Position numbers and translations under genes: made by a program. Below, one piece after another: positions 1 to 64,000 of a DNA stretch of 64,000 bases. Source of the DNA: Parcubacteria bacterium C7867-006 (GTDB lineage Bacteria; Patescibacteriota; Minisyncoccia; Phycocordibacterales; DATDWN01); contig LFCP01000001.1 in NCBI GenBank assembly GCA_001189155.1, positions 147,779-211,778 on the forward strand. The letters are read 5' to 3'. The notes below the pieces were generated by a model. That model made no database searches and was not told the DNA's origin. It saw nothing but the letters and a program-made list of their open reading frames with translations. Every line of letters begins with the position of its first letter. Positions within the stretch are counted from its first letter, which is position 1.

Positions 1-1015
1 TTATATATCGAGATTGTACTTTTCCTGTAAGCATTCCACCAAGTGGTGAAGCGGCCATCATTGCAACTGCCATTGGTATAAAAAGATATCCTGTCTCCGT
101 GGCATTAAAACCGAGAAATGTTTGAGCAAAAACTGGTATGAGAAATACACCACCCATCATACCCATAAACACGACAAAGTTGTTCACAAGTGCATTTACG
201 AATGCTGGTATTTTGAAGAATTTAAGATCAACAATCGGCTCGGGAGCTTTTTGTTCAATTTTAATAAAGAGACCGAGAAGTACAACAACTAAGAAATAAC
301 AAATCATACTTCCTACAGAAAGCCACCCCCAATCAGATCCTTTTTCTAACACTAAAACAAGAGAAGATAGCATGCCTCCGAGAGTAAATGCGCCCCACCA
401 GTCAAAGAATTTTGTTTTTACTTCAGAACGTGATTCGTTAATGAAACGCATAGCCATAACAATACCCAGGATTCCAATTGGGAGATTAATTAGAAATACA
501 GATCGCCAGCCGAAGTTGTCTATAAGCGGTCCACCCAATAATGGGCCGAATACTACAGCCGCTGCAAAAGAAGACGACCAGATACCAAGAGCTTGTGCAC
601 GTTCCTTACCCTCCTTGAAGGTTACAGCAATAATGGCCATTGCAGTAGGATAGTCTGCCGATCCGGCAATTGCTTGGATTATACGAAAAACAATCATTGA
701 TGAAAGATTCCAAGACAATCCTGCCAAAACTGAACCGACAATAAAGATACCAAAACCCCAAATATATACTTTCTTTCTTCCAATTGTATCACCTAGTTTA
801 CCCCATATAGGAACAAAGACGGCATTAGCAAGAATGTATGCCGTTGCAATCCATCCTGCGGAAGAGACGGTTATACCAAAATCATTAATAATCTTAGGTA
901 GAGCTAGGTTAACTATGGTTTGATCAAGACGCCCCAAAAATGTTCCCACAATAACAGTGAGTAAAATCCACCAGCGTAAATTTGAGCCTTTATTGCGATC
1001 TTCTTTTTCTTCCAT
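1..1015 (-). CDS. MFS drug-efflux transporter (EmrB/DHA2-like); 3' end cut by the window edge
   Basis: Minus-strand frame from ATG (complement of 1013-1015) translates to MEEKEDRNKGSNLRWWILLTVIVGTFLGRLDQTIVNLALPKIINDFG..., a multi-TM MFS signature. It is absent from the ORF track because it runs off the window. It lies downstream of two HlyD-like genes and marR. Confidence 0.7.
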   Translation of the reverse strand, partial: MEEKEDRNKGSNLRWWILLTVIVGTFLGRLDQTIVNLALPKIINDFGITVSSAGWIATAYILANAVFVPIWGKLGDTIGRKKVYIWGFGIFIVGSVLAGLSWNLSSMIVFRIIQAIAGSADYPTAMAIIAVTFKEGKERAQALGIWSSSFAAAVVFGPLLGGPLIDNFGWRSVFLINLPIGILGIVMAMRFINESRSEVKTKFFDWWGAFTLGGMLSSLVLVLEKGSDWGWLSVGSMICYFLVVVLLGLFIKIEQKAPEPIVDLKFFKIPAFVNALVNNFVVFMGMMGGVFLIPVFAQTFLGFNATETGYLFIPMAVAMMAASPLGGMLTGKVQSRYI

Positions 1016-1021
1016 AGTTTG

Positions 1022-1666
1022 TTATTGTGTATAGACCGTTATTTTTGCAGACATACCATTTTTTAATTCTGGATAATCAGCAACATTGAAACGCACTTTT
1101 ACATCAAATTTTTTAGTTGGACGTTTATCAGAAATAGAGAAAACTACACCTGTGTCATTTGATGTTTGACTTATACTCTCTACTATTCCAACGTATGTTT
1201 TATTACCGAATGCATCAACAGTGAATGCTGCTTGTTGCCCAAGCTTAATTTTTTCTAATCCTTTAGTTTCATCAATTGCTCCTATTACACGCATATCTTC
1301 AGGATGTATCATTGAGATAATTGTTACCCCTTGAGAATAAAAAGTACCTATATTATTTGAAACATTGATAACGATACCACTCTGCTTTGAAGTAACAATA
1401 CCAGTTCCAACCAAGGCAACAGGGGTATTGGCAGAAATTTTATCTCCTTCACTGACATATAATGCATTCAATGTGCCAGCAGTACTTGCTGAAAGATTAA
1501 TCACTGGAGCACTTATCTGCGAGTTCTCAATAAGTAAAGTACCACTACCTGATTGCCAGTAAAGGAATCCTCCTAAGACTAAAAAGACAACAACAATACC
1601 AATAATACTTTGCGTTAATGGTTTACTGAACATGCTTTTCTTTTTTGTATTTTTTTCTTCATTCAT
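1022..1666 (-). CDS. HlyD-family membrane-fusion/periplasmic adaptor protein (short copy)
   Basis: N-terminal TM helix followed by a beta-rich adaptor-like domain; operonic with the MFS pump. Confidence 0.5.
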   Translation of the reverse strand: MNEEKNTKKKSMFSKPLTQSIIGIVVVFLVLGGFLYWQSGSGTLLIENSQISAPVINLSASTAGTLNALYVSEGDKISANTPVALVGTGIVTSKQSGIVINVSNNIGTFYSQGVTIISMIHPEDMRVIGAIDETKGLEKIKLGQQAAFTVDAFGNKTYVGIVESISQTSNDTGVVFSISDKRPTKKFDVKVRFNVADYPELKNGMSAKITVYTQ

Positions 1667-1686
1667 ATATGTATTTTTAAATAATA

Positions 1687-2817
1687 TTATTTTGACAATA
1701 TTTCAATCGCTGCAGTATTTGGTGTTGCAATCTGCCCAGCAGTTATTGATACATTTATTATCTTTCCATCTACTGGAGCCGTAATAATGGTGTTGTTATA
1801 CATGCCCTGTGCTATCTGAAGTGCACCTTGTGTGCTCTGAACCTGTGCCCTCGCCATATCTAAATCTTCAGATCGTGCCGGCGATTGTTTCAAAGTCAAA
1901 GATGCCCTAGCTTGGTCTAAAGATGCCTTAGCACTCTTAATTGCTTGTGCATCATTTGTGATAGTTAGATACACAGAATCAACAGTAGCTTTGGCTGAAG
2001 TTATAGCATTTTGATCTGCTGTTATGGTCGCCTGGCTACCACCAGAAGTTATTTGGGTGTGGGAAGTTAAAATAGTTAGTAAGTCAGTCAAATAATTTCT
2101 AACTTTGGTTATGTAAGTTGTTGAATTTGTAACTATTTGGTCAACATTGGTTTCGTTAATTGAGGAAATTTCATTTTGCCATTTAACAAGAGTAGAATTA
2201 ACATCTACAAATTCAGTGTTAACATTACTTACTAACTGCTGGTTTGTTTGAACAGTACCTATGATGCTGAACTGAGGATTTGCAGATTGTGGACTAGAAA
2301 ATAAACCGTAGGTGTTAGACAACACTACAGAGTTAACACTACTGTATGCCGTAGTAAGATCGCGAACTAGATTTTGTTTGGCATTTTCGAGGGCTGTGGA
2401 AGCATAATCAACAGAGGCTTGGGTTACTGCTATATCTGGGTTAGAAGCTCCATTCACCAACTTGTCATACGCTGTTTGTGCCACCAAATATGCCGCTTTA
2501 GCTTGGTTAATTGCTCCGATTGTATTTTCTGCATCAAGACTTGCCAGAACTGTTCCAGCTTTTACAGTATCACCAATTTTTACATTAACACTTTTAATTC
2601 TTCCTCCTATAGGAAAAGCCAAAGTCAAATCTCGTGGAGATGCACTGCTTATATCAGTACTGCTGGCCAATGGTAATCCATTAATTTCTGCTGACCTCTG
2701 TGCCAATGTTTTTCCATGATTAATTGAGCTTACTATACCAATGGCAAGCGCAATAATAATTGCGATTCCTATTGTGATTTTCGGACTTGAGATTAATTTT
2801 TTAAAGTGTTTTTTCAT
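1687..2817 (-). CDS. HlyD/EmrA-family membrane-fusion protein
   Basis: N-terminal TM helix, lipoyl-like hairpin (PIGGRIKSVNVKIGDTVKAGTVLASLD), long coiled-coil region. Confidence 0.65.
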   Translation of the reverse strand: MKKHFKKLISSPKITIGIAIIIALAIGIVSSINHGKTLAQRSAEINGLPLASSTDISSASPRDLTLAFPIGGRIKSVNVKIGDTVKAGTVLASLDAENTIGAINQAKAAYLVAQTAYDKLVNGASNPDIAVTQASVDYASTALENAKQNLVRDLTTAYSSVNSVVLSNTYGLFSSPQSANPQFSIIGTVQTNQQLVSNVNTEFVDVNSTLVKWQNEISSINETNVDQIVTNSTTYITKVRNYLTDLLTILTSHTQITSGGSQATITADQNAITSAKATVDSVYLTITNDAQAIKSAKASLDQARASLTLKQSPARSEDLDMARAQVQSTQGALQIAQGMYNNTIITAPVDGKIINVSITAGQIATPNTAAIEILSK

Positions 2818-2819
2818 AT

Positions 2820-3263
2820 TTATTCGTTTATTAATGTGTTAAGTATTTTGACAAATTGTTTTCGTTCATCATTTTGTAACTTTGAAAGCATCTTTGTAAA
2901 AATGTCGAGTTTAATTTGACGAAAGGATTTCCATGCCTTAGGCGTAAGTGCCACTCGTATTGTTCTCCTATCTTTATCATTTACCACACGAGTCACAAGC
3001 TTTTTCTTTTGCATTGTCTCAATAATAGCGGTAACGGATGGAGGAGTAATTTTTAAATAACTGGCTATTTCTTTCATTGATGGATTTCCATTTTCAGCAA
3101 TGTAAGAAAGAGCATCAATTTGTGAAATGGGATACTTAAGATCTTGAGATTCTCGTCTCAATATATCTGAAAGCTTAAGACGAAAAGCAAAAAGTGCTTC
3201 CTCCAAAGAAAGCCCACTACTCTTTAATTTGGGTTGTTTTTTCATACTGTAATATAGTTTCAA
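2820..3263 (-). CDS. MarR-family transcriptional regulator
   Basis: 147 aa with a winged-helix pattern (SMKEIASYLKITPPSVTAIIETMQKKKLVTRVVNDKDRR); first gene of the efflux operon. Confidence 0.7.
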   Translation of the reverse strand: MKLYYSMKKQPKLKSSGLSLEEALFAFRLKLSDILRRESQDLKYPISQIDALSYIAENGNPSMKEIASYLKITPPSVTAIIETMQKKKLVTRVVNDKDRRTIRVALTPKAWKSFRQIKLDIFTKMLSKLQNDERKQFVKILNTLINE

Positions 3264-3334
3264 TTAACTAACTATTAGGTAAACTAACGATATCATATGA
3301 CAATTAAAAAAGCAACTATATTCTTATATTTACA

Positions 3335-3366
3335 AAAAATCACCGATTTGTATCAGTGATTTTTTA
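3335..3366. terminator. Bidirectional intrinsic terminator hairpin
   Basis: aaaaaatcaccgat-ttgt-atcagtgatttttt: a stem flanked by an A-run and a T-run; lies downstream of the minus-strand tRNA-Gln. Confidence 0.5.
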
Positions 3367-3496
3367 TTCTGAATACTGCACTCAGCAGGTATGCCATTTT
3401 CGGAATAGATTCTCGTGTGGTTTATGCATACAAGTCCCGTCAGCTTTACTTCACTATAAAAGCGTTGCACTGACGCGACTCGAGCGGCGCACGAGC

Positions 3497-3570
3497 TGGC
3501 TGCCAGACTTGGACTCGAACCAAGATACTCGCCTCCAGAGGGCGAAGTCCTACCATTAGACGATCTGGCA
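3497..3570 (-). tRNA. tRNA-Gln (anticodon CUG), CCA encoded
   Basis: Reverse complement is TGCCAGATCGTCTAATGGTAGGACTTCGCCCTCTGGAGGCGAGTATCTTGGTTCGAGTCCAAGTCTGGCAGCCA. It has the U1-A72 pair and G73 typical of bacterial tRNA-Gln, anticodon loop CUCUGGA and a TTCGAGT T-loop. Confidence 0.85.
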
Positions 3571-3675
3571 ATACAACTATTTGAGTAGTCTCAAATAGAA
3601 CCTAATAACAGAAGAATACCCGAAAAATAGCCTTTTTACAAGAAATATAGACGTTTATTTTGCTATAATTTAATT

Positions 3676-4275
3676 ATGAAAATTATTAAGCCTGTTTCTC
3701 TGGTCGATGTTAAGAGAGCTTTTGTAATCTCTGATCTTGGGAAAATTAAGGGAAATCAAAAAGGAGTATCTGAAAAAACGTTTGAGAATAATTTTAATAG
3801 AGCAAAAACAAAAGTCCTTAAGTTTTCTGAAGCAGATTTAGATAAACACATAGAATGGTCTAAAAGATTGAATGCTTATAATAATTGTAAATGGTACATT
3901 GCCGAGTTTTCTCCCCCTGAGCTTGGTGTATGGAGGAGATCATCAGGTCTTCCACTCAGTTGGACAAATCAGTCTCTTCTAGAGACATCAAAAAAAATAA
4001 ATAAAGTTCTCAGTAGTGATTCAAAGTTTTTAAAGAAGAGGTCGAGATATGCTATTTATAATATATTAAATAGTAAAAGTCAGATTTCACAAAAGGAAAA
4101 ATATTTATATCCCATTGTTTTTAAAAATAGTGAAGGGACTAGAGGTAGAAGTTATTTAAGATTTAAAACTAAGGGAGATATAGATGATGGGTGTATGAGG
4201 TCTATTGCCATGACTATAAGTGGTAAAAAATCTATTCTGGTATATTTTGGTGTGCCAAAGGAGATTACTAAATAA
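3676..4275 (+). CDS. Hypothetical protein (199 aa)
   Basis: ORF with ATG start; tightly followed by the GIY-YIG and VanW genes (3-nt gap, then a 4-nt overlap). No recognisable domain. Confidence 0.45.
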   Translation: MKIIKPVSLVDVKRAFVISDLGKIKGNQKGVSEKTFENNFNRAKTKVLKFSEADLDKHIEWSKRLNAYNNCKWYIAEFSPPELGVWRRSSGLPLSWTNQSLLETSKKINKVLSSDSKFLKKRSRYAIYNILNSKSQISQKEKYLYPIVFKNSEGTRGRSYLRFKTKGDIDDGCMRSIAMTISGKKSILVYFGVPKEITK

Positions 4276-4277
4276 AT

Positions 4278-4541
4278 ATGTATTTTGTTTATTTTCTAGA
4301 GTGTGCGGATAAATCTATATACACTGGAATAACCACGGACGTTAAAAGGCGTTTCGCAGAACACAAAGCTGGAAAGGGTGGACACTATACTAGTTCCAAA
4401 AGGGCTGTTAAAATTGTTTATACAGAAGAACATTCTGATAGGTCGTCTGCATCAAAACGAGAGGCCGAAATAAAATGTTGGTCTAGAAATAAAAAACTAG
4501 AATTAATTAAAAATAACAGACGATCCAAAAAGAATGTATGA
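4278..4541 (+). CDS. GIY-YIG nuclease-superfamily small protein (UPF0213-like)
   Basis: MYFVYFLECADKSIYTGITTDVKRRFAEHKAG: GIY..YIG motif with a downstream RxxEH. Confidence 0.7.
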   Translation: MYFVYFLECADKSIYTGITTDVKRRFAEHKAGKGGHYTSSKRAVKIVYTEEHSDRSSASKREAEIKCWSRNKKLELIKNNRRSKKNV

Positions 4542-5413
4542 AGCCTAAAATCTATATACCAATCTTATTGATGACTTTGGTTGTTTTAAGTCTTTTTTCT
4601 TATGAATTTTTATACAAAAAAAATGAAGTAAGTGTTAGTCCGAGCACACCAGCTCTTGTTTTGAATACTGTTAAAGAAGAGCCTATAATTGGTCAAGATC
4701 TTTTGGGTAAAGCAGAGGTTAGTTTTGCTGGAGGAACGGATGTTAGGAATAAAAATATAGAATTAGGAATTGCTCGTATAAATGGAAAAGTATTGATGCC
4801 TGGTGAGGAATTTTCTTTTACAAAAACTATTGGTCCAGTTACAGAAGAAGATGGTTTCGGTGAAGCAAAAGTTTTTCTCAACGGTGAAGTTACAACTGGT
4901 GTGGGTGGTGGGCTCTGTCAGGTATCAACAACCCTGTTTCAGAGTGTTTTAAAGGCGGGTTTACCGGTAACGGAGAGATGGAATCATACATATTCTGTAG
5001 TGTTGTATGATGTTGGTTTAGACGCTACGTACTCAGATCCTGGCCCAGATTTTAAATTCAAAAATGATACGGCCAATCCTGTTGTTATAAAAGGTAAGAC
5101 TGAAGATCAAAAAGCTGTATTTGAAATATATGGTGTTAGTGATGGTCGTCAGGCTAGCACAACTGAACCTGATATTTCTCAGATTGTAGATTTTCCACCA
5201 ACAAAATATGTCGCAACAACTACAAGAGATAAAAGTTTGCCAGAATGTATAAATAGTCCACAGATAGGGTATACATCAAAAATTACATATGGTGTTTTGT
5301 ATCCAAATGGAACTACAACACAGCAAATATTTACTTCAACATATAAACCTTTACAGAGAGTTTGCTATGTTTATGGGACTAGTACCACAAATTTTAAAAA
5401 TTCCATAAGATAA
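4538..5413 (+). CDS. VanW-family protein
   Basis: N-terminal TM helix; conserved VanW core GGGLCQVSTTLFQSVLKAGLPVTERWNHTY. Confidence 0.7.
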   Translation: MKPKIYIPILLMTLVVLSLFSYEFLYKKNEVSVSPSTPALVLNTVKEEPIIGQDLLGKAEVSFAGGTDVRNKNIELGIARINGKVLMPGEEFSFTKTIGPVTEEDGFGEAKVFLNGEVTTGVGGGLCQVSTTLFQSVLKAGLPVTERWNHTYSVVLYDVGLDATYSDPGPDFKFKNDTANPVVIKGKTEDQKAVFEIYGVSDGRQASTTEPDISQIVDFPPTKYVATTTRDKSLPECINSPQIGYTSKITYGVLYPNGTTTQQIFTSTYKPLQRVCYVYGTSTTNFKNSIR

Positions 5414-5440
5414 ATTTATATATGTTAATATTTACCTAAT

Positions 5441-5989
5441 ATGAAAGAAAATTTTGACGCTAATAATTCTGAAACTGTTTATTCAAAAGAATCTGTAGAG
5501 AAGAAAGAAAGAGCTCCAGAGTTTAACTTTGAAAGTGGGGTAGAAGAATCTATTAATAGAATAGTTAGTATCCTGGAAAAACAACCTAAAGTTGTAGTTG
5601 CTTTTTCTGGCTCATCTTCAAATGTTGGAAAAACAACATTATCAAAACATATATCTCAAGGGTTGTATGATAGAGGTATACAGTCTAGATCTTATATGGG
5701 TGTAGAAGAGGTTCACGATAGAGGGCCTGAGCCGGGAGATTCTGTTTTTATATTTCAACAGATACATTTAGGAGTAGTTAACAGCAGTATAGTTGATAAA
5801 ATAAAAGATATTTATAATGAGGATGTTAGGGATGCTTTTAAAGAGAAAGGCCTTGATATTTCTGGTATAGATTTTTGGGTGGGTATTTACAGGCCAGACA
5901 AACCATTTGCAAGTGATGTTATTGCTGATTCTAATTCTGAACCTATAGCAGATATTATTATTAGGAATGACATGGCTGAAGATAAATAG
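5441..5989 (+). CDS. P-loop NTPase/kinase-like protein
   Basis: Walker A motif AFSGSSSNVGKTTLSK; 182 aa. Confidence 0.5.
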   Translation: MKENFDANNSETVYSKESVEKKERAPEFNFESGVEESINRIVSILEKQPKVVVAFSGSSSNVGKTTLSKHISQGLYDRGIQSRSYMGVEEVHDRGPEPGDSVFIFQQIHLGVVNSSIVDKIKDIYNEDVRDAFKEKGLDISGIDFWVGIYRPDKPFASDVIADSNSEPIADIIIRNDMAEDK

Positions 5990-5998
5990 ATTTGATTT

Positions 5999-6493
5999 AT
6001 GGTAAGTAGAGTTTTGAATAATAAAAACCTGGAAGTAAAAAAATCCAGAAATGGGGTTGGTGTTTTTGCTAAAAATGATTTTAAAACTGGAGAGAAGGTG
6101 CTTCGGGTAACTGGTAAATTTATTACTTGTGATATTGATGAAGATATTAATGATGAAATCAGATCAAATGCATATCGTTTTGATGAGGACTTGTATATTA
6201 GCCCAAAAGGAAAGTTAGCAGATTTTTTAAATCATTCTTGTAACCCAAACGCTAAGGTTGTAAAAAAAGATAATAAACTGTACATATTTTCTATTAAACC
6301 AATATCAAAAGGTCAAGAAATCGTTTTTGATTATTCTACAGTTATTGCCTCAGATGATGAGTGGGATATGGATTGTAATTGCGGTGAAAATATTTGTAGG
6401 AAAAATATAAAAAGATTTGGTTTTTTACCAACAAAAATTAAAAATAAATATATTACAGAAAATATTGTTCCTAGTTATATATTAGAAATCTAA
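5999..6493 (+). CDS. SET-domain protein (putative protein-lysine methyltransferase)
   Basis: NHSCNPN motif, a tyrosine-containing C-terminal motif (FDYST) and a cysteine cluster CNCGENICRKN (post-SET). Confidence 0.75.
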   Translation: MVSRVLNNKNLEVKKSRNGVGVFAKNDFKTGEKVLRVTGKFITCDIDEDINDEIRSNAYRFDEDLYISPKGKLADFLNHSCNPNAKVVKKDNKLYIFSIKPISKGQEIVFDYSTVIASDDEWDMDCNCGENICRKNIKRFGFLPTKIKNKYITENIVPSYILEI

Positions 6494-6519
6494 AAAAACT
6501 ACCTTGTGGTAGTTTTTTT
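6493..6519. terminator. Bidirectional intrinsic terminator
   Basis: aaaaaactacc-ttgt-ggtagttttttt. Confidence 0.6.
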
Positions 6520-6527
6520 AGATAATT

Positions 6528-6956
6528 TTAAGCTGGGAGGTCTAGTTGAATTCTAACTAGACTTACATACCAACCAAAAGAAAGGGGACCAAAATAACCA
6601 GTTCCAGATGATAATCCAGCTGGCAGTAGCACTTTGGATGCATTAGCATTTTGCCACCTTGTTACAGCCGATGCTGTTAAGGGGCCAAAGTATACACTTT
6701 CATTTCCAGGTGATCCAAATCCTGTGCTAGATACTGTGTATCCAGCCCAATTCAAGTATCTTTGTAGACACTGGACATCAAGCCCAGTATCTCCAACCTT
6801 TAAGTTTCTAGTAATCTCACAGAGCGGTATTGTCGTGTCTGCAGAAGATATTTTTGGTAGTACTACGATAGAGGTAATTACAAACATACCAATAATCATA
6901 GTGATAACCAAAGATCTTATGGAATAAAGTGATTTTAGCCTTAAATATGTTGTCAT
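6528..6956 (-). CDS. Secreted peptidoglycan-binding-domain protein
   Basis: Signal/TM at the N-terminus plus a PG_binding_1-like repeat (GDTGLDVQCLQRYLNWAGY...FGPLTASAVTRWQ). Confidence 0.6.
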   Translation of the reverse strand: MTTYLRLKSLYSIRSLVITMIIGMFVITSIVVLPKISSADTTIPLCEITRNLKVGDTGLDVQCLQRYLNWAGYTVSSTGFGSPGNESVYFGPLTASAVTRWQNANASKVLLPAGLSSGTGYFGPLSFGWYVSLVRIQLDLPA

Positions 6957-7043
6957 ATTTGTTTTTGTTATTTGCTAATAAACCGACCTTTATCTATTGT
7001 TTACGACGTGGTAGTCTAGGTTTGATTACATATTTTTATTAAC

Positions 7044-7607
7044 ATGAATTTTACAATTGATAGTGCTATTGAGGCCTTGAACACTGGTGGAGTTGGTGTA
7101 TTTCCCACAGATACTCTTTACGGTCTGGTTGCTAGGGCATTGGATATTGATGCTGTAAATCGTGTTTATAAATTAAAGAATAGATCAGATGGTAAACCAT
7201 TCATTATACTTATTTCATCTATTGATGATTTATCAATATTAAAAATCTCTATTGATGAAAAAACAAAAACTTTTCTCTCTACTGTTTGGCCGGGGTTAGT
7301 TAGTGTGATTTTGCCTTGCGAGGATAACGGTCTCAGTTATTTGCATAGTGGTATGGATTTGGCCATAAGGTTGCCCAATAATGAAATTCTTATAAATTTA
7401 ATAAAAGAAACTGGCCCGATAGTTGCTCCATCTGCAAACCCTGAAGGACTAAAACCTGCATCAAATATTAATGAAGCAAAAGAATATTTTGGAGATAATG
7501 TTGAATTTTATGTGGACGGAGGTATTTTAGATGGGGAGCCTTCGACTCTACTATCAATAAAAGATGGCGAGATAAAAGTTTTAAGACAAGGAAGATTTAA
7601 AATTTAG
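7044..7607 (+). CDS. tsaC: L-threonylcarbamoyladenylate synthase (YrdC/Sua5 family)
   Basis: GGVGVFPTDTLYGLVARALDIDAVNRVYKLKNRSDGKPFIILISS. Confidence 0.8.
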   Translation: MNFTIDSAIEALNTGGVGVFPTDTLYGLVARALDIDAVNRVYKLKNRSDGKPFIILISSIDDLSILKISIDEKTKTFLSTVWPGLVSVILPCEDNGLSYLHSGMDLAIRLPNNEILINLIKETGPIVAPSANPEGLKPASNINEAKEYFGDNVEFYVDGGILDGEPSTLLSIKDGEIKVLRQGRFKI

Positions 7608-7646
7608 TTGTTGGGTTGTTTTTTGAATAGGGTATATAATTAATTT

Positions 7647-7991
7647 ATGAATGATAAATTGGTAAAAATTCTTACTATTTTGGTTATATTGTCTGTAGGT
7701 TTTTCTATTGCTTTATGTTCGTATTCTGCTTTGGGTGATTCTAGGATGCCTCATCATGATTATATGTATAATTTTAATAATCATTTATTGATGGCACATT
7801 CATTTAATGTTTTTATAATTCCTTTTAGTATAATTTTGAATCTATTATTAGTATTTTTTGTTTTTGTATATCAGAGATTATTTATTGAGACTTTTCGAGA
7901 AGAGAGGTTTGTTTCTAAATGGATAGATGAAAAAATAGAACAAAGGTTGGGGTTTAATTATTTTAGTCCGAGATCCCCACCAAAATATTAG
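7647..7991 (+). CDS. Small membrane protein
   Basis: Two hydrophobic helices; no recognisable domain. Confidence 0.4.
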   Translation: MNDKLVKILTILVILSVGFSIALCSYSALGDSRMPHHDYMYNFNNHLLMAHSFNVFIIPFSIILNLLLVFFVFVYQRLFIETFREERFVSKWIDEKIEQRLGFNYFSPRSPPKY

Positions 7992-8025
7992 AAATAGTCT
8001 ATTACTAGTTCTAATATAAAAATAT

Positions 8026-8532
8026 ATGGAAATGACACATTACATGCAATTACTTGCAGATAATCAGCCTTGGAATCTTTTGATGTTTATGGCTATTCCT
8101 GTTGTGCTTGCTGAGACGGTTGCAGTTACAGAGTTGTATATTTTATTCACAAGAAATTTTTCCGGTTTGGTAAGAAAAATAAACTCTATTGCTGGGTCAA
8201 TAGTTGGTATTTATTTTATTGGAGTATTTTTCTATCTCCTGTATACGGCAGTTATACCTTTAACAACGTCAGGTGGGTGGAGAGGTCTTGCTGATATTGT
8301 TGCTGTAGGGTTTTATCTTTTGGGAGTGATTCCACTTGGGGGTCTTGCTTTGTTGGAATTTGGTTTAATTAAGAAAAATGCTGATCAAGAAGAAAAACTA
8401 AGAGTTCATGCAATATTGGTTGCGGTATTTCTTGTTGTTGCTCATATTGCGATGATATTTGGAATGTTGAATCCGACTGTAATCTGGTGGCAACCAGATA
8501 GTATGGCCCTGATGCAAGGAATGACTCAATAG
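8026..8532 (+). CDS. Integral membrane protein
   Basis: Four or five predicted TM helices; followed by a terminator. Confidence 0.45.
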   Translation: MEMTHYMQLLADNQPWNLLMFMAIPVVLAETVAVTELYILFTRNFSGLVRKINSIAGSIVGIYFIGVFFYLLYTAVIPLTTSGGWRGLADIVAVGFYLLGVIPLGGLALLEFGLIKKNADQEEKLRVHAILVAVFLVVAHIAMIFGMLNPTVIWWQPDSMALMQGMTQ

Positions 8533-8545
8533 ATATTAGAAAAAC

Positions 8546-8575
8546 AAAAACCGCGAATTTGCGGTTTTTGTTTTG
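8546..8575 (+). terminator. Intrinsic terminator
   Basis: aaaaaccgcgaatttgcggttttt followed by a T-run. Confidence 0.7.
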
Positions 8576-8595
8576 ATGGTATAATCATTTTTAAT

Positions 8596-9075
8596 ATGAA
8601 AAAAGACAATGCTATTATTGGTCATGTTCATTTAACCGTCGGTGATTTAGAGAGGTCTTTAGGTTTTTATCGTGATTTACTTGGTTTTGAAGTTACAAGT
8701 TACATTAGTAACTCCGCCGTGTTTCTATCTAGAGGTGGTTATCATCATCATATTGGACTTAATACTTGGTCAGGAAAAGGTGTTATACCTCCACCACGAG
8801 GTCATAGTGGTTTATATCACTTTGCTATATTGTTTCCTACTCGTAGGGAATTGGCAGAGGTTTTAAAGAGAATAATAGATGCAGGATACCAAGTTACAGG
8901 TTTTTCAGATCATGGTGTTTCTGAAGCTATATATCTAGATGATCCTGATGGAATAGGGGTTGAACTTTGTTGTGATAGGCCAAAAGAGGAGTGGAATATA
9001 GGAGATGATGGTCATGTAGAGATGGTAACAGAACCAATGGATATTAATGATTTATTGAACGAACTCAATAAATAG
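8596..9075 (+). CDS. VOC-family protein (glyoxalase/extradiol dioxygenase-like)
   Basis: IGHVHLTVGDLERSLGFYRDLLGFEV, the N-terminal VOC pattern. Confidence 0.7.
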   Translation: MKKDNAIIGHVHLTVGDLERSLGFYRDLLGFEVTSYISNSAVFLSRGGYHHHIGLNTWSGKGVIPPPRGHSGLYHFAILFPTRRELAEVLKRIIDAGYQVTGFSDHGVSEAIYLDDPDGIGVELCCDRPKEEWNIGDDGHVEMVTEPMDINDLLNELNK

Positions 9076-9154
9076 ACAATAGATTGTGTATTGTGGCTAT
9101 GGTCTTCAGAGGGAATATCCTGTATAATGTGGGTATTATATTTTAATCAAAAAT

Positions 9155-9409
9155 ATGGAAAAAAAGAATTCAGCATTTATGAAGCCTATGAACATTAGTT
9201 CAGAATTGGCTGAAGTAGTAGGAAAGGGCCCAATGCCAAGATCAGATGTTGTTAAGAAAATCTGGGCATACATCAAGAAAAACAATCTTCAGGATGAAAA
9301 GAATAAAAGAAACATTAATGCTGATGAAGCTTTAAAGAAGGTGTTTGGAGGAAAGGCTACTGTAAATATGTTTGAAATGACAAAATTGGTTTCAAAGCAT
9401 CTTTCTTAA
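9155..9409 (+). CDS. SWIB/MDM2-domain protein
   Basis: SSELAEVVGKGPMPRSDVVKKIWAYIKKNNLQDEKNKRNINADEALKKVFG matches the SWIB-domain consensus. Confidence 0.7.
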   Translation: MEKKNSAFMKPMNISSELAEVVGKGPMPRSDVVKKIWAYIKKNNLQDEKNKRNINADEALKKVFGGKATVNMFEMTKLVSKHLS

Positions 9410-9431
9410 TAGACATTACGAAATAGATAAC

Positions 9432-9456
9432 AAAAATCCCCGAAAAGGGGATTTTT
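9432..9456. terminator. Bidirectional intrinsic terminator
   Basis: aaaaatccccgaaaaggggattttt. Confidence 0.7.
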
Positions 9457-9457
9457 G

Positions 9458-10645
9458 TTATCTTAGATCCATAAAAGCGTTTATATAGTGTACAGCTAAA
9501 CCATCAAAACTCTTGTTTGTTTTAAAGGTTTCTTTTAGTTTATTTGTTTCTTTGTTGTATCTTCTTTTGCTTGTGTTGTAGAAAGTTATATAAGATGGTT
9601 CAACATCACCTGATTCCTGGGCTATTACAATTTTTGTTCTATGTTTATCTGCAGAACTTATCTCGTCCTTCGATATGTCAATAGACCCATCTTCTCCCTG
9701 GCTGAAGTTTCTGTATGACATAACTATTATTTTACTGTTTTCTCTTCTGTCTAAAATACTTAAAAGATGATCTGTTGTAAAACCATTTATACTTTTGTAG
9801 GAGAATTTTGGGGTGTCATTATTTGTTCCATCATAAAACTCCGGTATTACAACTGATAGTTCCAGGTCGCTATTGTTTAGAGCAGATACACTTTGATTTA
9901 TTAGGTTTAGAAAGTTAACCAAAATAACCTTTTTATTTTCAGTATATTTTTCAAGTAGATAGGGTTCTATATCATACTGGAAGCCCCTAAATTTAGCTGT
10001 GTGGAACTTATTAAACTTTATAGCATAGTTTAGTGTGGCGAATGCTTTGTATGTATGACCTTCTTCAGACCAGTTTCTCCATCCAGCTTCTGCATCTACA
10101 CTAATACCATTTTTATTGGCTTCTAAAATGAAATCCTGAATAGCTTGATCAAAAGCCATTTTTTTATCAGTTTTTTCTTTTCCGTCCGGCATTATATATA
10201 TATCTAGATATGAATCTATTGATAGATAGATATTTTTTATACCATTTTTAACAGCACCAGATATTATAGATTTTCTGTATTCAGGAGTTATTTGAAGTAT
10301 TGGGGTCCATAGCCAAGTACCGTTCTCAGGACCATCTTCTATTTTCGGTCTAGTATCTTTTCTGAGTGAGCTTATTGTATTAGCTAGAAGTATTTCTTTA
10401 TCAAAAATCGCAATATTTCTGTACTTAGGGTTTGATTCTATTGCACTTTTTGATATATGGGAGTCTGAATACATAACTGGCATTACCATTTTTCGAGTTT
10501 CGGAAGAAAGTATTTTGCCTCGGTTTAAACTTTTGTTTGTATTATAGATATAGAGCAAAGAACTAAATGCTGTAACAGCCAAAAAAGAAAACATTACGGT
10601 TTTATAGTCAACTATATTTTTTTTAGCCTTATTTTTTTTGGACAT
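9458..10645 (-). CDS. Hypothetical membrane-anchored/secreted protein (395 aa)
   Basis: N-terminal TM helix, long extracytoplasmic domain; no confident family. Confidence 0.45.
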   Translation of the reverse strand: MSKKNKAKKNIVDYKTVMFSFLAVTAFSSLLYIYNTNKSLNRGKILSSETRKMVMPVMYSDSHISKSAIESNPKYRNIAIFDKEILLANTISSLRKDTRPKIEDGPENGTWLWTPILQITPEYRKSIISGAVKNGIKNIYLSIDSYLDIYIMPDGKEKTDKKMAFDQAIQDFILEANKNGISVDAEAGWRNWSEEGHTYKAFATLNYAIKFNKFHTAKFRGFQYDIEPYLLEKYTENKKVILVNFLNLINQSVSALNNSDLELSVVIPEFYDGTNNDTPKFSYKSINGFTTDHLLSILDRRENSKIIVMSYRNFSQGEDGSIDISKDEISSADKHRTKIVIAQESGDVEPSYITFYNTSKRRYNKETNKLKETFKTNKSFDGLAVHYINAFMDLR

Positions 10646-10646
10646 T

Positions 10647-12299
10647 TTAATTCTTTTTGATCATCCACTTTTTGATATCATCAAAAGTCCCGCCAACTTT
10701 TTTATTGGGATTAAATATGTTTTTAGGGTCAAATATATTTTTTGTTTCAGCAAAAAGTTTGTTTACTCTCTCTCCAAATTGTTCCAAAAGATATGGTGTT
10801 CTGATTATTCCATCGTTATGCTCAGCAGAGTTTGAGCCTTTGTATTTCTTAACAATACTGTAAACTTTTTTAGAAATTTCCAGTATTGCATCAGATGTAA
10901 AAGGAGAGTCTAGATCCATAAGTGGAATGATGTGGAAGTTCCCATTACCGAGATGTCCTTGAACCGTGTAATCTAGTTTATATTCATCCAAAATAGCTTT
11001 TATTCTTGGTAGAAATTCTGGTAGAAATTCTGGTTTAACAATTAAATCGTCTATAAAAGGTGCGGTTCTTTTACCATGAACATGTTTTCTCAATAGGTTA
11101 AAGCTCTCATGCCTTATGTCCCAGTATTTTTCTGCTTCATTACTATTTTTTGCAATATGCATTTTAAAGTGGAAATCTGTTAGATGATCTCTAACTTCGG
11201 TTAGTTTACTTATCACTTCTTCTTCTGTATTTCCACTAAACTCAATCATTAGAATAAGTTTTGGAACCCCACCAGATAAAACCATAAATGTTTCTGGTAT
11301 GAATTGGAAACCTAGTTTTAGTGCGCCCCAGAATCCAAGTTGTTTAAAAAAGTCAAAGAAAAATCTTACAGCCAGAATCATACTTTTATCATCATATGTT
11401 TCCAGACTCTCTGGTTTGTAGGGAAGTATACGAGTTACTAGCTCGCTTACTTTTTCTAAAGAAGGAAGGAAAACAACGAGTAGATTTGAGTATTTTGCTA
11501 TAGGAGTTAGATTAAAAGTTATTTCCGTCACAATTCCCAAGGTCCCTTGTGAGCCCGCGATTAGTCTGCATAGATCAAATGTCTGGTTGTCCTTATCATA
11601 AACATTCCATAGGTAGTATCCTGATGAATTTTTTGAGACATCAGGTTTTGCAGACATTATTTCATCGTAGTTCTCTTTTATAAGATCAAAAAGTTTCTTA
11701 TAGAGGTTGCCTTCAAAGTTATTTTCAGATATTTTTTGTTCTAACTCACTTATTGTCATCGGCCTGAGCTCGTATTCATTTCCATCAGAAAATACAACTT
11801 TCAGTTTTTTTAAATGATTTTCTGTTTTGCCGTATTTTATGCTTTTTTCTCCTCCAGCATTATTGGCGACCATTCCTCCAACTGCACAAATCTCTCTAGA
11901 TGCTGTATATGTGGGCATTATTTTACCAATTTTTCTTGTGGCTTTATCAAAATCTCGGTAGAAACAACCCGGCTCAACAATCCCGTAGTCATCTTTGACT
12001 TCAATAATCTTATTCATGTAACGAGTAAAATCTATGATGACAGAGTCATTCAAAGGTCCTCCACTCATATCTGTTCCTGCGGATCTAGCCGTTATTGATA
12101 GGGAAGGTTCTTTTTCTTTATTTTTGTTTAGCCATTTAACGGCATTTTGTACATCACTACTACTTTTAGGAAATAGAACTAGTTTGGGTTTTATTTCGAA
12201 GAGGCTAGCATCTCTTGAATATTTTTTTAATATTTCTTCACTGTTCTCAACATCACCCTTAAAATCTTTTTTAATTTCTTCAAGTATTTCTGTATTCAT
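10647..12299 (-). CDS. FAD-linked oxidase (GlcD/D-lactate dehydrogenase-like)
   Basis: FAD-binding PCMH-type N-terminus (SARSAGTDMSGGPL), 550 aa. Confidence 0.7.
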   Translation of the reverse strand: MNTEILEEIKKDFKGDVENSEEILKKYSRDASLFEIKPKLVLFPKSSSDVQNAVKWLNKNKEKEPSLSITARSAGTDMSGGPLNDSVIIDFTRYMNKIIEVKDDYGIVEPGCFYRDFDKATRKIGKIMPTYTASREICAVGGMVANNAGGEKSIKYGKTENHLKKLKVVFSDGNEYELRPMTISELEQKISENNFEGNLYKKLFDLIKENYDEIMSAKPDVSKNSSGYYLWNVYDKDNQTFDLCRLIAGSQGTLGIVTEITFNLTPIAKYSNLLVVFLPSLEKVSELVTRILPYKPESLETYDDKSMILAVRFFFDFFKQLGFWGALKLGFQFIPETFMVLSGGVPKLILMIEFSGNTEEEVISKLTEVRDHLTDFHFKMHIAKNSNEAEKYWDIRHESFNLLRKHVHGKRTAPFIDDLIVKPEFLPEFLPRIKAILDEYKLDYTVQGHLGNGNFHIIPLMDLDSPFTSDAILEISKKVYSIVKKYKGSNSAEHNDGIIRTPYLLEQFGERVNKLFAETKNIFDPKNIFNPNKKVGGTFDDIKKWMIKKN

Positions 12300-12350
12300 A
12301 TGTTTAGTTTAACAAATACTTTAGCTTTTCCATATAACAGAGTTAACAGA

Positions 12351-12380
12351 CTTGACGTTCTGGCTACAAAAGGTGTAGTA
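12351..12380 (+). promoter_or_regulatory. Sigma70-like promoter of GC-rich cassette A
   Basis: TTGACG (12351-56), an 18-nt spacer, then TAGTAT (12375-80). Confidence 0.5.
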
Positions 12381-12397
12381 TTTTACCCGGAGGCACG

Positions 12398-12617
12398 CAT
12401 GAGTACTGTGAAGAATATCTCTCACACACCAAACAAACACCAGGCTACCGCACAGCCCATTCGCCGAATCGTTTGTCCAGTCTGTCACATCAGCCAGCCG
12501 GACATTCGCCAGACGAAGTGTCAGAGCTGTGGTCGGTTGCTTCCGGCTCGGCCTGGCGTAGTGACTGCACCTGTTCCGTCCAAGCGGTGGTTCGGGGGGA
12601 TCGCTCCCTCCAGGTAG
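12398..12617 (+). CDS. Small zinc-ribbon protein (GC-rich cassette A)
   Basis: GGAGG (12388-92) lies 5 nt before the ATG. Product is MSTVKNISHTPNKHQATAQPIRRIVCPVCHISQPDIRQTKCQSCGRLLPARPG..., with a CPxC...CxxC zinc-ribbon motif. GC-rich codons sit inside an AT-rich genome. Confidence 0.55.
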
Positions 12618-12651
12618 ATATCCGCAAGACAGAATCCCACCTCGTGCAATA

Positions 12652-12728
12652 CCGCCATGGATCCCAGCCCATGGCAAAGCCCTCGTCGCTCGTCGTCGCT
12701 TGTCGTCGTCGTCCCCGTAGGGCTTTTT
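12652..12728 (+). terminator. Hairpins downstream of the cassette A gene
   Basis: gccatgg-atcccagc-ccatggc hairpin, then agccct...(CGT-rich loop)...agggct followed by ttttt. Confidence 0.4.
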
Positions 12729-12766
12729 CTATATTTGAAATTTTCTTTGTGCTATATTGATTCAGA

Positions 12767-13309
12767 ATGAAAGAATCTTTTATAGTTCAATTTTTTAAAA
12801 AGTGGAGACAAATAGGGGCCATAGCACCCAGTTCTATTTTTTTAGTTGAGGATATGCTTTCTGAGGTTGATTGGGATAGGGCATCAATAATTATTGAGTT
12901 GGGAGCAGGCAGTGGTACTTTTACAAAACAAATATTGAAAAAAATGAGACCAGAAGCAAAACTTTTTGTTTTTGAAATAGATCATGTTTTTTTAAAAAAA
13001 TTAAATAAAATTATTGATTCTAGAATAGTCATAGTCTCTGAATCGGCAGAAAACTTATCAAAGTACCTTGATGGTAAAAAAGCAGATTATGTTATATCTG
13101 GCATCCCTCTTTCAAATTTAGATAAACATGTAAAATCTGGCATTATTTATTCCGCTATGGAGAGTATGGTTTCTGGGGGTATATTTTTGCAGTTTCAGTA
13201 TTTCCCTGAATCACTAAATTTTCTAAAGAAGTATTTTGACGATGTTAAGCTTAAATTTACGTTCTTAAATACACCTCCAGCTTTTTATTACATTTGCCTA
13301 AAAAAGTAG
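12767..13309 (+). CDS. Class I SAM-dependent methyltransferase
   Basis: SAM motif I (IIIELGAGSGTFT). Confidence 0.65.
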   Translation: MKESFIVQFFKKWRQIGAIAPSSIFLVEDMLSEVDWDRASIIIELGAGSGTFTKQILKKMRPEAKLFVFEIDHVFLKKLNKIIDSRIVIVSESAENLSKYLDGKKADYVISGIPLSNLDKHVKSGIIYSAMESMVSGGIFLQFQYFPESLNFLKKYFDDVKLKFTFLNTPPAFYYICLKK

Positions 13310-13321
13310 TATAATTGGGGG

Positions 13322-14212
13322 ATGAAAAAAATATCAATCTTTGTCTCGGCAGTCCTTATTTTATCAGTAGGTTATTTGGTCTTTTATGGTTTTAAAAAGG
13401 GGGAAAATAAGGTGGATAGCTATAAAAATGCCACTTATACTGTTGAGGGTAATAGTGTAAAACTTGTTAATGGTTTAAATGAAATACCATCAGCTCCTGG
13501 TTCTTCATCAAAAGTAGTTACTCGATATTTTGGTAATGAGGTTTCGCACGATTTTGATGGTGATGGAAGAGATGATATCGCGTTTTTGTTAACTCAAAAT
13601 GCAGGAGGTTCTGGTACATTTTATTATCTTGTTGTGGCTTTAAATAAAGAAGATGGCTATGTTGGTGGACACGCAACAATAATTGGGGACAGAATAGCCC
13701 CTCAAACAACAGAAATAGACAGCAAAGGTTTTATTGTTGTTAATTATGCTGACAGAAAACCTGGAGAAAGTTTTTCTACTCAACCTTCAGTTGGAAAAAG
13801 TCTCTGGTTTAAGTTCGACCCAACAACTATGCAGTTGGGAGTGGTCGTACAAAATTTTGAAGGCGAGGCTGATCCGTCAAAAATGACATTAAATATGAAA
13901 ACTTGGAATTGGGTTAAGACTATTTATAATGATGGAAAAGTTATTACACCGAAAAAGGATGTTTTCACCCTAACATTTAAAGGAAATCAGTTTTCTGCAA
14001 AAACTGATTGTAATGGAGTTGGAGGAGAATATACGGTAAACAGTGGAAAGATATCATTTGATAAAATGATGTCTACTATGATGTATTGTGATGGTTCACA
14101 AGAATCAGATTTTTCAAAAATGATTGGGGAAGTTTCGAGTTATATCTTTACCTCAAAAGGTGAACTGATATTAGAGTTTAAAATGGATTCAGGTAGTATG
14201 GTATTCAAATAA
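13322..14212 (+). CDS. Secreted protein with C-terminal META/HslJ-like domain
   Basis: N-terminal TM/signal; C-terminal CNGVGGEYTVNSGKISFDKMMSTMMYCDG fits the META pattern. Confidence 0.55.
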   Translation: MKKISIFVSAVLILSVGYLVFYGFKKGENKVDSYKNATYTVEGNSVKLVNGLNEIPSAPGSSSKVVTRYFGNEVSHDFDGDGRDDIAFLLTQNAGGSGTFYYLVVALNKEDGYVGGHATIIGDRIAPQTTEIDSKGFIVVNYADRKPGESFSTQPSVGKSLWFKFDPTTMQLGVVVQNFEGEADPSKMTLNMKTWNWVKTIYNDGKVITPKKDVFTLTFKGNQFSAKTDCNGVGGEYTVNSGKISFDKMMSTMMYCDGSQESDFSKMIGEVSSYIFTSKGELILEFKMDSGSMVFK

Positions 14213-14236
14213 TTATAAGATAGTTAATATACTCAT

Positions 14237-14665
14237 ATGACACTAGAAACAGAAGAAGTTAATGGAGTAATTAGAATAAAAAATCCAGACGAGGATTTAA
14301 AAGAAATGCACTATTATGGTGATAGAGTTAGAATGTTGTACATTGGAATGTCAGTTATCCTTTTAGTTATGTCTCCTTTTGTTCAAAATAGATTACCTTA
14401 TCCAGCTCTGCTTTCTATTTTTGCTGTTTTGTTTCTTACAATGGTAGCTGGACTAATAAGTCCAAAAGCTAAAGCGATAATAATCTTGAATTTTTTAGTT
14501 TCGGTAACTGCAATTATAGTTTTTGGAAAGGAAGCTATAGTATCTTATTCACATAATCTAAGTGACATTTTCTTCTGGGGCAATGTGGTGCTATCTGTAG
14601 CATCTATTTTTGCTCTTTATTACAGCAGTAAGACATTAAGAGGTGTTTTGCTTTATAAAAAATAA
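14237..14665 (+). CDS. Integral membrane protein
   Basis: Three or four TM helices. Confidence 0.45.
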   Translation: MTLETEEVNGVIRIKNPDEDLKEMHYYGDRVRMLYIGMSVILLVMSPFVQNRLPYPALLSIFAVLFLTMVAGLISPKAKAIIILNFLVSVTAIIVFGKEAIVSYSHNLSDIFFWGNVVLSVASIFALYYSSKTLRGVLLYKK

Positions 14666-14675
14666 ATAAAAAAAT

Positions 14676-14978
14676 ATGAAAGGATTTATTGATTTTATTC
14701 GTGAGCAGGGTGTTGTTGGATTAGCTGTCGGTTTTATTTTAGGGGGTGCTGTTTCAAAAGTAGTTACAGCAATAGTGACCGACATCATAAATCCTATTTT
14801 GGGTTTGGCTTTGGGGGCTGTGGGCGGATTAAAAACAGCTTCTTTTGGTATTGGGTCAGTACGAATACTATATGGGGATTTTTTGAGTGTAACTATAGAT
14901 TTTATCGTTGTTGCTTTAGTTGTTTATTTTGGAGTAAAAATGATAGGTTTGGATAGATTAGACAAAAAGAAATCCTAA
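14676..14978 (+). CDS. mscL: Large-conductance mechanosensitive channel
   Basis: MKGFIDFIREQGVVGLAVGFILGGAVSKVVTAIVTDIINPI, the canonical MscL N-terminus. Confidence 0.85.
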   Translation: MKGFIDFIREQGVVGLAVGFILGGAVSKVVTAIVTDIINPILGLALGAVGGLKTASFGIGSVRILYGDFLSVTIDFIVVALVVYFGVKMIGLDRLDKKKS

Positions 14979-15066
14979 TTATGATATAATTTAACATTAT
15001 GGCTAAAGGAGAGACACATAAAAAAGAAAAAAAGAAACCAAAGAAAATTAAATAATTTTATTTCAG

Positions 15067-15627
15067 ATGGCTTCTTCTAATAAAAAAAGTTTTTTTATGC
15101 ATGATTTATCAATCATTGCATTAAGTGTTTTGATTGCGTTAATTTTGATTAAAACAGATATTTTGTCTGGTTTTTTGGATTCTACATCTAGCTTTAAATT
15201 TTTAGGTAGTTTCATTGCTGGAATGTTTTTTACTTCGGTTTTTACCACAGCTCCTGCTATAGCTACATTAGGAGAAATAGCCCAACATGATTCCGTTTTT
15301 GTTACAGCTATTTTTGGAGCTATGGGTGCTGTTATAGGAGATATAATTATATTTCAATTTATCAGGGATGAACTAGCTGTTCATTTTGTCGAAATTATAA
15401 AACATAATTCTCTTTGGAAGAGATTTCACACACTATTTAGATTAAAGTATTTTAGGTGGTTTACTTTTATGTTGGGAGGGATAATTATAGCTTCTCCTTT
15501 TCCAGATGAGTTGGGTATAGGCCTTTTAGGTTTTGCTAAAACAAAAACTTCTTCTTTTATACCTGTGTCTTTAGCATTTAACTTTATAGGTATTCTTATA
15601 ATAGGTTTAGTAGCTAGAACCATATAG
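15067..15627 (+). CDS. Integral membrane protein
   Basis: Multiple TM helices. Confidence 0.45.
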   Translation: MASSNKKSFFMHDLSIIALSVLIALILIKTDILSGFLDSTSSFKFLGSFIAGMFFTSVFTTAPAIATLGEIAQHDSVFVTAIFGAMGAVIGDIIIFQFIRDELAVHFVEIIKHNSLWKRFHTLFRLKYFRWFTFMLGGIIIASPFPDELGIGLLGFAKTKTSSFIPVSLAFNFIGILIIGLVARTI

Positions 15628-15651
15628 TTATTTTTTTGATATAATTATTTT

Positions 15652-16098
15652 ATGAAAAGACCAGTACTATCATTAGATGAAATTAGGAAAAATAGAAAAC
15701 CTATTCGTAATGTAAACATAGAGCACAAACAAAAACTTAGTTCTTTAGATAATTTTGCTGTTTGGATAACTCAGCATATTGGCACGATGGGATTTTTCTT
15801 TGTTATTTTTTTCTGGACTGTTATTTGGTTGGGATGGAACGTGCTAGGTCCGAGTGAGTATCAGTTTGATCCTTATCCAGCTTTTGTATTTTGGCTTTTT
15901 ATATCAAATTTAATTCAGATATTCCTTATGCCTCTCATTATGATAGGACAGAATTTACAAGGTTATCACGCTGAAAGACGTGCGGAAGCTGATTTTGAGG
16001 TTAATAAAAAAGCAGAAGAAGAGATAGAAAATATCCTCACTCATTTGGAGAATCAAAATGATATGCTTTCTGATATTCTAGAGAAACTCAATAAATAA
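15652..16098 (+). CDS. Membrane protein (possibly DUF1003-like)
   Basis: Two TM helices plus a charged C-terminal tail. Confidence 0.4.
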   Translation: MKRPVLSLDEIRKNRKPIRNVNIEHKQKLSSLDNFAVWITQHIGTMGFFFVIFFWTVIWLGWNVLGPSEYQFDPYPAFVFWLFISNLIQIFLMPLIMIGQNLQGYHAERRAEADFEVNKKAEEEIENILTHLENQNDMLSDILEKLNK

Positions 16099-16491
16099 TT
16101 AGTTTTTTTTATGTATTTCTGATTCAACCTCTTCTACTTTTTGCTCTATTCTATTTAGGGTTTTTTGAAGTTTTTCTATTTTGTCTTCTTCCGTTTCTAT
16201 TTCCTCTCTTGTTTTTTCTGTAAGCTTTTTCTCGCCAGATAGACCTGAAATTATGAGTCTATTTCCAACAAAACTTGATACAAAAACTCCGGTTATTAGT
16301 AAAATACTTGATCCGAGAATTAAAGATATAAAAGAGTTTAAACTAACATCATCGGCTATGTGCCAGACTCCTCGCCAGAAAAGTACAACACCAACTCCTC
16401 CTAAAAGCGCATACAAAAAAGGAACTCTACTGAGTCTCGCCCTGGTTTTGTCTTCAAGTTTATCAAAAAATGAGAGTATGTTTTTATGCAT
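16099..16491 (-). CDS. Membrane protein with C-terminal coiled coil
   Basis: Two TM helices, then an EEIETEEDKIEKLQKTLNRIEQKVEEVE coiled coil. Confidence 0.4.
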   Translation of the reverse strand: MHKNILSFFDKLEDKTRARLSRVPFLYALLGGVGVVLFWRGVWHIADDVSLNSFISLILGSSILLITGVFVSSFVGNRLIISGLSGEKKLTEKTREEIETEEDKIEKLQKTLNRIEQKVEEVESEIHKKN

Positions 16492-16540
16492 ATTTGGCGG
16501 TGGATTTGGTGTCAGTTAATGATACAATATTAACACAATT

Positions 16541-17293
16541 ATGATGAATACCAAAAAAGTAATAGCTTGTGATTTGGATGGAACACTAGCTCCCAGCAAA
16601 TCATCTTTATCAAGAGAAATGTCAGATGTTATACGTCAGATTTTACCAAGGTATTCTCTAGCTGTTATTTCTGGAGGTGCTTTCCCTCAGTTTCAAAAAC
16701 AGTTTTTATTTAATTTAGATTGCCCTAAGGAGCTTTATAAGAATCTATATCTATTTCCAACAATGGGCAGTACTTGTTATGTTTACGACTATGAAAAAGA
16801 TGACTGGAAACAGATTTATGAAGAAAAGTTAAGTGATGAAGAGAGAAGAGATATAATACAAGCATTTAAAGATTCTATAAATGAGTCTGGTTTAGATTTG
16901 GAGGGTGCTTATGGAGAAATACTTGAAGACAGAGGAACACAAGTGACTTTTTCTGGTAGAGGACAGAATGCTCCAATAGATGCAAAAAATTCTTGGGATC
17001 CAGATAGAACAAAGAGACAGATTCTTGTTGATTTATTAAAAAGTAAAATACCAAATTTTGATATTAGGATGGGAGGAATGAGTTCTATTGATGTCACGAG
17101 ACTTGGAGTTGATAAGGCTTATGCTATAGGTAAAATAAAAAGTCTGTTGAACGTAAATGATGATGATATTGTTTTTGTTGGTGATGCTTTGTATAAAGGT
17201 GGTAATGATGCTCCAGTTAAAAAAACTAATGTGGATTATATTCAAGAAGATGGTCCAAACGAGACTCTAGAGTTGCTTAAAAATTATATATAG
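16541..17293 (+). CDS. HAD-IIB hydrolase, phosphomannomutase (eukaryotic PMM-type)-like
   Basis: CDLDGTL motif I, ~250 aa PMM-like length, mannose-metabolism gene context. Confidence 0.6.
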   Translation: MMNTKKVIACDLDGTLAPSKSSLSREMSDVIRQILPRYSLAVISGGAFPQFQKQFLFNLDCPKELYKNLYLFPTMGSTCYVYDYEKDDWKQIYEEKLSDEERRDIIQAFKDSINESGLDLEGAYGEILEDRGTQVTFSGRGQNAPIDAKNSWDPDRTKRQILVDLLKSKIPNFDIRMGGMSSIDVTRLGVDKAYAIGKIKSLLNVNDDDIVFVGDALYKGGNDAPVKKTNVDYIQEDGPNETLELLKNYI

Positions 17294-17345
17294 GATATCA
17301 ACATATTTTTTATACAAGTTCATTTTGCTGTGATAAAATTAGGAC

Positions 17346-17687
17346 ATGAATTCAACTACCACCAAAAGACCATGGGGGTCATTTACCCGTTTTACAGATA
17401 ATGAAAATTCTACAGTAAAACTTTTAAATATAAACAAAGGCGAGCAGTTGAGTTTGCAGTATCATATGAAAAGAAGTGAGTTTTGGAGAGTTATTTCTGG
17501 TAATCCAGAAATAATCATAGATGAGCAAAAATATGATGCTAAAGAGGGGGATGAGTTTAATGTTTCAGCTGAATCAAAACATAGGATAGGAGCTCCGTAT
17601 GATGACGTGGTTATTTTAGAGATATCTAAAGGTGATTTTGATGAGAACGACATAGTTAGACTCGAGGATAAATACAATAGGGTTTAA
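17346..17687 (+). CDS. Cupin-domain protein (mannose-6-phosphate isomerase type II cupin-like)
   Basis: QYHMKRSEFWRVISGNPEIIIDEQKYDAKEGDEFNVSAESKHRIGAPYDDVVILEIS. Confidence 0.6.
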   Translation: MNSTTTKRPWGSFTRFTDNENSTVKLLNINKGEQLSLQYHMKRSEFWRVISGNPEIIIDEQKYDAKEGDEFNVSAESKHRIGAPYDDVVILEISKGDFDENDIVRLEDKYNRV

Positions 17688-19576
17688 TGAAAAAGCACAT
17701 ATTAAAATCCCAGAAAAGCATGAAAATAAGCGGCTTGCCACTTGCTGTAATTTCTTTTGCTGGAAAAGTGGCAATACTACATAAAACTTCTTCAAAAACT
17801 TCTCCAATTCTATCTTTATCTTGGAGTCATAATGGTGTTGATTTTTTGCCAGATAGTAAAAAAGTATCTATATATACAATATCAAAGAAGAAAGAAAAAA
17901 TAGAAGCTTGTATTAATTTCTCTATTTCAAATACTCCAAACGGTTTTGTGATGACCTATATTAGGGTTTCAAAAATAAAAAATAAAAATAAATTAGTAGT
18001 TGCTCGTTCAAAAGATTTGTATAGATGGGACATAAAATCAGAACTAGACCCTGGGGACTCACAGTATGGAGCGGTAGTTTATGATAGACAGAAAGATAAG
18101 TTTGAGATGTATAGAGATGGTTTATTTATTAAAAACCAACCATCTATTTCTTTGTCTGTTTGGAAAGAAAAACCTAGATTAGTTTTTACATCAAGAGTCG
18201 GTCAGTTTGATGCCGGCAGAATGTCTATTATAGGAGGAACTGTTAGTACAGACGGTGTTTTAGTTTTTTATGATGCTAGCGTGGAAAATAATACAAAAAC
18301 TTTATTGCAAGTTGGGGCAGTAATTTTTGATATTAATAATCCAAAACATATTGTTTGGAGAAGTGGAATGCCAATATGGCAAGGTATTGTTGACTCAAAA
18401 GATAAAACTAGACCTATAAAACATCTGGGTTTTTCAAATCTCGGTAAAGAACTTATTTTTTATTGGTTAACAGCAGATTCAAACATAATTATTGTAAGAA
18501 TACCCGCAATGTTTAGGGAGACGGAAGATGCTCGTCATCACCCAAAAATTATGGATAGGTTTGAAAACAATCCAATAATAGAACCAATCGCTGGTAGTCA
18601 TTGGGAAAACGAAGGAACATTTAACCCTGCAGTTGTTGAGGATGATGAGGGTATAATACATATACTTTATAGAGCTGTTGGCGGAGATGGTATATCTCGT
18701 ATTGGATATGCAAAAAGTATAGACGGGGTAAGTCTAACAGGAAGATTGCCGTACCCTGTATTTGAACCAGCGCGCGGTTACGGAATGCCAGAGCCGGGAA
18801 AAGAAATGGGGCCACAGTCTTATAATCCTTATATTTATACTTCTGGTGGAGGATGGGGTGGTTCAGAAGACCCTCGTGCTGTTAGAATAGGTGATCGTGT
18901 TTATATGCTGTATACAGCTTTTGAAGGTTGGAATTCTATGAGGATAGCTCTGACTTCAATTAGTCTAAAAGATTTTAAATCTGGTAATTGGAAATGGAGA
19001 AAACCAAAATTGATATCATCTCCAGAAAATAGAAGTAAAAATTGGTTAATATTTCCTAAAAAAATAAAAGGAAAGTTTGCTGTATTGCACAGCATAAGTC
19101 CAAAGGTCTTGGTTGATTACGTAGATGATTTGGATAAGTTTGACGATATTATCTATAGTCCAAGACCAGAAGGCCCACAACCAGGAAGAAAAAATTCTTG
19201 GGACTTTTTATTAAAAGGATCTGGTCCTCCACCAGTTTTGACGGAAAAAGGCTGGTTGCTTTTGTACCATGCTTTGGAAAAAACTGATACAGGAAAGTAT
19301 AGACTTGGTGCAATGCTTTTGGATAAAGATGATCCAACAAAAATTATCTATCGTTCAGCTCACCCTATTCTTTCACCAGATATGCACTATGAAAATGACG
19401 GTAAACCTGGTGTTGTTTACGCATCAGGAGCGCTGATAAGAGGAGAGGACTTGTATGTTTATTATGGTGGTGGAGATAAGGTTGTTTGTGTAGCAAAAAC
19501 ACAAGTTTCAAAGTTATTAAAATATCTTGCTACAGGAAGCGCAAAACATTATCAGCTGGATAAAGCTAAATCATAA
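17687..19576 (+). CDS. Glycoside hydrolase family 130-like (beta-mannoside phosphorylase), tandem-domain protein
   Basis: Repeated GH130 signatures (GSEDPRAVRIGDRVYMLYTAFEGWN; WLLLYHALEKTD...YRLGAMLLDKDDPTKI); 629 aa. Confidence 0.65.
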   Translation: MKKHILKSQKSMKISGLPLAVISFAGKVAILHKTSSKTSPILSLSWSHNGVDFLPDSKKVSIYTISKKKEKIEACINFSISNTPNGFVMTYIRVSKIKNKNKLVVARSKDLYRWDIKSELDPGDSQYGAVVYDRQKDKFEMYRDGLFIKNQPSISLSVWKEKPRLVFTSRVGQFDAGRMSIIGGTVSTDGVLVFYDASVENNTKTLLQVGAVIFDINNPKHIVWRSGMPIWQGIVDSKDKTRPIKHLGFSNLGKELIFYWLTADSNIIIVRIPAMFRETEDARHHPKIMDRFENNPIIEPIAGSHWENEGTFNPAVVEDDEGIIHILYRAVGGDGISRIGYAKSIDGVSLTGRLPYPVFEPARGYGMPEPGKEMGPQSYNPYIYTSGGGWGGSEDPRAVRIGDRVYMLYTAFEGWNSMRIALTSISLKDFKSGNWKWRKPKLISSPENRSKNWLIFPKKIKGKFAVLHSISPKVLVDYVDDLDKFDDIIYSPRPEGPQPGRKNSWDFLLKGSGPPPVLTEKGWLLLYHALEKTDTGKYRLGAMLLDKDDPTKIIYRSAHPILSPDMHYENDGKPGVVYASGALIRGEDLYVYYGGGDKVVCVAKTQVSKLLKYLATGSAKHYQLDKAKS

Positions 19577-19586
19577 TATCAAAAAT

Positions 19587-21491
19587 ATGTTTGTTGTAAG
19601 AAAATCAAAACACAATCCAATACTCGCGCCGAATCCAGAAAATTCTTTTGAGAATTATGCCACTTTCAATGGTAATCCAATAGAGGTTGGTAAAAATATT
19701 CATTTACTTTATAGAGCACAATCTATTCCAGAAAAATTTGGAGATATAAATTTTTCAATGTCTGTCGTTGGCAAAGCTGTTAGTAAAGATGGTGTTAATT
19801 TTAAAAATAGATCAATTTTTATTGAACCAACAGAAGAGTGGGAGAGATATGGTTGTGAGGATCCAAGAGTAACTAAAATAGGGGGTAAATATTATACATT
19901 TTATACAGCGTTATCGGCTTTTCCATTAAATATTCCAGAAGGTATAAAAGTAGGTCTTGCTATTAGTCGGGACATGAAAAAGGTAGATGAGAAACATCTC
20001 ATCACACAATTCAATGCTAAAGCAATGTGTCTTTTCCCTGAAAAGATAAATGGCAAGTACATTGCAATGCTGACAGTGAATCCAGACCGACTACCAACAC
20101 ATATTACGTTGGCTGAGTTCAATAAGATTGAAGATATGTGGAATGAAAAGTATTGGAAGAAATGGTATTCAAATCTAGAAAAGCATATTTTTATAAGAGG
20201 AGATGACAATGATCGTATTGAAATAGGTAGTTGTCCAATTAAAACGGAGAAAGGTTGGCTGATAGTGTGTTGTCGAATTCAAAACCACTCTTCACCAAAT
20301 AGAGTATTTGCCATAGAAGCTTTTCTTTTGGATTTAAAGGATCCAAAGAAAATTATAGGTAAAACTAGAGGAGCTTTAGTTGTTCCTGAAGAAACATATG
20401 AGAAAAATGGAATAATCGGTAATACTATATTTCCGAGTGGAGCCAGAATAGAAAAAGATAAGTTAGTTATATATTACGGAGCAACTGATACAACTGTAGC
20501 TGTTGCTTCTGTTAGTTTGAACTCTCTTCTAGAGGTAATGACATACCCATATAAACAAATTGGTTTTGACAGGATAGGTGATGGAGTTTTAATGAGACCA
20601 AGGAAAGGAATAGCTTGGGAAGAGAAGGCTATATTTAACCCAGCGGCAATTGATATTGGCGGTGTAGTTAGGATACTTTATAGGGCAATGGGCAATGATA
20701 ATACATCTGTTATTGGTTATGCTGAAAGTGAAAATACTATAGATATATCATTTATTTCTGATAAACCAGCATATGTTCCAAGAGAGTCTTTTGAGAGTAA
20801 GGGGGTTCCTGGCGGTAATTCTGGATGTGAGGATCCCAGACTGACAAAAATTGGTGGAACTGTGTATATGTACTACACGGCGTATAACGGCATTACTCCT
20901 CCTGCCGTAGCGATGACTTCAATATTAGAAAAAGATCTTAAAAAAAGAAATTGGAATTGGACTAAACCTGTATTGGTTACTGCAGATGGTATAGACGATA
21001 AAGATGGATGTTTACATCCAGAAAAAGTTAATGGAAAATATTTCCTATTTCATAGAGTTCATAACTATATTTGTGGTGACTTTGGTTCAACTCCAGCTTT
21101 TCCAGAAAGAAATAGTTTTAAAAATACACCAATAATTCTACCTCGTCCGGGAATGTGGGATAGTGTAAAAGTTGGAATATCTGTACCCCCAATAAAGACT
21201 GATAAGGGTTGGTTGCTTCTTTACCATGGAGTATCAGCTCGATCTAGATATAGAATTGGTGCCGCTTTGTTGGATTTGAAAGACCCAACAAAAGTTTTGG
21301 CTAGGACAACAGACCCAATATTTGAGCCTAAAGAAGCGTATGAAATAGAAGGACAGGTAAATTATGTTGTTTTTCCATGTGGCGCGGTTGTTAGAGATGA
21401 TGAGATATATATGTATTATGGAGGGGCAGATTCTATTATAGATGTTTCTTCTATCTCGCTTAAAAAGCTTTTAAATGTGCTTACAAAATAA
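19587..21491 (+). CDS. Glycoside hydrolase family 130-like phosphorylase, tandem-domain protein
   Basis: Two copies of the GCEDPR(V/L)TKIGG..Y..YTA motif and two WLL(L/I)YHG..(R)YR(I/L)GAALLDL motifs. Start moved to the ATG at 19587, avoiding the overlap with the upstream gene. Confidence 0.65.
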   Translation: MFVVRKSKHNPILAPNPENSFENYATFNGNPIEVGKNIHLLYRAQSIPEKFGDINFSMSVVGKAVSKDGVNFKNRSIFIEPTEEWERYGCEDPRVTKIGGKYYTFYTALSAFPLNIPEGIKVGLAISRDMKKVDEKHLITQFNAKAMCLFPEKINGKYIAMLTVNPDRLPTHITLAEFNKIEDMWNEKYWKKWYSNLEKHIFIRGDDNDRIEIGSCPIKTEKGWLIVCCRIQNHSSPNRVFAIEAFLLDLKDPKKIIGKTRGALVVPEETYEKNGIIGNTIFPSGARIEKDKLVIYYGATDTTVAVASVSLNSLLEVMTYPYKQIGFDRIGDGVLMRPRKGIAWEEKAIFNPAAIDIGGVVRILYRAMGNDNTSVIGYAESENTIDISFISDKPAYVPRESFESKGVPGGNSGCEDPRLTKIGGTVYMYYTAYNGITPPAVAMTSILEKDLKKRNWNWTKPVLVTADGIDDKDGCLHPEKVNGKYFLFHRVHNYICGDFGSTPAFPERNSFKNTPIILPRPGMWDSVKVGISVPPIKTDKGWLLLYHGVSARSRYRIGAALLDLKDPTKVLARTTDPIFEPKEAYEIEGQVNYVVFPCGAVVRDDEIYMYYGGADSIIDVSSISLKKLLNVLTK

Positions 21492-21496
21492 ATAGA

Positions 21497-22672
21497 CTAT
21501 CTTGTGTCTACCAAAGAAAGAGAATAGTGTGCCCCTAGTATCATAGTTGTTCCAATAAATATAAATAGGTATTGAAATGGAATGAACTGTAAAATAATTG
21601 TTGCAAGTATGGGTGCAACAATAAAAGAGATAGGTCTAGCTATTCTAAAAAAGCTGATTACGTCAGTTTTTTCCTTGTCTACTTGTTTAAAGAAATAACT
21701 TTCCACACTTACTTCAACAAAACTTGCACCAATTCTGGTTATAAATAGTATGGTTGCCCACATCCAGAATATTTGTGCTGTGATAAAGCTTATAAAAAGA
21801 GTAGCTAGACCCATTACAATAAAACCTATTGTGAGAAATTCTTTTTCACCATACTTATCATCAGATAATTCTCCTAATGGGACCTCAAAAAGAATAAAAG
21901 GTAGAAGCATTATGGTAAAAATTATTCCGATTTCCGCCCAAGAAAAACCAATAACAGTTTCAAGATAGATAGGAGTGTAGATTATCATAAAAGCATAAAA
22001 TAATTGGAGTAGGAATTGAGATATCAAAATGTTGTATAGATTTTTATTTTTTATGTATTCAGAAGCTGTTTCTTTAAGTCTTATATGATGTATTTCTGTT
22101 GATTTTATATCTCTGAATTTTTTTATCAGGAAATAAACTGGCAGTATCGATAAACATGAGATTAAGTAAACATTTGTAAAAATATGATCCATTATTATCC
22201 ATGATAGACAAAATGGGGCAATGACTATTGTTATATTTGTTAGTGTGAGATAAGTTGCTCTGATACTTCCAACTTTTGTTTTGTCTTCTTCTATGGATTC
22301 TATAAGGACATCCATATTGAATAGAATAAGAGATATTGTAACTGTGTGTATTATAAACCAAAGACTTACATAAAAAGCCGAGTCAGATAAAGCCAAACCA
22401 GCAGTTGATATTATTTCTATAATTAAAGATAGAATAATAAATTTATAAACGCCAATCTTTTCTAGTATTTTTGATGCGTTAATTAAGAGAATAGTGCTTC
22501 CTGCCGAACTTATTATATAAAGAGCAGATACTTGTGTTTCAGAGAAAAGAGTAGATAGAAAAGAAGAGTTAATGTAGATAATTAACGCATAGTGAAATGA
22601 GATAAAAACATTGGACAAGAATAGAGTATTTAACAGTTTTCCTTGCTTGAACGGAGAAAGTATTTTATCCAT
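21497..22672 (-). CDS. Polytopic membrane transporter (MFS-like, ~11-12 TM)
   Basis: 391 aa and highly hydrophobic; adjacent to the GH130 genes. Confidence 0.5.
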   Translation of the reverse strand: MDKILSPFKQGKLLNTLFLSNVFISFHYALIIYINSSFLSTLFSETQVSALYIISSAGSTILLINASKILEKIGVYKFIILSLIIEIISTAGLALSDSAFYVSLWFIIHTVTISLILFNMDVLIESIEEDKTKVGSIRATYLTLTNITIVIAPFCLSWIIMDHIFTNVYLISCLSILPVYFLIKKFRDIKSTEIHHIRLKETASEYIKNKNLYNILISQFLLQLFYAFMIIYTPIYLETVIGFSWAEIGIIFTIMLLPFILFEVPLGELSDDKYGEKEFLTIGFIVMGLATLFISFITAQIFWMWATILFITRIGASFVEVSVESYFFKQVDKEKTDVISFFRIARPISFIVAPILATIILQFIPFQYLFIFIGTTMILGAHYSLSLVDTR

Positions 22673-22710
22673 ATAGAATCATTATATAGCAAAAAAATAC
22701 AATACAAAAC

Positions 22711-22736
22711 AAAATCCACCCTTTCGGATGGATTTT
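22711..22736. terminator. Bidirectional intrinsic terminator
   Basis: aaaatccaccctttcggatggatttt. Confidence 0.65.
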
Positions 22737-22740
22737 GTTT

Positions 22741-24564
22741 TTAGACTCCTAATATGACCGGTATAACCATCGGTTTTTTTGCGGTCTTTTGGAATAAGAA
22801 CCTTGCAACGTTGTCTGCAAGAACTGATTTCACCATATCAAAATCTATAGGATTCATACCTTGAGTTGTGTCTTCAACAGTTTTCTTTATTATCATTCGA
22901 GCGTTAGTCAAAAGATCTTGAGATTCTCTGACATAGACGAAACCTCTAGCGATAATATCTGGGGATTTCTTTAGTTTTCCAGTTTTTGTGTTGATACTTA
23001 CAACAATCAAGAATATTCCGTCTTGAGCTAGCATTTTTCTGTCTCTTATAACCATTTCTTGTACATCTCCAACAGAGAAACCATCAACCAAAACTAGATT
23101 TGAAGGAACTTTTTCTTTTAGAATTCTTATTTTTTCTCCATTATCGTAGATTTCAACGATCGAACCGTTGTCCGGTATAACCACGTCCTCTTTGTTGTGG
23201 CCGAGAGAATATGAAAGTTCAGCGTGTTGACAGAGCATATAATGGTTTCCGTGAACTGGCATAAAGAATTTGTAAGGAATCTGTTGGTGTATCCATTTCA
23301 ATTCATCTCTGTTTCCGTGACCAGATGCGTGAATATCAGAGTCTAGGTATGTAACAATTTTTGCCCCAGATCTGTAGAGGTTATCTTTGAGGTTCACAAC
23401 AGATTTGTGATTTGTTGGAATAACAGAAGCAGATAGTAGAACTGTATCTGTTGGTTTTAGACGTACGTATTTATGAGTTTTATTCGCTATTCTCATTAGC
23501 GCTGCAAATTCCTCTCCTTGTGCACCTGTAACTAGCATTATGATTCTGTCTGGGGGATAGTTTTCAATATCTTCCAATGGAATAATATTTTTTGCATCAG
23601 CTAGTTTGAGGTGTTTAACTATTTCAATATTTGATTTCATTGAACGACCTTCAATAACAATTTTTTTGTTGTATTTTTCTGCTGCATTTATAATCGCAAT
23701 TATTCTCTCTACTTGGGAAGCGAATGTCGCAATTATTAGTCTACTTTTTGTTTCTTTAATGAATTTATCAATATTTTCTACTACCACATTTTCTGATAGA
23801 GAAAATCCCGGTTTTTCAATAGATGTTGAGTCCATCGTTAGCAATAGAGTGTTCATGTTTTTAAACATTTTATATTGCTCAACCTCTTCTTCTGTTGGAA
23901 CTCCATTTACGTTGTCCACTCTAACATCTTCAATAAAAACTATATTTCCATATGGAGTTTCTATTATAAGACCCATTGAGTCTGGAATAGTGTGAGAAAT
24001 AGGAAAAGTTTTTACTTTCAATGAGCCAACGTTGATAGTTTCGTTTCCTTCAATTATTTGAATATCTAGAGGTTGTAGGTGAGGGAACTCATCTTGTCTT
24101 TTTTGGATCATTATTGCTCCGAACTGTCTTGTGTAGATTTTTGGGTAACCAATTCTGTCTATTATGAAAGGTAATCCTCCTATGTGATCTAGGTGTCCGT
24201 GTGTGATGAAAAGACCTCTAATTCTATCTTTGTTATCTTCAAGGTATTTTGTGTTTGGAAGAATATAATCTATTCCAGGAGTATCTTCGTCTTTGAATTG
24301 GAAACCAATATCAATAACTATGATATCGTTTTTGTACTCAATCATGGTCATATTTCTTCCGATTTCTTCTACTCCACCAAGGGGTATTATTCTGATGTTG
24401 TCTCCAATAGGAGGGATTATGTCTTCTGCCTTCTTCATCATTCTCGGTGATGTTGGTGTTCTACCAAATGATTTTCGGCCAAAAGACGATCTACTTCTCC
24501 CATGAGAATGACCTCTTCCTTCTCTTCCAGTATTTCTTACTTCTTTTTTCTGTTCTGTGTCCAT
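22741..24564 (-). CDS. rnj: Ribonuclease J (metallo-beta-lactamase/beta-CASP)
   Basis: HGHLDHIGG motif, 607 aa, basic disordered N-terminus. Confidence 0.8.
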   Translation of the reverse strand: MDTEQKKEVRNTGREGRGHSHGRSRSSFGRKSFGRTPTSPRMMKKAEDIIPPIGDNIRIIPLGGVEEIGRNMTMIEYKNDIIVIDIGFQFKDEDTPGIDYILPNTKYLEDNKDRIRGLFITHGHLDHIGGLPFIIDRIGYPKIYTRQFGAIMIQKRQDEFPHLQPLDIQIIEGNETINVGSLKVKTFPISHTIPDSMGLIIETPYGNIVFIEDVRVDNVNGVPTEEEVEQYKMFKNMNTLLLTMDSTSIEKPGFSLSENVVVENIDKFIKETKSRLIIATFASQVERIIAIINAAEKYNKKIVIEGRSMKSNIEIVKHLKLADAKNIIPLEDIENYPPDRIIMLVTGAQGEEFAALMRIANKTHKYVRLKPTDTVLLSASVIPTNHKSVVNLKDNLYRSGAKIVTYLDSDIHASGHGNRDELKWIHQQIPYKFFMPVHGNHYMLCQHAELSYSLGHNKEDVVIPDNGSIVEIYDNGEKIRILKEKVPSNLVLVDGFSVGDVQEMVIRDRKMLAQDGIFLIVVSINTKTGKLKKSPDIIARGFVYVRESQDLLTNARMIIKKTVEDTTQGMNPIDFDMVKSVLADNVARFLFQKTAKKPMVIPVILGV

Positions 24565-24603
24565 GATTTTATTTGTTAATTTGATTTTATAACTGTTACC
24601 TAA

Positions 24604-26349
24604 TTATTTTATAAATATTTTCCAAACATTATTTGTTTCTATGTACCACTTTCCAACATCCGCAAACCTTTCTCCTGGTGTTGTTATCTGCCCTATAGTT
24701 ACACTTTTTATTTTTTTTGGAACTATATAAATAAAGTAAGGTGAGTATGTGAAGACTGCGGGAGCGTCGTTGGTAATCTCTTTGTTAAAACTATTGAAAT
24801 ATCCCTGTTTTAACTCCGGATTACTTGTATTTCTTATATTTTCTAGAAGTTTGTCTGCTTTCAAGTTTGTGTATAGAGCAATGTTTAATCCTGGGCTATT
24901 TCTTTGTGATGAGTGCCAGAATGGATATAAATCCATATCTCTTCCCACAACCTCTCCAAACAATAGGGAGTCGTACTTTCTGGGTTTAATTATGTTTTGA
25001 TTCAAATCTCCAATTTCAAATATTTTTACTTCAACTACTGCTCCTAACTCTTGCCACTGTTTTTGTAAAAGATATGCAGTCTCTTTCAACTCTGGAACAT
25101 TTCCTGTTGAGATTGAGAAAGATAGGGTAATAGTTTCTTTTTTATCTTTTTTAACAAAAACTCCATCTTCATTTTGACTCCAACCAGCTTTTGTTAGTAT
25201 AGCTTTTGCTTTTTCTATCCTGTCGCTAGATGTAGTAGATATTTCTTTTTCTGACATTGTTTTTAGCGGAACAGGAGTGTCTATTGCCTGACCATAACCG
25301 CCTAATATATTGTCTATTATTGCTTGTTTGTCTGTTACTACGTTTAGGGCCTGACGAACTTCTTTGTTTACAAAAATAGGAGCTACGTTTTGATTGAAAA
25401 ATACTCCGAATATTCTAGGCAGAGGGGAGAGTATTATTTCATCACTCGCGATTTTTAGAGCAGGCAATTCTTTTGGTGACACACTGTGTAGACTTTCTAT
25501 ATCTCCTTTTTTATATGCATCAATAATGTCAGCTTCATTTTGATATGACTTAATAATTATTTTTGTTATATACGGTTTGCCTAGAGCATATTTGTTAAAT
25601 GAAACTAGGTGGTATTCTGATGGGAGGCCACTGCTTGTGTAAGTGATATAGTCTATTTTATATGGCCCTGTTCCAACTGGTTTTGTGTTGAATTGGCTGA
25701 AAGGGAATTCTTCTATGGAAGCTTTATTCCAAATATGTTTTGGAAGAATACCTAGTGTAGTGTTTTGTATAAAAGATGAATAAGGCTGTTTCAATATAAA
25801 AGAAACTGTTTTGTCGTTTATTTTTTCTACTTTAACACCACTCCAGTTTGCCTCTCTCGGACTTTTTAGTTCAGAGTTTTGAGCTTTCTCAATAGTAAAT
25901 ATTACATCATCTGCTGTAACGCTTGTTCCATCGTGGAATACTGCATCATCTCTGATTTTAAAAGTATAGATTAGGGAATCATCTGAAATAGTGTAACTAT
26001 CGGCAAGATCTGGAGACAACTCTCCACTAGAGTCTGCTTTTAGTAGGCCTGAATAAATTAAAGATGTTAAATCTTTATCTATATCACTAGATGCTAATAG
26101 GGGATTTATAAAACGAGGTGAGCCAATAACTCCTTCTGTTAAAGAGCCACCGTAGTTCGGAACCTCTACTAGGAAAAGTTTGTTAACTTGATATAAAAGT
26201 GAAAGGCCGCTAATTATAAAAATAGCAGAAAAAATGAAAAATATTGTTTTTTCTGTAAGAGAAAAAGACTGAATGACTTTCATAGCCTTATCTGAATAAG
26301 GTATTTTCCACTCCTTTTTAGTTAGTGATTTCAAATATTCTTTGTCCAC
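24604..26349 (-). CDS. ABC transporter substrate-binding protein, family 5 (peptide/nickel type)
   Basis: 581 aa, N-terminal TM/signal, SBP_bac_5-like length and pattern. Confidence 0.6.
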   Translation of the reverse strand: MDKEYLKSLTKKEWKIPYSDKAMKVIQSFSLTEKTIFFIFSAIFIISGLSLLYQVNKLFLVEVPNYGGSLTEGVIGSPRFINPLLASSDIDKDLTSLIYSGLLKADSSGELSPDLADSYTISDDSLIYTFKIRDDAVFHDGTSVTADDVIFTIEKAQNSELKSPREANWSGVKVEKINDKTVSFILKQPYSSFIQNTTLGILPKHIWNKASIEEFPFSQFNTKPVGTGPYKIDYITYTSSGLPSEYHLVSFNKYALGKPYITKIIIKSYQNEADIIDAYKKGDIESLHSVSPKELPALKIASDEIILSPLPRIFGVFFNQNVAPIFVNKEVRQALNVVTDKQAIIDNILGGYGQAIDTPVPLKTMSEKEISTTSSDRIEKAKAILTKAGWSQNEDGVFVKKDKKETITLSFSISTGNVPELKETAYLLQKQWQELGAVVEVKIFEIGDLNQNIIKPRKYDSLLFGEVVGRDMDLYPFWHSSQRNSPGLNIALYTNLKADKLLENIRNTSNPELKQGYFNSFNKEITNDAPAVFTYSPYFIYIVPKKIKSVTIGQITTPGERFADVGKWYIETNNVWKIFIK

Positions 26350-26414
26350 GAAAATAAATATTTAGTATTAATTTTAAGATAATACAAAGGTAGAACCTGT
26401 AATGTATTAACTAA

Positions 26415-26645
26415 TTACAAAAGTAGTAGGCTGAATGAAGTCGCGGCAAAGAGAACAGCTATAACAATAGTTGCAATAAATAGTGTTTTCTCAAACCCTC
26501 GTTTTGTATGATATCCAGAAGAGAAACTGTCACCTCCGCCAAATGCAGAACCTAAGCCAGCTTCTGATTGTTGTAGGAGTATGCCCCCGATAAGTAGGAC
26601 AGACAATACAATTTGGATATAAGGAATCATTCCAGCAATACTCAT
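26415..26645 (-). CDS. secG: Preprotein translocase subunit SecG
   Basis: IQIVLSVLLIGGILLQQSEAGLGSAFGGG; two TM helices; 76 aa. Confidence 0.7.
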   Translation of the reverse strand: MSIAGMIPYIQIVLSVLLIGGILLQQSEAGLGSAFGGGDSFSSGYHTKRGFEKTLFIATIVIAVLFAATSFSLLLL

Positions 26646-26693
26646 GATGGGTTACATAATATCAAAGTTTCCTAAAAATGCAACCCTGGCAAA

Positions 26694-27335
26694 GTGGAAG
26701 TACTTATTATATGTGTTATAATCCCTCTATTATTGTTAACTAAAATTATTATGATGCCAACAGAACAAAGCTTTTTTCAAAGAAATAAAACATGGTTGGT
26801 TATATTAGGTCTTGTTGTTGTTTTAGCTTTTTGGGTAATGGGCAGTTATAACTCACTCATTACACAGGATAAAGCTGTAACAGCGCAGTGGGCTCAGGTA
26901 GATAACCAGTTGCAACGACGTTTTGACTTGATTCCAAATGTTGTTGAGACTGTTAAAGGTGAAATGAAGCAGGAGACTGCAGTATTTACTGCAATAGCGG
27001 AGGCTAGAACTCGCTATTCTGGAGCTACAACTGTAGATCAAAAAGCTGCTGCGGCTTCACAGTATGAATCTGCGATTGGAAGATTACTCGTTATTTCAGA
27101 AAATTATCCAGTTCTCGGCTCTTCAAAGGGTTTCTCTGAGTTAAGAACTCAGTTGGAAGGGGCAGAAAATAGAATTGCTGTTGAAAGAATGAAATACAAT
27201 CAATTGGTTCAGGCTTTTGACACAAGTATAAGTAGATTCCCTGGAATCCTAGTGGCTAAAATGTTTGGATTTGGTGAAAAGTCATATTTTGAAGTTCCGG
27301 AGACAGCTAAAGTTAATCCAGAGGTAAAGTTCTAA
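26694..27335 (+). CDS. LemA-family protein
   Basis: YNSLITQDKAVTAQWAQVDNQLQRRFDLIPNVVETVKG. Confidence 0.75.
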   Translation: MEVLIICVIIPLLLLTKIIMMPTEQSFFQRNKTWLVILGLVVVLAFWVMGSYNSLITQDKAVTAQWAQVDNQLQRRFDLIPNVVETVKGEMKQETAVFTAIAEARTRYSGATTVDQKAAAASQYESAIGRLLVISENYPVLGSSKGFSELRTQLEGAENRIAVERMKYNQLVQAFDTSISRFPGILVAKMFGFGEKSYFEVPETAKVNPEVKF

Positions 27336-27344
27336 TAAACTCTA

Positions 27345-28211
27345 ATGCAAAAAACTTTTGCATTTTTAGCTCTATTTGTTTTTCCTATTTACCTTTCAGC
27401 CTTTACTGTTCCTAATAAACCAACTGGTTTTGTTCAGGACTATGCTGGAATTTTAACTGCACAGCAAGTTTCGGATCTTGAGGTAAAATTAGAAACTTTT
27501 GAGAGGAACACAACAAATGAAATCGCTGTTGTAACTATTCCATCACTTGATGGTGATATTATTGAAAATGTTGCACAAGATATTTTTACAAAGTGGGGAA
27601 TAGGTAAAAAGGGAAAAGACAATGGAGTATTACTCCTCATTTCTCTTTCAGATAGAAAAACTAGAATACATACAGGATATGGGGTTGAAGGAGATTTAAC
27701 TGATATCGGCACATCATATATACAGAGTGATGTTATAACGCCAGCGTTTAGAAATGGTGATTACTATCTAGGTATAAATGGTGCTATAGATAAAATGATA
27801 AAGGCTTTAGGTGGAAATAATATTGTTCCAGATAATTATTCACAAAAATCAAATGGTTTGCCTTGGGACTTGTTGTTCTTTGTATTTATTTTTGGGGTAC
27901 AACTTATTACAGCAATTTTAGCAAGATCGAAGTCGTGGTGGGGTGGTGGAGTTTTGGGTGGTGTTGTCGGGATGCTCCTGTGGCATTTTTTCATAGCATC
28001 TTTGATTGTTGCTATTCCCACAATAGTTGTTTTGGTTTTGTTCGGGCTATTTCTTGATTATATAGTTTCCAACTCATATAGTCGGGCAAGAGCTAGTGGA
28101 GTTTATCCATGGTGGATGAGAGGTGGAGGAGGTGGCTCTGGTGGCGGTGGAGGTTTCGGTGGATTCGGAGGCGGTTCGTCTGGAGGAGGAGGTAGTAGCG
28201 GTTCTTGGTAG
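27345..28211 (+). CDS. TPM-domain protein (YgcG-like) with Gly-rich C-terminus
   Basis: Signal peptide, VQDYAGILTAQQVSDLEVKLETFERNTTNEIAVVTIPSLDG, a C-terminal TM helix and a poly-Gly/Ser tail; the classic LemA partner. Confidence 0.7.
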   Translation: MQKTFAFLALFVFPIYLSAFTVPNKPTGFVQDYAGILTAQQVSDLEVKLETFERNTTNEIAVVTIPSLDGDIIENVAQDIFTKWGIGKKGKDNGVLLLISLSDRKTRIHTGYGVEGDLTDIGTSYIQSDVITPAFRNGDYYLGINGAIDKMIKALGGNNIVPDNYSQKSNGLPWDLLFFVFIFGVQLITAILARSKSWWGGGVLGGVVGMLLWHFFIASLIVAIPTIVVLVLFGLFLDYIVSNSYSRARASGVYPWWMRGGGGGSGGGGGFGGFGGGSSGGGGSSGSW

Positions 28212-28237
28212 AGTTTATTTTGTGATAATATTAAATT

Positions 28238-28831
28238 ATGGACGAAACACAAAAACTAAAAGAACAAATAGCTATTTTGGAGTTTAAGATAAATGAGTTA
28301 GAGAAAGATCTTATTCATGATTCATTAACTGGATTGAGAACAAGAGATTTTTTTGAGGAGGAAACTGCTGTTTATTTGTCTACTATATTAAAAGTTGAAG
28401 AGGGGAAGAGAAAAGATTGGTTTGGTTTCAGGAATCTTTCTGTATTATTTTTTGATATTGATAATTTTAAAATTATAAATGACACATATGGTCATGATGT
28501 TGGTGATATGGTTTTGGAAAAAGTATCAGGAATAATAAAACAAAGTATTAGAGAGGGAGACACTGCTGCGCGATGGGGCGGTGAAGAGATTGTGGTGTCA
28601 TTATTGGGCGCTAATGAAGCAGATGCAAAAAGTAAGGCTGATGATATTAGAGCAAGAATAGAAAATTATGTTTTTGAGTTAAAGCCAGAACTAAGAGTTA
28701 CTATTAGTGCTGGTGTTGCTAGTTATGAAAATGGTATTGATTTGCATGAGTTAATAAAAAATGCGGATAAGTCTCTTTATAAAGCAAAAGAGTCTGGAAG
28801 AAACAAAGTCATAGCATTTTCTGAAATATAA
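28238..28831 (+). CDS. GGDEF-domain diguanylate cyclase (stand-alone)
   Basis: ARWGGEEIVV (GGEEF-type active site), 197 aa, N-terminal coiled coil. Confidence 0.75.
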   Translation: MDETQKLKEQIAILEFKINELEKDLIHDSLTGLRTRDFFEEETAVYLSTILKVEEGKRKDWFGFRNLSVLFFDIDNFKIINDTYGHDVGDMVLEKVSGIIKQSIREGDTAARWGGEEIVVSLLGANEADAKSKADDIRARIENYVFELKPELRVTISAGVASYENGIDLHELIKNADKSLYKAKESGRNKVIAFSEI

Positions 28832-28873
28832 ATATGTTTTCGTGTAATTAATTTGAATAGGGTCTGAAGATTG

Positions 28874-28960
28874 GGAGAGTTCGCATAGCGGTCTAGTGCG
28901 CTCGCTTGGAAAGCGGGTAAGGGAGAGATCCCTTCAGGAGTTCGAATCTCCTACTCTCCG
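28874..28960 (+). tRNA. tRNA-Ser (anticodon GGA), long variable arm, CCA not encoded
   Basis: GGAGAGT...anticodon loop TTGGAAA...long variable arm...GGAGTTCGAATCTCC T-arm...ACTCTCCG. Confidence 0.8.
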
Positions 28961-28983
28961 CTAATTAGTTATATAATTTTATT

Positions 28984-29475
28984 ATGGAAAATTTAAGAAA
29001 TTCTACTCTCATATTTTTAGTAAATACAGATGGCAATAAAATTACTAAAGTTTGCCTAGCTATGAAAAAGCGAGGTTTCGGAGCTGGTAGATGGAATGGA
29101 GTTGGTGGAAAAGTTGAAAGCGGTGAGACCATAGAAGACGCAGCAAAAAGAGAAGCAAAAGAAGAGATAGGTGTAAATATAGAAATTATCAAAAAAGTTG
29201 GAGAGATATCTTTTTATTTTCCACACAAAACTGAATGGAATCAGCTGGTCAGTATATTTTTTTCAGACAAATGGATTGGAGAACCATCCGAGAGTGAAGA
29301 AATGAGACCAGAATGGTTTGAGATTGATAAAATTCCTTTTGATAAAATGTGGCCAGATGACAAGTTTTGGTTACCAATTGTTTTGGGTGGAAAGTTAATA
29401 AAAGGAAGTTTTACTTTTTTGGACGGTGATATAATAAAGGATGAAAAAGTGGAGATAGTTGATTCTTTAAACTAA
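28984..29475 (+). CDS. NUDIX hydrolase
   Basis: Nudix box GGKVESGETIEDAAKREAKEEIGV. Confidence 0.8.
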   Translation: MENLRNSTLIFLVNTDGNKITKVCLAMKKRGFGAGRWNGVGGKVESGETIEDAAKREAKEEIGVNIEIIKKVGEISFYFPHKTEWNQLVSIFFSDKWIGEPSESEEMRPEWFEIDKIPFDKMWPDDKFWLPIVLGGKLIKGSFTFLDGDIIKDEKVEIVDSLN

Positions 29476-30407
29476 TGTCTAATACTTCAAAAAATATAAT
29501 TAGTGCCCTCATTCTTCTCGGAGTGATTTTTTATTTTCGAACAACATTACAGAATTATTGGCGTTATCTAGAGAGAACATATTTCCCTTGTAAATCTCCA
29601 ATTAGTTACAGTATCGGAACATTTGATACAAGATTTGGAGTTTCAAAAGCTGATTTTCTTTCAGCTATGAAAGAAGCAGAGGCAATATGGGAAAAACCTA
29701 TTGGTAAGGATTTATTTTCTTATTCAACAGACGGAGCTTTAAAAGTAAATCTTATCTATGACACTCGTCAGGAGACAACAAAACAATTGCAGGTTATGGG
29801 TATAACATTGAAAAATGATAAAGCCACATATGATGAAGTAAAAGCAAAATACGAAACTGTTTTGGTCCAATACAATCAAGAAAAAGCAGAGTTTGAGTCT
29901 AGAGTTTCTGCTTTTGAAATACGTAAAACTACATATGAAACAGCGGTCGCACAAGCAAATAGAAGAGGTGGTGCTGATAAAACAACATATGCAAAACTGA
30001 CTGCTGAAAAAGAGTATCTGCAAAATGAAAGCGCCTCACTGGTTAATTTACAAAACCAGTTAAATAAGGATGCTAGTAATGTTAACTCTCTCGTTTCTGC
30101 ACTAAATGATTTAGCAAAAGCTCTAAATATAAATGTTAAAAATTACAATACAATAGGAGATAATCTTGGTGGTGAGTTTGACGAGGGTTTGTATAAAGTT
30201 GATGCCAATGGAGAGGAAATAGATATCTATCAGTTCGATAATAGAACAAAACTTATTAGAGTCTTGGCTCATGAGTTAGGTCACGCTTTGGGTTTGGATC
30301 ATAATGAGGATCCAAAAGCTATAATGTACAGATTAAACAACGGTGTTAATGAAAAGCTAACAAATACTGATTTGATTGAGCTGAAAAATCTGTGCGGAAT
30401 TAAATAG
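29475..30407 (+). CDS. Matrixin-like zinc metalloprotease (metzincin)
   Basis: HELGHALGLDHNEDPKAIMY (HExxHxxGxxH plus Met-turn), N-terminal TM helix, central coiled coil. Confidence 0.75.
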   Translation: MSNTSKNIISALILLGVIFYFRTTLQNYWRYLERTYFPCKSPISYSIGTFDTRFGVSKADFLSAMKEAEAIWEKPIGKDLFSYSTDGALKVNLIYDTRQETTKQLQVMGITLKNDKATYDEVKAKYETVLVQYNQEKAEFESRVSAFEIRKTTYETAVAQANRRGGADKTTYAKLTAEKEYLQNESASLVNLQNQLNKDASNVNSLVSALNDLAKALNINVKNYNTIGDNLGGEFDEGLYKVDANGEEIDIYQFDNRTKLIRVLAHELGHALGLDHNEDPKAIMYRLNNGVNEKLTNTDLIELKNLCGIK

Positions 30408-30415
30408 CTCAGATA

Positions 30416-30444
30416 TTTACTTGTATATTTTCTGATGCTAGTAT
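30416..30444 (+). promoter_or_regulatory. Sigma70-like promoter of GC-rich cassette B
   Basis: TTTACT, a 17-nt spacer, then TAGTAT. Confidence 0.4.
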
Positions 30445-30475
30445 CTTTTGGGACGTACAAACACATGGGGGGTTT

Positions 30476-30658
30476 ATGTTGTATTTGCGCGGGGTGTCTG
30501 GTCCGAGAAAGATACTCGCAACTCATCCTGAACTGAAGGAACTGCCGCCATTTGAGCGGACAGTCGCCATGATTAGGCTTCTCCGTCAGGAAGCTGAACG
30601 GCTCAAGTCGAAGAAGATCGAACAGTTCGATCGCGAAATTCCAGAATTGTTGTTCTGA
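30476..30658 (+). CDS. Small helical protein (GC-rich cassette B, 60 aa)
   Basis: GGGGGG precedes the ATG. Product is MLYLRGVSGPRKILATHPELKELPPFERTVAMIRLLRQEAERLKSKKIEQFDREIPELLF. GC-rich with its own terminator. Confidence 0.45.
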   Translation: MLYLRGVSGPRKILATHPELKELPPFERTVAMIRLLRQEAERLKSKKIEQFDREIPELLF

Positions 30659-30668
30659 ACACTCCACA

Positions 30669-30701
30669 CAGTCGGGCTTCGGCCCGACTGTTCCCGTTTT
30701 T
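30669..30701 (+). terminator. Intrinsic terminator of cassette B
   Basis: cagtcgggc-ttcg-gcccgactg (9-bp stem, UUCG loop) then ttcccgttttt. Confidence 0.7.
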
Positions 30702-30702
30702 G

Positions 30703-30773
30703 TGCGGGATACGAGAATCGAACTCGTGTCTCATCCTTGGGAAGGACGTATCATACCACTAAACTAATCCCGC
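30703..30773 (-). tRNA. tRNA-Gly (anticodon CCC), CCA not encoded
   Basis: Reverse complement is GCGGGATTAGTTTAGTGGTATGATACGTCCTTCCCAAGGATGAGACACGAGTTCGATTCTCGTATCCCGC; close to E. coli tRNA-Gly; anticodon loop TTCCCAA. Confidence 0.8.
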
Positions 30774-30844
30774 TTATCCAGGATTATATCACCGCATTCA
30801 TATTCTACAATTTTAAACTTTTATATTTTAAAAATATTGTTATA

Positions 30845-31531
30845 ATGCTTTTTATGACAAAAAATATTTTAATTAGTCTCGTCTTGGTTTGTGGAATATC
30901 TGTCTGTGGCTATTATTTATTCTCAGACAAAAAATCTGAAGTTGCAGGTTCTCTTGTTTCAAGTATCCCTGCTGTTGATAATACTACTCAGGTAGCGACA
31001 ACAGCTGTTTCTCCTGTTACTTCCTTAACGGAGTCGGCTCAAATTAAAAGTGATGATAAAAAAACACATATGATTACAATAGATACAAATTATGGAAAGA
31101 TAGTTTTTGAAACTTACGATGCAGATGCTCCAAATACCGTAAAAAACTTTGTAACTTTAGCAGACAAAGGATTTTATAACGGCCTTACATTCCATCGAGT
31201 AATAAAAGGCTTTATGATTCAGGGAGGGGATCCAAATGGAAATGGAACTGGAGGTCCTGGTTATCAGTTTGCTGATGAACTTGACCCAAATACACCATCA
31301 TATAAAGCTGGTTATAAAAAGGGAGTTGTTGCTATGGCTAATGCCGGCCCAAATACAAACGGAAGTCAGTTTTTTATAATGACAGCAGACTATCCGCTAC
31401 CTAACAACTACACTATTTTTGGGAAAGTTGTTTCAGGTCAGGATGTTGTAGATAAGATCGCAAGTGTCCAAACTGGGGCTAATGACAAGCCTGCTTCTCC
31501 TGTTGTAATGAAAACTGTTACAGCAAATTAA
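30845..31531 (+). CDS. Cyclophilin-type peptidyl-prolyl cis-trans isomerase (secreted/membrane-anchored)
   Basis: FHRVIKGFMIQGGDPNGNGTGGPGY...SQFFIM. Start moved to the ATG at 30845, because the longer track ORF would overlap the tRNA. Confidence 0.8.
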   Translation: MLFMTKNILISLVLVCGISVCGYYLFSDKKSEVAGSLVSSIPAVDNTTQVATTAVSPVTSLTESAQIKSDDKKTHMITIDTNYGKIVFETYDADAPNTVKNFVTLADKGFYNGLTFHRVIKGFMIQGGDPNGNGTGGPGYQFADELDPNTPSYKAGYKKGVVAMANAGPNTNGSQFFIMTADYPLPNNYTIFGKVVSGQDVVDKIASVQTGANDKPASPVVMKTVTAN

Positions 31532-31676
31532 GTCTATTGACTTTCGAATGCAATAGGTGGTATAATAGTACCAATGTAAGTTTCTCACAGGTTTTCGCAT
31601 TTTCATTTTTGAAAGTAGGAAAAGGAGAGAGTACTAGTCGTCTTACAGTTTTAAAATAAAGACTAGTGAAAATATA

Positions 31677-31988
31677 ATGGCAAAGAAGTTATACGTAGGA
31701 GGTATTGCATATTCTACTTCAGAGACAGCATTGAAAGATGCTTTCGCTCAGGTTGGAGAAGTTACATCTGCTACAATTATCATGGATAGAATGACAGGCC
31801 GATCAAAAGGATTCGGTTTCGTCGAGATGGCAAACGATGCTGACGCAGAGGCTGCTATCGCAAAGTGGAATGGTCAGGAACTAGATGGACGAAAGCTTAC
31901 AGTAAATGAAGCTCGACCTATGGAACCTAGAGCACCACGAACAGGAGGCTTTGATCGTGGAAACGATCGAGGTGGCCGAACATGGTAA
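31677..31988 (+). CDS. RRM-type RNA-binding protein
   Basis: KLYVGGIAYSTSE...RSKGFGFVEM (RNP2/RNP1), Gly/Arg-rich tail. Confidence 0.8.
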   Translation: MAKKLYVGGIAYSTSETALKDAFAQVGEVTSATIIMDRMTGRSKGFGFVEMANDADAEAAIAKWNGQELDGRKLTVNEARPMEPRAPRTGGFDRGNDRGGRTW

Positions 31989-32032
31989 TCTCTCCGTTTA
32001 GTTTTAAAGGCTAAACAAACAAAAAACCGCAG

Positions 32033-32066
32033 AGTTTAATTGCTCAGCGGTTTTTTGTTGTCTCAA
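32033..32066 (+). terminator. Intrinsic terminator
   Basis: aaaaccgcagag...ctcagcggtttttt. Confidence 0.7.
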
Positions 32067-32092
32067 AATACTCACGTGATACAATTAACACA

Positions 32093-32551
32093 ATGAAAAG
32101 TGATAAAATAGCTATAATTTTTATATTGGTAGCTGTTTTTATAATTATTGTTGTTCTTTTATCTAACTTTACTTATAGGGCAAGGGTTGTTGTTGGGGGT
32201 GCTGTTTTCAATGTGGATGTTGCTGAGACAAAATATCTCTTAGAAAAGGGTCTTTCTGGTCATAAACCTCTTACAAAAGATGAGGGAATGTTTTTTGTTT
32301 TTCAAAAACCAGATAATTACGGATTTTGGATGAAAGATATGCTTTTTCCAATAGATATCATATGGATCAGTTCAGATTTTAAGATTACACACATAGAAAA
32401 ATCTGTTTTACCAGAAACTTATCCAAAAGTTTTTTATCCAGAAATAGATTCAATGTATGTTTTGGAGATTTCTGCTGGTAGTTCTGATGCTTTAAATTTA
32501 AAAATTGGTGATTCTGTGCAATTCTTTAGAAAGACTTCAAAAAACTCCTAA
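32093..32551 (+). CDS. DUF192-family protein
   Basis: N-terminal TM helix; GMFFVFQKPDNYGFWMKDMLFPIDIIWISSD fits the DUF192/COG1430 pattern. Confidence 0.6.
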   Translation: MKSDKIAIIFILVAVFIIIVVLLSNFTYRARVVVGGAVFNVDVAETKYLLEKGLSGHKPLTKDEGMFFVFQKPDNYGFWMKDMLFPIDIIWISSDFKITHIEKSVLPETYPKVFYPEIDSMYVLEISAGSSDALNLKIGDSVQFFRKTSKNS

Positions 32552-32672
32552 ACAAAAGCCTATTTTGGCGAGGTACTTTACATATTTTTTAATTCGTTTT
32601 ATGGCGATCCAGAAAGGGTTTATCCACAGTTCTTTCTGTATGAGTTTGGAGTAAAATTGATAAACAAATCTG

Positions 32673-32713
32673 AAAAATATTGATGATTTTCATAAAAAAT
32701 CATCAATATTTTA
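32673..32713. promoter_or_regulatory. Perfect 18-bp inverted repeat (candidate operator) upstream of nrdA
   Basis: aaaaatattgatgatttt-cataa-aaaatcatcaatattttt. Confidence 0.5.
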
Positions 32714-32765
32714 TAAAAAGCGCGAGAAATTATTAAAATTTATCAATTTTTAATTTATTTTTAAT

Positions 32766-35513
32766 ATGAGTATAACAGTCACTAGGCACGATGGTAAAAA
32801 AGAACCTTTCAATGCAGATAAAATCAATCGTTCTATAGAAAGAGCGTGCTACGGACTGTTTGATCCAGTCTCAAAAGTAACTCAAATCGCGACTGAAACA
32901 CAACTCACTCTTTATGATGGAATTACAACTGATGAAATGGATCAGGCGACCATTAATGCAGCTGTTCAAAATATAAAAGATGATATTGAGTACGACATAG
33001 TAGCAAAAAGACTTCTACTAAAAACTCTCTACAGACAAGTTATAAAAGATTTTCATCCTAGTGATGAGGTAGAAGTATTTGCAAACAAACATAGAATAAG
33101 TTTTATTGATTTTATAGAAACAGGAGTAGCAAACGGAAAGCTTCATCCAGAAATGAAAGCAAAGTTTAATCTAAATGAACTAGCGAACACACTTAAAATA
33201 GAAAGAGATGAGTTATTTCAGTATGCTGGACTAGATGGATTGATAAATAGATATTTAATAAAAGATATAAACCAGAAGCCTATTGAGGTTCCTCAGTACT
33301 TCTTTATGAGAATTGCAATGGGGCTTTCATATAATGAAAGCAACCCAACAGAAATGGCAAAGAAGTTTTACAACAAAATGTCCAGACTAGAGTATGTTGC
33401 TGGAGGTTCAACTAATCTTGCTGCTGGAACAATTAACCCTGCACTTTCTAACTGTTATTTGTTGGAAATTCAAGATGATATGAGACATATTGCAAAGTCT
33501 GTTTCTGATGTAATGCTTCTCTCAAAAGGTTCTGGAGGAATTGGAGCTTCTGTTACAAAACTTCGTGCTTCAGGTTCTCCATTGAGAAAATATGGAGGAA
33601 CATCTACTGGACCAACTCCATTTGCGAAAATAATCGATACTGCTATTCGTGCTATCCAAAGAGGTGGAAAGAAAAAAGGTGCTCTATGTTTCTATATGGA
33701 GAACTGGCACATTGATTTTCCAGAGTTTTTGGATTGGAAAAAGAATAATGGTGATGACTATATGAGAATGCGAACAGCAAACACTGCTGTATTTCTATCT
33801 GATGAGTTTATGAAGCGCGTAGCTTCTGGAGATGAGTGGTATATGTTTGATCCCGCCGAGACAGCTGATTTAAATGAATTGTACGGAGAGGCTTTTTCAA
33901 AGAGATACGTTGAGTATGTAGATATGGCTAACGCAGGAAAATTAAGAGCTTTTAAAAAAGTTCCAGCTAGTGAACAGTACAGACAAATTTTGACAGAACT
34001 ACAAAGTTCATCACATCCATGGCTCGTTTGGAAAGATTCAATAAATCTTAGAGCGTTAAACAATAACACTGGTACTATTCATATGAGTAACCTTTGTACA
34101 GAAATTTGTTTACCTCAAGACAGGGATAATGTTGCTGTATGTAATCTAGCATCACTTAACCTTGCAGCTCACATAAAAAATAAAGAAGTAAATTGGTCAC
34201 GACTAGAAGAGTCAGTCAGACTTGCAGTAAGACAGTTAGATAATCTTATTGATATAAATGTTCTTCCTATTCCAGAGGCTGCAAAGTCTGACAGAGAGAA
34301 CAGAGCAGTTGGACTTGGCGTTATGGGATTTTCTGACACTATTGAACAGCTTGGAATGTCTTATGACTCACCGCACGCATGGGATTTTGCTGACAGGATA
34401 TTTGAGTTCGTTTCATATATGGCGATAGATGAGTCAGCAAATCTAGCTCAAGAAAGAGGAAGTTATACAAATTTCCAGGGTTCAGAATGGTCTAAAGGAA
34501 AAGTTCCAATAGATACACTAGTTACTCTTGAGGAGGGAAGAGGGCGACCTCTTACAGTCTCTAAAACAAGTAAACATAAAGGACTTAATTGGGACGTTTT
34601 GAGATCAAAAGTTTCAAAGGGAATGCGAAACGCAACTCTAATGGCTGTAGCTCCAAATGCAAATATCGGTTTACTCGCAGCTACAACTCCAGGAATAGAT
34701 GCTAGATTTGCACAGGTATTTTCTAGAAATAAAATTTCAGGAAAATATCTAGATATAAATCATAATCTCGTAAAAGATTTAAAAAATATGGGAATCTGGG
34801 ATGATGTAAAGGAGCAGATTATTGAAAATCAAGGAGATATTGCTGGAATATCACTTATTCCTCCTCACATAAAAGAAGTTTACAAAACATCATTTACAAC
34901 TTCACCTTATGCGTATATTGAAGTTGCTGCTAGAGCACAAAAATGGGTTGATCAAGCTTTATCACGAAATATGTATCTAGAAACTAGAGATATTGATGAG
35001 ACTATGCAGATATATAGTACTGCTTGGGAAAAAGGTTTGAAGTCTACATACTATCTACATATGAAACCTAGACATACAGCAGAGCAGAGCACAACAAATG
35101 TAAATAAAGCTGCAAAAATTGGAAAGGTTGGATTCGGTGCGTTGAATTTTTCAAATTCACCAGCTTTTTCTGCACCACTTCAGAAGTCTCTTGATGTAAA
35201 TGTTCCAACTCAGGCTCCGATAGTAGAACCTGTAGCAGTAGTTTCTCCTATGACAGCAAAACAAGAGGCTATTGCTAATATAACTTTGGAGGAAGAGATA
35301 TTGGTTTCAACTTCTATTGTAAAAACAGAGCCTGTATTTTCTCAACCAGTTATGGTAAAAGAGGAAGTAGTTGTTCAGGAAAAAGTTCTGGTTAGTGAGG
35401 CTCCAAGAAATGAATACAAACCTCTTGAGAGAGTGGTTGGGGAGAAAAAATATAATATTATCGCTCCGGAGGATCCGGCGGATAGTGATAATATTTGCAT
35501 CGCCTGCCAATAG
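32766..35513 (+). CDS. nrdA: Ribonucleotide reductase large subunit (class I alpha-type, with ATP-cone and C-terminal extension)
   Basis: N-terminal ATP cone (VTRHDGKKEPFNADKINRSIERA), NLCTEI active-site motif, C-terminal CxxC; followed by the R2 gene. Confidence 0.8.
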   Translation: MSITVTRHDGKKEPFNADKINRSIERACYGLFDPVSKVTQIATETQLTLYDGITTDEMDQATINAAVQNIKDDIEYDIVAKRLLLKTLYRQVIKDFHPSDEVEVFANKHRISFIDFIETGVANGKLHPEMKAKFNLNELANTLKIERDELFQYAGLDGLINRYLIKDINQKPIEVPQYFFMRIAMGLSYNESNPTEMAKKFYNKMSRLEYVAGGSTNLAAGTINPALSNCYLLEIQDDMRHIAKSVSDVMLLSKGSGGIGASVTKLRASGSPLRKYGGTSTGPTPFAKIIDTAIRAIQRGGKKKGALCFYMENWHIDFPEFLDWKKNNGDDYMRMRTANTAVFLSDEFMKRVASGDEWYMFDPAETADLNELYGEAFSKRYVEYVDMANAGKLRAFKKVPASEQYRQILTELQSSSHPWLVWKDSINLRALNNNTGTIHMSNLCTEICLPQDRDNVAVCNLASLNLAAHIKNKEVNWSRLEESVRLAVRQLDNLIDINVLPIPEAAKSDRENRAVGLGVMGFSDTIEQLGMSYDSPHAWDFADRIFEFVSYMAIDESANLAQERGSYTNFQGSEWSKGKVPIDTLVTLEEGRGRPLTVSKTSKHKGLNWDVLRSKVSKGMRNATLMAVAPNANIGLLAATTPGIDARFAQVFSRNKISGKYLDINHNLVKDLKNMGIWDDVKEQIIENQGDIAGISLIPPHIKEVYKTSFTTSPYAYIEVAARAQKWVDQALSRNMYLETRDIDETMQIYSTAWEKGLKSTYYLHMKPRHTAEQSTTNVNKAAKIGKVGFGALNFSNSPAFSAPLQKSLDVNVPTQAPIVEPVAVVSPMTAKQEAIANITLEEEILVSTSIVKTEPVFSQPVMVKEEVVVQEKVLVSEAPRNEYKPLERVVGEKKYNIIAPEDPADSDNICIACQ

Positions 35514-35660
35514 AACCTTTAAATTTGACGAATACCACAAGGGTACTTCTTGTTTTCTAGCTCACTTCGTTCTCAAGAAAACAAAGTCGCTCCCTCGTTC
35601 AGTTTCATTTAAAAGTTCTATGATGAGCAGATTATTTATAAATTTAATTAAAATAAAATC

Positions 35661-36668
35661 ATGACACTAATAGGAAAACCATCACCGACGGATATGAATT
35701 TGCATCCTCTAAATTATAAGTGGGCATATGATTTATATAATCAAGCAGTGAGAAATACTTGGTTTCCACATGAAATTGCTTTAAAGGAGGATTTGGAGGA
35801 TTTTGAAAAAATGACAGAGGATGAGAGGCATGCAGTAAAGTTTTTGATGGCCTTTTTTAATCCTGCAGAGCTCATAGTTAACAGGTCTATTGCTTTGGGT
35901 ATATATCCGTATTTGAAATCTCCAGAGTGTCATTTGTATCTAGCGAAACAAATGTGGGAAGAAGCAAACCACTGTGTGTCTTTTGAGTATGTTTTGGAAA
36001 CCTTTCCTTTCGATAGAGAGTCTGTTTTTAATACTCATCTAGAAGTTCCATCTATGATTGCGAAAGAGGCCTTCATAAACAAATACCTTTCTAGAATGAC
36101 AGATGACAAGCTTGATATTGATACAGTTGAGGGAAAGAAAGATTTTATTAGAAATTTAGTTGCTACAAATATTGTGATGGAGGGAGTTTGGTTCTATTCC
36201 GGTTTTATGGTTGCTCTTTCTTTTCGACAAAGAAATCAACTTAGAAACTTTGGTTCAATGATAAACTGGGTACTACGAGATGAAAGTTTACATCTAAAGT
36301 TTGGTATCAATCTCGTTCATAACATTTTGGAAGAAAATCCAGAACTACTAACAGAGGAGTTTGCTGCTGAAATCAGAAATATTGTCATAGAAGGTGTTGA
36401 TCTAGAGGTTGCTTATAATAAAGATCTATTCCCAAATGGAATACTTGGTCTAAATGCGGATTATGTTAACCAGTACGTACAATATGTCGCAGACAGAAGA
36501 CTTCAGGAGCTTGGAATGCCTAAATATTATAACGCAACAAACCCAGCAAAGTGGATGAGTACTGCGACAGATGTGTTTGAACTAGTAAACTTCTTTGAAT
36601 CACAGAACACTAGCTACGAGGTTGATTCTCATTCAAGTGGAACAAAAAAAGAAAATCCTGCCGAGTAG
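35661..36668 (+). CDS. nrdB: Ribonucleotide reductase small subunit (R2, ferritin-like)
   Basis: EEANH iron-ligand motif, EGVWFYSGF, 335 aa. Confidence 0.8.
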   Translation: MTLIGKPSPTDMNLHPLNYKWAYDLYNQAVRNTWFPHEIALKEDLEDFEKMTEDERHAVKFLMAFFNPAELIVNRSIALGIYPYLKSPECHLYLAKQMWEEANHCVSFEYVLETFPFDRESVFNTHLEVPSMIAKEAFINKYLSRMTDDKLDIDTVEGKKDFIRNLVATNIVMEGVWFYSGFMVALSFRQRNQLRNFGSMINWVLRDESLHLKFGINLVHNILEENPELLTEEFAAEIRNIVIEGVDLEVAYNKDLFPNGILGLNADYVNQYVQYVADRRLQELGMPKYYNATNPAKWMSTATDVFELVNFFESQNTSYEVDSHSSGTKKENPAE

Positions 36669-36722
36669 TTTTTACAGTTTCCCATTTTAGGAGTAAATTT
36701 GATATAATTTACCTATTATTTC

Positions 36723-37781
36723 TTGAACATTTTTAATATGTCATTTTTTAGCAAAAACAAAAAGATAAAAGTTGCGATAAACGGTTTTGGTAGAATCGGA
36801 AGACAATTCCTAAAAGAGAGTTGGGATAGAGAGGAACTAGAAGTTGTTGCTGTAAATGATTTAGGAAATGTTGATAATATGGCCTATCTTTTAAAGTACG
36901 ACACCGTGTATAAGACTTGGAAGCATGATGTATCTGTAAAGGATGGAAATCTGGTTATAGATGGACGAGTGGTAAAATTTGTTTCTGAAAAAGAACCAAC
37001 AAAACTTCCATGGAAGGATTTGGATATTGATGTGGTTGTGGAGTCCACAGGACTTTTCACTTCATATGACAAAGCATCTGTGCATCTACAAGCTGGAGCA
37101 AAAAAGGTTGTGATTTCTGCACCCGCAAAAGATGGTGATGATGCTGGCGTTAAAGGTGAAACTATTTTAATGGGTGTAAACGAAGAAAAGTTTGGAACAT
37201 GTGATGTAACTTCAAATGCATCTTGTACAACAAATGCAGCTTCACCACTCATTGCTATTATGGACGAGAACTTTGGTATAGAAAAAGCAATTCTTAACAC
37301 TGTGCATGGATATACAGCTAGTCAGGCCCTGGTTGACGGTCCATCAAAGAAAGATTTGAGAGAGGGAAGAGCAGCGGCACAAAATATAGTTCCATCATCA
37401 ACAGGTGCTGCTATAGCTGTTACAAAGGCATTTACAAAACTAGAGGGGTTATTTGATGGTATTTCTATCAGAGTACCAGTTCCAGCTGGGTCTATTGTTG
37501 ATGTAACTTTTATTTCAAAGAAAGAAACCACAGCAGAGGAGGTCAACGATGTGCTTAGAAAGGCTGCAGCCAACGACAGATGGAAAAATATTTTCTCTGC
37601 AACAGATGAGGAACTAGTTTCATCAGATATTTTGGGTAGTCATTATGGTTCTATTGCTGATCTCAAAATGACACGTGTTGTTGGTGGAAACCTGGTTAAA
37701 GTAATGGCTTGGTACGATAATGAGGCGGGATATACTCACACTCTCATAGACCATGTTATAAAAACGGCTAACGCCCAATAA
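36723..37781 (+). CDS. gap: Glyceraldehyde-3-phosphate dehydrogenase
   Basis: KVAINGFGRIGR Rossmann motif, SCTTNA active site. Confidence 0.9.
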   Translation: MNIFNMSFFSKNKKIKVAINGFGRIGRQFLKESWDREELEVVAVNDLGNVDNMAYLLKYDTVYKTWKHDVSVKDGNLVIDGRVVKFVSEKEPTKLPWKDLDIDVVVESTGLFTSYDKASVHLQAGAKKVVISAPAKDGDDAGVKGETILMGVNEEKFGTCDVTSNASCTTNAASPLIAIMDENFGIEKAILNTVHGYTASQALVDGPSKKDLREGRAAAQNIVPSSTGAAIAVTKAFTKLEGLFDGISIRVPVPAGSIVDVTFISKKETTAEEVNDVLRKAAANDRWKNIFSATDEELVSSDILGSHYGSIADLKMTRVVGGNLVKVMAWYDNEAGYTHTLIDHVIKTANAQ

Positions 37782-37943
37782 CATTCAGGTCTTTTTATCC
37801 AATTTCTGCGTTGGAATTTCAAAAATATTCGTCACCTTAGTGTTAAACTAAGGTTTCTCATATTTTTTTATTCCGCCTTGAACTTGAATAAAAATCCACT
37901 GAATTATTTTTCAATACGTGTTTAGTAATGGTATAATATCTCC

Positions 37944-38390
37944 ATGCGAATCTATATAGGTTCAGATCATGCTGGTTTTGAGATGAAGAGAAATCTCATT
38001 GCATTTTTGATTGAACAAGGATTAGAAGTCTATGATTGTGGTCCAAAAGAATATAACCACGAAGATGATTACCCAGACTACATCTCTGTAGTAGCATCCA
38101 GCGTTTCAAAAGACAAGGACTCGAAAGGAATTGTTTTGGGTTGGTCAGGACAGGGTGAGGCTATGGTGGCCAATCGTTTTCCAAATGTTCGTTGTTCTCT
38201 TTACTATGGTGGTTCAAAACATATATTAACTTTAGCTAGAGATCATAATGATTCAAATGTACTTTCATTAGCTTCTCATTTTATTACAACTCAAGAGGCT
38301 AGGGAGGCTGTGCTTTTATGGCTCCATACTCCATTTTCAGGTGAGCCAAGACATATTCGTAGAATAAAGAAAATAGAACAGTATGACTAA
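37944..38390 (+). CDS. rpiB: Ribose-5-phosphate isomerase B
   Basis: MRIYIGSDHAGFEMK; 148 aa. Confidence 0.8.
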   Translation: MRIYIGSDHAGFEMKRNLIAFLIEQGLEVYDCGPKEYNHEDDYPDYISVVASSVSKDKDSKGIVLGWSGQGEAMVANRFPNVRCSLYYGGSKHILTLARDHNDSNVLSLASHFITTQEAREAVLLWLHTPFSGEPRHIRRIKKIEQYD

Positions 38391-39054
38391 AGTCCTGCCA
38401 GCCATTATTCCTGTAAATAAAGTTCAGTTGGAAGAAGAAATTAATAAAGTTTCTAGTTTTGCTGATTTTATTCAAGTTGACATCGCAGATGGAACTTTTG
38501 CTCCTGTTAAAACTTGGCCATATAACAGCAGAGACGAAGAATATTTTGAACAACTAAAAACTCAAAATACTGGTTGGCCAAAATGGGAGTATGTTGATAT
38601 AGAACTTCATATGATGGTATCCAATCCAGAGAATATTTTGGAGGAATGGATTTCAACTGGTATTTCTTCTGTTGTTGTACACATAGAAGCAACAGAAAAT
38701 TTTCAAAAAATTATAGATATTTGTAAAAACAATGAAGTTTCTGTTGGAGTTGCTGTAAAACCAAGTACAGATATTTCAAAAATAGAATCGATAGTCTCCC
38801 AAATAGATTTTATTCAAGTTATGGGTTCAGATAACATAGGTAGACATGGAGTTGAGCTTGAAGAAAAAGCTATTGAGAGAATAAAAGAATTGCGAAAGCT
38901 TTATCCAGAGCGTATAATTGCTATTGATATAGGTGTAACGACTGAAACCGCAGAGAATCTGGTAAGGGCTGGTGCAAATAAATTAATCTCTGGCGGTGCA
39001 ATACTGAATTCAGAAAATCCGGAGGAGGTTTTTGATTTTCTATCATCTCTTTAA
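38383..39054 (+). CDS. Ribulose-phosphate 3-epimerase family protein
   Basis: TIM-barrel pattern DIADGTF.P...HMMV...GVAVKP...QVMGS; pentose-phosphate gene neighbourhood. Confidence 0.55.
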   Translation: MTKVLPAIIPVNKVQLEEEINKVSSFADFIQVDIADGTFAPVKTWPYNSRDEEYFEQLKTQNTGWPKWEYVDIELHMMVSNPENILEEWISTGISSVVVHIEATENFQKIIDICKNNEVSVGVAVKPSTDISKIESIVSQIDFIQVMGSDNIGRHGVELEEKAIERIKELRKLYPERIIAIDIGVTTETAENLVRAGANKLISGGAILNSENPEEVFDFLSSL

Positions 39055-39055
39055 A

Positions 39056-39958
39056 ATGGCAATGCCAAATTTAACAGACGACAAAATAAAGTTCCTTGAG
39101 GAAAAGGCTAAGGCGATACGCATTTCAATCATAGAAATGCTTGTTGCTGCTGGATCAGGACATTCTGCAGGTCCACTTGGTATGTCTGATATTTTTGCCG
39201 CACTTTATTTTTTTATACTTAGACACAACCCCGCAGAACCATTTTGGGAGGAAAGAGACAGACTTATTCTTTCAAATGGCCACATAAATCCAGTTTTATA
39301 TGCAACGATGGCTCACGCTGGTTATTTTCCTGTTTCTGAACTTTTGACATTACGAAAGTTCGGTACTCGTCTTCAGGGGCATCCACACAGAGAGTATTTA
39401 CCAATGTTGGAAAATAGTTCTGGGCCTTTGGGTTCTGGATTGTCACAGGCTGTTGGAATGGCGATTGCAGACAGGATGGATAAAGGAAAAACTTCAGATA
39501 GATTTTTTTATTGTTTGCTTGGTGATGGAGAATTGGATGAGGGACAGAACTGGGAGGCTATAATGTTAGCTAATAAAGAAAGATTGGGGAATCTAATAGT
39601 TTTTGTAGATAGAAATAATATTCAGATAGATGGGTATACGGAGGATGTTATGCCTCTCGATTCTGTTCTGCATAAGTTCGAGTCATTCGGTTGGCATGCA
39701 GAGGAGATTGACGGTCACAACTTTGCGGAGATTATCGCAGCTGTAGGACGTGCACAGGCTGTCTTTGATGGTCCTAGTGTAATAGTAGCGCGAACAATCC
39801 CAGGAAAAGGAGTTTCATTTATGGAGCGTGATTATAAATGGCACGGCAATCCACCAGGAACAGATATTCCAGGTGAACCACCAAAAGATGAACAAGCAAA
39901 GATAGCTTTGCATGACTTGAGAACGTTAGGTGGACAAATAACTTCAGAACACCAATAA
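39056..39958 (+). CDS. Transketolase, N-terminal subunit (split tkt)
   Basis: TPP-binding GDGELDEGQNWEA motif; alternative TTG start at 39032. Confidence 0.8.
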   Translation: MAMPNLTDDKIKFLEEKAKAIRISIIEMLVAAGSGHSAGPLGMSDIFAALYFFILRHNPAEPFWEERDRLILSNGHINPVLYATMAHAGYFPVSELLTLRKFGTRLQGHPHREYLPMLENSSGPLGSGLSQAVGMAIADRMDKGKTSDRFFYCLLGDGELDEGQNWEAIMLANKERLGNLIVFVDRNNIQIDGYTEDVMPLDSVLHKFESFGWHAEEIDGHNFAEIIAAVGRAQAVFDGPSVIVARTIPGKGVSFMERDYKWHGNPPGTDIPGEPPKDEQAKIALHDLRTLGGQITSEHQ

Positions 39959-39959
39959 A

Positions 39960-40958
39960 ATGATTAACTTAATCCAAAAATTAAATCCAAAGATTTTTGA
40001 TAAAAAGGTAGAACAGGTACCTATTCGCCAGGGATTTGGTGAAGGTTTAGTTATTGCTGGAGAAAACAATACTCAGGTTGTGGGACTTTGTTCTGATTTA
40101 ACAGAGTCAACAAAAATGCATTTGTTCAGAGATAAATTCCCAGAAAGATTTGTTGAGATTGGTATTGCAGAGCAGAATTTAGCTTCGGTTGCTTCTGGAA
40201 TGTCTGCAATGGGAAAGATACCTTTCATATCTAGCTACGCAATGTTTTCTCCTGGTAGGAATTGGGAACAAATCAGAACCACTATTTGTTACAACGATAG
40301 ACCTGTAGTTATTGCTGGAAGTCATGCCGGAGTTTCTGTTGGTCCAGATGGAGGAACCCATCAAGCCATAGAAGATCTTGCTATTACTCGTGTAATACCA
40401 AATATGGTAGTTATTTCTCCTTGTGATGCTATAGAAGCAAAGAAAGCCACAATAGCGGCAGCAGAACTCAAAAAACCTGTTTACATAAGACTGGCTAGAG
40501 AAAAAACTCCAGTCATAACAACAGAATCAACACCGTTTGAAATTGGTAAAGCTCAAATATATTTTGGAGAAGAAAAGGGAAAGGCTGATGTGGGAATTAT
40601 TGCTACTGGGGCATTGCTATACAAGGCTCTCAAAGTTGCAGAAGCTTTAAAAAAAGATGACATAACAGCAAAGGTTTTAAATATTTCTACAATTAAACCA
40701 ATAGATACTGATGCAGTTATAAATATTGCAAAAACTTGCGGAGCGATAGTCACTGTTGAGGAGCACCAGATTATTGGGGGACTCGGTTCAGCTGTTTCAG
40801 AAGTTCTAGTGCAAAATTTTCCTGTGCCACAGGAGTTTATTGGGGTTCATGATAAGTTCGGACAGAGTGGTAAGCCAGATGAACTTATTGAACATTATGA
40901 AATGGGGGAGAAAAGTATTTTATTGGCAGTCAAAAAAGTTATAGGGAGGAAAAATTAA
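39960..40958 (+). CDS. Transketolase, C-terminal subunit (split tkt)
   Basis: Pyrimidine-binding/C-terminal domain; 1-nt gap after the N-terminal subunit. Confidence 0.8.
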   Translation: MINLIQKLNPKIFDKKVEQVPIRQGFGEGLVIAGENNTQVVGLCSDLTESTKMHLFRDKFPERFVEIGIAEQNLASVASGMSAMGKIPFISSYAMFSPGRNWEQIRTTICYNDRPVVIAGSHAGVSVGPDGGTHQAIEDLAITRVIPNMVVISPCDAIEAKKATIAAAELKKPVYIRLAREKTPVITTESTPFEIGKAQIYFGEEKGKADVGIIATGALLYKALKVAEALKKDDITAKVLNISTIKPIDTDAVINIAKTCGAIVTVEEHQIIGGLGSAVSEVLVQNFPVPQEFIGVHDKFGQSGKPDELIEHYEMGEKSILLAVKKVIGRKN

Positions 40959-40984
40959 ATTTTTTAAAGGTTGGTTTTTGTAAT

Positions 40985-41013
40985 GTGAAAAGCGCCGAGT
41001 TCCGGCGCTTCAC
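40985..41013. terminator. Bidirectional hairpin between tkt and cassette C
   Basis: gtgaaaagcgccg-agtt-ccggcgcttcac. Confidence 0.5.
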
Positions 41014-41023
41014 CTCCTTTGGT

Positions 41024-41416
41024 TTAGAAATGAACGATGTTGATGTGGTTGTCGGTGAGAGTTGGGATTGCGACGTCGAGGATGGCCGGCATTGCCAGTT
41101 TGTCCATCTCGGACATCTTGATGAGTATATCTGACACACGGATCTCTCCGTTGGTTGGCAGTCCGCAGAGTGTTGAAAATTCTTTCGCTCCCCAGACTTC
41201 GAATCCAACGTAGTTTTTCTTTCCGTCTTCTTCGTGGTTCCGCCGAAGAAGAGACAGATGAGTTCCTTTGATGAACTCCTCTGTTGTAGAGCAGTCCTCA
41301 ACAATGACCGAAATCATGTCGAGTTCGTCGCTGTATGTAATACAGGGACGAAACGCCAGTCTCCCCGTGAGCCAACCCGAGAATATTTCATCTAAGGTTT
41401 GATTTTCCACATTCAC
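41024..41416 (-). CDS. Hypothetical 128-130 aa protein (GC-rich cassette C)
   Basis: Minus-strand promoter TTGAGT (complement of 41452-57), 17-nt spacer, TACAAT (complement of 41429-34); AGAGG SD; GTG start (41416, or 41410 with better SD spacing). GC-rich relative to the flanks; product MNVENQTLDEIFSGWLTGRLAFRPCITYSDELDMISVIVEDCSTTEEF... has no recognisable family. Confidence 0.5.
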   Translation of the reverse strand: MNVENQTLDEIFSGWLTGRLAFRPCITYSDELDMISVIVEDCSTTEEFIKGTHLSLLRRNHEEDGKKNYVGFEVWGAKEFSTLCGLPTNGEIRVSDILIKMSEMDKLAMPAILDVAIPTLTDNHINIVHF

Positions 41417-41467
41417 CTCTAGATTTTTATTGTAACAGATGGATCGTAGTAACTCAATGGATTTTTA

Positions 41468-42457
41468 CTAGATTTTTTTGATTTTATAATCTTCAGGAGC
41501 TTTGGCTAGATATTCTTCAATTTTTTCTGGAGAAAGTAATCCTTTTTGAGCTCCGACATGTTGTGTAACTGACATTGCGTTTATTGGTGCCCATGTTAGA
41601 GCCTCTCCTAGAGTTTTACCTTGAGCTAAAATAGATACAACTGTTGATGCATAGGCATCGCCAGCTCCAGTTCTGTCTATTGGTGTGTGTGGATATACGG
41701 ACATAAACCACATATCGCCAGTTGATGACTCAAATGCATAAGCTCCTTCAAAACCATCTGTTATAACTACAGTTTTTGGTCCAAGAGCACTAATGCCTTT
41801 CATGAGTGTAGGTAGGTCGCGACTAGTTTCGTTTAATATTTTCTGTGATTCTTCAACGTTACAGAAAAAAATCTCACTATTTTTATATATTCTTTCTAAT
41901 TCTTTCGCTCCCATTTTTATTTGAAATGTTCCTGGCTGAAAAGCTAGTTTTGTTTCCGGATGACTCTCGACAAAATCAACTATTTGCATTTGGAAATCAA
42001 AAGTATTGTCTCCTAGTGATGAAAGATAAATCCATCTTGGAGCTTCTTCTACTTTGAAATCATATTTATAGTGTTCGTGTTTAACCAAAATAGTTCTGTC
42101 TACGTCATACCATAGTACGTAATGGTAGTTTGTTTTATTTGCCGGGTCTATATGAACGTATTTTGTTTCAACTTTATCGTTTTGAAGAGAGGTTAGACAT
42201 TCTTTTCCATCTTTATCATCTCCTACATATGCATATAGTGCAGAGGATAGACCTAGTCGTGAGGCTGATACTGCTGCATTAGCACTGTTTCCAACCGCAT
42301 AACATATTTCCACTGATTCATATGGAACTTTGTCACCATAACGAACACAGAGCTTGCAGTTTTTGTTGTGATCATCACATTTCACTTCTGCATCATTCAT
42401 TTTTATAAAAGCATCTACTACTATGTCGCCAATGGCCAGTATATCTATATTTTTCAT
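41468..42457 (-). CDS. PfkB-family carbohydrate kinase (ribokinase-like)
   Basis: C-terminal GAGDAYASTVV motif. Confidence 0.75.
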   Translation of the reverse strand: MKNIDILAIGDIVVDAFIKMNDAEVKCDDHNKNCKLCVRYGDKVPYESVEICYAVGNSANAAVSASRLGLSSALYAYVGDDKDGKECLTSLQNDKVETKYVHIDPANKTNYHYVLWYDVDRTILVKHEHYKYDFKVEEAPRWIYLSSLGDNTFDFQMQIVDFVESHPETKLAFQPGTFQIKMGAKELERIYKNSEIFFCNVEESQKILNETSRDLPTLMKGISALGPKTVVITDGFEGAYAFESSTGDMWFMSVYPHTPIDRTGAGDAYASTVVSILAQGKTLGEALTWAPINAMSVTQHVGAQKGLLSPEKIEEYLAKAPEDYKIKKI

Positions 42458-42485
42458 ATGAAAAGTATAGCATGACCTATCTGGC

Positions 42486-43370
42486 GTGTGCTACAATATT
42501 GCAATGAAAACATTAAAACAATCAGTACTCGAGGCACGAGAAAAAAAGGTAGCAATCGGCCATTTTAATATTTCTAACTTGGAGGCTTTTTGGGGTATTT
42601 TTAGAGCAGCACAGTCACTAGATGTCCCTGTTATTATTGGAGTTTCAGAAGGGGAAAGGGATTTTGTTGGTGTAAAACAAGCAGTAGCTTTGGTAAAAAG
42701 TATTCGTGAGGAATACGACTATCCTATTTATTTAAATGCTGATCACACTTACTCATTTGAGAGAGTAAAGGAGGCAATAGATGCTGGTTTTGATTCTGTT
42801 ATTATAGACGGAGCAAAACTTTCTTTTGAGGAGAATGTAAAACTGACAAAACAGTGTGTCGAGTATGCCCGCTCTAGTGGTAGAGAAGTTTTGGTTGAAG
42901 GAGAGCTTGGATATATTGGTCAGTCATCAAAAATTTTAGATGAGATACCAGAGGGGGTAGTTTTAGACGAGAGTTCTCTTACTGATCCAGTAAAGGCCAA
43001 AGAATTTGTTGAGTTAACTGGTGTAGATATGTTGGCTCCAGCTATAGGAAACTTTCACGGTATGCTCCGGGGTGGTGTAGATCCAAAATTAAATATAGAA
43101 AGAGTAAAGCAAATCGCTGATTCGACTAGTATTCCTCTAGTTTTACACGGAGGTTCTGGCAATTCTGAAGACGATTTTAAACAGTCCATAGCAAACGGTA
43201 TAGCTATAGTACACATAAATACAGAAATACGTGTAGCTTATAAGCAAGGACTCCAAATAGGGCTTTCCGAGAACCCAGATGAGGTTGCTCCATATAAATT
43301 TCTAAAGCAGTCAGTAAAAGCGGTTCGAGATGTTGTTACAGACAAGTTAAGATTTTTTAATAACTTATAA
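42486..43370 (+). CDS. fba: Class II fructose/ketose-bisphosphate aldolase
   Basis: AIGHFNISNLE, LNADHTYSFE and VLHGGSG motifs; true start may be the internal ATG (MKTLKQ). Confidence 0.8.
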   Translation: MCYNIAMKTLKQSVLEAREKKVAIGHFNISNLEAFWGIFRAAQSLDVPVIIGVSEGERDFVGVKQAVALVKSIREEYDYPIYLNADHTYSFERVKEAIDAGFDSVIIDGAKLSFEENVKLTKQCVEYARSSGREVLVEGELGYIGQSSKILDEIPEGVVLDESSLTDPVKAKEFVELTGVDMLAPAIGNFHGMLRGGVDPKLNIERVKQIADSTSIPLVLHGGSGNSEDDFKQSIANGIAIVHINTEIRVAYKQGLQIGLSENPDEVAPYKFLKQSVKAVRDVVTDKLRFFNNL

Positions 43371-43372
43371 TT

Positions 43373-43400
43373 TTGTTTATTAAGTGTTTTATTGTATAAA
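43373..43400 (+). promoter_or_regulatory. Promoter of GC-rich cassette D
   Basis: TTGTTT, a 16-nt spacer, then TATAAA with an adjacent TG. Confidence 0.4.
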
Positions 43401-43418
43401 TGTTGTCGGAGGCTGCGC

Positions 43419-43637
43419 ATGATGGATGATGATATTCCACCGGTCACCCTTGATGAGGCTTTCGAGATCTGTCAGCGAGCGTTCGCTGGTGGTCACGTTG
43501 ACCATGAAAGGGTCCTAGACATCAAGGCCTACTGTTACGTTGATGACAACTTCGCAATCGCTCTGTATGAGAGGTTGCATCTGTCTGGGCATTTCGTTAT
43601 GTCAGCTCTGGACCGTGCCGTCTATGAAAGTCTATAG
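43419..43637 (+). CDS. Small acidic protein (GC-rich cassette D, 72 aa)
   Basis: GGAGG (43408-12) lies 6 nt before the ATG. Product is MMDDDIPPVTLDEAFEICQRAFAGGHVDHERVLDIKAYCYVDDNFAIALYERLHLSGHFVMSALDRAVYESL. Confidence 0.5.
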   Translation: MMDDDIPPVTLDEAFEICQRAFAGGHVDHERVLDIKAYCYVDDNFAIALYERLHLSGHFVMSALDRAVYESL

Positions 43638-43669
43638 ACGGCAACGGATAACAACATCTCGTCCGCACG

Positions 43670-43693
43670 AAAACTCGTCGCGGGCGAGTTTTC
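43670..43693. terminator. Bidirectional hairpin terminator of cassette D
   Basis: aaaactcgtcgcgggcgagtttt. Confidence 0.55.
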
Positions 43694-43740
43694 AATTATA
43701 TAGGGGTTGATTAATTTAGACTTTTTGTTATACTACCCGA

Positions 43741-44382
43741 ATGATTAATTTAGAAGCACAACTACGAGACAAGGCAGTTAGTCTTGATATTTTAAAGAAA
43801 GAGGCAAAAATGCCAGCTGTTTTTTATGGGAAAAAGACAGAGTCAACACCTATTTCAGTATTGAAAAAGGATTTTATTGCTGTTTGGAAAAAAGCGGGTG
43901 AGTCTGGAGTTGTTACTATTAAAACAGAAAAAGGAACAGTTGATACTCTTATTCAGGATGTTGATGTAGATCCAGTTACAGACATTCCACGACATGCTGA
44001 CTTTTATGTATTCGAGAAAGGAAAGAAGGTTGAAGTTTCAGTTCCTCTAGAATTTGTTGGAGTTTCTCCAGCAGTAAAGGATCTAGGCGGTCTTTTGGTT
44101 AAATCTCTTCATGATTTGAAGATTTCTGCGGATCCTCAGAGTATCCCACACGTTATCGAAGTTGATATCTCATCTCTTGTTGATTTTTCAAGTCAAATAC
44201 TTGCTTCACAGGTTAAACTACCTGCAGGAGTAAATCTAATAGAAAATCCAGATGAAGTTGTTGCTTCTGCTTCAGCTCCTAGAGAGGAACTTGTTGAAGA
44301 ATCAGCTCCAATCGATCTATCAGCTATTGAGGTTGAGAAGAAAGGTAAGAAAGAAGAGGAGGGAGAAGAAGCTACCGCTTAA
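43741..44382 (+). CDS. rplY: Ribosomal protein L25 / general stress protein Ctc
   Basis: L25 N-domain (PAVFYGKK), Ctc-like beta domain and an acidic tail. Confidence 0.75.
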   Translation: MINLEAQLRDKAVSLDILKKEAKMPAVFYGKKTESTPISVLKKDFIAVWKKAGESGVVTIKTEKGTVDTLIQDVDVDPVTDIPRHADFYVFEKGKKVEVSVPLEFVGVSPAVKDLGGLLVKSLHDLKISADPQSIPHVIEVDISSLVDFSSQILASQVKLPAGVNLIENPDEVVASASAPREELVEESAPIDLSAIEVEKKGKKEEEGEEATA

Positions 44383-44487
44383 TTGTAACTATTTTAAATA
44401 TGTTTCGTCTAAAAGAGAGCTACAAGGCTCTTTTTTGGTAATAAAAGTAAGAGACAAAACCTGTCCTTGTAGTGTATAATCTTAAAG

Positions 44488-45867
44488 ATGTTATCACGGT
44501 TATTTTTATTTTTTAAAAATCAGTTTTTCGGCAAATCCTTGTTATTTTTAGGCGTTATTTGCCTTTTTGTATTTAGTTATTCTGTAACTTTTGCCATTAC
44601 TCCTGAGGAGCAGGATGCTATTTGGAGAGCGGAATTGGCTCAAACAGAAGCAGATATAGCTAAATGGCAAAGTATTTTGAATAGTACACAAGCTAATACA
44701 AAATCTCTTCAACAAGAGGCTGCCCTTTTGAATGCAAAAATAAAAGAAGCTCAAGCTACAATAAAAAAGAAAAATATTGCAATACAACAGTTGGGAGTTG
44801 ATATACAAAATAGGGTAAAAAAAATCAGTGATTTAGAAAATAAAATAGAAAAAGGTCACGAGTCTTTAGCTCAGCTAATCCGTCAAACGAACGAGATAGA
44901 TCAGTCTTCATTGCCCGAGGTTGTTTTGGGTAATAAAGACATATCAGATTTTTTTGCTGATGTTGATTCATTTCAAATGATAAAAAGATCTCTTAAAGAA
45001 TTATTTGCCGAAATAAGAGATACTAAAAATCTTACAGAGAAAGAAAAAGAGGCTCTGGATAAAAAGAAAGACCAAGAGTTGGATACAAAAGCTAGTATTG
45101 AGGCTCAAAAGAAAGCAGTTGAAGCAAATGAAAAAGAAAAGCAGTATCTAATTACTGTGAACAAAACTCAAGAAAAAACTTATTCACAAGTTATTGCTGA
45201 TAGGCAGGCAAAAGCAAACGAAATAAGAGCAAAACTTTTCAAACTTGCTGGAGGTGGGGCAGCTATTCCTTTTGGTACAGCTCTTGTATATGCTCAAAAC
45301 GCTTCAGCAAAAACTGGTGTTTCTCCAGCTTTTGTCTTGGCCATCCTTACTCAAGAGAGTAATCTGGGGGCAAATGTTGGTAAGTGTTATGTTACAGATT
45401 TGAAAACAGGAACTGGTGTAAATACTGCTGGTACAAAGACATTTTCTAATGTTATGAAAGCTCCAAGAGACACCGTGCCTTTTGTTGAAATATTGAACAA
45501 TCTCGGATACAGCACAGAAAAGACAGTGGTTTCTTGTCCTATTGCGGGTGTAGCTGGTTACGGTGGAGCTATGGGTCCAGCGCAGTTTATTCCATCAACT
45601 TGGAAAATATTTGAAGACAGACTATTGAGTGTTCTGGGACACAATGCTAATCCATGGAATCCAGAAGACGCATTTATGGCTTCTGCTATGTATCTAGGAG
45701 ACCTTGGTGCTGGAAGCGGTACATATAGTGGGGAAATAAAGGCAGCTTGTAGGTATTACGGTAGTGGTGGGACAAGTTGTTCTTATGGTAAAAGCGTTAT
45801 GAAGCTTAAAGATAGTATTCAAGCAGATATCGAATACCTTCAGCAGTACGGTATTTCTAGACGGTAG
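44488..45867 (+). CDS. Secreted coiled-coil protein with C-terminal lytic-transglycosylase-like domain
   Basis: Signal/TM, ~200 aa coiled coil, C-terminal ILTQESNLGAN...GPAQFIPSTW (SLT-like); PcsB-like architecture. Confidence 0.5.
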   Translation: MLSRLFLFFKNQFFGKSLLFLGVICLFVFSYSVTFAITPEEQDAIWRAELAQTEADIAKWQSILNSTQANTKSLQQEAALLNAKIKEAQATIKKKNIAIQQLGVDIQNRVKKISDLENKIEKGHESLAQLIRQTNEIDQSSLPEVVLGNKDISDFFADVDSFQMIKRSLKELFAEIRDTKNLTEKEKEALDKKKDQELDTKASIEAQKKAVEANEKEKQYLITVNKTQEKTYSQVIADRQAKANEIRAKLFKLAGGGAAIPFGTALVYAQNASAKTGVSPAFVLAILTQESNLGANVGKCYVTDLKTGTGVNTAGTKTFSNVMKAPRDTVPFVEILNNLGYSTEKTVVSCPIAGVAGYGGAMGPAQFIPSTWKIFEDRLLSVLGHNANPWNPEDAFMASAMYLGDLGAGSGTYSGEIKAACRYYGSGGTSCSYGKSVMKLKDSIQADIEYLQQYGISRR

Positions 45868-45902
45868 ACAAAATAAGCCTATTTTGGTAGAGTAATCTGG
45901 CA

Positions 45903-46166
45903 ATGAAAAAAGATATACATCCACAAAACTATAGACCAGTACTATTTATCGACAACTCAAATGGCGCTGAGTTTATTATTTCTTCTACTGTAGAAACTAA
46001 AGAGACAGCAAAATCAAAGGCTGATAAGAAAGAATACCCTGTTTACCGAGTTGAAATTTCAAGTGCATCGCACCCTTTCTATACTGGAAACGAGAAATCT
46101 CTAGATACAGCTGGTAGAGCAGAGAAGTTCCGAGCACGAGTTGCTAAAGCGAAAAAATCTAAGTAA
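45903..46166 (+). CDS. rpmE: Ribosomal protein L31
   Basis: MKKDIHPQNYRPV...HPFYTG. Confidence 0.85.
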   Translation: MKKDIHPQNYRPVLFIDNSNGAEFIISSTVETKETAKSKADKKEYPVYRVEISSASHPFYTGNEKSLDTAGRAEKFRARVAKAKKSK

Positions 46167-46318
46167 CGAAGTTTCTTTTTCCTCATAACTTTTCCGTCAC
46201 CGGAATAATTTTCTGCTGAAAATTTTCCTCGCGCTCATGTATCCACTCATTCCGCGATGTGCCGTAAAAGTTACGAGTTCGACGAAACTTCGTTTTTTGT
46301 TATGCTAAACTTAAACCA

Positions 46319-47296
46319 ATGGACCTAGAAAAATTTTTACAAAACCCAAAGACTGCATACCTAGCTCAGAGCTATAAGGCTCTTTTAGAGCAAGAGTCTT
46401 CTACAGAGCAAATGATAGAGAGTGATCCTTCACTTGCTGAGTTAGCGTACTCAGAACTTGAGGGTCTGAAAGAGCAAAAAGAAGCTCTTATGAAACAAAT
46501 GCAAGAGATTGTTTTTGAGGAGGAAAAAGAGGAAGAGTTTCCTAATGAGATTATTCTTGAAGTTAGAGCTGGGGCAGGAGGTGAAGAAGCATCTATTTTT
46601 GCCGAAGATTTGGCTCATATGTATACACGATACGCAGAAAACCAAGGTTGGTCTGTTTCTCCAATAGACGAGTCTAGGAGTGCGGTGGGGGGTTACAAAG
46701 AAGCCTCTTTTGAGATACGAGGACGTGATGTTTATAAACAACTTCGTTTTGAAACAGGTGTTCACAGAGTTCAGAGAATCCCGGCTACAGAGAAAATGGG
46801 GCGTGTTCACACTTCAACAGCAACGGTTGCCGTGCTTCCTGTACGAAAGAAAACTAGTATTGAAATAAAACCAAGTGATTTGGAAATTGAGACATCTCGT
46901 TCTGGTGGCGCTGGAGGACAGAATGTTAACAAAGTGGAAACGGCTGTAAGAATTATACATAAACCAACAGGAATAGATGTTCGCTCTACATCACAGCGAA
47001 GTCAGCTCAAAAATCGTGAAGCGGCAATGAGTATTTTGATAGCAAAACTGGAAAGAATGAAAGAAGAAGAGGAAGCTGCAAAGTATTCAGCAGATAGAAA
47101 GTCACAAGTTGGAACCGCTGATAGATCAGAGAAAATAAGAACATATAATATCCTACAAGACCGTATAACAGACCACCGTATTAAGCAGTCTTGGCACAAT
47201 ATTGAGAAGATTCTAGCTGGGGGACTAGAGCCAATAGTGGAGGCAATGGAGGGCTTTGATGGAACTAGTGTAAATAGTGGAGACTCTGATGAGTAA
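46319..47296 (+). CDS. prfA: Peptide chain release factor 1
   Basis: PAT tripeptide ([17 protein letters not shown]) and GGQ motif ([15 protein letters not shown]). Confidence 0.85.
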
Positions 47297-47340
47297 TTAA
47301 AAAACCTCTAGAAATAGAGTTTTTTTACTATATAAAATAC

Positions 47341-47369
47341 TTGACAAATATATTATATAGTAGTATAAT
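47341..47369 (+). promoter_or_regulatory. Consensus-perfect sigma70 promoter of GC-rich cassette E
   Basis: TTGACA (47341-46), a 17-nt spacer, then TATAAT (47364-69). Confidence 0.65.
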
Positions 47370-47406
47370 TATTAAAGATCTAACAATTTCCTTGAAAGGG
47401 GAAACA

Positions 47407-47796
47407 ATGCCCTATACGAAGACCTTCGCCGTTGTTACCAGCCTTCTCGCTTTTCAGATTGCCATGATGTGGTTCGCAGTTGGTTCCACTTCTGGCGGTA
47501 ACGAGTTCAAGACTGTGACAACCCACAGCTACGACGTTCCGTTCGAAAGGTACTGCGGTTATCTGGAAGAAGTTGCCCATGGAGTCATCCAGTTCGACGG
47601 CAAGGACCCAGTGGACATCGCGTATCTTTTCTTCCGCTCATCGGTTGGGAAGCCTAGCATCCCGCGTATCATCTACGGGGACACAGAGAGACTCAGTAAG
47701 ATTGAGTCGGGTCGTCATTACGACATCGGTGTCCGTCAGTACGGTGGTGGACTAAACTTCCCACGCCGTCTTGATGTAGTCGAGTCGTGCAAGTAG
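47407..47796 (+). CDS. Secreted/membrane-anchored hypothetical protein (GC-rich cassette E, 129 aa)
   Basis: AAGGGG SD lies 5 nt before the ATG. N-terminal signal/TM helix (TKTFAVVTSLLAFQIAMMWFAVGS), GC-rich codons. Confidence 0.55.
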   Translation: MPYTKTFAVVTSLLAFQIAMMWFAVGSTSGGNEFKTVTTHSYDVPFERYCGYLEEVAHGVIQFDGKDPVDIAYLFFRSSVGKPSIPRIIYGDTERLSKIESGRHYDIGVRQYGGGLNFPRRLDVVESCK

Positions 47797-47811
47797 TAGA
47801 TCTGAGCACAA

Positions 47812-47860
47812 GTCGGTGGGTTGATCCCACCGACAGGACCACACATTTGTGTGGTTTTTT
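47812..47860 (+). terminator. Tandem hairpin terminator of cassette E
   Basis: gtcggtggg-ttgat-cccaccgac, then ccacac-attt-gtgtgg followed by tttttt. Confidence 0.7.
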
Positions 47861-47935
47861 CAAATTCAAATATGTCAAAAAACCTAAGCTCTGACTATTG
47901 CACAACATTTATGTTTCTGCTACTATATCCACCAC

Positions 47936-48667
47936 ATGGAAAAAACAAGTAATTCATCATCAAATAGCGGAAACAGCGTTGTAGACGCTCTATTTTCTGC
48001 CGGTGCTCATTTCGGCTTTATAAAGTCTAGACGACACCCATCTACAAAACCTTTTATATACGGAGTAAAAAATAAAATTGAGATATTTGACCTTGAGAAG
48101 ACAAAGGATTCTTTGGATAAAGCAGTGGCTTTTATTGAGAGTATCGCTTCAAAAAATGGTTCAGTTCTATTTGTTAGCGGTAAAAACGAAGCAAAGGGTG
48201 CTATTACAGCAGTAGCTGAGTCTATAAATATGCCTTATGTTGCCGGAAGATTTATTGGAGGAACTTTGACTAACTTTCCAGAAATACGAAAAAGAGTAGA
48301 GAAGCTAGAGTCTCTTGTATCACAGAAAGAAAAAGGAGAACTAGTAAAATACACTAAAAAAGAGAGACTTTTGATTGACCGAGAGATAGATAAATTGCGA
48401 GAGTTTTTCTTTGGTCTTTCTGTTATGAAGAAACTTCCTGATGCTGTATTTATTATTGATGCTAAAAGGGAATCTATCGCTGTAAAAGAGGCAAAATATA
48501 TGGGAATCCCAGTTGTTGCTTTGTGTGGAACAGACAACAATCTAAACGAAGTAGAGTTTCCTATCCCTGGAAATGATGCTTCAAAAGCAAGTATCACATT
48601 TTTCCTAGAGAAAATTGCAGAAGCTTACAAGGCTGGCCAGTTGAAGAAACCTACAGCTACTGTATAA
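47936..48667 (+). CDS. rpsB: Ribosomal protein S2
   Basis: ALFSAGAHFGF...IFDLEKT, typical S2. Confidence 0.85.
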   Translation: MEKTSNSSSNSGNSVVDALFSAGAHFGFIKSRRHPSTKPFIYGVKNKIEIFDLEKTKDSLDKAVAFIESIASKNGSVLFVSGKNEAKGAITAVAESINMPYVAGRFIGGTLTNFPEIRKRVEKLESLVSQKEKGELVKYTKKERLLIDREIDKLREFFFGLSVMKKLPDAVFIIDAKRESIAVKEAKYMGIPVVALCGTDNNLNEVEFPIPGNDASKASITFFLEKIAEAYKAGQLKKPTATV

Positions 48668-48705
48668 TTATCTATTGTCTAGATTAGTTTTAACTTATTT
48701 TAAAT

Positions 48706-49203
48706 ATGACTGAAATAACAACAGAACTCGTAAAGGAATTGCGAGATAAAACAGGTGTCTCTGTAATGCAATGTAAGAAGGCTTTGGAAGAGACAGGTGG
48801 GGATATCGAGAAAGCTACAGCTCTATTGCTTGAAAAAAGCGCTGAAATAGCTGGTAAAAAGAGTGATAGAACTCTAGGAGCCGGTACTATAGGTTCATAC
48901 GTACACTCTACCGGTACAGTTGGAGTTATGGTAGAATTACTATGTGAGACTGACTTCGTAGCAAAGAACGAAGAGTTCAAAGCTTTAGCTCGTGACATAG
49001 CGATGCATGTGTCAGCTACAGATCCAAAGTTTCTAAAATCAGAGGATGCTGGAGCAGACAGTGATCCAGAGTCAGTATTGTTAAACCAACCATTCATAAA
49101 AAATCCGGAAGTTACTATTATTAACTTAGTTCAGTCAGCTACTCAGAAATTTGGTGAAAAAATAGAAGTCTCACGTTTTGTAAGATTTTCAATTTCTCAA
49201 TAA
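48706..49203 (+). CDS. tsf: Elongation factor Ts (short form)
   Basis: ITTELVKELRDKTGVSVMQCKKALEETGGDIEKA (UBA-like N-terminus); short 165 aa form as seen in reduced genomes. Confidence 0.8.
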   Translation: MTEITTELVKELRDKTGVSVMQCKKALEETGGDIEKATALLLEKSAEIAGKKSDRTLGAGTIGSYVHSTGTVGVMVELLCETDFVAKNEEFKALARDIAMHVSATDPKFLKSEDAGADSDPESVLLNQPFIKNPEVTIINLVQSATQKFGEKIEVSRFVRFSISQ

Positions 49204-49211
49204 ATTTATTT

Positions 49212-49592
49212 ATGACAACTATATTATTTTTCGTCTCTCTTTTTGTGCTGGCCTCTCTTGTGGGCTCAAAAGTATTTGAGATAAAAGTTAGAAAAATTGA
49301 GTCTCTCTCAAGTATCTTTGCAAAAGGAGATGAGCAGATACACAAACTAATAGATCTAGCTATTTTCAAATATAACCGATACAAGAAAATTGCTCATATC
49401 TTTGTATTTGAGTTTATTCCTTCATACATATACGAGTTACTCGTAAAAATGAAAGACTACGTCTCAAAGAAGTATTACAGCTCAGCAGACGGTTTTAGGG
49501 GTCGAAGAGTTCTTCGAACTAATGGTTCAGTTTCTTTTTTCCTAGAAAGATTGGCTGATGATAAAAATAGTCCAGAAGTTAGAAAAGTGTAG
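49212..49592 (+). CDS. Hypothetical protein (126 aa)
   Basis: N-terminal TM helix; no recognisable domain. Confidence 0.4.
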   Translation: MTTILFFVSLFVLASLVGSKVFEIKVRKIESLSSIFAKGDEQIHKLIDLAIFKYNRYKKIAHIFVFEFIPSYIYELLVKMKDYVSKKYYSSADGFRGRRVLRTNGSVSFFLERLADDKNSPEVRKV

Positions 49593-49656
49593 GGTTGAAA
49601 ATACTCTAAACTTCTGATACATTAGTAGGGTTGTTTCAAATTTTAGTACCAATATT

Positions 49657-49729
49657 GCCACTTTAGCTCAGTTGGTAGAGCAGCCGTTTTGTAAACGGCA
49701 GGTCGTCAGTTCGAGCCTGACAAGTGGCT
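49657..49729 (+). tRNA. tRNA-Thr (anticodon UGU), CCA not encoded
   Basis: GCCACTTTAGCTCAGTTGGTAGAGCAGCCGTTTTGTAAACGGCAGGTCGTCAGTTCGAGCCTGACAAGTGGCT. Confidence 0.85.
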
Positions 49730-49733
49730 CACT

Positions 49734-49757
49734 AAAATCCCCGCAAGGGGATTTTTG
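49734..49757 (+). terminator. Intrinsic terminator after tRNA-Thr
   Basis: aaaatccccgcaaggggattttt. Confidence 0.7.
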
Positions 49758-49902
49758 CGTAAGACACTTGTTAGGCGAGAACTAGATGGGGGGTCGGAAA
49801 AGAAGGGTCTTTCCCATGTCGGAAGGTAGTGAGAGATAGTGCAATAGGTGGTTTAGTTGGAATCTACCTAGGTTTCAAAATCGGAGAGTAGCTAGTGGCT
49901 AG

Positions 49903-50583
49903 TTATTTTTTTACTGATGTTGTTGTACTAGTCTTCATCTTTTTTAGTTCAGGAACAACTTTCTCTATATCTTCAACACTTTTGAATCCATAGTAAACAT
50001 TATCTTTTATTATCAGAGCAGGAAGTTCACTTTTTATTTTGTTTATTGATATAAGAGTTTTAACTGCTGATAGATCAGCATTATAATCAAAAGAGTATAC
50101 TCGTAAATCTGGATATGTCTCTCTTAATTTTGTTAAAACATAACCCTCTTTTTCGCAGTCTGCACAACTGTCATCTAGTGAGTAGAAATAGATAATTGAT
50201 ATTGGTGTTTTATTACACTTCTGGCTAATCTTGTTCATCAAAAGATAGTCCTTGATTTCTAGTAGGAAGTAGTATTTTTTTAGAGTTTGAACTTCAATAT
50301 CGCTTTCTCCTCGCTCCTTCTCTGTATATGAGAGTTTATCCTCTAGTGTGCCTAGTTCTGTTGATAGGCTACCTGTACCAACATCTTTACAAGAAGATTC
50401 CTCTAGAAGAGAGAATTGAGTCTCTGATGATAGAGTATCAATAGCTATTTTGTCTTGTATGCCTCTGATTTCATCTACTCGCTTTTGGGCAAAATAATTA
50501 CTCATTAAGATAGCAGTAATAAAAATAACCGCTGTTATAGTAAATGATAGTACGTATTGTTTCCAGTTGATTGAATTGTTCAT
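49903..50583 (-). CDS. Membrane-anchored hypothetical protein (possible thioredoxin-like fold)
   Basis: N-terminal TM helix; CADCEKEG motif in the C-terminal half. Confidence 0.4.
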   Translation of the reverse strand: MNNSINWKQYVLSFTITAVIFITAILMSNYFAQKRVDEIRGIQDKIAIDTLSSETQFSLLEESSCKDVGTGSLSTELGTLEDKLSYTEKERGESDIEVQTLKKYYFLLEIKDYLLMNKISQKCNKTPISIIYFYSLDDSCADCEKEGYVLTKLRETYPDLRVYSFDYNADLSAVKTLISINKIKSELPALIIKDNVYYGFKSVEDIEKVVPELKKMKTSTTTSVKK

Positions 50584-50587
50584 ATTG

Positions 50588-51835
50588 TTATCTCCACTTA
50601 GTGTCTACCTTAAAGATGGCGTTAAATGCAGCCTTTATAATCCATATAGGTGCAATAAACATATACAAAGATAGGTAATAAATCAAATCCATACCAATAT
50701 CCAGTTTACCCTCAGACATTTTTTTGGAAATAACAACGAAAGTTATTGTTCCTATTGCAGTAGCTAGTCCAAGTAGGGTTAGTATCTGTGTATTTACATA
50801 AAACAAGTCAAAATTCCAGTTTGGCCAGTGTGGGTTGAATCCTACTGTCCTAAATATGACGTATTGGTTTATTGCGGATCTTATTATGTTAAATATAGAA
50901 ACACTAGATATAAATACTACAGAGATTATTGAAATCGCGGCCATTGGTAGGATTAACATACCAACATTTCCGTATTTTTTTCGGAAAAACATGTGGCGGT
51001 AGTCTTTTGCATTCTGGATAAAACCATGTGACCATCGGATTCTCTGCTTTAGAAGTTTTTTAACTGTATTAGGGGGAACAGTATAGACGAAAGCATTGTG
51101 TGCGTGGACTATTTTAAATCCATTTTCCTGCATACGTAGGGCAATCTCAATATCTTCTGTGTTGTGAGCGTGTCTGTATGGGCCAAGTTTCTCAAAAACT
51201 TCTTTTCGGAAAATAGAAAAAGGTCCAGGAGTGATGTAAATAGCGTTCATATACTGGAACATTTTTCTGGTGAATATACCAAAGCCGTACTCTATTTTTT
51301 GGAGTAGCTGTAGAATAGATTTTGGCTCCCAAAGTTTGATAGATGGAGCAACAGCCATTGTTTCTCTGTCTTGAAAATAATAAACAATCTTTTTTAGGGT
51401 GTCTTTGTGTACGTATGAGTCAGCGTCCAAACATCCAACTAGATCTGTTGTTAGTTTTGATAGTCCATAGTTTAGAGCGGTGTATTTTCCTCCATTTGGT
51501 TTAGTGTGTATTTCTATTTGAGGGTTGTTTTTGAATTTTTGAATAACTTCCCAGGTTTTGTCTGTAGAACCATCATCTACAATCATGATTTTTAGTTTAT
51601 CTTTTGGGTAGTCTAGGTTTAGTAGGGAATGTATTGTTTTGCCTACAGTTTTTTCTTCGTTCCAACAAGGAACTATAATTGTTACTGTTGGGTATTTTTT
51701 TACACCTTGAGCGACCAATTCCTCCTCTTTTTTCATATTTTCCTTGTTTTGGAAATATGTCATTAGTAAAAAGACCTCAAAGTTCAGTGAGGCAAACAAA
51801 AAAACATATGTTACTAGGTTGGTAAAGTCAGGCAT
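50588..51835 (-). CDS. Family 2 glycosyltransferase (processive, membrane-bound)
   Basis: IMIVDDGSTD, QxxRW-like motif (QRIRWSHG), multiple TM helices. Confidence 0.8.
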   Translation of the reverse strand: MPDFTNLVTYVFLFASLNFEVFLLMTYFQNKENMKKEEELVAQGVKKYPTVTIIVPCWNEEKTVGKTIHSLLNLDYPKDKLKIMIVDDGSTDKTWEVIQKFKNNPQIEIHTKPNGGKYTALNYGLSKLTTDLVGCLDADSYVHKDTLKKIVYYFQDRETMAVAPSIKLWEPKSILQLLQKIEYGFGIFTRKMFQYMNAIYITPGPFSIFRKEVFEKLGPYRHAHNTEDIEIALRMQENGFKIVHAHNAFVYTVPPNTVKKLLKQRIRWSHGFIQNAKDYRHMFFRKKYGNVGMLILPMAAISIISVVFISSVSIFNIIRSAINQYVIFRTVGFNPHWPNWNFDLFYVNTQILTLLGLATAIGTITFVVISKKMSEGKLDIGMDLIYYLSLYMFIAPIWIIKAAFNAIFKVDTKWR

Positions 51836-51909
51836 AAAGCGCTTTAATTAACCGTCATACTAGCACTTTTGCTTGGTTTTTTCAATTTTTTGGCTATAAT
51901 AGGGAGATT

Positions 51910-52523
51910 ATGGACTCTAGTCTAAAAATAGATGTTTCTTCTGGTCATTTGCACCCAATCAGTCTAGTTTTGCTTGAAATAAACAAAATATTTTCTGATT
52001 ACTTAGAACACACACATCTCCTGTTCAGGTTAGGTTTATGGAGAAAAATAAACCACCTATTCGTATCATTGCTCCGGGAAAAGTTTTTAGACATGAGGCA
52101 ACAGACGCAACTCACGAAGCTCAGTTTTACCAGTTAGAGGGTTTGGTTGTTGGTGAGAATATTTCTGTAGCTAATTTGAAATGGACTCTAGAAACAATGT
52201 TTGAAAAACTTTTTGGTAAAAAAATGAATATTAGGTTGCGACCAAGTTATTTCCCATTCGTCGAACCTGGTTTTGAAATGGATATGTCTTGTTTCAAATG
52301 TGAAGGAAGGGGTTGTAGTACTTGTAAAAATACTGGATGGATTGAGATCGGTGGCTCAGGAATGGTGCATCCCAAAGTTTTGGAAAGTGCCGGAGTTGAT
52401 TCAAAAAAATATTCTGGTTTCGCTTTTGGTTACGGAGTGGACAGAATTGCGATGCTTAAATACGGAATAGACGATGTTCGTCTACTTTATCAAGGAGATT
52501 TACGTTTGGTTAATCAATTCTAA
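51910..52523 (+). pseudogene. pheS: Phenylalanyl-tRNA synthetase alpha subunit, disrupted (internal deletion plus frameshift) or assembly error
   Basis: Frame 1 (51910..52137) gives ...[22 protein letters not shown], the PheS region before motif 1. Frame 2 (open from 51999) gives [49 protein letters not shown]... (motifs 2 and 3). About 39 codons including motif 1 (the HPAR...DTFY region of class-II motif 1) are missing, and the frames differ. Confidence 0.6.
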
Positions 52524-52524
52524 T

Positions 52525-52749
52525 ATGATTAAAAACGGTATTTATAAACATTCAAAGAAAGGAACTATGTACAAAGTTATTTGTACAGCAAAAAATTCAG
52601 AAACTCTGGAGGATTTTGTTGTTTATGAATCTTTGTATGATAATGAAACTTCAAAATACTGGGTTCGACCAGCATCTATGTTTGAGGATTTGGTGGAAGT
52701 AGATGGAAATAAAGTTCCAAGATTTGTATTGGTAGAAGAAGAAAAATAA
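52525..52749 (+). CDS. DUF1653-family small protein
   Basis: GIYKHSKKGTMYKVICTAKNSETLEDFVVYESLYDN...KYWVRPASMFEDLVEVDGNKVPRF matches the DUF1653 pattern. Confidence 0.6.
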   Translation: MIKNGIYKHSKKGTMYKVICTAKNSETLEDFVVYESLYDNETSKYWVRPASMFEDLVEVDGNKVPRFVLVEEEK

Positions 52750-52750
52750 A

Positions 52751-54658
52751 ATGAAAGTCTCATATAAATGGCTACAAGAATATATAGAAAATGAATTACC
52801 TCCAGTAGAAAGGGTGGTTGAGGCTTTAACTATGCATTCATTTGAGATAGAGGGTGTAGAGGATTTTGGCGACGATAAAATACTAGATGTAAAAGTTTTA
52901 CCAAACAGAACTCATGATTGTTTATCTCACTACGGGATAGCTTCTGAAATAGCTTCTGTCTGTGATTTAAAAAGAAAACCACTATTATCAAAACAAGATT
53001 TTCCAAAAACAGAAGATATAAAATTGTCTATTAATACAAAACTCTGCGTCAGGGCAGTGATGATTTTAATAAAAGATGTGGAAGTAGATGAAAGTCCAGA
53101 GTGGCTAAAAGAAAAGTTGAAAGTCTATGGAAATAAATCAATCAATAACATAGTTGATATAACAAACTATCTGACTTTTGCTTTCGGTCAGCCAATGCAC
53201 GCTTTTGATGCAGATAAAATCGCTAAAAATAAAAAGGACCAATACGAAATAATAATCCGTGACGCTAAAAAAGGAGAGAAAATAACTCTACTAGATGGAA
53301 AGGAATACACACTAGACTCAACCATGATGGTTATTTCAGATACAGAAAAGCCACTGGATGTTGCCGGGGTAATGGGTGGAAAAGATTCTGGAGTAAGCAG
53401 TGAGACAAAAAATATTATTTTATCTCTCTCTCATTTTGATCCTGTTTCTATAAGAAAAACCGCAAAAGCTTTGGGAATCAGAACAGACGCTTCTCAAAGG
53501 TTTGAGAACTCTATATCTCCATCTCTTATTGATCGAAGTTTGCCTTATGCTCTTGAGCTTATTGATGATTTAGTTGGTGGAATAGTTGTTGGCGGAACAG
53601 ATATATATCTAAAGGAACAAAAAGAAACAGTTATATTTATAACACCAGAAAAAATATCAGATATTTTAGGTGTAGATATTTCAGCTGAAGAAATAGTAAA
53701 AACTTTAGACAGACAAAATATAAAATCTGAAATAAAAGGGGGAGATATACTCGTTACTTCACCACTAGAGAGATTGGATTTAGAAATTCCAGAAAATATT
53801 GCAGAGGAGGTTGGGCGAATATACGGGTATGAAAAAGTTTTACCTAAAGAGCTTGGTCCTGGTCTAAAAGTGTCTGTTAATATTGAGGATTATACTTCAA
53901 ACTTGATTAGACTTTCTCTTTTGAAACAAGGATTTTCTGAAATATATACATACTCGTTTACAAATAAAGGTTTAGTTGAGTTAGAAAATCCTATTGCTGG
54001 AGATAAAAGTTTTCTAAGACAAGATTTAATTTCAGGAATGGAAGACTCTCTTGAACACAACTTCAAATACGCTGATTTGCTTGGAATAAAAGAGGTAAAA
54101 CTTTTTGAAATCGGAAAAGTTTTTGGTGGGAAAGGAGAGAAACTTCATTTGTGTATTGGAGTAAAGTTTCCAAAAAATAAAAAAACTCCAAGTGTTGATG
54201 AGGAATTAGCAAAAACTATTCAGAATCTAGAAAATGATTTAGGTATTTCTGTTGGAGATGTATCTATAATGAGCGGAGTGGTTGAGTTTGATATAGATAG
54301 AATTGTAAAAGAAATAAAAATAGGGGATACAAACTATGAAGAAGCTTCTTCTGTTTTGGGTAAAGATGTTTCTTACAAAACTATTTCCCCGTACCCTTTT
54401 GCGGTTAGAGATGTTGCAGTGTTTGTTCCAAACACTGTGAGTGAGGAAGCAGTAACTCAAATAATAAAAGATAAACTGACAGATATTGTTGTTAGATTTT
54501 CATTGTTTGATAAATTCGCAAAACCAGAAAAAACTTCATACGCATTTCGCCTAGTTTTCCAATCAAAAGAAAAGACTCTGACTGATGATGAAATAAATGC
54601 AGTAATGAACCCAATATACGAGACACTAAAAGCTCAAGAAGGCTTCGAAATAAGGTAG
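52751..54658 (+). CDS. pheT: Phenylalanyl-tRNA synthetase beta subunit (short form)
   Basis: B3/B4 and B5 domains, C-terminal FDX-ACB-like domain; 635 aa. Confidence 0.8.
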   Translation: MKVSYKWLQEYIENELPPVERVVEALTMHSFEIEGVEDFGDDKILDVKVLPNRTHDCLSHYGIASEIASVCDLKRKPLLSKQDFPKTEDIKLSINTKLCVRAVMILIKDVEVDESPEWLKEKLKVYGNKSINNIVDITNYLTFAFGQPMHAFDADKIAKNKKDQYEIIIRDAKKGEKITLLDGKEYTLDSTMMVISDTEKPLDVAGVMGGKDSGVSSETKNIILSLSHFDPVSIRKTAKALGIRTDASQRFENSISPSLIDRSLPYALELIDDLVGGIVVGGTDIYLKEQKETVIFITPEKISDILGVDISAEEIVKTLDRQNIKSEIKGGDILVTSPLERLDLEIPENIAEEVGRIYGYEKVLPKELGPGLKVSVNIEDYTSNLIRLSLLKQGFSEIYTYSFTNKGLVELENPIAGDKSFLRQDLISGMEDSLEHNFKYADLLGIKEVKLFEIGKVFGGKGEKLHLCIGVKFPKNKKTPSVDEELAKTIQNLENDLGISVGDVSIMSGVVEFDIDRIVKEIKIGDTNYEEASSVLGKDVSYKTISPYPFAVRDVAVFVPNTVSEEAVTQIIKDKLTDIVVRFSLFDKFAKPEKTSYAFRLVFQSKEKTLTDDEINAVMNPIYETLKAQEGFEIR

Positions 54659-54750
54659 TCTTTAAGCCATATAAATAGACTAAAATAGCTTGTTGTGAGG
54701 ACTGTTTTTTGCTATAATTAATGGGTTAAATTAACTAAAATATCAACAAA

Positions 54751-56838
54751 ATGGCTGGAAAAAAAGATAGTTACGGTGCAGACGCTATACAGATTCTAGA
54801 GGGCTTGGAGCCGGTTAGAAAGCGACCCGGAATGTACATTGGTACAACTGGCCTTGATGGACTACACCACCTTATTACAGAAATTTTCGACAACTCTCGT
54901 GACGAAGCCATGGGTGGTTTTGCGAACGACATTGAGGTTGCACTACTGCCTGGAAACAGAATCCGAGTAACAGATAACGGACGAGGCATCCCAGTTGATA
55001 TTCACAAACAAACAAAAGTTTCAGCGCTTGAAACTATTATGACAACTCTCCACGCTGGAGGAAAGTTCGGTGGAGAAGGAACTGGTTACAAAGTTTCTGG
55101 AGGTTTGCATGGAGTAGGAGCATCTGTTGTAAACGCCTTATCTATCTATTGTAAAGTAACAGTTCACAAGGACGGTGGTATTTATATACAGGAGTATTCT
55201 CAAGGAAAGAGAAAAGCTGCTGTAAAGAAAATCGGAACAACTAAGAAAAATGGAACTATCGTGATGTTTGAACCAGATTCAGCTATTTTCCCAATCATTG
55301 ATTTTGATGCAAAAAGAGTAATGGATCATATGCGACAGCAAGCATATCTTGTAAAAGGTTTGCGTATCACTGTTGTTGATGCTTCAAAATACGAAGGTAA
55401 AATAAAAGAAGATGAAGTTTTCAAAATATCTGAGTTGGGGCTTGAGGTTCCATCAATGTCTTTCTACTTTGAGGGAGGATTACTTTCTCTTGTTAAATTT
55501 ATTAATCACGACCAGAAGCCTGTTCACAAAAATGTTTTCTATGTAGAGAAGAAAACAAATGAGTGGGAATCTGTTGAAGTTTCTCTTCAGTATGTAGATG
55601 ATATTGCGTGCCGACTTTCTGCTTTTGCAAACAACATCAACACTCCAGAAGGAGGAACTCATGTTACTGGTTTCAAAACTGCGCTTACTCGTACACTCAA
55701 CACATACGGACGAAAGAATAATATTATAAAAGAGTCAGAAGATAACTTTACCGGAGAGGATGTTTTGGAGGGACTAACAGCTGTGGTTTCAGTAAAACTA
55801 CGAGAGATTCAGTTTGAGGGACAGACAAAAGCAAAACTTGGAACAGTTGAGGCACAGTCTTCTGTTAACACTATTTTCTCAGAGGCATTTTCACAATTCC
55901 TAGAAGAAAATCCAGATGATGCAAAAGCTATAGTTAATAAAGTTATTCTTGCTCTAAAAGCTCGAAAGGCTGCGAAGGCTGCAAAAGACTCTGTTTTGCG
56001 AAAAGGCGCACTAGAGGGAATGACACTTCCTGGAAAGCTTGCTGACTGTCAGAGTAAATCAGCAGAGGATTCGGAGATATTTATTGTGGAGGGAGATTCC
56101 GCTGGAGGTACAGCAAAAACTGGTAGAGACAGAAAGACACAAGCCATACTTCCGCTCCGAGGAAAAATTTTGAACATTGAACGAGCTCGTCTAGATAGAA
56201 TGCTAGAGTCAGAACAAATTCGAAATCTCGTTATCGCACTCGGAACAGCTATAGGAGATACATTTGATATTAGTAAACTGCGATATCACAAAATTATTAT
56301 TGCAACAGATGCCGACGTGGACGGTGCTCATATTAGAACTTTGATTTTGACATTGTTATACAGATTTTTTAGACCACTTATCGATGGAGGTTTTGTTTAT
56401 ATTGCTCAACCACCTCTATTTAAAATAAAGAAGGGTAAGGAGTTGTTCTATGCGTATTCTGATGCAGAGCGAGATAGTATTATGAAGAAACTTGGTTTCG
56501 CTGATGTTGATCTAAATGAAATAACAACAGACTCTGATGAACCAGAGGTGGAAGGAGAGGAGACAGAAACAGAGGAGTCTGAAAATACTAAAAAATCTGA
56601 CTCTAAAAACGCAAAAACTAAAAAACCATCAATTCAACGATACAAAGGTCTCGGAGAAATGAACGCAGATGAGCTGTGGGAAACTACTATGGATCCAGCT
56701 AGAAGAGTGTTAAAACAAGTAAATATTGGTGATGGTGTTGCAGCAGACAAGGTGTTTGATGTACTCATGGGAAGTGATGTGCCTTCTCGAAAGTCGTTTA
56801 TTCAGTCAAACGCTACAAAAGCTAATTTGGATATCTAA
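54751..56838 (+). CDS. gyrB: DNA gyrase subunit B
   Basis: GHKL ATPase N-terminus (LEGLEPVRKRPGMYIGTTG), Toprim EGDSAGG, C-terminal RYKGLGEM. Confidence 0.85.
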   Translation: MAGKKDSYGADAIQILEGLEPVRKRPGMYIGTTGLDGLHHLITEIFDNSRDEAMGGFANDIEVALLPGNRIRVTDNGRGIPVDIHKQTKVSALETIMTTLHAGGKFGGEGTGYKVSGGLHGVGASVVNALSIYCKVTVHKDGGIYIQEYSQGKRKAAVKKIGTTKKNGTIVMFEPDSAIFPIIDFDAKRVMDHMRQQAYLVKGLRITVVDASKYEGKIKEDEVFKISELGLEVPSMSFYFEGGLLSLVKFINHDQKPVHKNVFYVEKKTNEWESVEVSLQYVDDIACRLSAFANNINTPEGGTHVTGFKTALTRTLNTYGRKNNIIKESEDNFTGEDVLEGLTAVVSVKLREIQFEGQTKAKLGTVEAQSSVNTIFSEAFSQFLEENPDDAKAIVNKVILALKARKAAKAAKDSVLRKGALEGMTLPGKLADCQSKSAEDSEIFIVEGDSAGGTAKTGRDRKTQAILPLRGKILNIERARLDRMLESEQIRNLVIALGTAIGDTFDISKLRYHKIIIATDADVDGAHIRTLILTLLYRFFRPLIDGGFVYIAQPPLFKIKKGKELFYAYSDAERDSIMKKLGFADVDLNEITTDSDEPEVEGEETETEESENTKKSDSKNAKTKKPSIQRYKGLGEMNADELWETTMDPARRVLKQVNIGDGVAADKVFDVLMGSDVPSRKSFIQSNATKANLDI

Positions 56839-57773
56839 TGTCTAAATATCTAGTAACAGGTGGGGCGGGGTTTATTGGTTCGAATATTGTGAAAAGACTA
56901 GTCGAAGAGGGAAAGGATGTGAGAGTTTTAGATAATCTCTCTACAGGAAAGATAAAGAACATCGAGCCTTTTCTCGACAAGATAGAGTTCATTGATGGCG
57001 ACTTTACTGATATTGAAGTTGCTCGGTCTGCTGTAAAAGGCGTGGACTACGTAATACACACAGGGGCTATACCTTCTGTACCACGTTCTATTGATGATCC
57101 AGTAAAAACAAACGCATCAAATATAACCGGAACACTCAACCTCCTCATTGCTTCTCGTGATGAAAAAGTAAAACGTTTTGTGTATTCAGCTTCGTCATCT
57201 GCATATGGAGACTCACCAGTAATGCCGAAGGAAGAAACTATGCCGATAGCTCCAAAGTCTCCATATGCAATACAGAAACTAGTTGGTGAGATGTATTGTC
57301 AGAATTTTTATAAATTATTTGGATTAGAGACTGTGTGTCTACGATACTTTAATGTGTTTGGTCCCAATCAAGATCCAGAGTCTGTTTACTCCGCAGTAAT
57401 ACCTTTGTTTATTAAAAAGCTACAAAAAGGTGAGTCACCAGTTATATTTGGAGACGGACTAACTTCTAGAGATTTTACTTATGTAGATAATAATGTTGAT
57501 GCAAACCTGCGAGCGTGTGTTGCAGACTCAGCTTGTGCAGGAGAGGTTATAAACATTGCTTGTGGGTATGAGATATCACTGAACCAGTTAGTTGAGAAAA
57601 TAAACACGGAGCTTGGAACTGATATAAAACCAGAATATAAAGATGAACGAGCCGGAGATGTAAAACACTCACTAGCAGACATTTTAAAAGCAGAAAAACT
57701 TTTGGGCTACAAACCTCTAGTTAGTTTTGAAGAAGGACTCAGAAAAACAATAGAGTTTTATAAAAACAAATAA
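56838..57773 (+). CDS. NAD-dependent epimerase/dehydratase (UDP-sugar 4-epimerase-like)
   Basis: VTGGAGFIGSN Rossmann motif, YxxxK (YAIQK). Confidence 0.8.
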   Translation: MSKYLVTGGAGFIGSNIVKRLVEEGKDVRVLDNLSTGKIKNIEPFLDKIEFIDGDFTDIEVARSAVKGVDYVIHTGAIPSVPRSIDDPVKTNASNITGTLNLLIASRDEKVKRFVYSASSSAYGDSPVMPKEETMPIAPKSPYAIQKLVGEMYCQNFYKLFGLETVCLRYFNVFGPNQDPESVYSAVIPLFIKKLQKGESPVIFGDGLTSRDFTYVDNNVDANLRACVADSACAGEVINIACGYEISLNQLVEKINTELGTDIKPEYKDERAGDVKHSLADILKAEKLLGYKPLVSFEEGLRKTIEFYKNK

Positions 57774-57774
57774 A

Positions 57775-57802
57775 CAAAAAACCTCCAAATTTGGAGGTTT
57801 TT
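57775..57802. terminator. Bidirectional intrinsic terminator
   Basis: aaaaaacctccaaatttggaggtttttt. Confidence 0.75.
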
Positions 57803-57805
57803 TGT

Positions 57806-58048
57806 TTATTTAGTTTCTTCCTTCTTTGTTTCAGTATACTCCGCCTCTTTCGCTTTAGCTTCTGGGTGTTTTGGAATAATTATTGTAGCAACGATGTAAC
57901 CTAGAATTGCAGGAACAACTCCTGTCATAATTGCTAGCACTATAAAAACAAGCCGAAGAACTGTAGGATCAATATCTACATATTCACCTATACCACCTAT
58001 AACTCCAGCTAGTATTTTGTCATCTTTACTTTTATATAGCTTTCTCAT
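57806..58048 (-). CDS. PspC-domain membrane protein
   Basis: KSKDDKILAGVIGGIGEYVDIDPTVLRLVFIVLAI. Confidence 0.7.
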   Translation of the reverse strand: MRKLYKSKDDKILAGVIGGIGEYVDIDPTVLRLVFIVLAIMTGVVPAILGYIVATIIIPKHPEAKAKEAEYTETKKEETK

Positions 58049-58061
58049 TTTTTTAATTTAA

Positions 58062-59333
58062 CTATTTTTTATTAGCGATTTCTTCTTTTAACTTTGCAAG
58101 AAGTTCTTCTGCTCCCATCTGTCCTAACTGGCCCGCATCTCTTGACTCTAGGGTTACTTTGCCAGCTTCAACTTCTTTATCTCCTAGTACAATCCAATAC
58201 GGTATTTTATTTGTTTTAGCGTCACGAACTTTTGTACCAAGGTTTTCATCGGCAAGATCTATTTCAGAACGAATTCCTGCTTCAATAAGCATCTGGTTAA
58301 TTTTTTGCGCGTACTCATTATGGTTTTCTCGAACAGGAATAACTTTGACCTGAGTAGGTGATAACCATAGCGGGAAAGAGCCTTTGTAGTGTTCGATGAT
58401 AAAGGCCATCACTCTCTCGATAGCTCCGATAGATGATCGGTGTACGACAACAGCCTGTTGCTCAGAGCCATCTTTTGCTGTGTAAACAAGGTTAAATCTT
58501 TTTGGCATAACAAAGTCGTACTGAACAGTGAAAGCTGTATTTTCGATACCTCGAACATCTTTCATTTGGATGTCTATCTTTGGTCCATAGAAAGCGGCTT
58601 CGTCTTTTGCTTCGTTAAACTTTACTCCTTGTCCTTGTAGTACTTCTCTTAGAATTCCTTCAGATTTTTCCCAGGCATCATCATCTTTGTAATACTTTTT
58701 ATCATCAGCTCTGTCGCCAAGAGAAAGCCTGTACCAGAAATCCTCACCCTTTTTTAGTCCAAAAGTTCCAGCTACTTCTTCGATAAGATCTAGAACATTT
58801 TTTACTTCTTCTTTTGCTTGCTCGTCATCCGCACAGATAATGTGTGAGTCGGCAAGACAGAATGAACGTACTCGAACAAGTCCAGATAGGTTTCCAGAAG
58901 CTTCGTATCGGTAAAGTTTTGCTATCTCGGCGATACGCATAGGTAGCTCTCTATATGAGTGAGGCTTTGAAAGGTAGAGCTCAAAATGATGAGGACAAGT
59001 CATTGGTCGGAGCATAAACTCTTCGTCATCCACAACGATAGGAGAGTACATAGTGTCTTTGTAGTATGGATAGTGTCCAGACTTTTTGTACAAATCAATC
59101 TTTGCAATATCAGGAGTCGTTACGTGTTTATATCCACGTTTGATTTCTAGATCTACAACAAACCTTTCTAGTTCACGTCGTATAGTTGTACCTTTTTCGG
59201 TGTATAGTGGGAGACCTTTTCCAACTGTATCTGAGAATACAAATAATCCTAATTCCTTACCAATGACTCGGTGGTCATTTTTGTCCATCTCATTGTTTTT
59301 GTCATTTTCCATAGTAAATACAGCATACCACAA
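58062..59333 (-). CDS. thrS: Threonyl-tRNA synthetase, catalytic plus anticodon-binding domains only (no N-terminal editing domain)
   Basis: DHRVIGKELGLF, class-II motifs, C-terminal anticodon-binding domain; 423 aa. Confidence 0.8.
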   Translation of the reverse strand: MWYAVFTMENDKNNEMDKNDHRVIGKELGLFVFSDTVGKGLPLYTEKGTTIRRELERFVVDLEIKRGYKHVTTPDIAKIDLYKKSGHYPYYKDTMYSPIVVDDEEFMLRPMTCPHHFELYLSKPHSYRELPMRIAEIAKLYRYEASGNLSGLVRVRSFCLADSHIICADDEQAKEEVKNVLDLIEEVAGTFGLKKGEDFWYRLSLGDRADDKKYYKDDDAWEKSEGILREVLQGQGVKFNEAKDEAAFYGPKIDIQMKDVRGIENTAFTVQYDFVMPKRFNLVYTAKDGSEQQAVVVHRSSIGAIERVMAFIIEHYKGSFPLWLSPTQVKVIPVRENHNEYAQKINQMLIEAGIRSEIDLADENLGTKVRDAKTNKIPYWIVLGDKEVEAGKVTLESRDAGQLGQMGAEELLAKLKEEIANKK

Positions 59334-59404
59334 CTAGTAGAAAATTGAATTGTATTGACGTTTACTACTTATTATGTGAGAGTTATTTATGGAGGACCAG
59401 AAAG

Positions 59405-59608
59405 ATGAAGACTCTGAATCTCAGCCAGACTGGTCGTGCTATGGTGACGACGGCGTTGATGTACTTTCTCTTCATCGCTGTCGCGATCACACTACTCCTC
59501 AGTATCGGGACGTTGGGGTGGTACCTGTTTCTGGCCGTGGTTATCGCTTTCGCGGCCTTGAGGGCCTACAGCGACTGGGACAGGAGGAACTGGAGGGGGT
59601 TTTTCTAA
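59405..59608 (+). CDS. Small two-TM membrane protein (GC-rich cassette F, 67 aa)
   Basis: GGAGG (59391-95) lies 9 nt before the ATG. Product is MKTLNLSQTGRAMVTTALMYFLFIAVAITLLLSIGTLGWYLFLAVVIAFAALRAYSDWDRRNWRGFF. An upstream TTGACG (59355-60) may be its -35. Confidence 0.5.
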   Translation: MKTLNLSQTGRAMVTTALMYFLFIAVAITLLLSIGTLGWYLFLAVVIAFAALRAYSDWDRRNWRGFF

Positions 59609-59618
59609 TCCTTCTCCA

Positions 59619-59660
59619 TAGGGCTACCCGCGATTTCGTCGCTGGTAGCCCTTCAGCTTT
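59619..59660 (+). terminator. Intrinsic terminator of cassette F
   Basis: agggctaccc-gcgatttcgtcgc-tggtagccct followed by tcagctttt. Confidence 0.6.
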
Positions 59661-59835
59661 TATTGTGATTTTTGTCAGTGGAGGAAATAGTTTTTGAGAA
59701 ACATCCGCAGACGCCGAGCTTGGCGTTGTCAACGACCCGAGTATAACGAGGGCTCTTGACGACAAGGCGTTGAGGACAGAATGAGGCTTCCGTTGGAAGA
59801 AGCCGAATGTTTTCGAAAAACTATTTCTGAAACTT

Positions 59836-62800
59836 CTATTCCAACAATTTTACTTTATCAACCAAAATACTTTTTTCTCCATTTCTTAGAGAAAAAGTGC
59901 CTTTTATAACCACACAGCTTTCTGGTATTAATATATCTTGAAACTCTTCAAATATTTTTGGAAACGCAACTCCTTCAATTGTGTCAGTTAGATCTGATAT
60001 TTTTAAGAAAACCATTTTGTCTCCCTTTTTTGTGACGACAGGTTTTACCTCATCTATTATTCCACCAAAAACTATTGGCTGTTTTTCTTTTCCAGTTTCT
60101 TTTAATTTTTTAATATTATTTTCTCTACCTTCTAGTTTTTCTCGGAAAGATTCAAGTGGGTGTCCAGAAATATAGAGTCCAAGAAGTTCTTTTTCCCAAA
60201 GTAGTTTATCTGCAGAATTGCCGTGAGATGCTTTTTCTAAATCAATTTCTGTGACTTCTCCACTATTTATCATTCCACCGAAAAGAGAGTCTTGATCAGA
60301 TTCTTTTGCTCTTTCTTCTTTGTTAAAAGCCAACAGTCTATCTAGATTGTGAAGTAGAGTAAATCTGTATTGATCTTTGTCATCAGTATCTTTTGCTAGA
60401 GAGTCTAACGCCCCTGTTTTTATGAGGGATTCCATTGATTTTTTATTTAGGTTTTTGTCTTTTATGCGACTTAGGAAATCAGAAAGAGATTTGAATGGTC
60501 CATTTGCCTTTCTTTCGTCTATGATTGATGTGGCTATTCCTTCACCAAAATTTTTTATTGTAGAAAGTCCAAAACGGATAGTATCTATCTCCCCAGGATT
60601 TTTCGCCTTGTTTACTCCAAACCCTTCAAAAGAAAAGTTAACGTCTGGAGGAAGAACAGGTATGTTCATATGTTTACACTCACCGATTATTTCGGCAATC
60701 ATATCTGTGTCGCCAGATTCTGCTGTAAGAACAGCTGACATATATATAGCAGGGAAGTTGGCTTTCATATATGCGGTTTGATACGCGACACGTCCATAAC
60801 TCGCAGCGTGAGCTTTGTTGAAACCGTAACCCTGAAAAGGTTCAAACAAGAGCCATAGCTCTTCCGCTTTTTTCTCAGTCATTCCACCAAACTTTTGACA
60901 ACCCTCAACGAACTTCACATGTTGCTTCTTCATTTCCTCTGGGATTTTCTTTCCAACAGCTTTTCGGAATTTATCCACTTCACCCCAGTCGTAACCAGCT
61001 ATTTCAATGGCGGTATAGAGTAGGTCGTCCTGGTAAACAAGCACTCCAAAAGTTCTATCCAAAAAGTTTTTCATTTTTGGGTGTAGATATGTCACAGGTT
61101 TTTTGCCGTGCTTTCGCGCGATGTACTCGTTTATGTTATCCATCGGACCCGGTCGGTAAAGCGCCACCATCACGTTTATGTCGTGGATAGTTGTTGGCTT
61201 GAGTTCCTTCAGGGCCCGAGTCATTCCATCTCCATTTAGTTGGAAAAGTCCAATAGTTTCTCCTCGAGCCAGCATTTCAAAAGTTTTTTTATCATCTACT
61301 GGAACTGTATCCATATCAACATCTATTCCTTCTACTTTTTTTGTAATTTTTACAGCATCAGCCAATATTGATAGGTTTCTGATTCCAAGGAAGTCGAATT
61401 TTAGTAGCCCTACTCCGTCTTCACCAACAGCATGCATATCGTATTGAGTAATGATTTTGTTATCTCCTTTTGTATCGTACTGTAGTGGTACGTAGTCGGT
61501 AAGTGGAGTAGGTGAGATAACAACGCCAGCAGCGTGCACGGAGATATGGCGGGCACAACCTTCGATTTTTTTAGCCATATCAATTATTTTTTTTACGTCT
61601 TCATCGTCCGTATACATTTTTTTGAGTTCTGGATTTTCTTTTAAAGCTCTTTCGATTGTCATAGGGAATCCTTGTGCCCCCATTGGAATTGCCTTTGCAA
61701 TAGAGTCTCCAAGGCTGTATGGAAAACCAAGTGCGCGAGTTACATCACGAACAGAACCACGAGCAGCCATGGTACCGAACGTACCTATTTGAGCTACCTT
61801 ATCAATCCCATATTTTCCACGAGCATAGTCTATTACCTCGTCACGTCTGTTATCAGCAAAATCCATATCGATATCAGGAGCAGATGGTCTAGATGGATTG
61901 AGAAATCGCTCGAAAGGCAAATAGTATTCAATAGGATCTACATTTGTAATTCTAGTTAGATATGTTGTAAGGGAGCCTGCAACTGAACCTCGGATGTTTG
62001 TTAGTATTCCATGATCGTGGGCATAGTGCAGAAGATCGGACACAACGAGGAAATATGGAGCATAACCTTTATCTCTAATAACTTTTAATTCGTATTCTAA
62101 CCTCTCTATATATTCTGGAGTTTGTTTTAGATTTCTTTTTTCAAAACCTTCATACGCAATTTTTTTGAGTTCATCATCGTAAGACAAACCACTTTCAACA
62201 ATATAGTTTGGTAGGAACCATTTTCCAATAGATATTTCTAGATTACACCTATCAGCTATTTTTACTGTATTTTCTAGAGCTTCGGGTGTATCTTTGAAAA
62301 TTTTTTCAGCTTGTTTTTGAGTTATGAAAGAAAAGTCTTCATCACTTTCTTCTATTTTGTCATCATGTTGTGACTGAATAGAAAGTAGAGTTTGTCTGGC
62401 TATGCGGTCTTCTGAGCTTAGATAATAAACATCTTGAGCACCAACAATAGGTGTATTTGTATTTTTTGCAAATTGTATTATTTTTTTTGTATTTTCTTCA
62501 GTACCTTTTATTTCTGGATGGTGAGTTATTTCAAAATAAAGGTTTGGACCATCTTCGGTATCAGGAAAAGTTTTTTTATACCAAGACAACCTTTCATCTG
62601 CCTGTTCTGTATTTGAAAGTTGAAGAGATTTCGGTATGTCGCCACTCAAAGAAGGTATTATAGCAATAAGTCCCTCGTTGTATTTTTCTAAAAGTTCTCG
62701 GTCAATACGAGGTTTGTAGTAGAAACCTTCAAGATGGGCAAGAGTTACTAGCTTAATTAGATTTTTATACCCCGTATCATTTTTTGCTAGTAAGATTAGT

Positions 62801-63069
62801 CTGTATCTTTCTTTATCAATTCCAGATTGTTTATCTAGTCGGCTTCTATACGCAACATAAGCATCAATACCTATTATAGGTTTGATCTCTTTTTTCTTGC
62901 ACTTTTGGTAAAACTCTATCGCACCATATAAGTTGCAGTTATCAGTTAGAGCTATAGCAGTCTGTCCGTCTTTTACTGCTGCATCTATAAGGTCTGGGAT
63001 TTTTGGCAGAGCATTAAGTAGGGAATAATGAGAGTGGGTGTGAAGATGAATAAACTTTGAATCTGCCAT
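59836..63069 (-). CDS. dnaE: DNA polymerase III alpha subunit
   Basis: PHP domain (HLHTHSHYSLL) at the N-terminus, 1077 aa, OB-fold C-terminus. Confidence 0.9.
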   Translation of the reverse strand: MADSKFIHLHTHSHYSLLNALPKIPDLIDAAVKDGQTAIALTDNCNLYGAIEFYQKCKKKEIKPIIGIDAYVAYRSRLDKQSGIDKERYRLILLAKNDTGYKNLIKLVTLAHLEGFYYKPRIDRELLEKYNEGLIAIIPSLSGDIPKSLQLSNTEQADERLSWYKKTFPDTEDGPNLYFEITHHPEIKGTEENTKKIIQFAKNTNTPIVGAQDVYYLSSEDRIARQTLLSIQSQHDDKIEESDEDFSFITQKQAEKIFKDTPEALENTVKIADRCNLEISIGKWFLPNYIVESGLSYDDELKKIAYEGFEKRNLKQTPEYIERLEYELKVIRDKGYAPYFLVVSDLLHYAHDHGILTNIRGSVAGSLTTYLTRITNVDPIEYYLPFERFLNPSRPSAPDIDMDFADNRRDEVIDYARGKYGIDKVAQIGTFGTMAARGSVRDVTRALGFPYSLGDSIAKAIPMGAQGFPMTIERALKENPELKKMYTDDEDVKKIIDMAKKIEGCARHISVHAAGVVISPTPLTDYVPLQYDTKGDNKIITQYDMHAVGEDGVGLLKFDFLGIRNLSILADAVKITKKVEGIDVDMDTVPVDDKKTFEMLARGETIGLFQLNGDGMTRALKELKPTTIHDINVMVALYRPGPMDNINEYIARKHGKKPVTYLHPKMKNFLDRTFGVLVYQDDLLYTAIEIAGYDWGEVDKFRKAVGKKIPEEMKKQHVKFVEGCQKFGGMTEKKAEELWLLFEPFQGYGFNKAHAASYGRVAYQTAYMKANFPAIYMSAVLTAESGDTDMIAEIIGECKHMNIPVLPPDVNFSFEGFGVNKAKNPGEIDTIRFGLSTIKNFGEGIATSIIDERKANGPFKSLSDFLSRIKDKNLNKKSMESLIKTGALDSLAKDTDDKDQYRFTLLHNLDRLLAFNKEERAKESDQDSLFGGMINSGEVTEIDLEKASHGNSADKLLWEKELLGLYISGHPLESFREKLEGRENNIKKLKETGKEKQPIVFGGIIDEVKPVVTKKGDKMVFLKISDLTDTIEGVAFPKIFEEFQDILIPESCVVIKGTFSLRNGEKSILVDKVKLLE

Positions 63070-63119
63070 ATGTGCGAGTCATTATAGCACAGCCTAAAAT
63101 CAGTGATAATTAATAAAAA

Positions 63120-63148
63120 TTGACAATGTTTTAATGGTATAACATAAT
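63120..63148 (+). promoter_or_regulatory. Sigma70-like promoter of GC-rich cassette G
   Basis: TTGACA (63120-25), a 17-nt spacer, then CATAAT (63143-48). Confidence 0.55.
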
Positions 63149-63173
63149 CAAAAAAGATCATTTGCGGGGTGCT

Positions 63174-63347
63174 ATGGGAGAAATCGTTCACGAAGTCCGT
63201 TGGCAAGTTCAGAACAACAGAAAGAATCTTCTGGAGTTCGGTGCAGTAATTGTGGTAATCCTTTTCACTGTTGCCGTGATTCTAGCTCCAGTTTTTGAGT
63301 TTGCGATAGGACTCGCAGCTTATATGGAAAGGAGGTTCTGGGGGTGA
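63174..63347 (+). CDS. Small membrane protein G1 (GC-rich cassette G)
   Basis: GGGG lies before the ATG at 63174 (the track uses a TTG at 63162). Product is MGEIVHEVRWQVQNNRKNLLEFGAVIVVILFTVAVILAPVFEFAIGLAAYMERRFWG. Confidence 0.5.
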   Translation: MGEIVHEVRWQVQNNRKNLLEFGAVIVVILFTVAVILAPVFEFAIGLAAYMERRFWG

Positions 63348-63592
63348 GCTTCATACACAAGGAAAGCCAGATCGGATCGGTTGCAATCATTGTCGGGTTG
63401 GTCTTCCTAGTCGCTGTTCTTGTCGGGTTATCCTCTAGTGCTGAGGAGCCTGTTCGAGCGACACTCTTGGGGATCTGTATCGCGTTTGCGATAACAGACC
63501 TTGCTCTGGTGCCCTATGTCTTCCAGAGTTTTCTTTTTTGGTGGCAACGCCGAAAAGAAGATAAGGAAGATGAAATGAGAAGGTACTGTTGA
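63344..63592 (+). CDS. Small two-TM membrane protein G2, translationally coupled to G1
   Basis: The GTG start overlaps the G1 TGA (GTGA), and GGAGG lies 8 nt upstream. Product is MSFIHKESQIGSVAIIVGLVFLVAVLVGLSSSAEEPVRATLLGICIAFAITDLALVPYVFQSFLFWWQRRKEDKEDEMRRYC. Confidence 0.5.
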   Translation: MSFIHKESQIGSVAIIVGLVFLVAVLVGLSSSAEEPVRATLLGICIAFAITDLALVPYVFQSFLFWWQRRKEDKEDEMRRYC

Positions 63593-63607
63593 GTTACCAA
63601 GTCGTTC

Positions 63608-63644
63608 AAGGGGTCACCGTGCTGAGCACAGTGACCCCTTTTAG
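63608..63644 (+). terminator. Strong intrinsic terminator of cassette G
   Basis: aaggggtcaccgtg-ctgag-cacagtgacccctt followed by ttagt. Confidence 0.7.
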
Positions 63645-63661
63645 TATGTTAAAATCTTTGT

Positions 63662-64000
63662 ATGAAAATTGTCGGTATAGATGAAGTTGGTCGAGGACCC
63701 CTAGCTGGACCAGTTACAGTCTGTGCAGTTTCCTGTGATGAAAAAATATATAAATCTCTTTTTAAAAATAAAAATCTTCCAGCTTTAGGAAAAGATAGTA
63801 AAAAATTAAAAGAAAAAGACCGTGAATTTTATAACAAATATTTAAAAAAATTATCAAAAGAAGGGGTTATTGATTATCAGGTCGTTCACATATCAAATCT
63901 AGTAATAGATAAAAAGGGTATTTCTTATTCAATAAAAAAAGCTATACAGACTTCAATTTATAAGCTTAAAATAGACAAAAATTCAAAAATTCTTTTAGAT
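63662..64000 (+). CDS. rnhB: Ribonuclease HII (5' part; continues beyond the window)
   Basis: MKIVGIDEVGRGPLAGPVTVCAVSCDE... Confidence 0.75.
   Translation, partial: MKIVGIDEVGRGPLAGPVTVCAVSCDEKIYKSLFKNKNLPALGKDSKKLKEKDREFYNKYLKKLSKEGVIDYQVVHISNLVIDKKGISYSIKKAIQTSIYKLKIDKNSKILLD

Follow-up and report, generated by a model that had tools for sequence, protein, structure and literature searches.

The seven GC-rich islands in this part of a Parcubacteria genome are real, and about six and a half of the seven are protein-coding units that carry eight ORFs of 57–130 aa. Taken jointly with their fixed slots, the turnover of the slot contents and SD-led initiation, the islands are probably best explained as eight real small protein-coding genes and one non-coding repeat, and the genes would form a second gene class in this lineage. 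In base composition, codon usage and translation start, the cassette genes stand apart from the other genes of this genome. Our analysis covers 64 kb of one genome (64,000 nucleotides, here called the window, with positions counted from its first letter) and ~20-kb pieces of its relatives. The window comes from the Parcubacteria MAG C7867-006, the 36% GC genome of a tiny, AT-rich groundwater bacterium.

The GC content of the window is 0.358 (sd 0.063 in 120-nt windows). The islands peak at 0.53–0.65 and reach 0.47–0.54 over their whole length. They lie at 12351–12770, 30431–30800, 40971–41410, 43381–43710, 47381–47860, 59381–59830 and 63231–63570; the right end of the second island is tRNA-Gly. 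The first-pass annotation had described seven sharply GC-rich islands between conserved housekeeping genes, and windowed GC confirmed this description. Pfam confirmed the flanks as FAD oxidase/methyltransferase, matrixin/tRNA-Gly(CCC), tktC/pfkB, fba/rplY, prfA/rpsB, thrS/dnaE and dnaE/rnhB. Sharp boundaries, together with promoter, SD and terminator signals that resemble textbook examples, might suggest an assembly chimera, contamination or the engineered cassettes that had been considered initially. However, the island sequence is identical in three independent public sources (a JGI metagenome contig, the NCBI MAG and the Logan assembly), and unrelated metagenomes sampled at other sites have divergent homologues in these slots. 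Because the islands are found in independent environmental assemblies, we can eliminate an engineered origin, and the probability of any such artifact is practically negligible.

GC3 is bimodal in the window, with 0.45–0.76 in the cassette ORFs and 0.18–0.33 in every native gene. GC1 and GC2 are as in native genes, and the shift occurs at GC3 only. Codon and amino acid usage look foreign: cassette ORFs and native genes differ in ATC (0.62 vs 0.13) and AAG (0.78 vs 0.21), and Arg is commoner than Lys in the cassette proteins. Exhaustive HMMER searches that included metagenomes recovered homologues for seven of the eight proteins. The products had not been assignable by eye, and family searches likewise placed none of them in a named protein family; PHROG, PADLOC and viral searches gave no matches for the proteins.

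Expression signals set the cassette genes apart as well. Seven of the eight cassette ORFs are preceded by an SD that would pair with the anti-SD at −6.3 to −12.3 kcal/mol; in the eighth, C, the motif GAGGTG lies immediately before an alternative GTG start at 41410. Hence, 7–8 of 8 cassette ORFs carry the predicted strong SD, compared with two among 59 native genes (p = 6.9e-9 in a Fisher test that takes 8/8). Almost all native genes are without an SD and many are apparently leaderless. Among 31 related loci, an SD precedes 49% of 41 GC3-rich ORFs vs 7% of 367 GC3-poor ORFs (p = 4e-7). Since the 16S 3′ end of this organism lies outside the data, we read SD function from SD conservation in orthologous slots. 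The GC-rich hairpins with a T-run that had been noted at the cassette ends were also confirmed: they fold with −17 to −31 kcal/mol (z −4.3 to −6.0), and each is followed by a U-run. The proposed E. coli-like promoters fared less uniformly. Cassette E contains the only 12/12 match to TTGACA-17-TATAAT in 20 kb, and upstream regions are conserved in relatives, but the 20 kb as a whole hold no excess of promoter-like matches (39 found vs 51.6 expected). Consensus alone is therefore weak evidence, and conservation of the upstream region in relatives appears to be the stronger argument for promoters. Based on both, the cassette units are probably transcribed autonomously.

Cassette A (12352..12730, plus strand) starts with a −35 TTGACG (12352–12357), a −10 TAGTAT (12376–12381) and an SD GGAGG (12389–12393; −9.5 kcal/mol). 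Its ORF (12399–12617, GC3 0.62) encodes 72 aa with a zinc-ribbon-like CxxC...CxxC pattern, and is followed by a conserved 3′UTR element (~12640–12680) and a terminator hairpin (12676–12726; −17.4 kcal/mol, z −4.5). A 43% identical homologue (P0034) occupies the same FAD-oxidase/methyltransferase junction in the related locus L087 (pN 0.385, pS 0.71), where promoter and 3′UTR are conserved and the ORF is variable. Cassette B (30419..30702, plus strand) adjoins tRNA-Gly(CCC) on the minus strand. A −10 TAGTAT (30439–30444) and a G-rich SD (−9.9 kcal/mol) precede an ORF for a 60-aa helical charged protein (30476–30658; GC1/2/3 = 0.57/0.36/0.56), and a terminator hairpin follows (30668–30691; −19.8 kcal/mol, z −6.0). 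In all searches, including exhaustive HMMER, the only database match to this protein was the protein itself, so B is a putative coding gene, judged from its composition and signals.

Cassette C (40972..41460) is encoded on the minus strand, directly downstream of pfkB and in the same orientation. A TTGAGT-17-TACAAT promoter (41457–41429) precedes an ORF (41416/41410–41024) for a cytosolic α/β protein of 128–130 aa, and the terminator (41010–40975; −17.1 kcal/mol) is common to tktC. GC3 is 0.56 vs 0.22 in pfkB. An AlphaFold model of the protein predicts a confident fold (pLDDT 92.6) and found no match in the PDB. The C family comprises ~55 clusters and adjoins pfkB in 10 of 10 genomes; C is absent from L004 and L005. 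In relatives the slot retains promoter, SD and terminator around a hypervariable ORF. Identity of C does not correlate with identity of its flanks (Spearman 0.08, 10 taxa), and near-identical genomes carry C alleles that are only 26–29% identical. For example, L006 and L008 differ in the flanks by pN 0.01–0.04 and pS 0.34–0.56, and in the C-like gene by pN 0.55 and pS 0.78. This incongruence, in one family and 10 taxa, suggests probable inter-lineage recombination, although local hypermutation could mimic allele exchange in slot genes.

Cassette D (43385..43700, plus strand) contains an extended −10 (TGtATAAAT), an SD GGAGG (−9.5 kcal/mol), an ORF for a 72-aa acidic helical protein (43419–43637) and a terminator (43658–43688; −20.9 kcal/mol); the rplY promoter comes next. 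L007 has an orthologue with 92% amino acid identity (pN 0.05, pS 0.86), and the same slot of L005 holds a distant homologue. The two closest relatives, L003 and L004, lack D, and L008 carries an unrelated GC-rich ORF in its place. Cassette E (47341..47862, plus strand) comprises the perfect promoter (47341–47369), an SD AGGGG, an ORF (47407–47796) and two tandem hairpins (47812–47858). Its 129-aa product combines an N-terminal TM helix with an OB-fold-like domain in which Cys residues are conserved. L007 lacks E, and genes of its family sit at other junctions in other genomes, so that three different junctions are occupied.

Cassette F1 (59355..59665, plus strand) has a −35 TTGACG (59355–59360), an SD GGAGG (59391–59395; −9.3 kcal/mol) and a terminator (59620–59652; −24.2 kcal/mol). 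The ORF (59405–59608, GC3 0.76) encodes a 67-aa two-TM hairpin protein that ends in NWRGFF. At the thrS/dnaE junction of L085 the orthologue is 81% identical (82% by HMMER), with pN ~0.12 (0.117) and pS 0.56; L088 contains a divergent homologue in the same slot behind a conserved promoter. Cassette G (63120..63650, plus strand) encodes two proteins behind a TTGACA (63120–63125) and CATAAT (63143–63148) promoter: G1 (63174–63347), a 57-aa membrane protein, and G2 (63344–63592), an 82-aa protein with two TM segments, the GTG start of which overlaps the TGA stop of G1 (GTGA). The SD energies are −6.3 and −12.3 kcal/mol, respectively. The terminator (63608–63640; −23.7 kcal/mol) is followed by the rnhB promoter. 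The dnaE/rnhB slot of L088–L091 holds pairs of G1-like and G2-like genes; G2 is 43% identical in these loci, and dnaE 93%. Here too, a conserved promoter precedes variable ORFs.

The second ORF that the first-pass annotation had placed in cassette F (59660–59835) was rejected as a gene. This segment is F2 (59663..59838, plus strand), a non-coding structured repeat of ~176 nt in which an 18-bp closing helix surrounds a branched core with three further helices (MFE −57.3 kcal/mol, z −4.1). Other genomes carry copies at different junctions, and the thrS/dnaE junctions of L085 and L088 lack one. In an alignment of five sequences, 26 of 51 pairs show compensatory changes. A covariance model detected 45 copies in the related loci (1.41 Mb) and one in the window; in the resulting alignment 94% of cells are paired vs 67% in shuffles and at most 53% after sliding, and covariation is seen in 46 of 51 pairs. 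Compensatory changes spread over the four helices, along with G-U pairs, point to selection on RNA structure. The repeats are ~125–180 nt long, occur in both orientations with several copies per genome region, and have terminal complementarity. Rfam contains no match to F2.

We considered whether the other islands might also be structured RNAs with incidental ORFs. GC-rich islands in AT-rich genomes often are, the 3′UTR element of cassette A is more conserved than its ORF, and in GC-rich sequence long ORFs arise by chance in either strand (one of 118 aa lies antisense to A). F2 itself is a covarying structured element, and it is the only part of the islands in which such an RNA was found in place of an ORF, an outcome that the first-pass annotation had named as counting against its cassette reading. 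Against this interpretation, Rfam gave no match in any island, even at E ≤ 1, and the GC excess sits at codon position 3 of the proposed frames. Moreover, in D and F pN falls well short of pS, a sign of purifying selection. HMMER recovers protein families, a confident fold is predicted for C and an OB-fold domain for E, and TM segments, CxxC pairs and SD-to-start spacing are kept. We rejected an RNA identity for A, C, D, E, F1 and G2, and regard it as very improbable overall.

How do these genes persist at their junctions? Homologues of A, C, D, F and G are found at the same junctions in related Parcubacteria. In comparisons of these slots, relatives share the promoter, SD and terminator, between which the ORF body is hypervariable; some relatives lack the ORF or have an unrelated GC-rich one instead. 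Among 80 syntenic loci, the shortest junction spacer measures 8 nt and the longest 4741 nt. The suggested horizontal acquisition is supported in part: D, C and E are accessory, and C departs from its flanks. However, divergent homologues of A, C, D, F and G in the same slots with conserved signals imply that these are not simply recent insertions. The fba/rplY spacer measures 42 nt in L003 and L004, and other slots are filled with homologues. The idea of a single family of related, self-mobile elements did not hold. At the DNA level the seven cassettes share no similarity, repeats or att-like sites, and searches for viral, phage and defence-system matches found none. As judged by sequence comparison, the cassettes are neither a family of self-mobile elements nor engineered.

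Each gene resides in a fixed "expression slot" between core genes, with its own σ70-type promoter, strong SD and intrinsic terminator. We propose that each unit is transcribed alone with SD-dependent initiation, and that the AT-rich core genes are translated leaderless or without an SD. Of the putative products, E, F, G1 and G2 would be small membrane proteins, whereas A (zinc-ribbon-like), B, C (whose fold has no solved match) and D would be small and cytosolic. Fast protein evolution and membrane topology suggest that they may have accessory or conflict-related roles, or act at the cell surface or host interface, and may be under diversifying selection; the effector- or toxin-like role first suggested is speculative. 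Alleles would be gained and lost, and related Parcubacteria would exchange them by homologous recombination via the conserved flanks. The GC-richness could reflect continual replacement from a GC-richer gene pool, or a GC-favouring force (selection or biased gene conversion) that acts on slot ORFs.

Two other origins have to be weighed against this proposal. The cassettes could be foreign or mobile genes, each acquired recently and independently from a donor that is richer in GC and uses SDs (for example a phage, a plasmid, the host bacterium or GC-rich Parcubacteria), and their composition would then simply be that of the donor. Their composition, codon and amino acid usage would fit a genome of ~50–55% GC, and other Parcubacteria of the same aquifer sample are at 53–56% GC. 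SD-led initiation unlike that of native genes, variable presence among close relatives, the three junctions used by the E family and the incongruent C alleles agree with such a source. On the other hand, species in which flank synonymous sites are saturated (pS 0.66–0.82) still carry same-slot homologues with conserved slot-specific signals and high GC3 (0.53 and 0.52 for D), and synonymous GC/AT flux between D orthologues is symmetric (16 vs 15). Neither integrases, target duplications, att sites nor shared ends were found at the cassettes, phage or viral homologues were likewise not found, and every known carrier recovered is an AT-rich Parcubacteria genome. Recent foreign origin is therefore unlikely.

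Somewhat less doubtful, and still only a tentative possibility, is that slot genes are vertically inherited natives with actively maintained GC-richness. The cause might be selection on expression or mRNA stability, exerted through rare codons or mRNA structure; it might also be a need to keep out AT-rich promoters and leaderless starts that arise spuriously, or GC-biased gene conversion at recombination hot spots. Consistent with such maintenance, homologues retain GC3 of ~0.5–0.7 across lineages with saturated flanks, D flux is balanced and regulatory frames are conserved. The 3′UTRs are also GC-rich (0.48–0.60), and the window encodes tRNAs for G-ending codons (Gln-CTG, Gly-CCC). Pure vertical descent fails for C, however, because its divergence is uncorrelated with the flanks. 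Ribosomal-protein genes are GC3-poor, which argues against ordinary translational optimisation, and the C-like genes of the more distant L013 and L093 show only a small GC3 excess (0.40 vs 0.31–0.33). The reported effects of GC-biased conversion in bacteria fall far short of a rise from 0.25 to 0.6.

Several known systems resemble the cassettes or F2 in part. F2 resembles REP/BIME, ERIC, Correia, RUP, Rickettsia RPE and MITEs as a short intergenic repeat with terminal complementarity in both orientations, but differs from them by pervasive compensatory changes and its absence from Rfam; no transposase partner is known for F2. Among the genes, F, G1 and G2 resemble type I toxin–antitoxin and small membrane-protein loci in encoding hydrophobic proteins of 57–82 aa on short, GC-rich, terminator-flanked mRNAs with an SD. 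In contrast to these loci, F and G2 have two TM segments instead of one, A, B, C and D are soluble, and the cassettes have neither an identified antisense RNA gene nor a family match. Integron gene cassettes are also small, mostly ORFan genes of diverse function that are exchanged as units at fixed positions. Unlike these, the cassettes described here lack attC-like shared inverted repeats and an annotated integrase in the loci, have their own promoters, and are dispersed singly instead of arrayed. Phage "morons", reportedly described by Hendrix, Juhala and colleagues around 2000, are said to be single small genes between two conserved genes with their own promoter and terminator. They share odd base composition and patchy presence among relatives with the cassettes, which however lie between chromosomal housekeeping genes of a reduced genome and not in a prophage, are without PHROG or viral homologues, and keep slot and signals across species while the ORF turns over. 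Finally, hypervariable accessory-gene hot spots, genomic islets and regions of genome plasticity also combine conserved core synteny with variable, ORFan-containing junctions. As a rule, accessory genes and ORFans have a higher AT content than the core. In contrast, the slot genes are much GC-richer and use another initiation mode, and only their ORFs vary within a conserved regulatory frame.

Windowed composition recovers the seven GC-rich islands that the first-pass annotation had placed at 12.35–12.73 (A), 30.41–30.70 (B), 40.98–41.46 (C), 43.37–43.70 (D), 47.34–47.86 (E), 59.35–59.83 (F) and 63.12–63.65 kb (G). In 120-nt windows they peak at 0.53–0.65 GC against 0.358 for the window (sd 0.063). 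The units are scattered one by one across 51 kb, and Pfam, tRNA scans and precomputed annotation agree with the housekeeping genes named as their neighbors, which include tkt, pfkB, fba, rplY, prfA, rpsB, thrS, dnaE and rnhB. The source genome, a MAG from groundwater, has 652,563 bp and 36% GC (Nelson & Stegen 2015, PMC4508563); the paper that describes it says nothing of the islands. We find this DNA again in JGI metagenome 3300001199 (contig J055_10000035) and in the Logan assembly of SRR2043728, the latter with 100% identity over cassette D and its flanks. Since these separate assemblies contain the same DNA, we can eliminate the possibility that the islands were planted, engineered, as had been considered, or created as assembly chimeras. 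Over 20.6 kb, the window departs from the JGI contig at one place only, an indel of 136 nt within pheS, near 52000. The nucleotides missing from the window lie at 18259–18395 of the JGI locus (L001), and the pheS call is 161 instead of 249 residues long. The indel reflects either a difference in assembly or variation between strains.

The excess of GC lies almost wholly at the third codon position of the proposed frames, with GC1 and GC2 as in the native, AT-rich core genes. GC3 ranges from 0.45 to 0.76 in the eight cassette ORFs and from 0.18 to 0.33 in all ~60 native genes, a cleanly bimodal distribution. Codon usage is inverted between cassettes and native genes (ATC 0.62 vs 0.13; AAG 0.78 vs 0.21; CAG 0.83 vs 0.39; AGA 0.11 vs 0.56), and lysine is shifted toward arginine (6.8% R and 4.1% K in cassettes; 3.6% R and 8.6% K in native proteins). 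The anticipated deviation in codon usage and composition is therefore real. We searched 1.84 billion representative proteins exhaustively by HMMER, with the eight cassette proteins concatenated as the query, and found homologues for seven of them: about 55 clusters for C, six for E, three each for D and G2, two for F, and one each for A and G1. Cassette B found no homologue in this set, and its putative coding status is a matter of composition and signals only. Comparison of D with its orthologue in the related locus L007 (pN 0.05, pS 0.86) and of F with that in L085 (pN 0.117, pS 0.56) supports purifying selection on both proteins. The first-pass annotation had named structured RNAs with covariation as the alternative to ORFs. 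For A, C, D, E, F1 (the ORF of island F) and G, codon-position GC, pN far below pS and the protein families all argue against this alternative; it holds for F2, the 3' half of island F, only. No island matched Rfam, either at the gathering threshold or at E ≤ 1.

None of the eight proteins has a significant match in Pfam, PHROGs or PADLOC, and Pfam searches with 53 members of the C family revealed no significant family either. A suspected likeness between C and DUF2283 found no support; the best matches in a profile search against the PDB have E values of 0.5–0.8. The fold of the C family is predicted with confidence, is without match among solved structures, and comes with the conserved motifs F-P-x-A-x-Y, DCSxTE and YVGF. 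The family is always placed directly 3' of pfkB on the same strand, and may be linked to PfkB in function. The A protein contains a CxxC...CxxC pattern, and transmembrane segments are predicted for F (two), G2 (two) and G1 (one or two). The stop codon of G1 overlaps the start codon of G2 (GTGA, 63344–63347), with a GGAGG inside the end of G1, which suggests that translation of the two small membrane proteins may be coupled. The pair is also adjacent in L091.

At the end of every island, a hairpin of −17 to −31 kcal/mol (z −4.3 to −6.0) precedes a run of U, so that the terminators seen by eye are confirmed by folding. A strong Shine–Dalgarno (SD) sequence precedes seven of the eight ORFs (−6.3 to −12.3 kcal/mol against the anti-SD), as had been claimed for every cassette; in C, a GAGGTG stands immediately 5' of an alternative GTG start at 41410, and C orthologues have GAGGTG-N5-ATG. 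By comparison, only 2 of 59 native genes have an SD of −6 kcal/mol or better (mean −0.1; Fisher p = 6.9e-9 with C counted as SD-positive). About 22 of the 59 instead have an extended −10 box 5–12 nt 5' of the ATG. Starts of this kind, for example at 3676, 8596, 13322, 37944, 43741, 44488 and 59836 (minus strand), suggest that leaderless mRNAs may be widespread among the native genes of this Parcubacterium. The same division is seen in 31 related loci, where 49% of 41 GC3-rich ORFs, a set that includes some spurious antisense ORFs, and 7% of 367 GC3-poor ORFs have an SD (Mann–Whitney p = 4e-7). Tsurumaki et al. (2022, PMC9297842) report that they could not detect the anti-SD motif in about half of Parcubacteria, and the loci collected contained no 16S rRNA 3' end, neither this organism's nor a relative's. 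The SD of orthologous slots keeps its 5–9 nt spacing despite divergence of the ORF, which suggests that it is functional. We found no paper on GC-rich, SD-led gene classes or on leaderless translation in CPR bacteria. The promoters call for more caution. Cassette E does carry the perfect consensus reported for it, the sole TTGACA-17-TATAAT in 20 kb. As a class, promoter-like matches are not enriched (39 found vs 51.6 expected from shuffling), so the consensus alone proves little. What stands of the claim that each cassette has a promoter is that a promoter-like site is present in each unit and kept in relatives.

A genome scan with fba identified 80 syntenic loci from Parcubacteria and Paceibacteria in which the order tktN-tktC-pfkB(−)-fba-rplY-slt-rpmE-prfA-rpsB-tsf is kept. 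The spacers at three of the junctions vary widely in length: 8–1631 nt at tktC|pfkB, 38–4741 nt at fba|rplY and 28–2123 nt at prfA|rpsB. C-like genes lie directly 3' of pfkB on the same strand in 10 genomes (window, 41024–41416; L003, L006, L007, L008, L011, L013, L018, L019 and L093). D-like genes occupy fba|rplY with 92% amino-acid identity in L007 and 29–35% in L005. F-like genes are found at thrS|dnaE and G1/G2-like pairs at dnaE|rnhB in relatives, and one relative has an A-like gene between the FAD oxidase and the methyltransferase. The E family appears at other junctions, namely rpmG|clpB and between a phosphoribosyltransferase-family gene and yceI; a metagenome scan for the E family returned 2 loci only, and hence gives no broad picture of E mobility. 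Slot homologues have GC3 values of 0.49–0.72 next to neighbors at 0.23–0.34, with the exception of two more distant C-like genes at 0.40.

Alignments of orthologous junctions change abruptly from conserved to variable sequence. Conservation covers the promoter, SD and start codon, and the body of the ORF is highly divergent; the terminator hairpin is kept at tktC|pfkB and fba|rplY and varies at dnaE|rnhB. In cassette A, about 45 nt of the 3'UTR (12640–12680, TCCCACCTCGTGCAATACCGCCATGGATCCCAGCCCATGG) show stronger conservation between the window and L087 than the A ORF does, and this stretch contains a CCATGG...CCATGG hairpin. The slots can also hold unrelated genes. At fba|rplY, L008 has an unrelated GC-rich ORF of about 125 residues with its own promoter and GGAGG. 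Nine of ten GC-rich slot ORFs tested in relatives have no Pfam match, and the tenth, a 262-residue ORF in L046 (7561–8349), contains the C-terminal domain of the RNA polymerase alpha subunit (RpoA). Another GC-rich slot protein (L032, 7850–8248) looks DUF1653-like by eye. From these two proteins it follows that slots can hold regulators besides ORFans. The islands are better described as lineage-conserved expression slots with hypervariable, GC-rich, SD-led small ORFs.

How did these genes come to occupy the slots? The first-pass annotation was partly right: they are autonomous, compositionally foreign-looking accessory genes, as seen from their own signals, their shift in GC3 and codon usage, and their absence from some close relatives. 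Its proposal of one family of mobile cassettes did not survive. We found no DNA similarity, repeats, att-like sites or target duplications common to the seven cassettes, and no viral or phage homologue came from scanning viral contigs for E and C family members, from PHROG searches with the cassette proteins, or from 50,697 phage records searched by tblastn. Together these results argue against a single mobile-element family. There are also no flanking direct repeats at the islands and no integrase or recombinase among the annotated neighbors; only B lies beside a tRNA, where the tRNA-end repeat is limited to a 10-nt chance match. Recent acquisition of individual units agrees with their atypical composition and codon usage and with empty or incongruent sites for D, C and E. 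In L003 and L004, whose fba genes are 92–93% identical to that of the window, fba leads directly to the rplY promoter across 42 nt, without D; C is missing from L004 and L005 and is incongruent with its flanks, and E is missing from L007. Contrary to recent acquisition, other relatives carry divergent homologues of A, C, D, F and G at the corresponding slots, within conserved regulatory frames.

Slot proteins change at 5–50 times the rate of their flanks: G2 retains 43% identity where dnaE retains 93%, and C has pN values of 0.27–0.55 against 0.01–0.09 for its flanks. Pairwise identity of C does not follow that of the flanks (Spearman 0.08, p = 0.61, 45 pairs). Between L006 and L008, for example, fba is 99% and pfkB 93% identical (pS 0.34–0.56), and the C-like genes are 26–29% identical (pS 0.78). 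Divergence so out of step with the flanks implies that alleles are either replaced through recombination inside the conserved frame or altered by localized hypermutation; a non-exhaustive look revealed neither a reverse transcriptase nor a template repeat. A mutational bias toward AT is reported to be universal, and genes acquired from a different background are expected to ameliorate toward their host, a model reportedly due to Lawrence and Ochman in 1997. After a single ancestral acquisition and neutral amelioration, the GC excess should have decayed. The flanks of the window and L005 are saturated at synonymous sites (pS 0.66–0.82), and despite this the D-like genes in the same slot have GC3 values of 0.53 and 0.52. 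Between the D genes of the window and L007, 37 of 66 codons for identical amino acids differ, with GC/AT differences in symmetric numbers (16 vs 15). The expected decay leaves two options: either the ORFs are replaced repeatedly from a GC-richer pool, or a GC-favoring force acts on them. Translational optimization is unlikely to be the cause of the high GC3, given values of only 0.20–0.25 for ribosomal-protein genes in the window.

The 3' half of island F is of a different nature. The two ends of F2 (59663–59838) form a 24-nt inverted repeat, and the element folds with −57 kcal/mol (z −4.1). Related copies occur at other junctions in other genomes, and among five copies 26 of 51 pairs have compensatory changes. 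A covariance model detected one copy in the window and 45 copies of about 125–180 nt in 1.41 Mb of related loci, up to four per 20 kb, among them four in L005, three in L026, and two each in L006, L014, L016, L017, L021, L025, L027, L029, L030 and L034. In the alignment, itself a product of fitting to the model, pairing extends to 94% of cells as compared to 67% in shuffles and at most 53% with partners slid, and 46 of 51 pairs change on both sides. Forty of 44 copies are intergenic, lying tightly against stop or start codons in both orientations. Several sit immediately 3' of the fba stop codon, the slot that cassette D occupies in the window. F2 has no match in Rfam. As judged from repeat structure and copies alone, it has the features of MITE- or REP-like elements, namely short length, terminal inverted repeats and many intergenic copies in both orientations; we found no paper on MITEs in CPR bacteria. 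F2 is a dispersed structured repeat that is new, and either of REP/MITE type or an sRNA or terminator module.

Two other features of the window deserve a brief description. Between convergent genes, at 57767–57812, there is a perfect AT-rich hairpin of 20 bp whose core is GGAGG/CCTCC. It scores as a bidirectional terminator, and its several sub-threshold Rfam matches (Phe_leader, rimP) are probably chance matches to this terminator. The first 1000 nt of the window have raised GC (0.39–0.43), positive AT skew and only short ORFs of odd composition (372–653, GC2 0.51), with no match in Rfam.

CPR/Patescibacteria have many small genes of unknown function, and their interactions with hosts and phages are largely obscure. 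Here, a subset of about 11% of the genes in the window can be recognized from sequence by GC3, SD, private terminator and fixed slot. These markers provide a practical route to the fast-evolving, probably interaction-related part of CPR genomes. Two puzzles stand out: GC-rich composition that lasts beyond synonymous saturation in an AT-rich genome, and an SD that is used by one gene class and not by the core. One bold reading, which we consider unlikely, is that the genome combines an AT-rich, leaderless and SD-less core with a compartment of conserved slots whose composition is actively maintained rather than inherited from donors. Such a compartment would be an inbuilt means of diversifying surface, host-interaction or conflict proteins. 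Selection or biased conversion would then keep the slots GC-rich, and a distinct mode of initiation might gate their translation. In the extreme version, should the lineage lack the anti-SD, slot genes would be intended for translation by foreign ribosomes that depend on an SD. If ordinary horizontal transfer and recombination account for everything, the slots are a clean and unsurprising case of hot-spot turnover in a reduced genome. A by-product is F2, an abundant and strongly covarying intergenic RNA or repeat family missing from Rfam.

Among known systems, integron gene cassettes carry a 3' attC, are promoterless and are arrayed by intI, attI and Pc. In contrast, the seven units described here are dispersed, each with its own conserved promoter-like site, and end in unrelated GC-rich terminator hairpins without a shared repeat. 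The autonomous combination of promoter, gene and terminator, with a composition unlike that of the neighbors, resembles phage morons; morons lie between phage genes, whereas these units lie between housekeeping genes and match neither PHROGs nor phages. Type I toxin–antitoxin systems combine a small hydrophobic toxin with an overlapping or adjacent antisense RNA. The F, G1 and G2 proteins are hydrophobic and 57–82 residues long; no antisense promoter or RNA was identified, nor a PADLOC or Pfam match. Compared with morons, integron cassettes and accessory hot spots, the slots are a variant rather than a category of their own, which only an active mechanism of GC maintenance or dual translation would make them.

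Follow-up and report, generated by a model that had tools for sequence, protein, structure and literature searches.

We identified a GC-rich zinc-ribbon mini-gene in the chromosome of a Paceibacteria (Parcubacteria/Zambryskibacteria-like) bacterium and consider it, as a whole package, to be an autonomous, moron-like transcription unit with the behavior of an exchangeable slot, a reading to which we assign a probability of roughly 70%. Its core, that the mini-gene is genuine and translated, has a functional and conserved 3'UTR, and sits in a slot open to exchange, is highly probable. In the mechanism that we propose, a sigma-70-type promoter would yield a short leader with a strong Shine-Dalgarno (SD) sequence, and this leader would drive translation of a 72-residue protein in which a single zinc ribbon is flanked by basic, disordered tails. 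The transcript would end at a long (UCG)n intrinsic-terminator hairpin, with a C-rich single strand and a AUCCCAGC-loop hairpin lying directly upstream. Everything from the promoter through the terminator would hold a fixed slot and be exchanged among strains as a block, likely by homologous recombination within the conserved flanks, so that sister genomes would hold diverged zinc-ribbon alleles, a TraR/DksA-type mini-gene, or a deletion remnant.

The window, the 64,000-nt stretch of DNA that was analyzed, has an overall GC content of 0.358. The GC-rich island of about 400 bases lies in an otherwise AT-rich member of the candidate phyla radiation (CPR) and peaks at 0.62 GC in 150-nt windows (12371-12750), where the preliminary description had placed it. 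The slot is flanked by genes for an FAD-linked oxidase and a SAM-methyltransferase, and the genes around the cassette (FAD oxidase, methyltransferase, META, MscL) are cellular.

On the plus strand, positions 12352-12728 read as one transcription unit made up of a promoter, an SD sequence, a 72-codon ORF, and a 3'UTR. The predicted promoter, TTGACG-18-TAGTAT, matches the consensus at nine of 12 positions with an 18-nt spacer. Its -35 hexamer (12352-12357), located by a consensus scan, is identical in the related loci L003 and L231, and its -10 hexamer (12376-12381) sits inside a GGTGTAGTATT block conserved in L003, L231, and L015. Four promoter-like sites occur in the 700-nt region against 1.1 expected, and a consensus match alone is weak; the promoter rises above chance because it is kept, together with the SD sequence, the ORF, and the 3' hairpins, in independent relatives. 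The SD sequence GGAGG (12389-12393) stands 5 nt before the ATG at 12399, in a CCCGGAGG context that is kept in L003 and appears in related forms in L005 and L015. The coding sequence runs from 12399 to 12617. The promoter, the GGAGG-N5-ATG start, and a 72-aa product carrying CPVC...CQSC had all been proposed from the letters of the sequence, and each was found in place, as were the overlapping ORFs reported on both strands (12321-12677, minus; 12473-12760, plus). Gene callers annotated instead a 105-aa ORF that starts inside the divergent promoter region, and the exact 72-aa product is therefore not on record.

Comparison with relatives, a check that the preliminary description had suggested, supports its view of the mini-gene as protein coding. 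Homologous ORFs occupy the syntenic site in L003, L005, L015, and L231, with weaker ones in L008 and L012, all in Paceibacteria/Zambryskibacteria metagenome-assembled genomes, and the indels among them are in-frame. Between L003 and L231, the closest pair, the 44 differences in the coding sequence fall 8/8/28 by codon position, with about 35% of third positions differing, so a coding signal is present. Within codons 27-80 of this pair, which cover the zinc-ribbon and C-terminal half, 16 nucleotide changes produced only four amino-acid changes, a pattern indicating purifying selection on that half. The variable part of the protein is N-terminal. Between the window allele and L003, pS is 0.58 and pN is 0.38. 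Non-synonymous change in the mini-protein gene is about eight times faster than in the neighboring FAD-oxidase gene. The degenerate Cys patterns of L008 and L012 suggest that, in certain lineages, constraint has relaxed or the gene is decaying.

As an alternative to a coding function, the island might be a structured non-coding RNA, either a divergent housekeeping RNA (such as RNase P, tmRNA, SRP, or 6S) or a large RNA of a new kind, with the ORF as a by-product of its GC content. In AT-rich genomes, a GC-rich intergenic island is the classical sign of an RNA gene. Here, both strands contain long ORFs, and the minus-strand fold is slightly better than those of shuffled sequences (z = -2.06). 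We nevertheless regard this alternative as highly unlikely. The plus-strand fold of the whole transcript resembles that of same-composition shuffles (z = -0.81). At gathering thresholds, Rfam returned four tRNAs in the whole window and nothing at the island; a permissive scan of 12200-12850 (E<=10) likewise gave no match, its best hits (E 1-8) being to unrelated eukaryotic or Burkholderia families, and scans of 17 related loci found no family. ARAGORN called the four tRNAs of the window and no tmRNA. These searches bear out the doubts already expressed in the preliminary description about RNase P RNA, tmRNA, and SRP RNA. The third-position excess, conserved Cys residues, and in-frame indels indicate coding as well. 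Moreover, the 5' ~220 nt are replaced in sister genomes by unrelated sequence encoding a Pfam-significant TraR/DksA zinc finger, which confines RNA conservation to the last ~110 nt.

The encoded protein has the Cys pattern C-x2-C-x11-C-x2-C, with CPVC at residues 26-29 and CQSC at residues 41-44 (Cys 26, 29, 41, and 44, encoded at 12474-12530). Three of these Cys are invariant across six aligned ORFs, and the fourth is missing only from the weak L012 homologue. AlphaFold2, run on a three-sequence alignment, gave a pLDDT of 61.6 and values of 75-80 only at residues ~21-50, where short strands surround both CxxC knuckles (C26, C29, C41, C44). Zinc ribbons are recognized by two such knuckles, spaced some 10-20 residues apart on a beta-hairpin. 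The N-terminus, MSTVKNISHTPNKHQATAQPIRR, is basic and predicted to be disordered, and the C-terminal RWFGGIAPSR (12585-12614) belongs to an RWFxGxAPxR tail common to the three closest homologues. From these searches the family appears tiny, new, and lineage-restricted, with four clusters among 1.84 billion representatives: phmmer returned only the protein itself, P0002 (4.5e-11), P0003 (8.4e-5), and P0004 (5.7e-4), and a word-indexed protein search returned the self cluster alone. P0004, which is 201 aa long and has a weak DZR match in precomputed Pfam annotation, is located on an unrelated contig with other neighboring genes. Searches of Pfam, PHROG, PADLOC, NCBIfam, and PDB sequences produced only sub-threshold zinc-knuckle noise. 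The best curated families were LdpA_Fe-S-bd (E=0.0014) and TIGR04402 (E=0.013; 15.8 bits against a 70-bit cutoff), DZR_2 matched the homologues at E=0.0027-0.055, under its 27-bit cutoff, and the PDB matches to Elf1 (E=0.088) and L40e (0.27) were non-significant. Tentatively, and by analogy, the protein might be a small regulator dependent on zinc, with nucleic acid or the transcription machinery as its binding partner; this function is a guess, since family and PDB matches are sub-threshold and the model is of low confidence outside residues 21-50.

The region beyond the stop codon is strongly conserved as well. Across ~120 nt of 3'UTR, L003 and L231 differ by one substitution and one 2-nt indel, and they are identical across the terminator hairpin. 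A C-rich motif, UCCCACCUC (12635-12643, plus strand), occurs as UCCCACCU(C/U) in the window, L003, L004, L015, and L223, as CCCCACCUU in L005, and as variants in L016, L009, and L116; in every fold, the two C-rich motifs of the 3'UTR remain unpaired. Two hairpins follow on the same strand, as the preliminary description had reported. The first (12654-12675) has a 7-bp stem, GCCAUGG/CCAUGGC, and a conserved 8-nt AUCCCAGC loop. It is predicted in every homologue that carries its sequence and, among loci, was found at the syntenic site only. In a structural alignment of nine sequences made by hand, its seven stem positions contain no non-canonical pairs, and four of them have two-sided compensatory changes.

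The second hairpin (12676-12728) is of terminator type, with a U-run at 12724-12728. Its base stem pairs AAAGCCCU (12676-12683) with AGGGCUUU (12719-12726) and covaries among homologues (GCUC/GAGC, GCCC/GGGC, GCCCCU/AGGGGC, ACCCCA/UGGGGU), and fold z-scores are -2 to -4.7 for most of them. Its 35-nt interior is A-free and (UCG)n. The repeat noted in the preliminary description is present; it is predicted to be a helix and not a loop, with CG/GC steps split by U.U mismatches in all 10 homologous elements folded here. Together the predicted hairpins make up a conserved RNA motif that is new and absent from Rfam 15. The window has a single copy of the element, and the same motif follows PF01258 (zf-dskA_traR) ORFs in L004, L006, L009, L010, L016, L223, and L116. 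Between L005, with a zinc-ribbon gene, and L006, with a TraR gene, the terminator is 90% identical over 71 nt and the coding sequences are unrelated. L006 and L010 retain the terminator module alone, and L008 has a plain terminator. A search of metagenomes with the terminator pattern gave, among the matches listed, one true instance (L116), nearly all of the others being chance matches from GC-rich genomes, the complexity of the pattern being too low. In viral contigs, all 21 matches were unrelated phage terminators or chance matches in coding regions. We infer that the 3'UTR acts as a terminator and as an RNA-stability or regulatory element.

The unit might also have a dual function in which the 3'UTR is the main conserved part, its C-rich UCCCACCUC motif, AUCCCAGC-loop hairpin, and terminator acting in trans, either as a small RNA released from the 3'UTR or as a platform for protein binding. 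Pairing of the C-rich motifs with G-rich ribosome-binding sites is one way in which this could work. The 3'UTR is conserved far above synonymous sites and retained behind two unrelated coding sequences, its hairpin stem covaries around a fixed loop, both C-rich motifs stay single-stranded in every fold, and the window contains just one copy of the element, all as such a function would have it. Nevertheless, downstream of the stop codon no additional promoter can be seen, and sites complementary to the C-rich motif, counted as AGGTGGGA with one mismatch allowed, are not enriched in the window (36 against 31 expected). Pairing with the unit's own SD sequence spans only about 4 bp, and some loci, as noted above, keep only the terminator module (L006, L010) or a plain terminator (L008). 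We therefore think a role in trans unlikely, though it and the moron-like reading are not mutually exclusive.

Relatives differ in what the slot contains, which may be a zinc-ribbon mini-gene, a TraR/DksA-type mini-gene, or a remnant, and on the FAD-oxidase tree the different types are intermingled. The TraR-type slot-mates of L004, L006, and L010 pass the PF01258 cutoff (E 8e-12 to 6e-8), those of L009 and L016 fall slightly under it, and the slot-mates carry GDMxDQA-type motifs; the zinc-ribbon protein itself has no PF01258 match at E<=1. We rejected overprinting, in which the two types of coding sequence would be the same DNA read in other frames, since, the 3' element apart, no similarity between the two types was detected by tblastx. 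Block replacement is suggested by one near-identical genome pair, L004 and L006, whose FAD-oxidase proteins are 99.6% identical and whose mini-gene alleles are only 41% identical. In this pair, pS/pN is 0.114/0.002 for the FAD-oxidase and 0.69/0.39 for the mini-gene, and the flanks match at 45-50 of 50 columns against 18-31 of 50 in the island. The diverged block extends from the FAD-oxidase start codon to ~15 nt beyond the T-run and includes the hairpin, at ~80% identity. Four features lay beyond the view of the preliminary description: the conservation of the 3' hairpins as an RNA motif, the presence of that motif behind an unrelated TraR/DksA-type mini-gene in the slot, the hypervariability of the slot between near-identical genomes, and the persistence of the extreme GC3 outlier discussed below.

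Because the small ORF contains Cys, is hypervariable, and has an FAD-dependent oxidase and a methyltransferase as neighbors, it could also encode a RiPP-type precursor peptide tailored by the two flanking enzymes. This is extremely unlikely given that what takes its place in other genomes is a true TraR/DksA zinc finger, that the gene downstream in L009, L010, and L012 is other than the methyltransferase, and that L007, with only a terminator remnant, keeps both enzymes and has no ORF. The spacing of CxxC...CxxC is that of a zinc ribbon, variation is concentrated at the N-terminal end, and a leader/cleavage motif, a dedicated transporter, and a protease are all absent. A diversity-generating retroelement was likewise rejected as the source of the allelic variation: no part of the island has a second copy in the window, and there is thus no template/variable repeat pair, and the differences between alleles are not adenine-specific.

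The composition of the mini-gene sets it apart from the other genes of the window. Its GC1/2/3 values are 0.56/0.57/0.61 and those of the 41 long ORFs average 0.47/0.35/0.24; GC3 among these ORFs is 0.243 +/- 0.034 with a maximum of 0.33, so the mini-gene lies ~10 sd higher. Three further mini-genes in the window, at 30476, 47407, and 59405, have the same GC3 anomaly, and one of them is absent from close relatives; these three cassettes end in ordinary short terminators, with no (UCG)n 3' element. In the full-text literature, we found nothing relevant on GC-rich small genes of Patescibacteria or AT-rich genomes.

The anomaly might indicate recent foreign DNA or a functionless junk ORF, a neutral remnant from a GC-richer donor. 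The GC3 value itself, the orphan status of the protein (four clusters in 1.84 billion), its loss in L007, the degenerate Cys of L008 and L012, and the weak homologue P0004 among different neighbors on an unrelated contig would all fit such an origin. It is made quite unlikely by the occupation of the slot in relatives down to 77% FAD-oxidase identity and by the homologues' GC3 of 0.45-0.62 despite saturated synonymous sites between them, as unselected DNA should drift to the AT-richness of the host. In addition, the zinc-ribbon half is under purifying selection, the 3'UTR is near-invariant, and the promoter and SD sequence are conserved. GC-biased gene conversion was rejected as the sole cause of the high GC because its tracts should fall within the homologous flanks, and these remain AT-rich as far as the sharp edge of the island. 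The high GC may be maintained by selection on the transcript and would then not be the mark of a recent transfer; with the whole transcript folding at z = -0.81, selection for RNA structure as the cause is unproven. What force keeps small transcripts so GC-rich, ~10 sd above the norm despite synonymous saturation, is a question that these genes raise.

More broadly, Paceibacteria could carry an undescribed class of GC-rich, self-transcribed cassettes exchanged at fixed core-gene slots, with zinc-finger, idiomorph-like alleles, a shared constrained 3'UTR, and RNA-selected GC, although we consider this generalization speculative and on balance improbable. The 3' motif in this case would be the CCCAGC-loop hairpin and the (UCG)n U.U-mismatch terminator common to both zinc-finger types. 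If true, the cassettes would represent a conflict-driven or strain-specific regulatory module, and as strain-specific regulators or conflict genes they could be markers of recombination-driven microdiversity in uncultured organisms. Very little is known of the small proteins and regulatory RNAs of the CPR, which gene callers mis-annotate. The slot also offers a natural experiment, in which an RNA motif is kept behind a coding part that has been exchanged for an RNA-polymerase regulator of the TraR/DksA type.

Several known systems resemble parts of the unit. TraR/DksA proteins bind RNA polymerase, and those found as slot-mates (PF01258; PHROG 54) are similar in size to the zinc-ribbon proteins, at 82-105 aa against 72-114 aa. 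Like the zinc-ribbon gene, they are GC-rich and have their own promoter, the same 3'UTR motif, and two CxxC knuckles. Their spacing is C-x2-C-x17-C-x2-C, with a conserved Arg/Pro separating the knuckles, in contrast to C-x2-C-x11-C-x2-C, and tblastx detected no similarity between the coding sequences in any frame. The zinc-ribbon protein also has no N-terminal helix bearing a D-x-x-D-x-A-type acidic motif, so the secondary-channel mechanism of TraR/DksA at RNA polymerase is not simply transferable to it. With generic zinc ribbons (DZR PF12773/PF18912, zinc_ribbon_2, archaeal/eukaryotic L40e, Elf1) it shares the pattern (R/K)xxVCPxCxxxxPxxxxxCxxCG, and its Cys spacing equals that of TIGR04402, "mobilome CxxCx(11)CxxC". 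Unlike these ribbons, it is a stand-alone protein of 72 aa with a lineage-specific RWFGGIAPSR tail and sub-threshold matches to curated families.

In that a single chromosomal position receives variable ORFs, all with a long imperfect hairpin behind them, the arrangement is similar to that of integron attC cassettes, and the unit could be a site-specifically mobile cassette whose 3' hairpin is a single-stranded recombination site used by a recombinase for swaps. An ORF followed by a 60-70 nt imperfect hairpin, different ORFs with a common 3' element in one slot, and the presence or absence of the window's other GC-rich mini-genes among relatives are what such a system would produce. We consider it very unlikely. 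Unlike attC cassettes, each unit has its own promoter; RYYYAAC/GTTRRRY core sites are not visible, and no integrase was found among the genes adjoining the slot. The element occurs only once in the window, whose other three cassettes have ordinary short terminators, and the hairpin, lying within the diverged L004/L006 allele, is not the sharp junction that a recombination site should be. As an RNA, the 3' region resembles intrinsic terminators in its GC-rich base stem and U-run, small-RNA seed loops in its upstream hairpin with a fixed loop, and (CUG)n hairpins in a repeat interior of C-G/G-C steps with periodic U.U mismatches. Ordinary terminators have loops of 3-8 nt, unlike this hairpin of 50-70 nt with its A-free (UCG)n interior.

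The closest parallel to the unit as a whole is the phage moron. In the concept of Hendrix and Juhala, morons are extra genes of lambdoid prophages that have their own promoter and terminator and a base composition unlike that of their neighbors. The cassette likewise has its own sigma-70-type promoter and factor-independent terminator, both predicted, and lies between conserved genes. Its composition is atypical (GC3 0.61 vs 0.24), and it is present, absent, or replaced in close, collinear relatives. Phage and plasmid collections and PHROG gave no significant match for the mini-protein, nor did the 401-bp unit match phages or plasmids. Unlike morons, the cassette is found between housekeeping genes of a CPR chromosome and not in a prophage, its slot is filled across genus-level divergence, and it carries a conserved, structured 3'UTR.

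Within the AT-rich window (GC 0.358), positions 12371-12750 form the strongest GC island, reaching 0.62-0.64 GC. We read the unit at 12352-12728 on the plus strand, with a probability of about 0.8-0.85, as an autonomously transcribed and translated zinc-ribbon mini-protein gene with a functional, conserved terminator/3'UTR structure, occupying an exchangeable slot between a FAD-linked oxidase gene and a SAM-methyltransferase gene. The preliminary description had proposed a promoter, a Shine-Dalgarno (SD) sequence, a 72-aa product, two hairpins 3' of the ORF, and overlapping ORFs on both strands, and all of these are present. TTGACG (12352-12357) is separated by an 18-nt spacer from TAGTAT (12376-12381), GGAGG (12389-12393) lies 5 nt upstream of the ATG at 12399, and the 72-codon ORF that follows (12399-12617) encodes MSTVKNISHTPNKHQATAQPIRRIVCPVCHISQPDIRQTKCQSCGRLLPARPGVVTAPVPSKRWFGGIAPSR. 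The observation is real and, as judged from sequence comparison, its interpretation as a protein mini-gene holds. Public gene calls (protein record P0001) give the ORF as 105 aa from a start at 12300, which is upstream of the conserved promoter and adjoins the start codon of the oxidase gene; for this ORF (12300-12617), support lies with the start at 12399, which has an SD upstream.

Relatives were found via the neighboring FAD-linked oxidase (10650-12299, minus strand), with one genome taken per species. This search gave 79 loci, the closest being Zambryskibacteria/Paceibacteria-type MAGs, and many of them have, at the corresponding site, a GC-rich island of 300-600 nt immediately upstream of the oxidase gene and divergent from it. 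The region itself also occurs in identical copy on a JGI metagenome contig and in a Logan assembly. Homologous ORFs lie in the islands of three loci (L003, L005, and L015), with weaker ones in two more (L008 and L012); across the six ORFs, three of the four cysteines are invariant, the fourth being missing in L012 only, and a C-terminal RWFxGxAPxR motif is common to the window copy, L003, and L005. When 1.84 billion cluster representatives were searched exhaustively with phmmer, the target protein matched four clusters and no more: itself, an 80-aa L003-type protein, the protein of L015, and, from an unrelated genomic context, a 201-aa multi-zinc-ribbon protein. Searches of Pfam, NCBIfam, PHROG, PADLOC, and PDB sequences with the target protein gave no significant match, and an AF2 model had moderate confidence for residues ~21-50 (the ribbon) only, with disordered tails.

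Among the alignments, we regard that of L003 with a second related locus, L231, as decisive for protein-coding status. Their coding sequences differ at 44 sites, distributed 8/8/28 over codon positions 1/2/3, and in codons 27-80 only four amino-acid changes result from 16 nucleotide changes; the N-terminal third is far more variable. A RiPP precursor is disfavored. Compared with L003, the window gene has a pS of 0.58 and a pN of 0.38, against 0.69 and 0.048 for the adjacent oxidase in the same comparison, so the mini-gene is constrained, yet its non-synonymous rate of change is about eightfold that of the oxidase. The reading of the island as a non-coding RNA gene had already been doubted for RNase P, tmRNA, and SRP RNA, and that exclusion is upheld: Rfam at gathering thresholds gave four tRNAs and nothing else in the whole window, a permissive scan of 12200-12850 had a best E of 1, and ARAGORN found no tmRNA in the window. 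The plus-strand transcript folded no better than shuffles of equal dinucleotide content (z -0.81), with no detectable structure beyond that expected from composition. An RNA gene is thus disfavored, and a protein mini-gene preferred.

The base composition of the mini-gene is anomalous as well. GC3 averages 0.243 ± 0.034 in 41 long window ORFs, with a maximum of 0.33, whereas the target has GC1/2/3 of 0.56/0.57/0.61 and its homologues keep a GC3 of 0.45-0.62 despite saturated synonymous sites between them. Such persistence argues against a fading remnant of recent transfer, and on these comparisons the high GC is apparently maintained by some force; neutral foreign DNA is disfavored. GC-biased conversion as the source is a poor fit to the sharp island boundaries.

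Relatives have three features in common in the stretch from the stop codon to the T-run: a single-stranded UCCCACCU(C/U) motif (12635-12643 in the window, plus strand), a hairpin with a 6-8 bp stem and a fixed (U)UCCCAGC loop (12654-12675, plus strand), and a long hairpin followed by a U-run (12676-12728, plus strand). The base stem of the long hairpin is AAAGCYC/GRGCUUU, and its interior of 30-50 nt is nearly all U, C, and G, arranged as UCG repeats that RNAfold paired alike in 10/10 instances, with CG/GC steps between 1x1 U.U mismatches. Nine sequences of the first hairpin, aligned by hand on structure, had no non-canonical cells and showed two-sided compensatory changes at four of seven pairs; the base stems of the terminator hairpin covary too. 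Over the ~120-nt 3' stretch, L003 and L231 are separated by a single substitution and a single 2-nt indel, against differences at about one-third of third codon positions, a pattern that marks the 3' element as more strongly constrained than synonymous sites. The window has a single copy of the element; among the loci, it is present at the syntenic site only, and it is absent from Rfam. These results identify the 3'UTR as a conserved RNA element; it may also serve as a small RNA or a platform for protein binding, a rival reading of low probability.

In seven relatives (L004, L006, L009, L010, L016, L223, and L225), the slot is occupied by another GC-rich mini-gene, encoding an 82-105 aa TraR/DksA-type C4 zinc finger (PF01258, E down to 8e-12; PHROG 54) with a GDMxDQA-like motif at its N-terminus. 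The two types of coding sequence have no similarity by tblastx in any frame or by blastn, and only the 3' element is common to both, with 90% identity across 71 nt between the terminators of L005 (zinc ribbon) and L006 (TraR). Among the matches listed in a metagenome pattern scan, contig WNFI01036699.1 (L116, 1-380) runs from the end of a TraR/DksA-type ORF through a CCAGC-loop hairpin and a (UCG)n terminator to a tRNA gene, so the RNA motif and a zinc-finger partner also exist outside the oxidase/methyltransferase synteny. The IMG/VR contigs (L082-L102) were chance matches to the search pattern, unrelated to the 3' element; one related-phage group among them has a conserved terminator, AAGCTCC(T/G)CTCGTCGTCGTATTCGAG(A/C/G)GGAGCTTTTT.

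On the oxidase tree, loci with a zinc-ribbon gene, a TraR gene, or an empty slot are interleaved. L004 and L006, whose mini-gene regions lie upstream of the oxidase match (~3400-4000 and ~1380-1950, respectively, minus strand), have oxidase proteins that are 99.6% identical and flanking DNA that is ~97% identical, with 45-50/50 aligned bases matching, versus 18-31/50 from the oxidase start codon to ~15 nt beyond the T-run. Their TraR/DksA-like proteins are 41% identical with saturated synonymous sites, and pS/pN is 0.114/0.002 for the oxidase, 0.243/0.018 for the methyltransferase, and 0.69/0.39 for the mini-gene, indicating that the entire transcription unit is far older than its surroundings. 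We take this contrast as a probable signature of allele import, or of long-lived alternative alleles separate from homogenized flanks; an attC-like recombination site is disfavored. In L007, only ~125 nt separate the oxidase and methyltransferase starts, and the unit is gone; a short (UCG)n terminator remnant, GGCTCGTCCTTGTCAGGCTTTTTCCTTATAT, persists, which indicates that the slot was emptied by secondary deletion and was not empty from the outset. A conserved extended -10, TGnTATAnT (12750-12769; equivalent sites in L003-L008 and L016), precedes the methyltransferase gene 3' of the cassette; it ends only ~8-12 nt short of the ATG, with no visible SD, which suggests a leaderless or almost leaderless mRNA. 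The divergent oxidase gene has no obvious SD either.

Three more window mini-genes, placed between core genes, have a promoter-like site, an SD, a small orphan ORF, a GC hairpin with a T-run, and a GC3 of 0.57-0.78. The first (47341-47860, plus strand; 129-aa ORF 47407-47796; GC3 0.62) is flanked by prfA (46319-47296) and rpsB (47936-48667) and combines a TTGACA...TATAAT-like promoter with an SD and a pair of GC hairpins; it is missing in three relatives (L233-L235) with RF1 85-92% identical, and L236 has another mini-gene in its place, encoding a 64-aa membrane protein. The second (59347-59660, plus strand; ORF 59405-59608; GC3 0.78), flanked by dnaE and a class-II aminoacyl-tRNA synthetase gene, encodes a 67-aa hydrophobic product with no protein-family match; it has GGAGG, a TTGACG promoter-like site, and a terminator hairpin with UUCGUCGCU in its loop. 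The third (30430-30700, plus strand; 60-aa ORF 30476-30658; GC3 0.57) ends in a hairpin, ACAGUCGGGC-UUCG-GCCCGACUGU, and a U-run, directly adjoining tRNA-Gly (30702-30773, minus strand).

This is a well-defined, testable locus, for which the evidence is wholly comparative. The lineage-restricted zinc-ribbon family, the new 3'UTR RNA motif common to the target and its TraR-type slot-mates, and the persistent extreme GC3 anomaly all appear to be undescribed in the libraries and papers searched. Tentatively, the mini-protein might be a zinc-dependent regulator binding nucleic acid or the transcription machinery, a role suggested only by the class of its fold, by tails that are basic and disordered, and by its RNA-polymerase-binding TraR/DksA-type slot-mate. 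TraR/DksA proteins have an acidic N-terminal helix, whereas the target has none, so it is no member of that family and the exact TraR/DksA mechanism is closed to it. With the other window mini-genes, the target looks like one of a set of moron-like cassettes in this lineage, being, like morons, a self-contained mini-gene.

Follow-up and report, generated by a model that had tools for sequence, protein, structure and literature searches.

The closest described systems are Teth514_1788 and Teth514_1789 of Thermoanaerobacter sp. X-514 (GH130_6; PDB 9fj8, 7fip; PMC4264767, PMC12814180), which are beta-1,2-oligomannan and beta-1,2-mannobiose phosphorylases. Like proteins A and B of the locus described here, they are cytoplasmic and encoded by two adjacent paralogous GH130 genes. 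They are also the best sequence and structure matches to three of the four domains of A and B (the C-terminal domain of A, A_C, and both domains of B, B_N and B_C), and their catalytic, phosphate and +1-subsite signature is identical to that of B_C. However, the Teth514 enzymes are single-domain homodimers of ~300 aa, whereas A and B are double propellers, with a changed or missing phosphate site in three of the four domains. Over aligned regions, identity to the Teth514 enzymes is only ~30-45%, with scores under the NCBIfam equivalog cutoff.

Proteins with the same tandem architecture have been recorded, biochemically uncharacterised, in CAZy: one survey gives 4 GH130-GH130 proteins among 1592 sequences in November 2018 (PMC7660257). 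Double-GH130 proteins, which the first-pass annotation of the locus called unusual, are rare there but not unprecedented. Both modules of each CAZy protein share one similarity-network node, according to the same source, whereas the four domains here fall into diverged clades with differing active-site states.

Three further systems bear on the locus. The GH130 beta-1,2-mannosidases BT3780 and BACOVA_03624 (PDB 5a7v, 3qc2; PMC4599007) resemble B_N in that the acid Asp and the beta-1,2 Lys are present but the basic phosphate ligands are not, and their structures are the top Foldseek matches of the model of A_N, the N-terminal domain of A. These single-domain enzymes, however, are secreted or periplasmic and have a Glu227/Glu268 pair. 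B_N is cytoplasmic, has gained a single invariant Glu and by sequence falls in the phosphorylase lineage; A_N, unlike the mannosidases, has no acid. The Leishmania GT108 mannosyltransferase/phosphorylases, likened here by description (PMC12814180), combine a GH130-like fold and Man1P-based beta-1,2-mannoside chemistry with intracellular reserve cycling, offering a functional analogy for an anabolic reading; they belong to another CAZy family, are eukaryotic and also use GDP-Man. Finally, the Lactococcus lactis alpha-phosphoglucomutase PgmH (4bnd) and eukaryotic PMM1/PMM2 have the HAD-IIB fold and PF03332 in common with the HAD protein of the locus.

Layout of the locus

An ORF check of the window (the whole 64,000-nucleotide stretch of DNA analysed) bore out the genes and their coordinates, except for the start of protein B. 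The features are as follows:

16541..17293, + strand: HAD-IIB sugar-phosphate mutase, 250 aa (PF03332, TIGR01484)
17346..17687, + strand: PMI-type cupin, 113 aa (PF01050)
17687-19576, + strand: protein A, 629 aa
17726..18511, + strand: A_N, degenerate GH130-fold five-bladed propeller, protein A residues ~14-275 (profile and AF2/Foldseek)
18554..19576, + strand: A_C, GH130 domain, protein A residues ~290-629 (PF04041)
19587-21491, + strand: protein B, 634 aa
19587..20546, + strand: B_N, GH130 domain, protein B residues 1-320 (PF04041)
20589..21491, + strand: B_C, GH130 domain, protein B residues ~335-634 (PF04041)
21497..22672, - strand: MFS transporter, convergent with B (PF07690)

Protein B most likely starts at ATG 19587 and not at TTG 19527 of the longest ORF, because its orthologues are also ~634 aa long. 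There is little space between the genes: the cupin stop overlaps the start codon of A, only 10 nt separate A from B, and no terminator-like site was found on the + strand in the intergenic gaps of the cluster. No signal-peptide-like N-terminus was seen in A or B when the translations were inspected by eye. Genes for an aldolase, GAPDH, a transketolase and a PfkB kinase lie elsewhere in the window. The organism is of the reduced Patescibacteria type; the first-pass annotation had supposed a metabolically reduced one.

Domain architecture and active-site residues of proteins A and B

Pfam finds two independent GH130 domains in protein B (N half, 1.2e-39; C half, 1.6e-55), far beyond chance. In protein A it finds only one, in the C half (PF04041, 2.2e-39), and gives nothing for the N half (residues 1-297) even at E<=10. 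This half is nevertheless related to GH130. Its orthologue profile aligns with those of A_C and B_C (hhalign, 96.8%, E ~3e-10, 236-248 columns), it matches the NCBIfam beta-1,2-mannobiose phosphorylase model NF052550 (E 6.6e-11), and phmmer against the PDB returns six weak matches, all GH130. When an AF2 model of the N half alone (pLDDT 89.4, pTM 0.86) is run through Foldseek, the first 33 matches are all GH130 structures (E 3e-14 to 3e-9, TM ~0.66-0.70), with GH43 ranking below. On these profile and structure comparisons, A_N is a diverged, degenerate GH130 propeller. The two GH130-like repeats per protein claimed in the first-pass annotation thus stand for B by Pfam and for A by profile and structure, while the motifs it described as duplicated are so only in part: EDPR occurs twice in B and once in A, and YH[GA]...YR.GA has a single copy per protein, located in the C half. 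A phylogeny of each half, as that annotation had suggested, separates the four domain types into deeply diverged clades (bootstrap 95-100% each).

Functional residues from the literature were placed by alignment and then tallied across 118 orthologues of A and 112 of B. In UhgbMP, D104 is the proton donor, R168 and H231 are phosphate ligands, and the +1 subsite involves R59, Y103->E, R150->K and D304 (PMC7660257); R242 is a phosphate ligand in Uhgb_MS (PMC12814180). Phosphate is held by "three basic residues" in GH130, and beta-1,2 specificity comes from Lys199 (PMC4599007). Members without the basic phosphate-binding residues are non-phosphorylases (PMC4599007; PMC7660257), and the hydrolases of the family arose via carboxylates in place of these ligands (PMC4599007).

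By this mapping, B_C alone among the four domains keeps the acid and all three basic phosphate ligands, and it carries the complete signature of a beta-1,2-mannoside phosphorylase. R366, E415, D416, K472, H489, R490, H547 and D615 are invariant in 112/112 orthologues, and position 528 is nearly so (111 K, one R). NF052550 is the best match for all four domains, and none reaches its equivalog cutoff of 450 bits (B_C, 239; whole B, 419), so that substrate identity is extrapolated. A preference for beta-1,2 linkages is predicted from the specificity residues, a Glu beside the acid and a Lys in place of R150 of UhgbMP, and the closest solved structures, which for B_C are also its best solved relatives, are the beta-1,2 enzymes Teth514_1788 and Teth514_1789.

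B_N presents a different pattern, again as read from the alignment. Its acid and sugar-binding residues are kept (R43, E91, D92, K145 and D301, invariant in 112/112 orthologues), and the three basic phosphate ligands appear to be lost, with T/S/A at the R168-equivalent, Q/R/H at the R242-equivalent and S/C/A at the H231-equivalent position. An invariant Glu, E212, has been gained where B_C has an invariant Gly, two residues past the lost phosphate-binding Arg/Lys position. Because the basic ligands are replaced and this Glu is gained, B_N may bind glycan chains or cleave them without phosphate, in a hydrolase- or transglycosylase-like manner. A more definite version of this, possible but rather unlikely in our view, is that B_N is either an active hydrolase, with E212 as the base of a convergent beta-1,2-mannosidase and B a bifunctional hydrolase-phosphorylase, or a non-catalytic lectin-like or dimer-mimic domain. 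The invariant residues, including the acid Asp92 and E212, speak in favour, and the replacement of phosphate ligands by carboxylates matches the origin of GH130 hydrolases (PMC4599007). However, the known hydrolases have a Glu pair and signal peptides, B_N scores only 72.7 bits against the BT3780 hydrolase model and 184.9 against the phosphorylase model, no nearer to BT3780 than the other domains are, and hydrolysis would waste the energy saved by the phosphorylase. The placement of E212 relative to C1, and with it any role for this residue, follows from alignment register.

In protein A, A_C keeps the acid, the sugar-binding residues and the phosphate His (R329, E394, D395, K451, H528 and D597, invariant in 118 orthologues) within a remodelled phosphate site, two of the three basic ligands being absent from their canonical positions. 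The R168-equivalent is S/G/T (R in 1/118), and L/M/I/V occupies the R242-equivalent, followed directly by an invariant basic residue; A_C would be a divergent site with an uncertain nucleophile. A_N has N/R/G at the donor Asp position (D in 5/118 orthologues) and Asp at the His position, and is predicted to be catalytically dead. Near-invariant (>=98%) positions number 23 in A_N versus 89 in A_C, and A_N may act as a scaffold or binding module. A and B would thus be intramolecular double propellers derived from ancient duplications, whose N-terminal propellers gave up a phosphorylase role.

Sugar-phosphate enzymes, transporter and direction of flux

The HAD protein matches PF03332 PMM with 47.8 bits (cutoff, 22.4), PF08282 and TIGR01484 HAD-IIB (3.5e-19), and has its DxDGT motif close to the N-terminus as CDLDGTL. 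It is of the eukaryotic-PMM/L. lactis alpha-PGM type. Since its best solved relative is the alpha-phosphoglucomutase 4bnd (121 bits, compared with <=60 bits for phosphomannomutases), the firm phosphomannomutase assignment made earlier is too strong, and we infer mannose-phosphate specificity from the operon context. The substrate of PgmH is glucose phosphates, going by its PDB molecule name, whereas a PMI cupin and GH130 genes beside the HAD gene argue for mannose phosphates. A 2006 paper by Neves et al. reportedly presents PgmH in its title as a glucose-phosphate enzyme. The mutase gene lies 5' of cupin-A-B in 45/87 loci, and many loci end on that side. The cupin was correctly recognised from the outset as of the mannose-6-phosphate-isomerase type: it matches PF01050 with 68.4 bits (cutoff, 23.6), corresponds to the C-terminal PMI part of TIGR01479 GMP_PMI, and has the 113-aa "mannose-6-phosphate isomerase" 7zvm as its top PDB match. 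Its sequence identifies it as a stand-alone protein of the type II phosphomannose-isomerase catalytic-domain type, and its gene is present in 63/87 loci.

The transporter matches PF07690 (MFS_1; 3.1e-29) and, weakly, NCBIfam drug-efflux and sugar permease families. It had been counted as a cluster member, but it is convergent with B, 5 nt away, and lies beside the cluster in 38/87 loci, close relatives only. Among the ~50%-identity loci (L041-L087), only L045 (66%) has it, though mutase-cupin-A-B persists there. We regard it as a locally syntenic neighbour and not a demonstrated part of the system.

On balance, we favour the reading that this is a conserved Paceibacteria operon for cytoplasmic beta-1,2-mannoside processing, in which B_C is the phosphorylase and A acts with B, probably in a single complex. 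B_C would be an inverting, reversible GH130 phosphorylase converting Man-beta-1,2-Man(n) and phosphate to alpha-mannose-1-phosphate, the HAD-type mutase would convert Man1P to Man6P, and the small PMI cupin would yield fructose-6-P for the enzymes of glycolysis and the pentose-phosphate pathway whose genes lie in other parts of the window. This retains the mannoside-phosphorolysis-type operon first proposed, with its HAD mutase, PMI cupin and two GH130 proteins conserved in related genomes.

The same enzymes might run the other way, which we consider unlikely. Fru6P would pass via Man6P to Man1P, and reverse phosphorolysis by GH130 would make beta-1,2-mannooligosaccharides, kept in the cell as a reserve or osmolyte that can be remobilised, with the non-canonical domains as primer-binding or chain-trimming sites, by analogy with mannogen cycling by Leishmania GT108. 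PMI and mutase reactions are reversible. The enzymes are cytoplasmic, and no importer conserved alongside the operon was found in distant lineages beyond the close relatives, so the pathway could run synthetically. A PF01467 gene (sugar-1-P-type nucleotidyltransferase fold) lies 5' of the mutase in 11/47 distant loci, which also favours synthesis, and GH130 beta-1,2 enzymes readily make oligomannan from Man1P (PMC4264767; PMC12814180). Against this, the literature searched contained no report of beta-1,2-mannan in Patescibacteria and nothing closer than "two GH130 enzymes", noted in passing for a CPR genome; phosphorylases are generally catabolic in vivo because phosphate is in excess; and polymer-specific accessory genes were not seen.

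Conservation of the double-propeller arrangement

The first-pass annotation took each protein as two active phosphorylase units, with four working sites and a phosphorolysis that would be processive or of dual specificity, on substrates such as beta-1,4-mannobiose or mannosyl-glucose. Two strong Pfam domains in B agree with this, as do the catalytic Asp and sugar-contacting residues, all invariant in B_N and A_C, which indicate selection for more than folding. We nevertheless judge it improbable: A_N has no catalytic Asp, B_N is without its three basic ligands (given as 112/112 orthologues, with Q/R/H at the R242-equivalent), A_C lacks the R168-equivalent in 117/118 and has a hydrophobic R242-equivalent, and such losses mark non-phosphorylases in GH130 (PMC4599007; PMC7660257). 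The Glu and Lys specificity residues, moreover, point to beta-1,2 and not beta-1,4 linkages.

That the double-domain genes are artefacts, fused from neighbouring single-domain GH130 genes by misassembly or frameshift, has nothing but the rarity of GH130-GH130 in CAZy in its favour and is refuted by more than 110 full-length orthologues per protein (118 A, 112 B; 600-670 aa) from many independent assemblies, B relatives encoded in at least 567 species-representative genomes, continuous reading frames and a confident full-length A model (pLDDT 86.3, pTM 0.73).

A lies directly 5' of B in 78/87 loci, and the mutase-cupin-A-B order is kept across Paceibacteria, down to ~50% identity. In some genomes A_C, B_N and B_C occur in one triple-domain chain, which is a Rosetta-stone fusion of A and B. 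This adjacency and fusion suggest that A and B act jointly, probably as one complex. Hundreds of related genomes share this pair of double-propeller proteins.

Gene layout and GH130 domain composition

Four tightly packed, co-directional genes encode a HAD mutase, a cupin, and two adjacent GH130 proteins, A and B, whose N- and C-terminal halves are designated A_N, A_C, B_N, and B_C. A convergent transporter gene follows.

16541-17293 (+), HAD protein, 250 aa, co-directional with the cupin, A, and B
17346-17687 (+), cupin, 113 aa, stop overlapping the start of A
17687-19576 (+), protein A, 629 aa, third of the four tightly packed genes
19587-21491 (+), protein B, 634 aa, ATG 10 nt past the stop of A
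21497-22672 (-), MFS transporter, 391 aa, convergent, 5 nt from the B stop, MFS_1 in Pfam

The longest open reading frame of B opens at a TTG at 19527, within A (19527-19586). Among the matches listed, B orthologues are mostly 630 to 640 aa and typically 634 aa long, and the inspected N termini read MF(V/T)V, which places the true start at the ATG at 19587. For protein A, an identical entry in the databases, P0126 (618 aa), begins at Met12. No signal-peptide-like N terminus was visible in A or B when the translations were judged by eye, and hydrophobic residues 17 to 24 of A form the first propeller beta-strand in the full-length model. The GC content of the window is about 31 to 42%, and a promoter scan returned 30 sites against 30.3 in shuffled sequence, no signal above chance. 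A terminator-like hairpin with a 16-bp stem and a T-rich tail was found at 22706-22741 (-), between the end of the RNase J gene and the MFS gene. Since this strong hairpin precedes the MFS gene, it suggests that the latter is a separate transcription unit.

The identities proposed in the first-pass annotation for the flanking genes, a phosphomannomutase-like HAD protein (PF03332 and PF08282), a phosphomannose isomerase-type cupin (PF01050), and a transporter (MFS_1), were borne out by Pfam. The HAD protein scored 47.8 bits against PF03332, the eukaryotic-type phosphomannomutase family (gathering score, 22.4), and carries the DxDxT nucleophile motif as C-D-L-D-G-T at residues 10 to 15. Among solved structures it lies closest to the Lactococcus lactis alpha-phosphoglucomutase 4bnd (121 bits), and the similarity is twice that to any phosphomannomutase of known structure (at most 60 bits), so that the mannose specificity of the HAD protein is one we infer from context. 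The cupin scored 68.4 bits against PF01050 (gathering score, 23.6) over profile positions 10 to 116 of 116, and this stand-alone 113-aa protein is a putative type II phosphomannose isomerase catalytic cupin.

A and B had been described as tandem double-GH130 proteins. Three of the four halves were separately significant against the GH130 profile PF04041 (B_N, 1.2e-39; B_C, 1.6e-55; A_C, 2.2e-39), while residues 1 to 297 of A had no Pfam match even at an E value of 10 or less. Pfam thus recognizes two GH130 domains in B and one in A. For A, this bears out the first part of the refuting condition stated in the first-pass annotation, a single Pfam GH130 domain per protein, but not the second, since the remaining half of A is related to GH130. 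A profile of about 100 A_N orthologues aligned with the A_C and B_C profiles in hhalign (96.8%; E value, about 3e-10; 236 to 248 columns), and the single A_N sequence matched the NCBIfam beta-1,2-mannobiose phosphorylase model NF052550 at 6.6e-11. A PDB sequence search with A_N gave six weak matches in all, every one a GH130 protein. An AlphaFold2 model of A_N alone was all-beta (pLDDT, 89.4; pTM, 0.86), and its best 33 Foldseek matches were GH130 structures (TM score, about 0.66 to 0.70), with GH43 propellers behind at about 0.5. The full-length model of A matched GH130 structures at 4e-21, in line with a five-bladed beta-propeller fold. These results establish A_N as a GH130 homologue beyond the reach of the current Pfam model, and A and B as double GH130 propellers, with the first propeller of A strongly degenerate. 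The motif duplication initially reported for both proteins stood in part: B contains two copies of EDPR and A one, and YH[GA]...YR.GA occurs once per protein. NF052550 was the best-matching model (whole B, 419 bits; B_C, 239; A_C, 198; B_N, 185; A_N, 42), yet every score lay below its 450-bit equivalog cutoff.

Active-site states of the four propellers

GH130 phosphorylases use three basic phosphate-binding residues (PMC4599007). According to PMC7660257, the proton donor of UhgbMP is D104, its phosphate ligands include R168 and H231, and its +1 subsite is formed by R59, Y103, R150, and D304; the same paper has Y103 replaced by Glu in beta-1,2/1,3 enzymes and R150 by Lys in beta-1,2 enzymes. 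The third basic phosphate ligand is R242 in Uhgb_MS (PMC12814180), and a Lys at the K199 position of BT3780 is a criterion for beta-1,2 specificity (PMC4599007). The four domains were aligned with Teth514_1788 and Teth514_1789, with sequences rebuilt from HMMER alignments, and residues at the mapped columns were counted across 112 orthologues of B and 118 of A.

The proton-donor Asp is invariant in three domains (B_C D416, B_N D92, and A_C D395), as are the Glu-Asp pair and the Lys at the UhgbMP R150/BT3780 K199 position. The four domains differ at the phosphate site, where the three-basic-ligand arrangement was found in B_C and was lacking in the other three. In B_C, the acid and sugar-binding residues are all invariant, and the phosphate ligands R490, K528, and H547 are present in 112/112 orthologues (position 528 being Lys in 111 and Arg in 1). 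Judged from these residues, B_C carries the complete beta-1,2 phosphorylase signature and is predicted to be the sole textbook phosphorylase of the four propellers. B_N retains R43, E91, D92, K145, and D301 invariantly and has T/S/A, Q/R/H, and S/C/A at the three phosphate-ligand positions; it is predicted not to be a phosphorylase. Two residues past a lost ligand, Glu212 is invariant in B_N, whereas the B_C equivalent is an invariant Gly.

A_C likewise keeps R329, E394, D395, K451, and D597 invariantly. At its phosphate positions stand S/G/T (with Arg in a single one of 118 orthologues), L/M/I/V followed by an invariant basic residue at the next position, and an invariant H528, indicating a site that appears remodelled. 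Anion binding by A_C may still occur, given the retained His and the basic residue displaced by one position. In A_N, the donor position is N/R/G (Asp in 5 of 118 orthologues), the neighbouring Glu is variable, Asp occupies the His position, and the phosphate-ligand positions are not conserved, so this propeller is probably catalytically dead. Near-invariant positions (98% or more) number 23 in A_N versus 89 in A_C and 69 in B_N versus 83 in B_C. B_N is thus nearly as constrained as B_C, in keeping with the residue patterns. Although much less constrained than A_C, A_N clearly remains under selection.

These residue patterns contradict two parts of the first-pass annotation. It had proposed doubly active, dual-specificity phosphorylases, but the complete phosphate-ligand set occurs in B_C alone; it had also proposed beta-1,4 substrates, but the specificity residues (Glu before Asp, and Lys) indicate beta-1,2 linkages instead.

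The closest characterised enzymes, Teth514_1788 and Teth514_1789, are adjacent single-domain beta-1,2 phosphorylases, in contrast to the double-domain pair described here. The BT3780-type beta-1,2-mannosidases have a Glu pair (E227/E268) for phosphate ligands and a signal peptide. For comparison, B_N carries a single newly gained invariant Glu (E212), has no signal-peptide-like N terminus visible by eye, and scores 72.7 bits against the BT3780-type model NF058598 (cutoff, 550). By sequence, B_N falls in the phosphorylase lineage. According to PMC7660257, GH130-GH130 proteins in CAZy, rare at 4 of 1,592 sequences in 2018, were uncharacterised and their two modules alike, whereas here the four domain types form distinct clades.

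Distribution, synteny, and fusion variants

B relatives with full-length coverage were found in at least 567 species-representative genomes, which rules out a gene-fusion artefact behind the double-domain genes. Most of these genomes are labelled Patescibacteria (Zambryski-, Nomura-, Taylor-, Campbell-, Jorgensen-, and Moranbacteria), with a minority under other names such as Omnitrophota, Nitrospira, Gammaproteobacteria, Bacteroidetes, and Nanoarchaeota; source labels of homologues include Parcubacteria, Paceibacterota, Zambryskibacteria, and Minisyncoccia. Together with the base composition, these source labels put the window in the Paceibacteria branch of Patescibacteria/CPR. Among 87 relatives' loci (L001 to L087), record titles of L008 to L087 likewise include 'uncultured Candidatus Saccharibacteria', Nitrospira sp., Gammaproteobacteria, Planctomycetia, Omnitrophota, Bacteroidetes, and Nanoarchaeota. 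Such foreign titles on operon-bearing contigs are probably generic or mis-binned taxonomy labels. A_N homologues numbered 5 proteins in a word-indexed search and 183 representatives in an exhaustive HMMER search, where the A_N-type domain occurred almost exclusively as the N terminus of proteins of about 620 aa.

An A-type gene lies directly upstream of B in 78/87 loci. The cupin is present in 63/87 and the HAD mutase in 45/87, with many loci ending short on the mutase side. In distant loci (L041 to L087, about 50% identity), both GH130 genes still encode about 620 to 680 aa. Neighbouring MFS, RNase J, and SBP_bac_5 genes are confined to closer relatives (at least 60% identity) and are gone from the lineages of about 50% identity, which retain mutase-cupin-A-B. 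The MFS gene therefore reflects local synteny, and this transporter, considered as a candidate importer, was rejected as a core component on that ground.

Several local differences were observed among relatives. The following are examples of additional genes:

L073:3175-3666 (+), cytidylyltransferase-like gene just upstream of the HAD mutase gene
L001:7071-7991 (+), extra 306-aa open reading frame without a Pfam match, between A and B, missing in the window
L002-L004:34-1461, RVT_1 reverse transcriptase and bAvd-like gene, close upstream of the cluster in Zambryskibacteria

The first of these, of about 163 aa (PF01467, motif GGFDPVHIGH), precedes the mutase gene in 11 of the 47 distant loci and is absent from the window; it could encode a putative sugar-1-phosphate nucleotidyltransferase tied to the pathway. 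The reverse transcriptase pair resembles a diversity-generating retroelement, and an AbiEii gene and a VWA protein gene likewise lie near upstream in L002 to L004. Two small open reading frames (about 95 and 130 aa; no Pfam match) between B and the MFS gene in L001, L005, and L006 are missing in the window.

Three database homologues, P0109 (1,110 aa), P0113 (971 aa), and P0117 (996 aa), are homologous to 18554-21491 and contain three Pfam GH130 domains each, in the order A_C, B_N, B_C. Each joins B to A minus A_N in one chain, a fusion that speaks for joint action of A and B and for A_N being dispensable. When the four domain types were placed in a neighbour-joining tree with Teth514_1788 and Teth514_1789, each type formed a clade (95 to 100% bootstrap); the order of duplication had no support, all deeper groupings being at 36% or less. 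Tandem and paralogous duplication has given rise to four propeller types, across which the phosphate site is lost or remodelled by degrees.

Proposed pathway and significance

A cytoplasmic beta-1,2-mannoside pathway is the best-supported reading of the operon. B_C would phosphorolyse the glycan to alpha-Man1P, the HAD mutase would convert Man1P to Man6P, and the cupin would convert Man6P to Fru6P. A central-carbon gene cluster lies about 15 to 20 kb downstream, and the window also encodes other, ordinary genes listed for context:

36723-37781, 39032-40958, 41468-42457 (-), and 42486-43370, central-carbon cluster segments (GAPDH, split transketolase, PfkB-family kinase, and class II fructose-bisphosphate aldolase)
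32766-36668 and 50588-51835 (-), class I ribonucleotide reductase (ATP-cone large and small subunits) and GT2 glycosyltransferase genes

Because the window encodes GAPDH, transketolase, a PfkB kinase, and aldolase, Fru6P from the isomerase step has a plausible sink.

The N-terminal propellers are most readily explained by a common route in which a homodimer becomes a fused pseudo-dimer. Both Teth514_1788 and Uhgb_MS form dimers (PMC12814180); after fusion, the freed half would degenerate, as in A_N, or specialise, as in B_N. GH130 hydrolases arose by carboxylates replacing the basic phosphate ligands (PMC4599007). Phosphate-independent catalysis by B_N is plausible, since its acid and subsite are fully conserved and the new invariant Glu212 lies near the former phosphate pocket.

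Reserve cycling, in which flux through the operon runs in the synthetic direction, is a live alternative, because no importer conserved with the operon was found across the fetched loci and because GH130 beta-1,2 enzymes make oligomannan readily from Man1P, as described in PMC4264767 and PMC12814180. An elaboration that we regard as improbable has A and B forming a four-propeller machine with one classical phosphorylase site, the others having taken on new roles, that cycles an endogenous cytoplasmic beta-1,2-mannan reserve. B_N would then be a phosphate-independent cleavage or transfer site built on Glu212, A_C a re-engineered anion site, and A_N a dead scaffold. Such a reserve, if real, would parallel Leishmania mannogen in bacteria and buffer the carbon and energy supply of the ultra-small Paceibacteria.

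Taken as a whole, the findings leave existing paradigms unchanged. GH130 enzymes are regarded as essentially single-module, and the operon is a lineage-wide exception. Literature searches on GH130 in Patescibacteria/CPR turned up one brief reference only, to 'two GH130 enzymes' lacking signal peptides in a Microgenomates genome. New here are a lineage-wide conserved double-propeller pair whose active sites have diverged into four states, together with variants that fuse A and B. The operon provides a natural series for the conversion of a phosphorylase site to other chemistries or to pseudoenzymes. The assignments also correct automatic annotation, in which many of these proteins are named 'predicted GH43/DUF377' or 'hypothetical protein'. 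The operon is among the few carbohydrate-active gene sets kept throughout Paceibacteria, and it suggests that these uncultivated episymbiotic bacteria use beta-1,2-mannosides as nutrient or reserve, which would offer a concrete handle for their cultivation and physiology.
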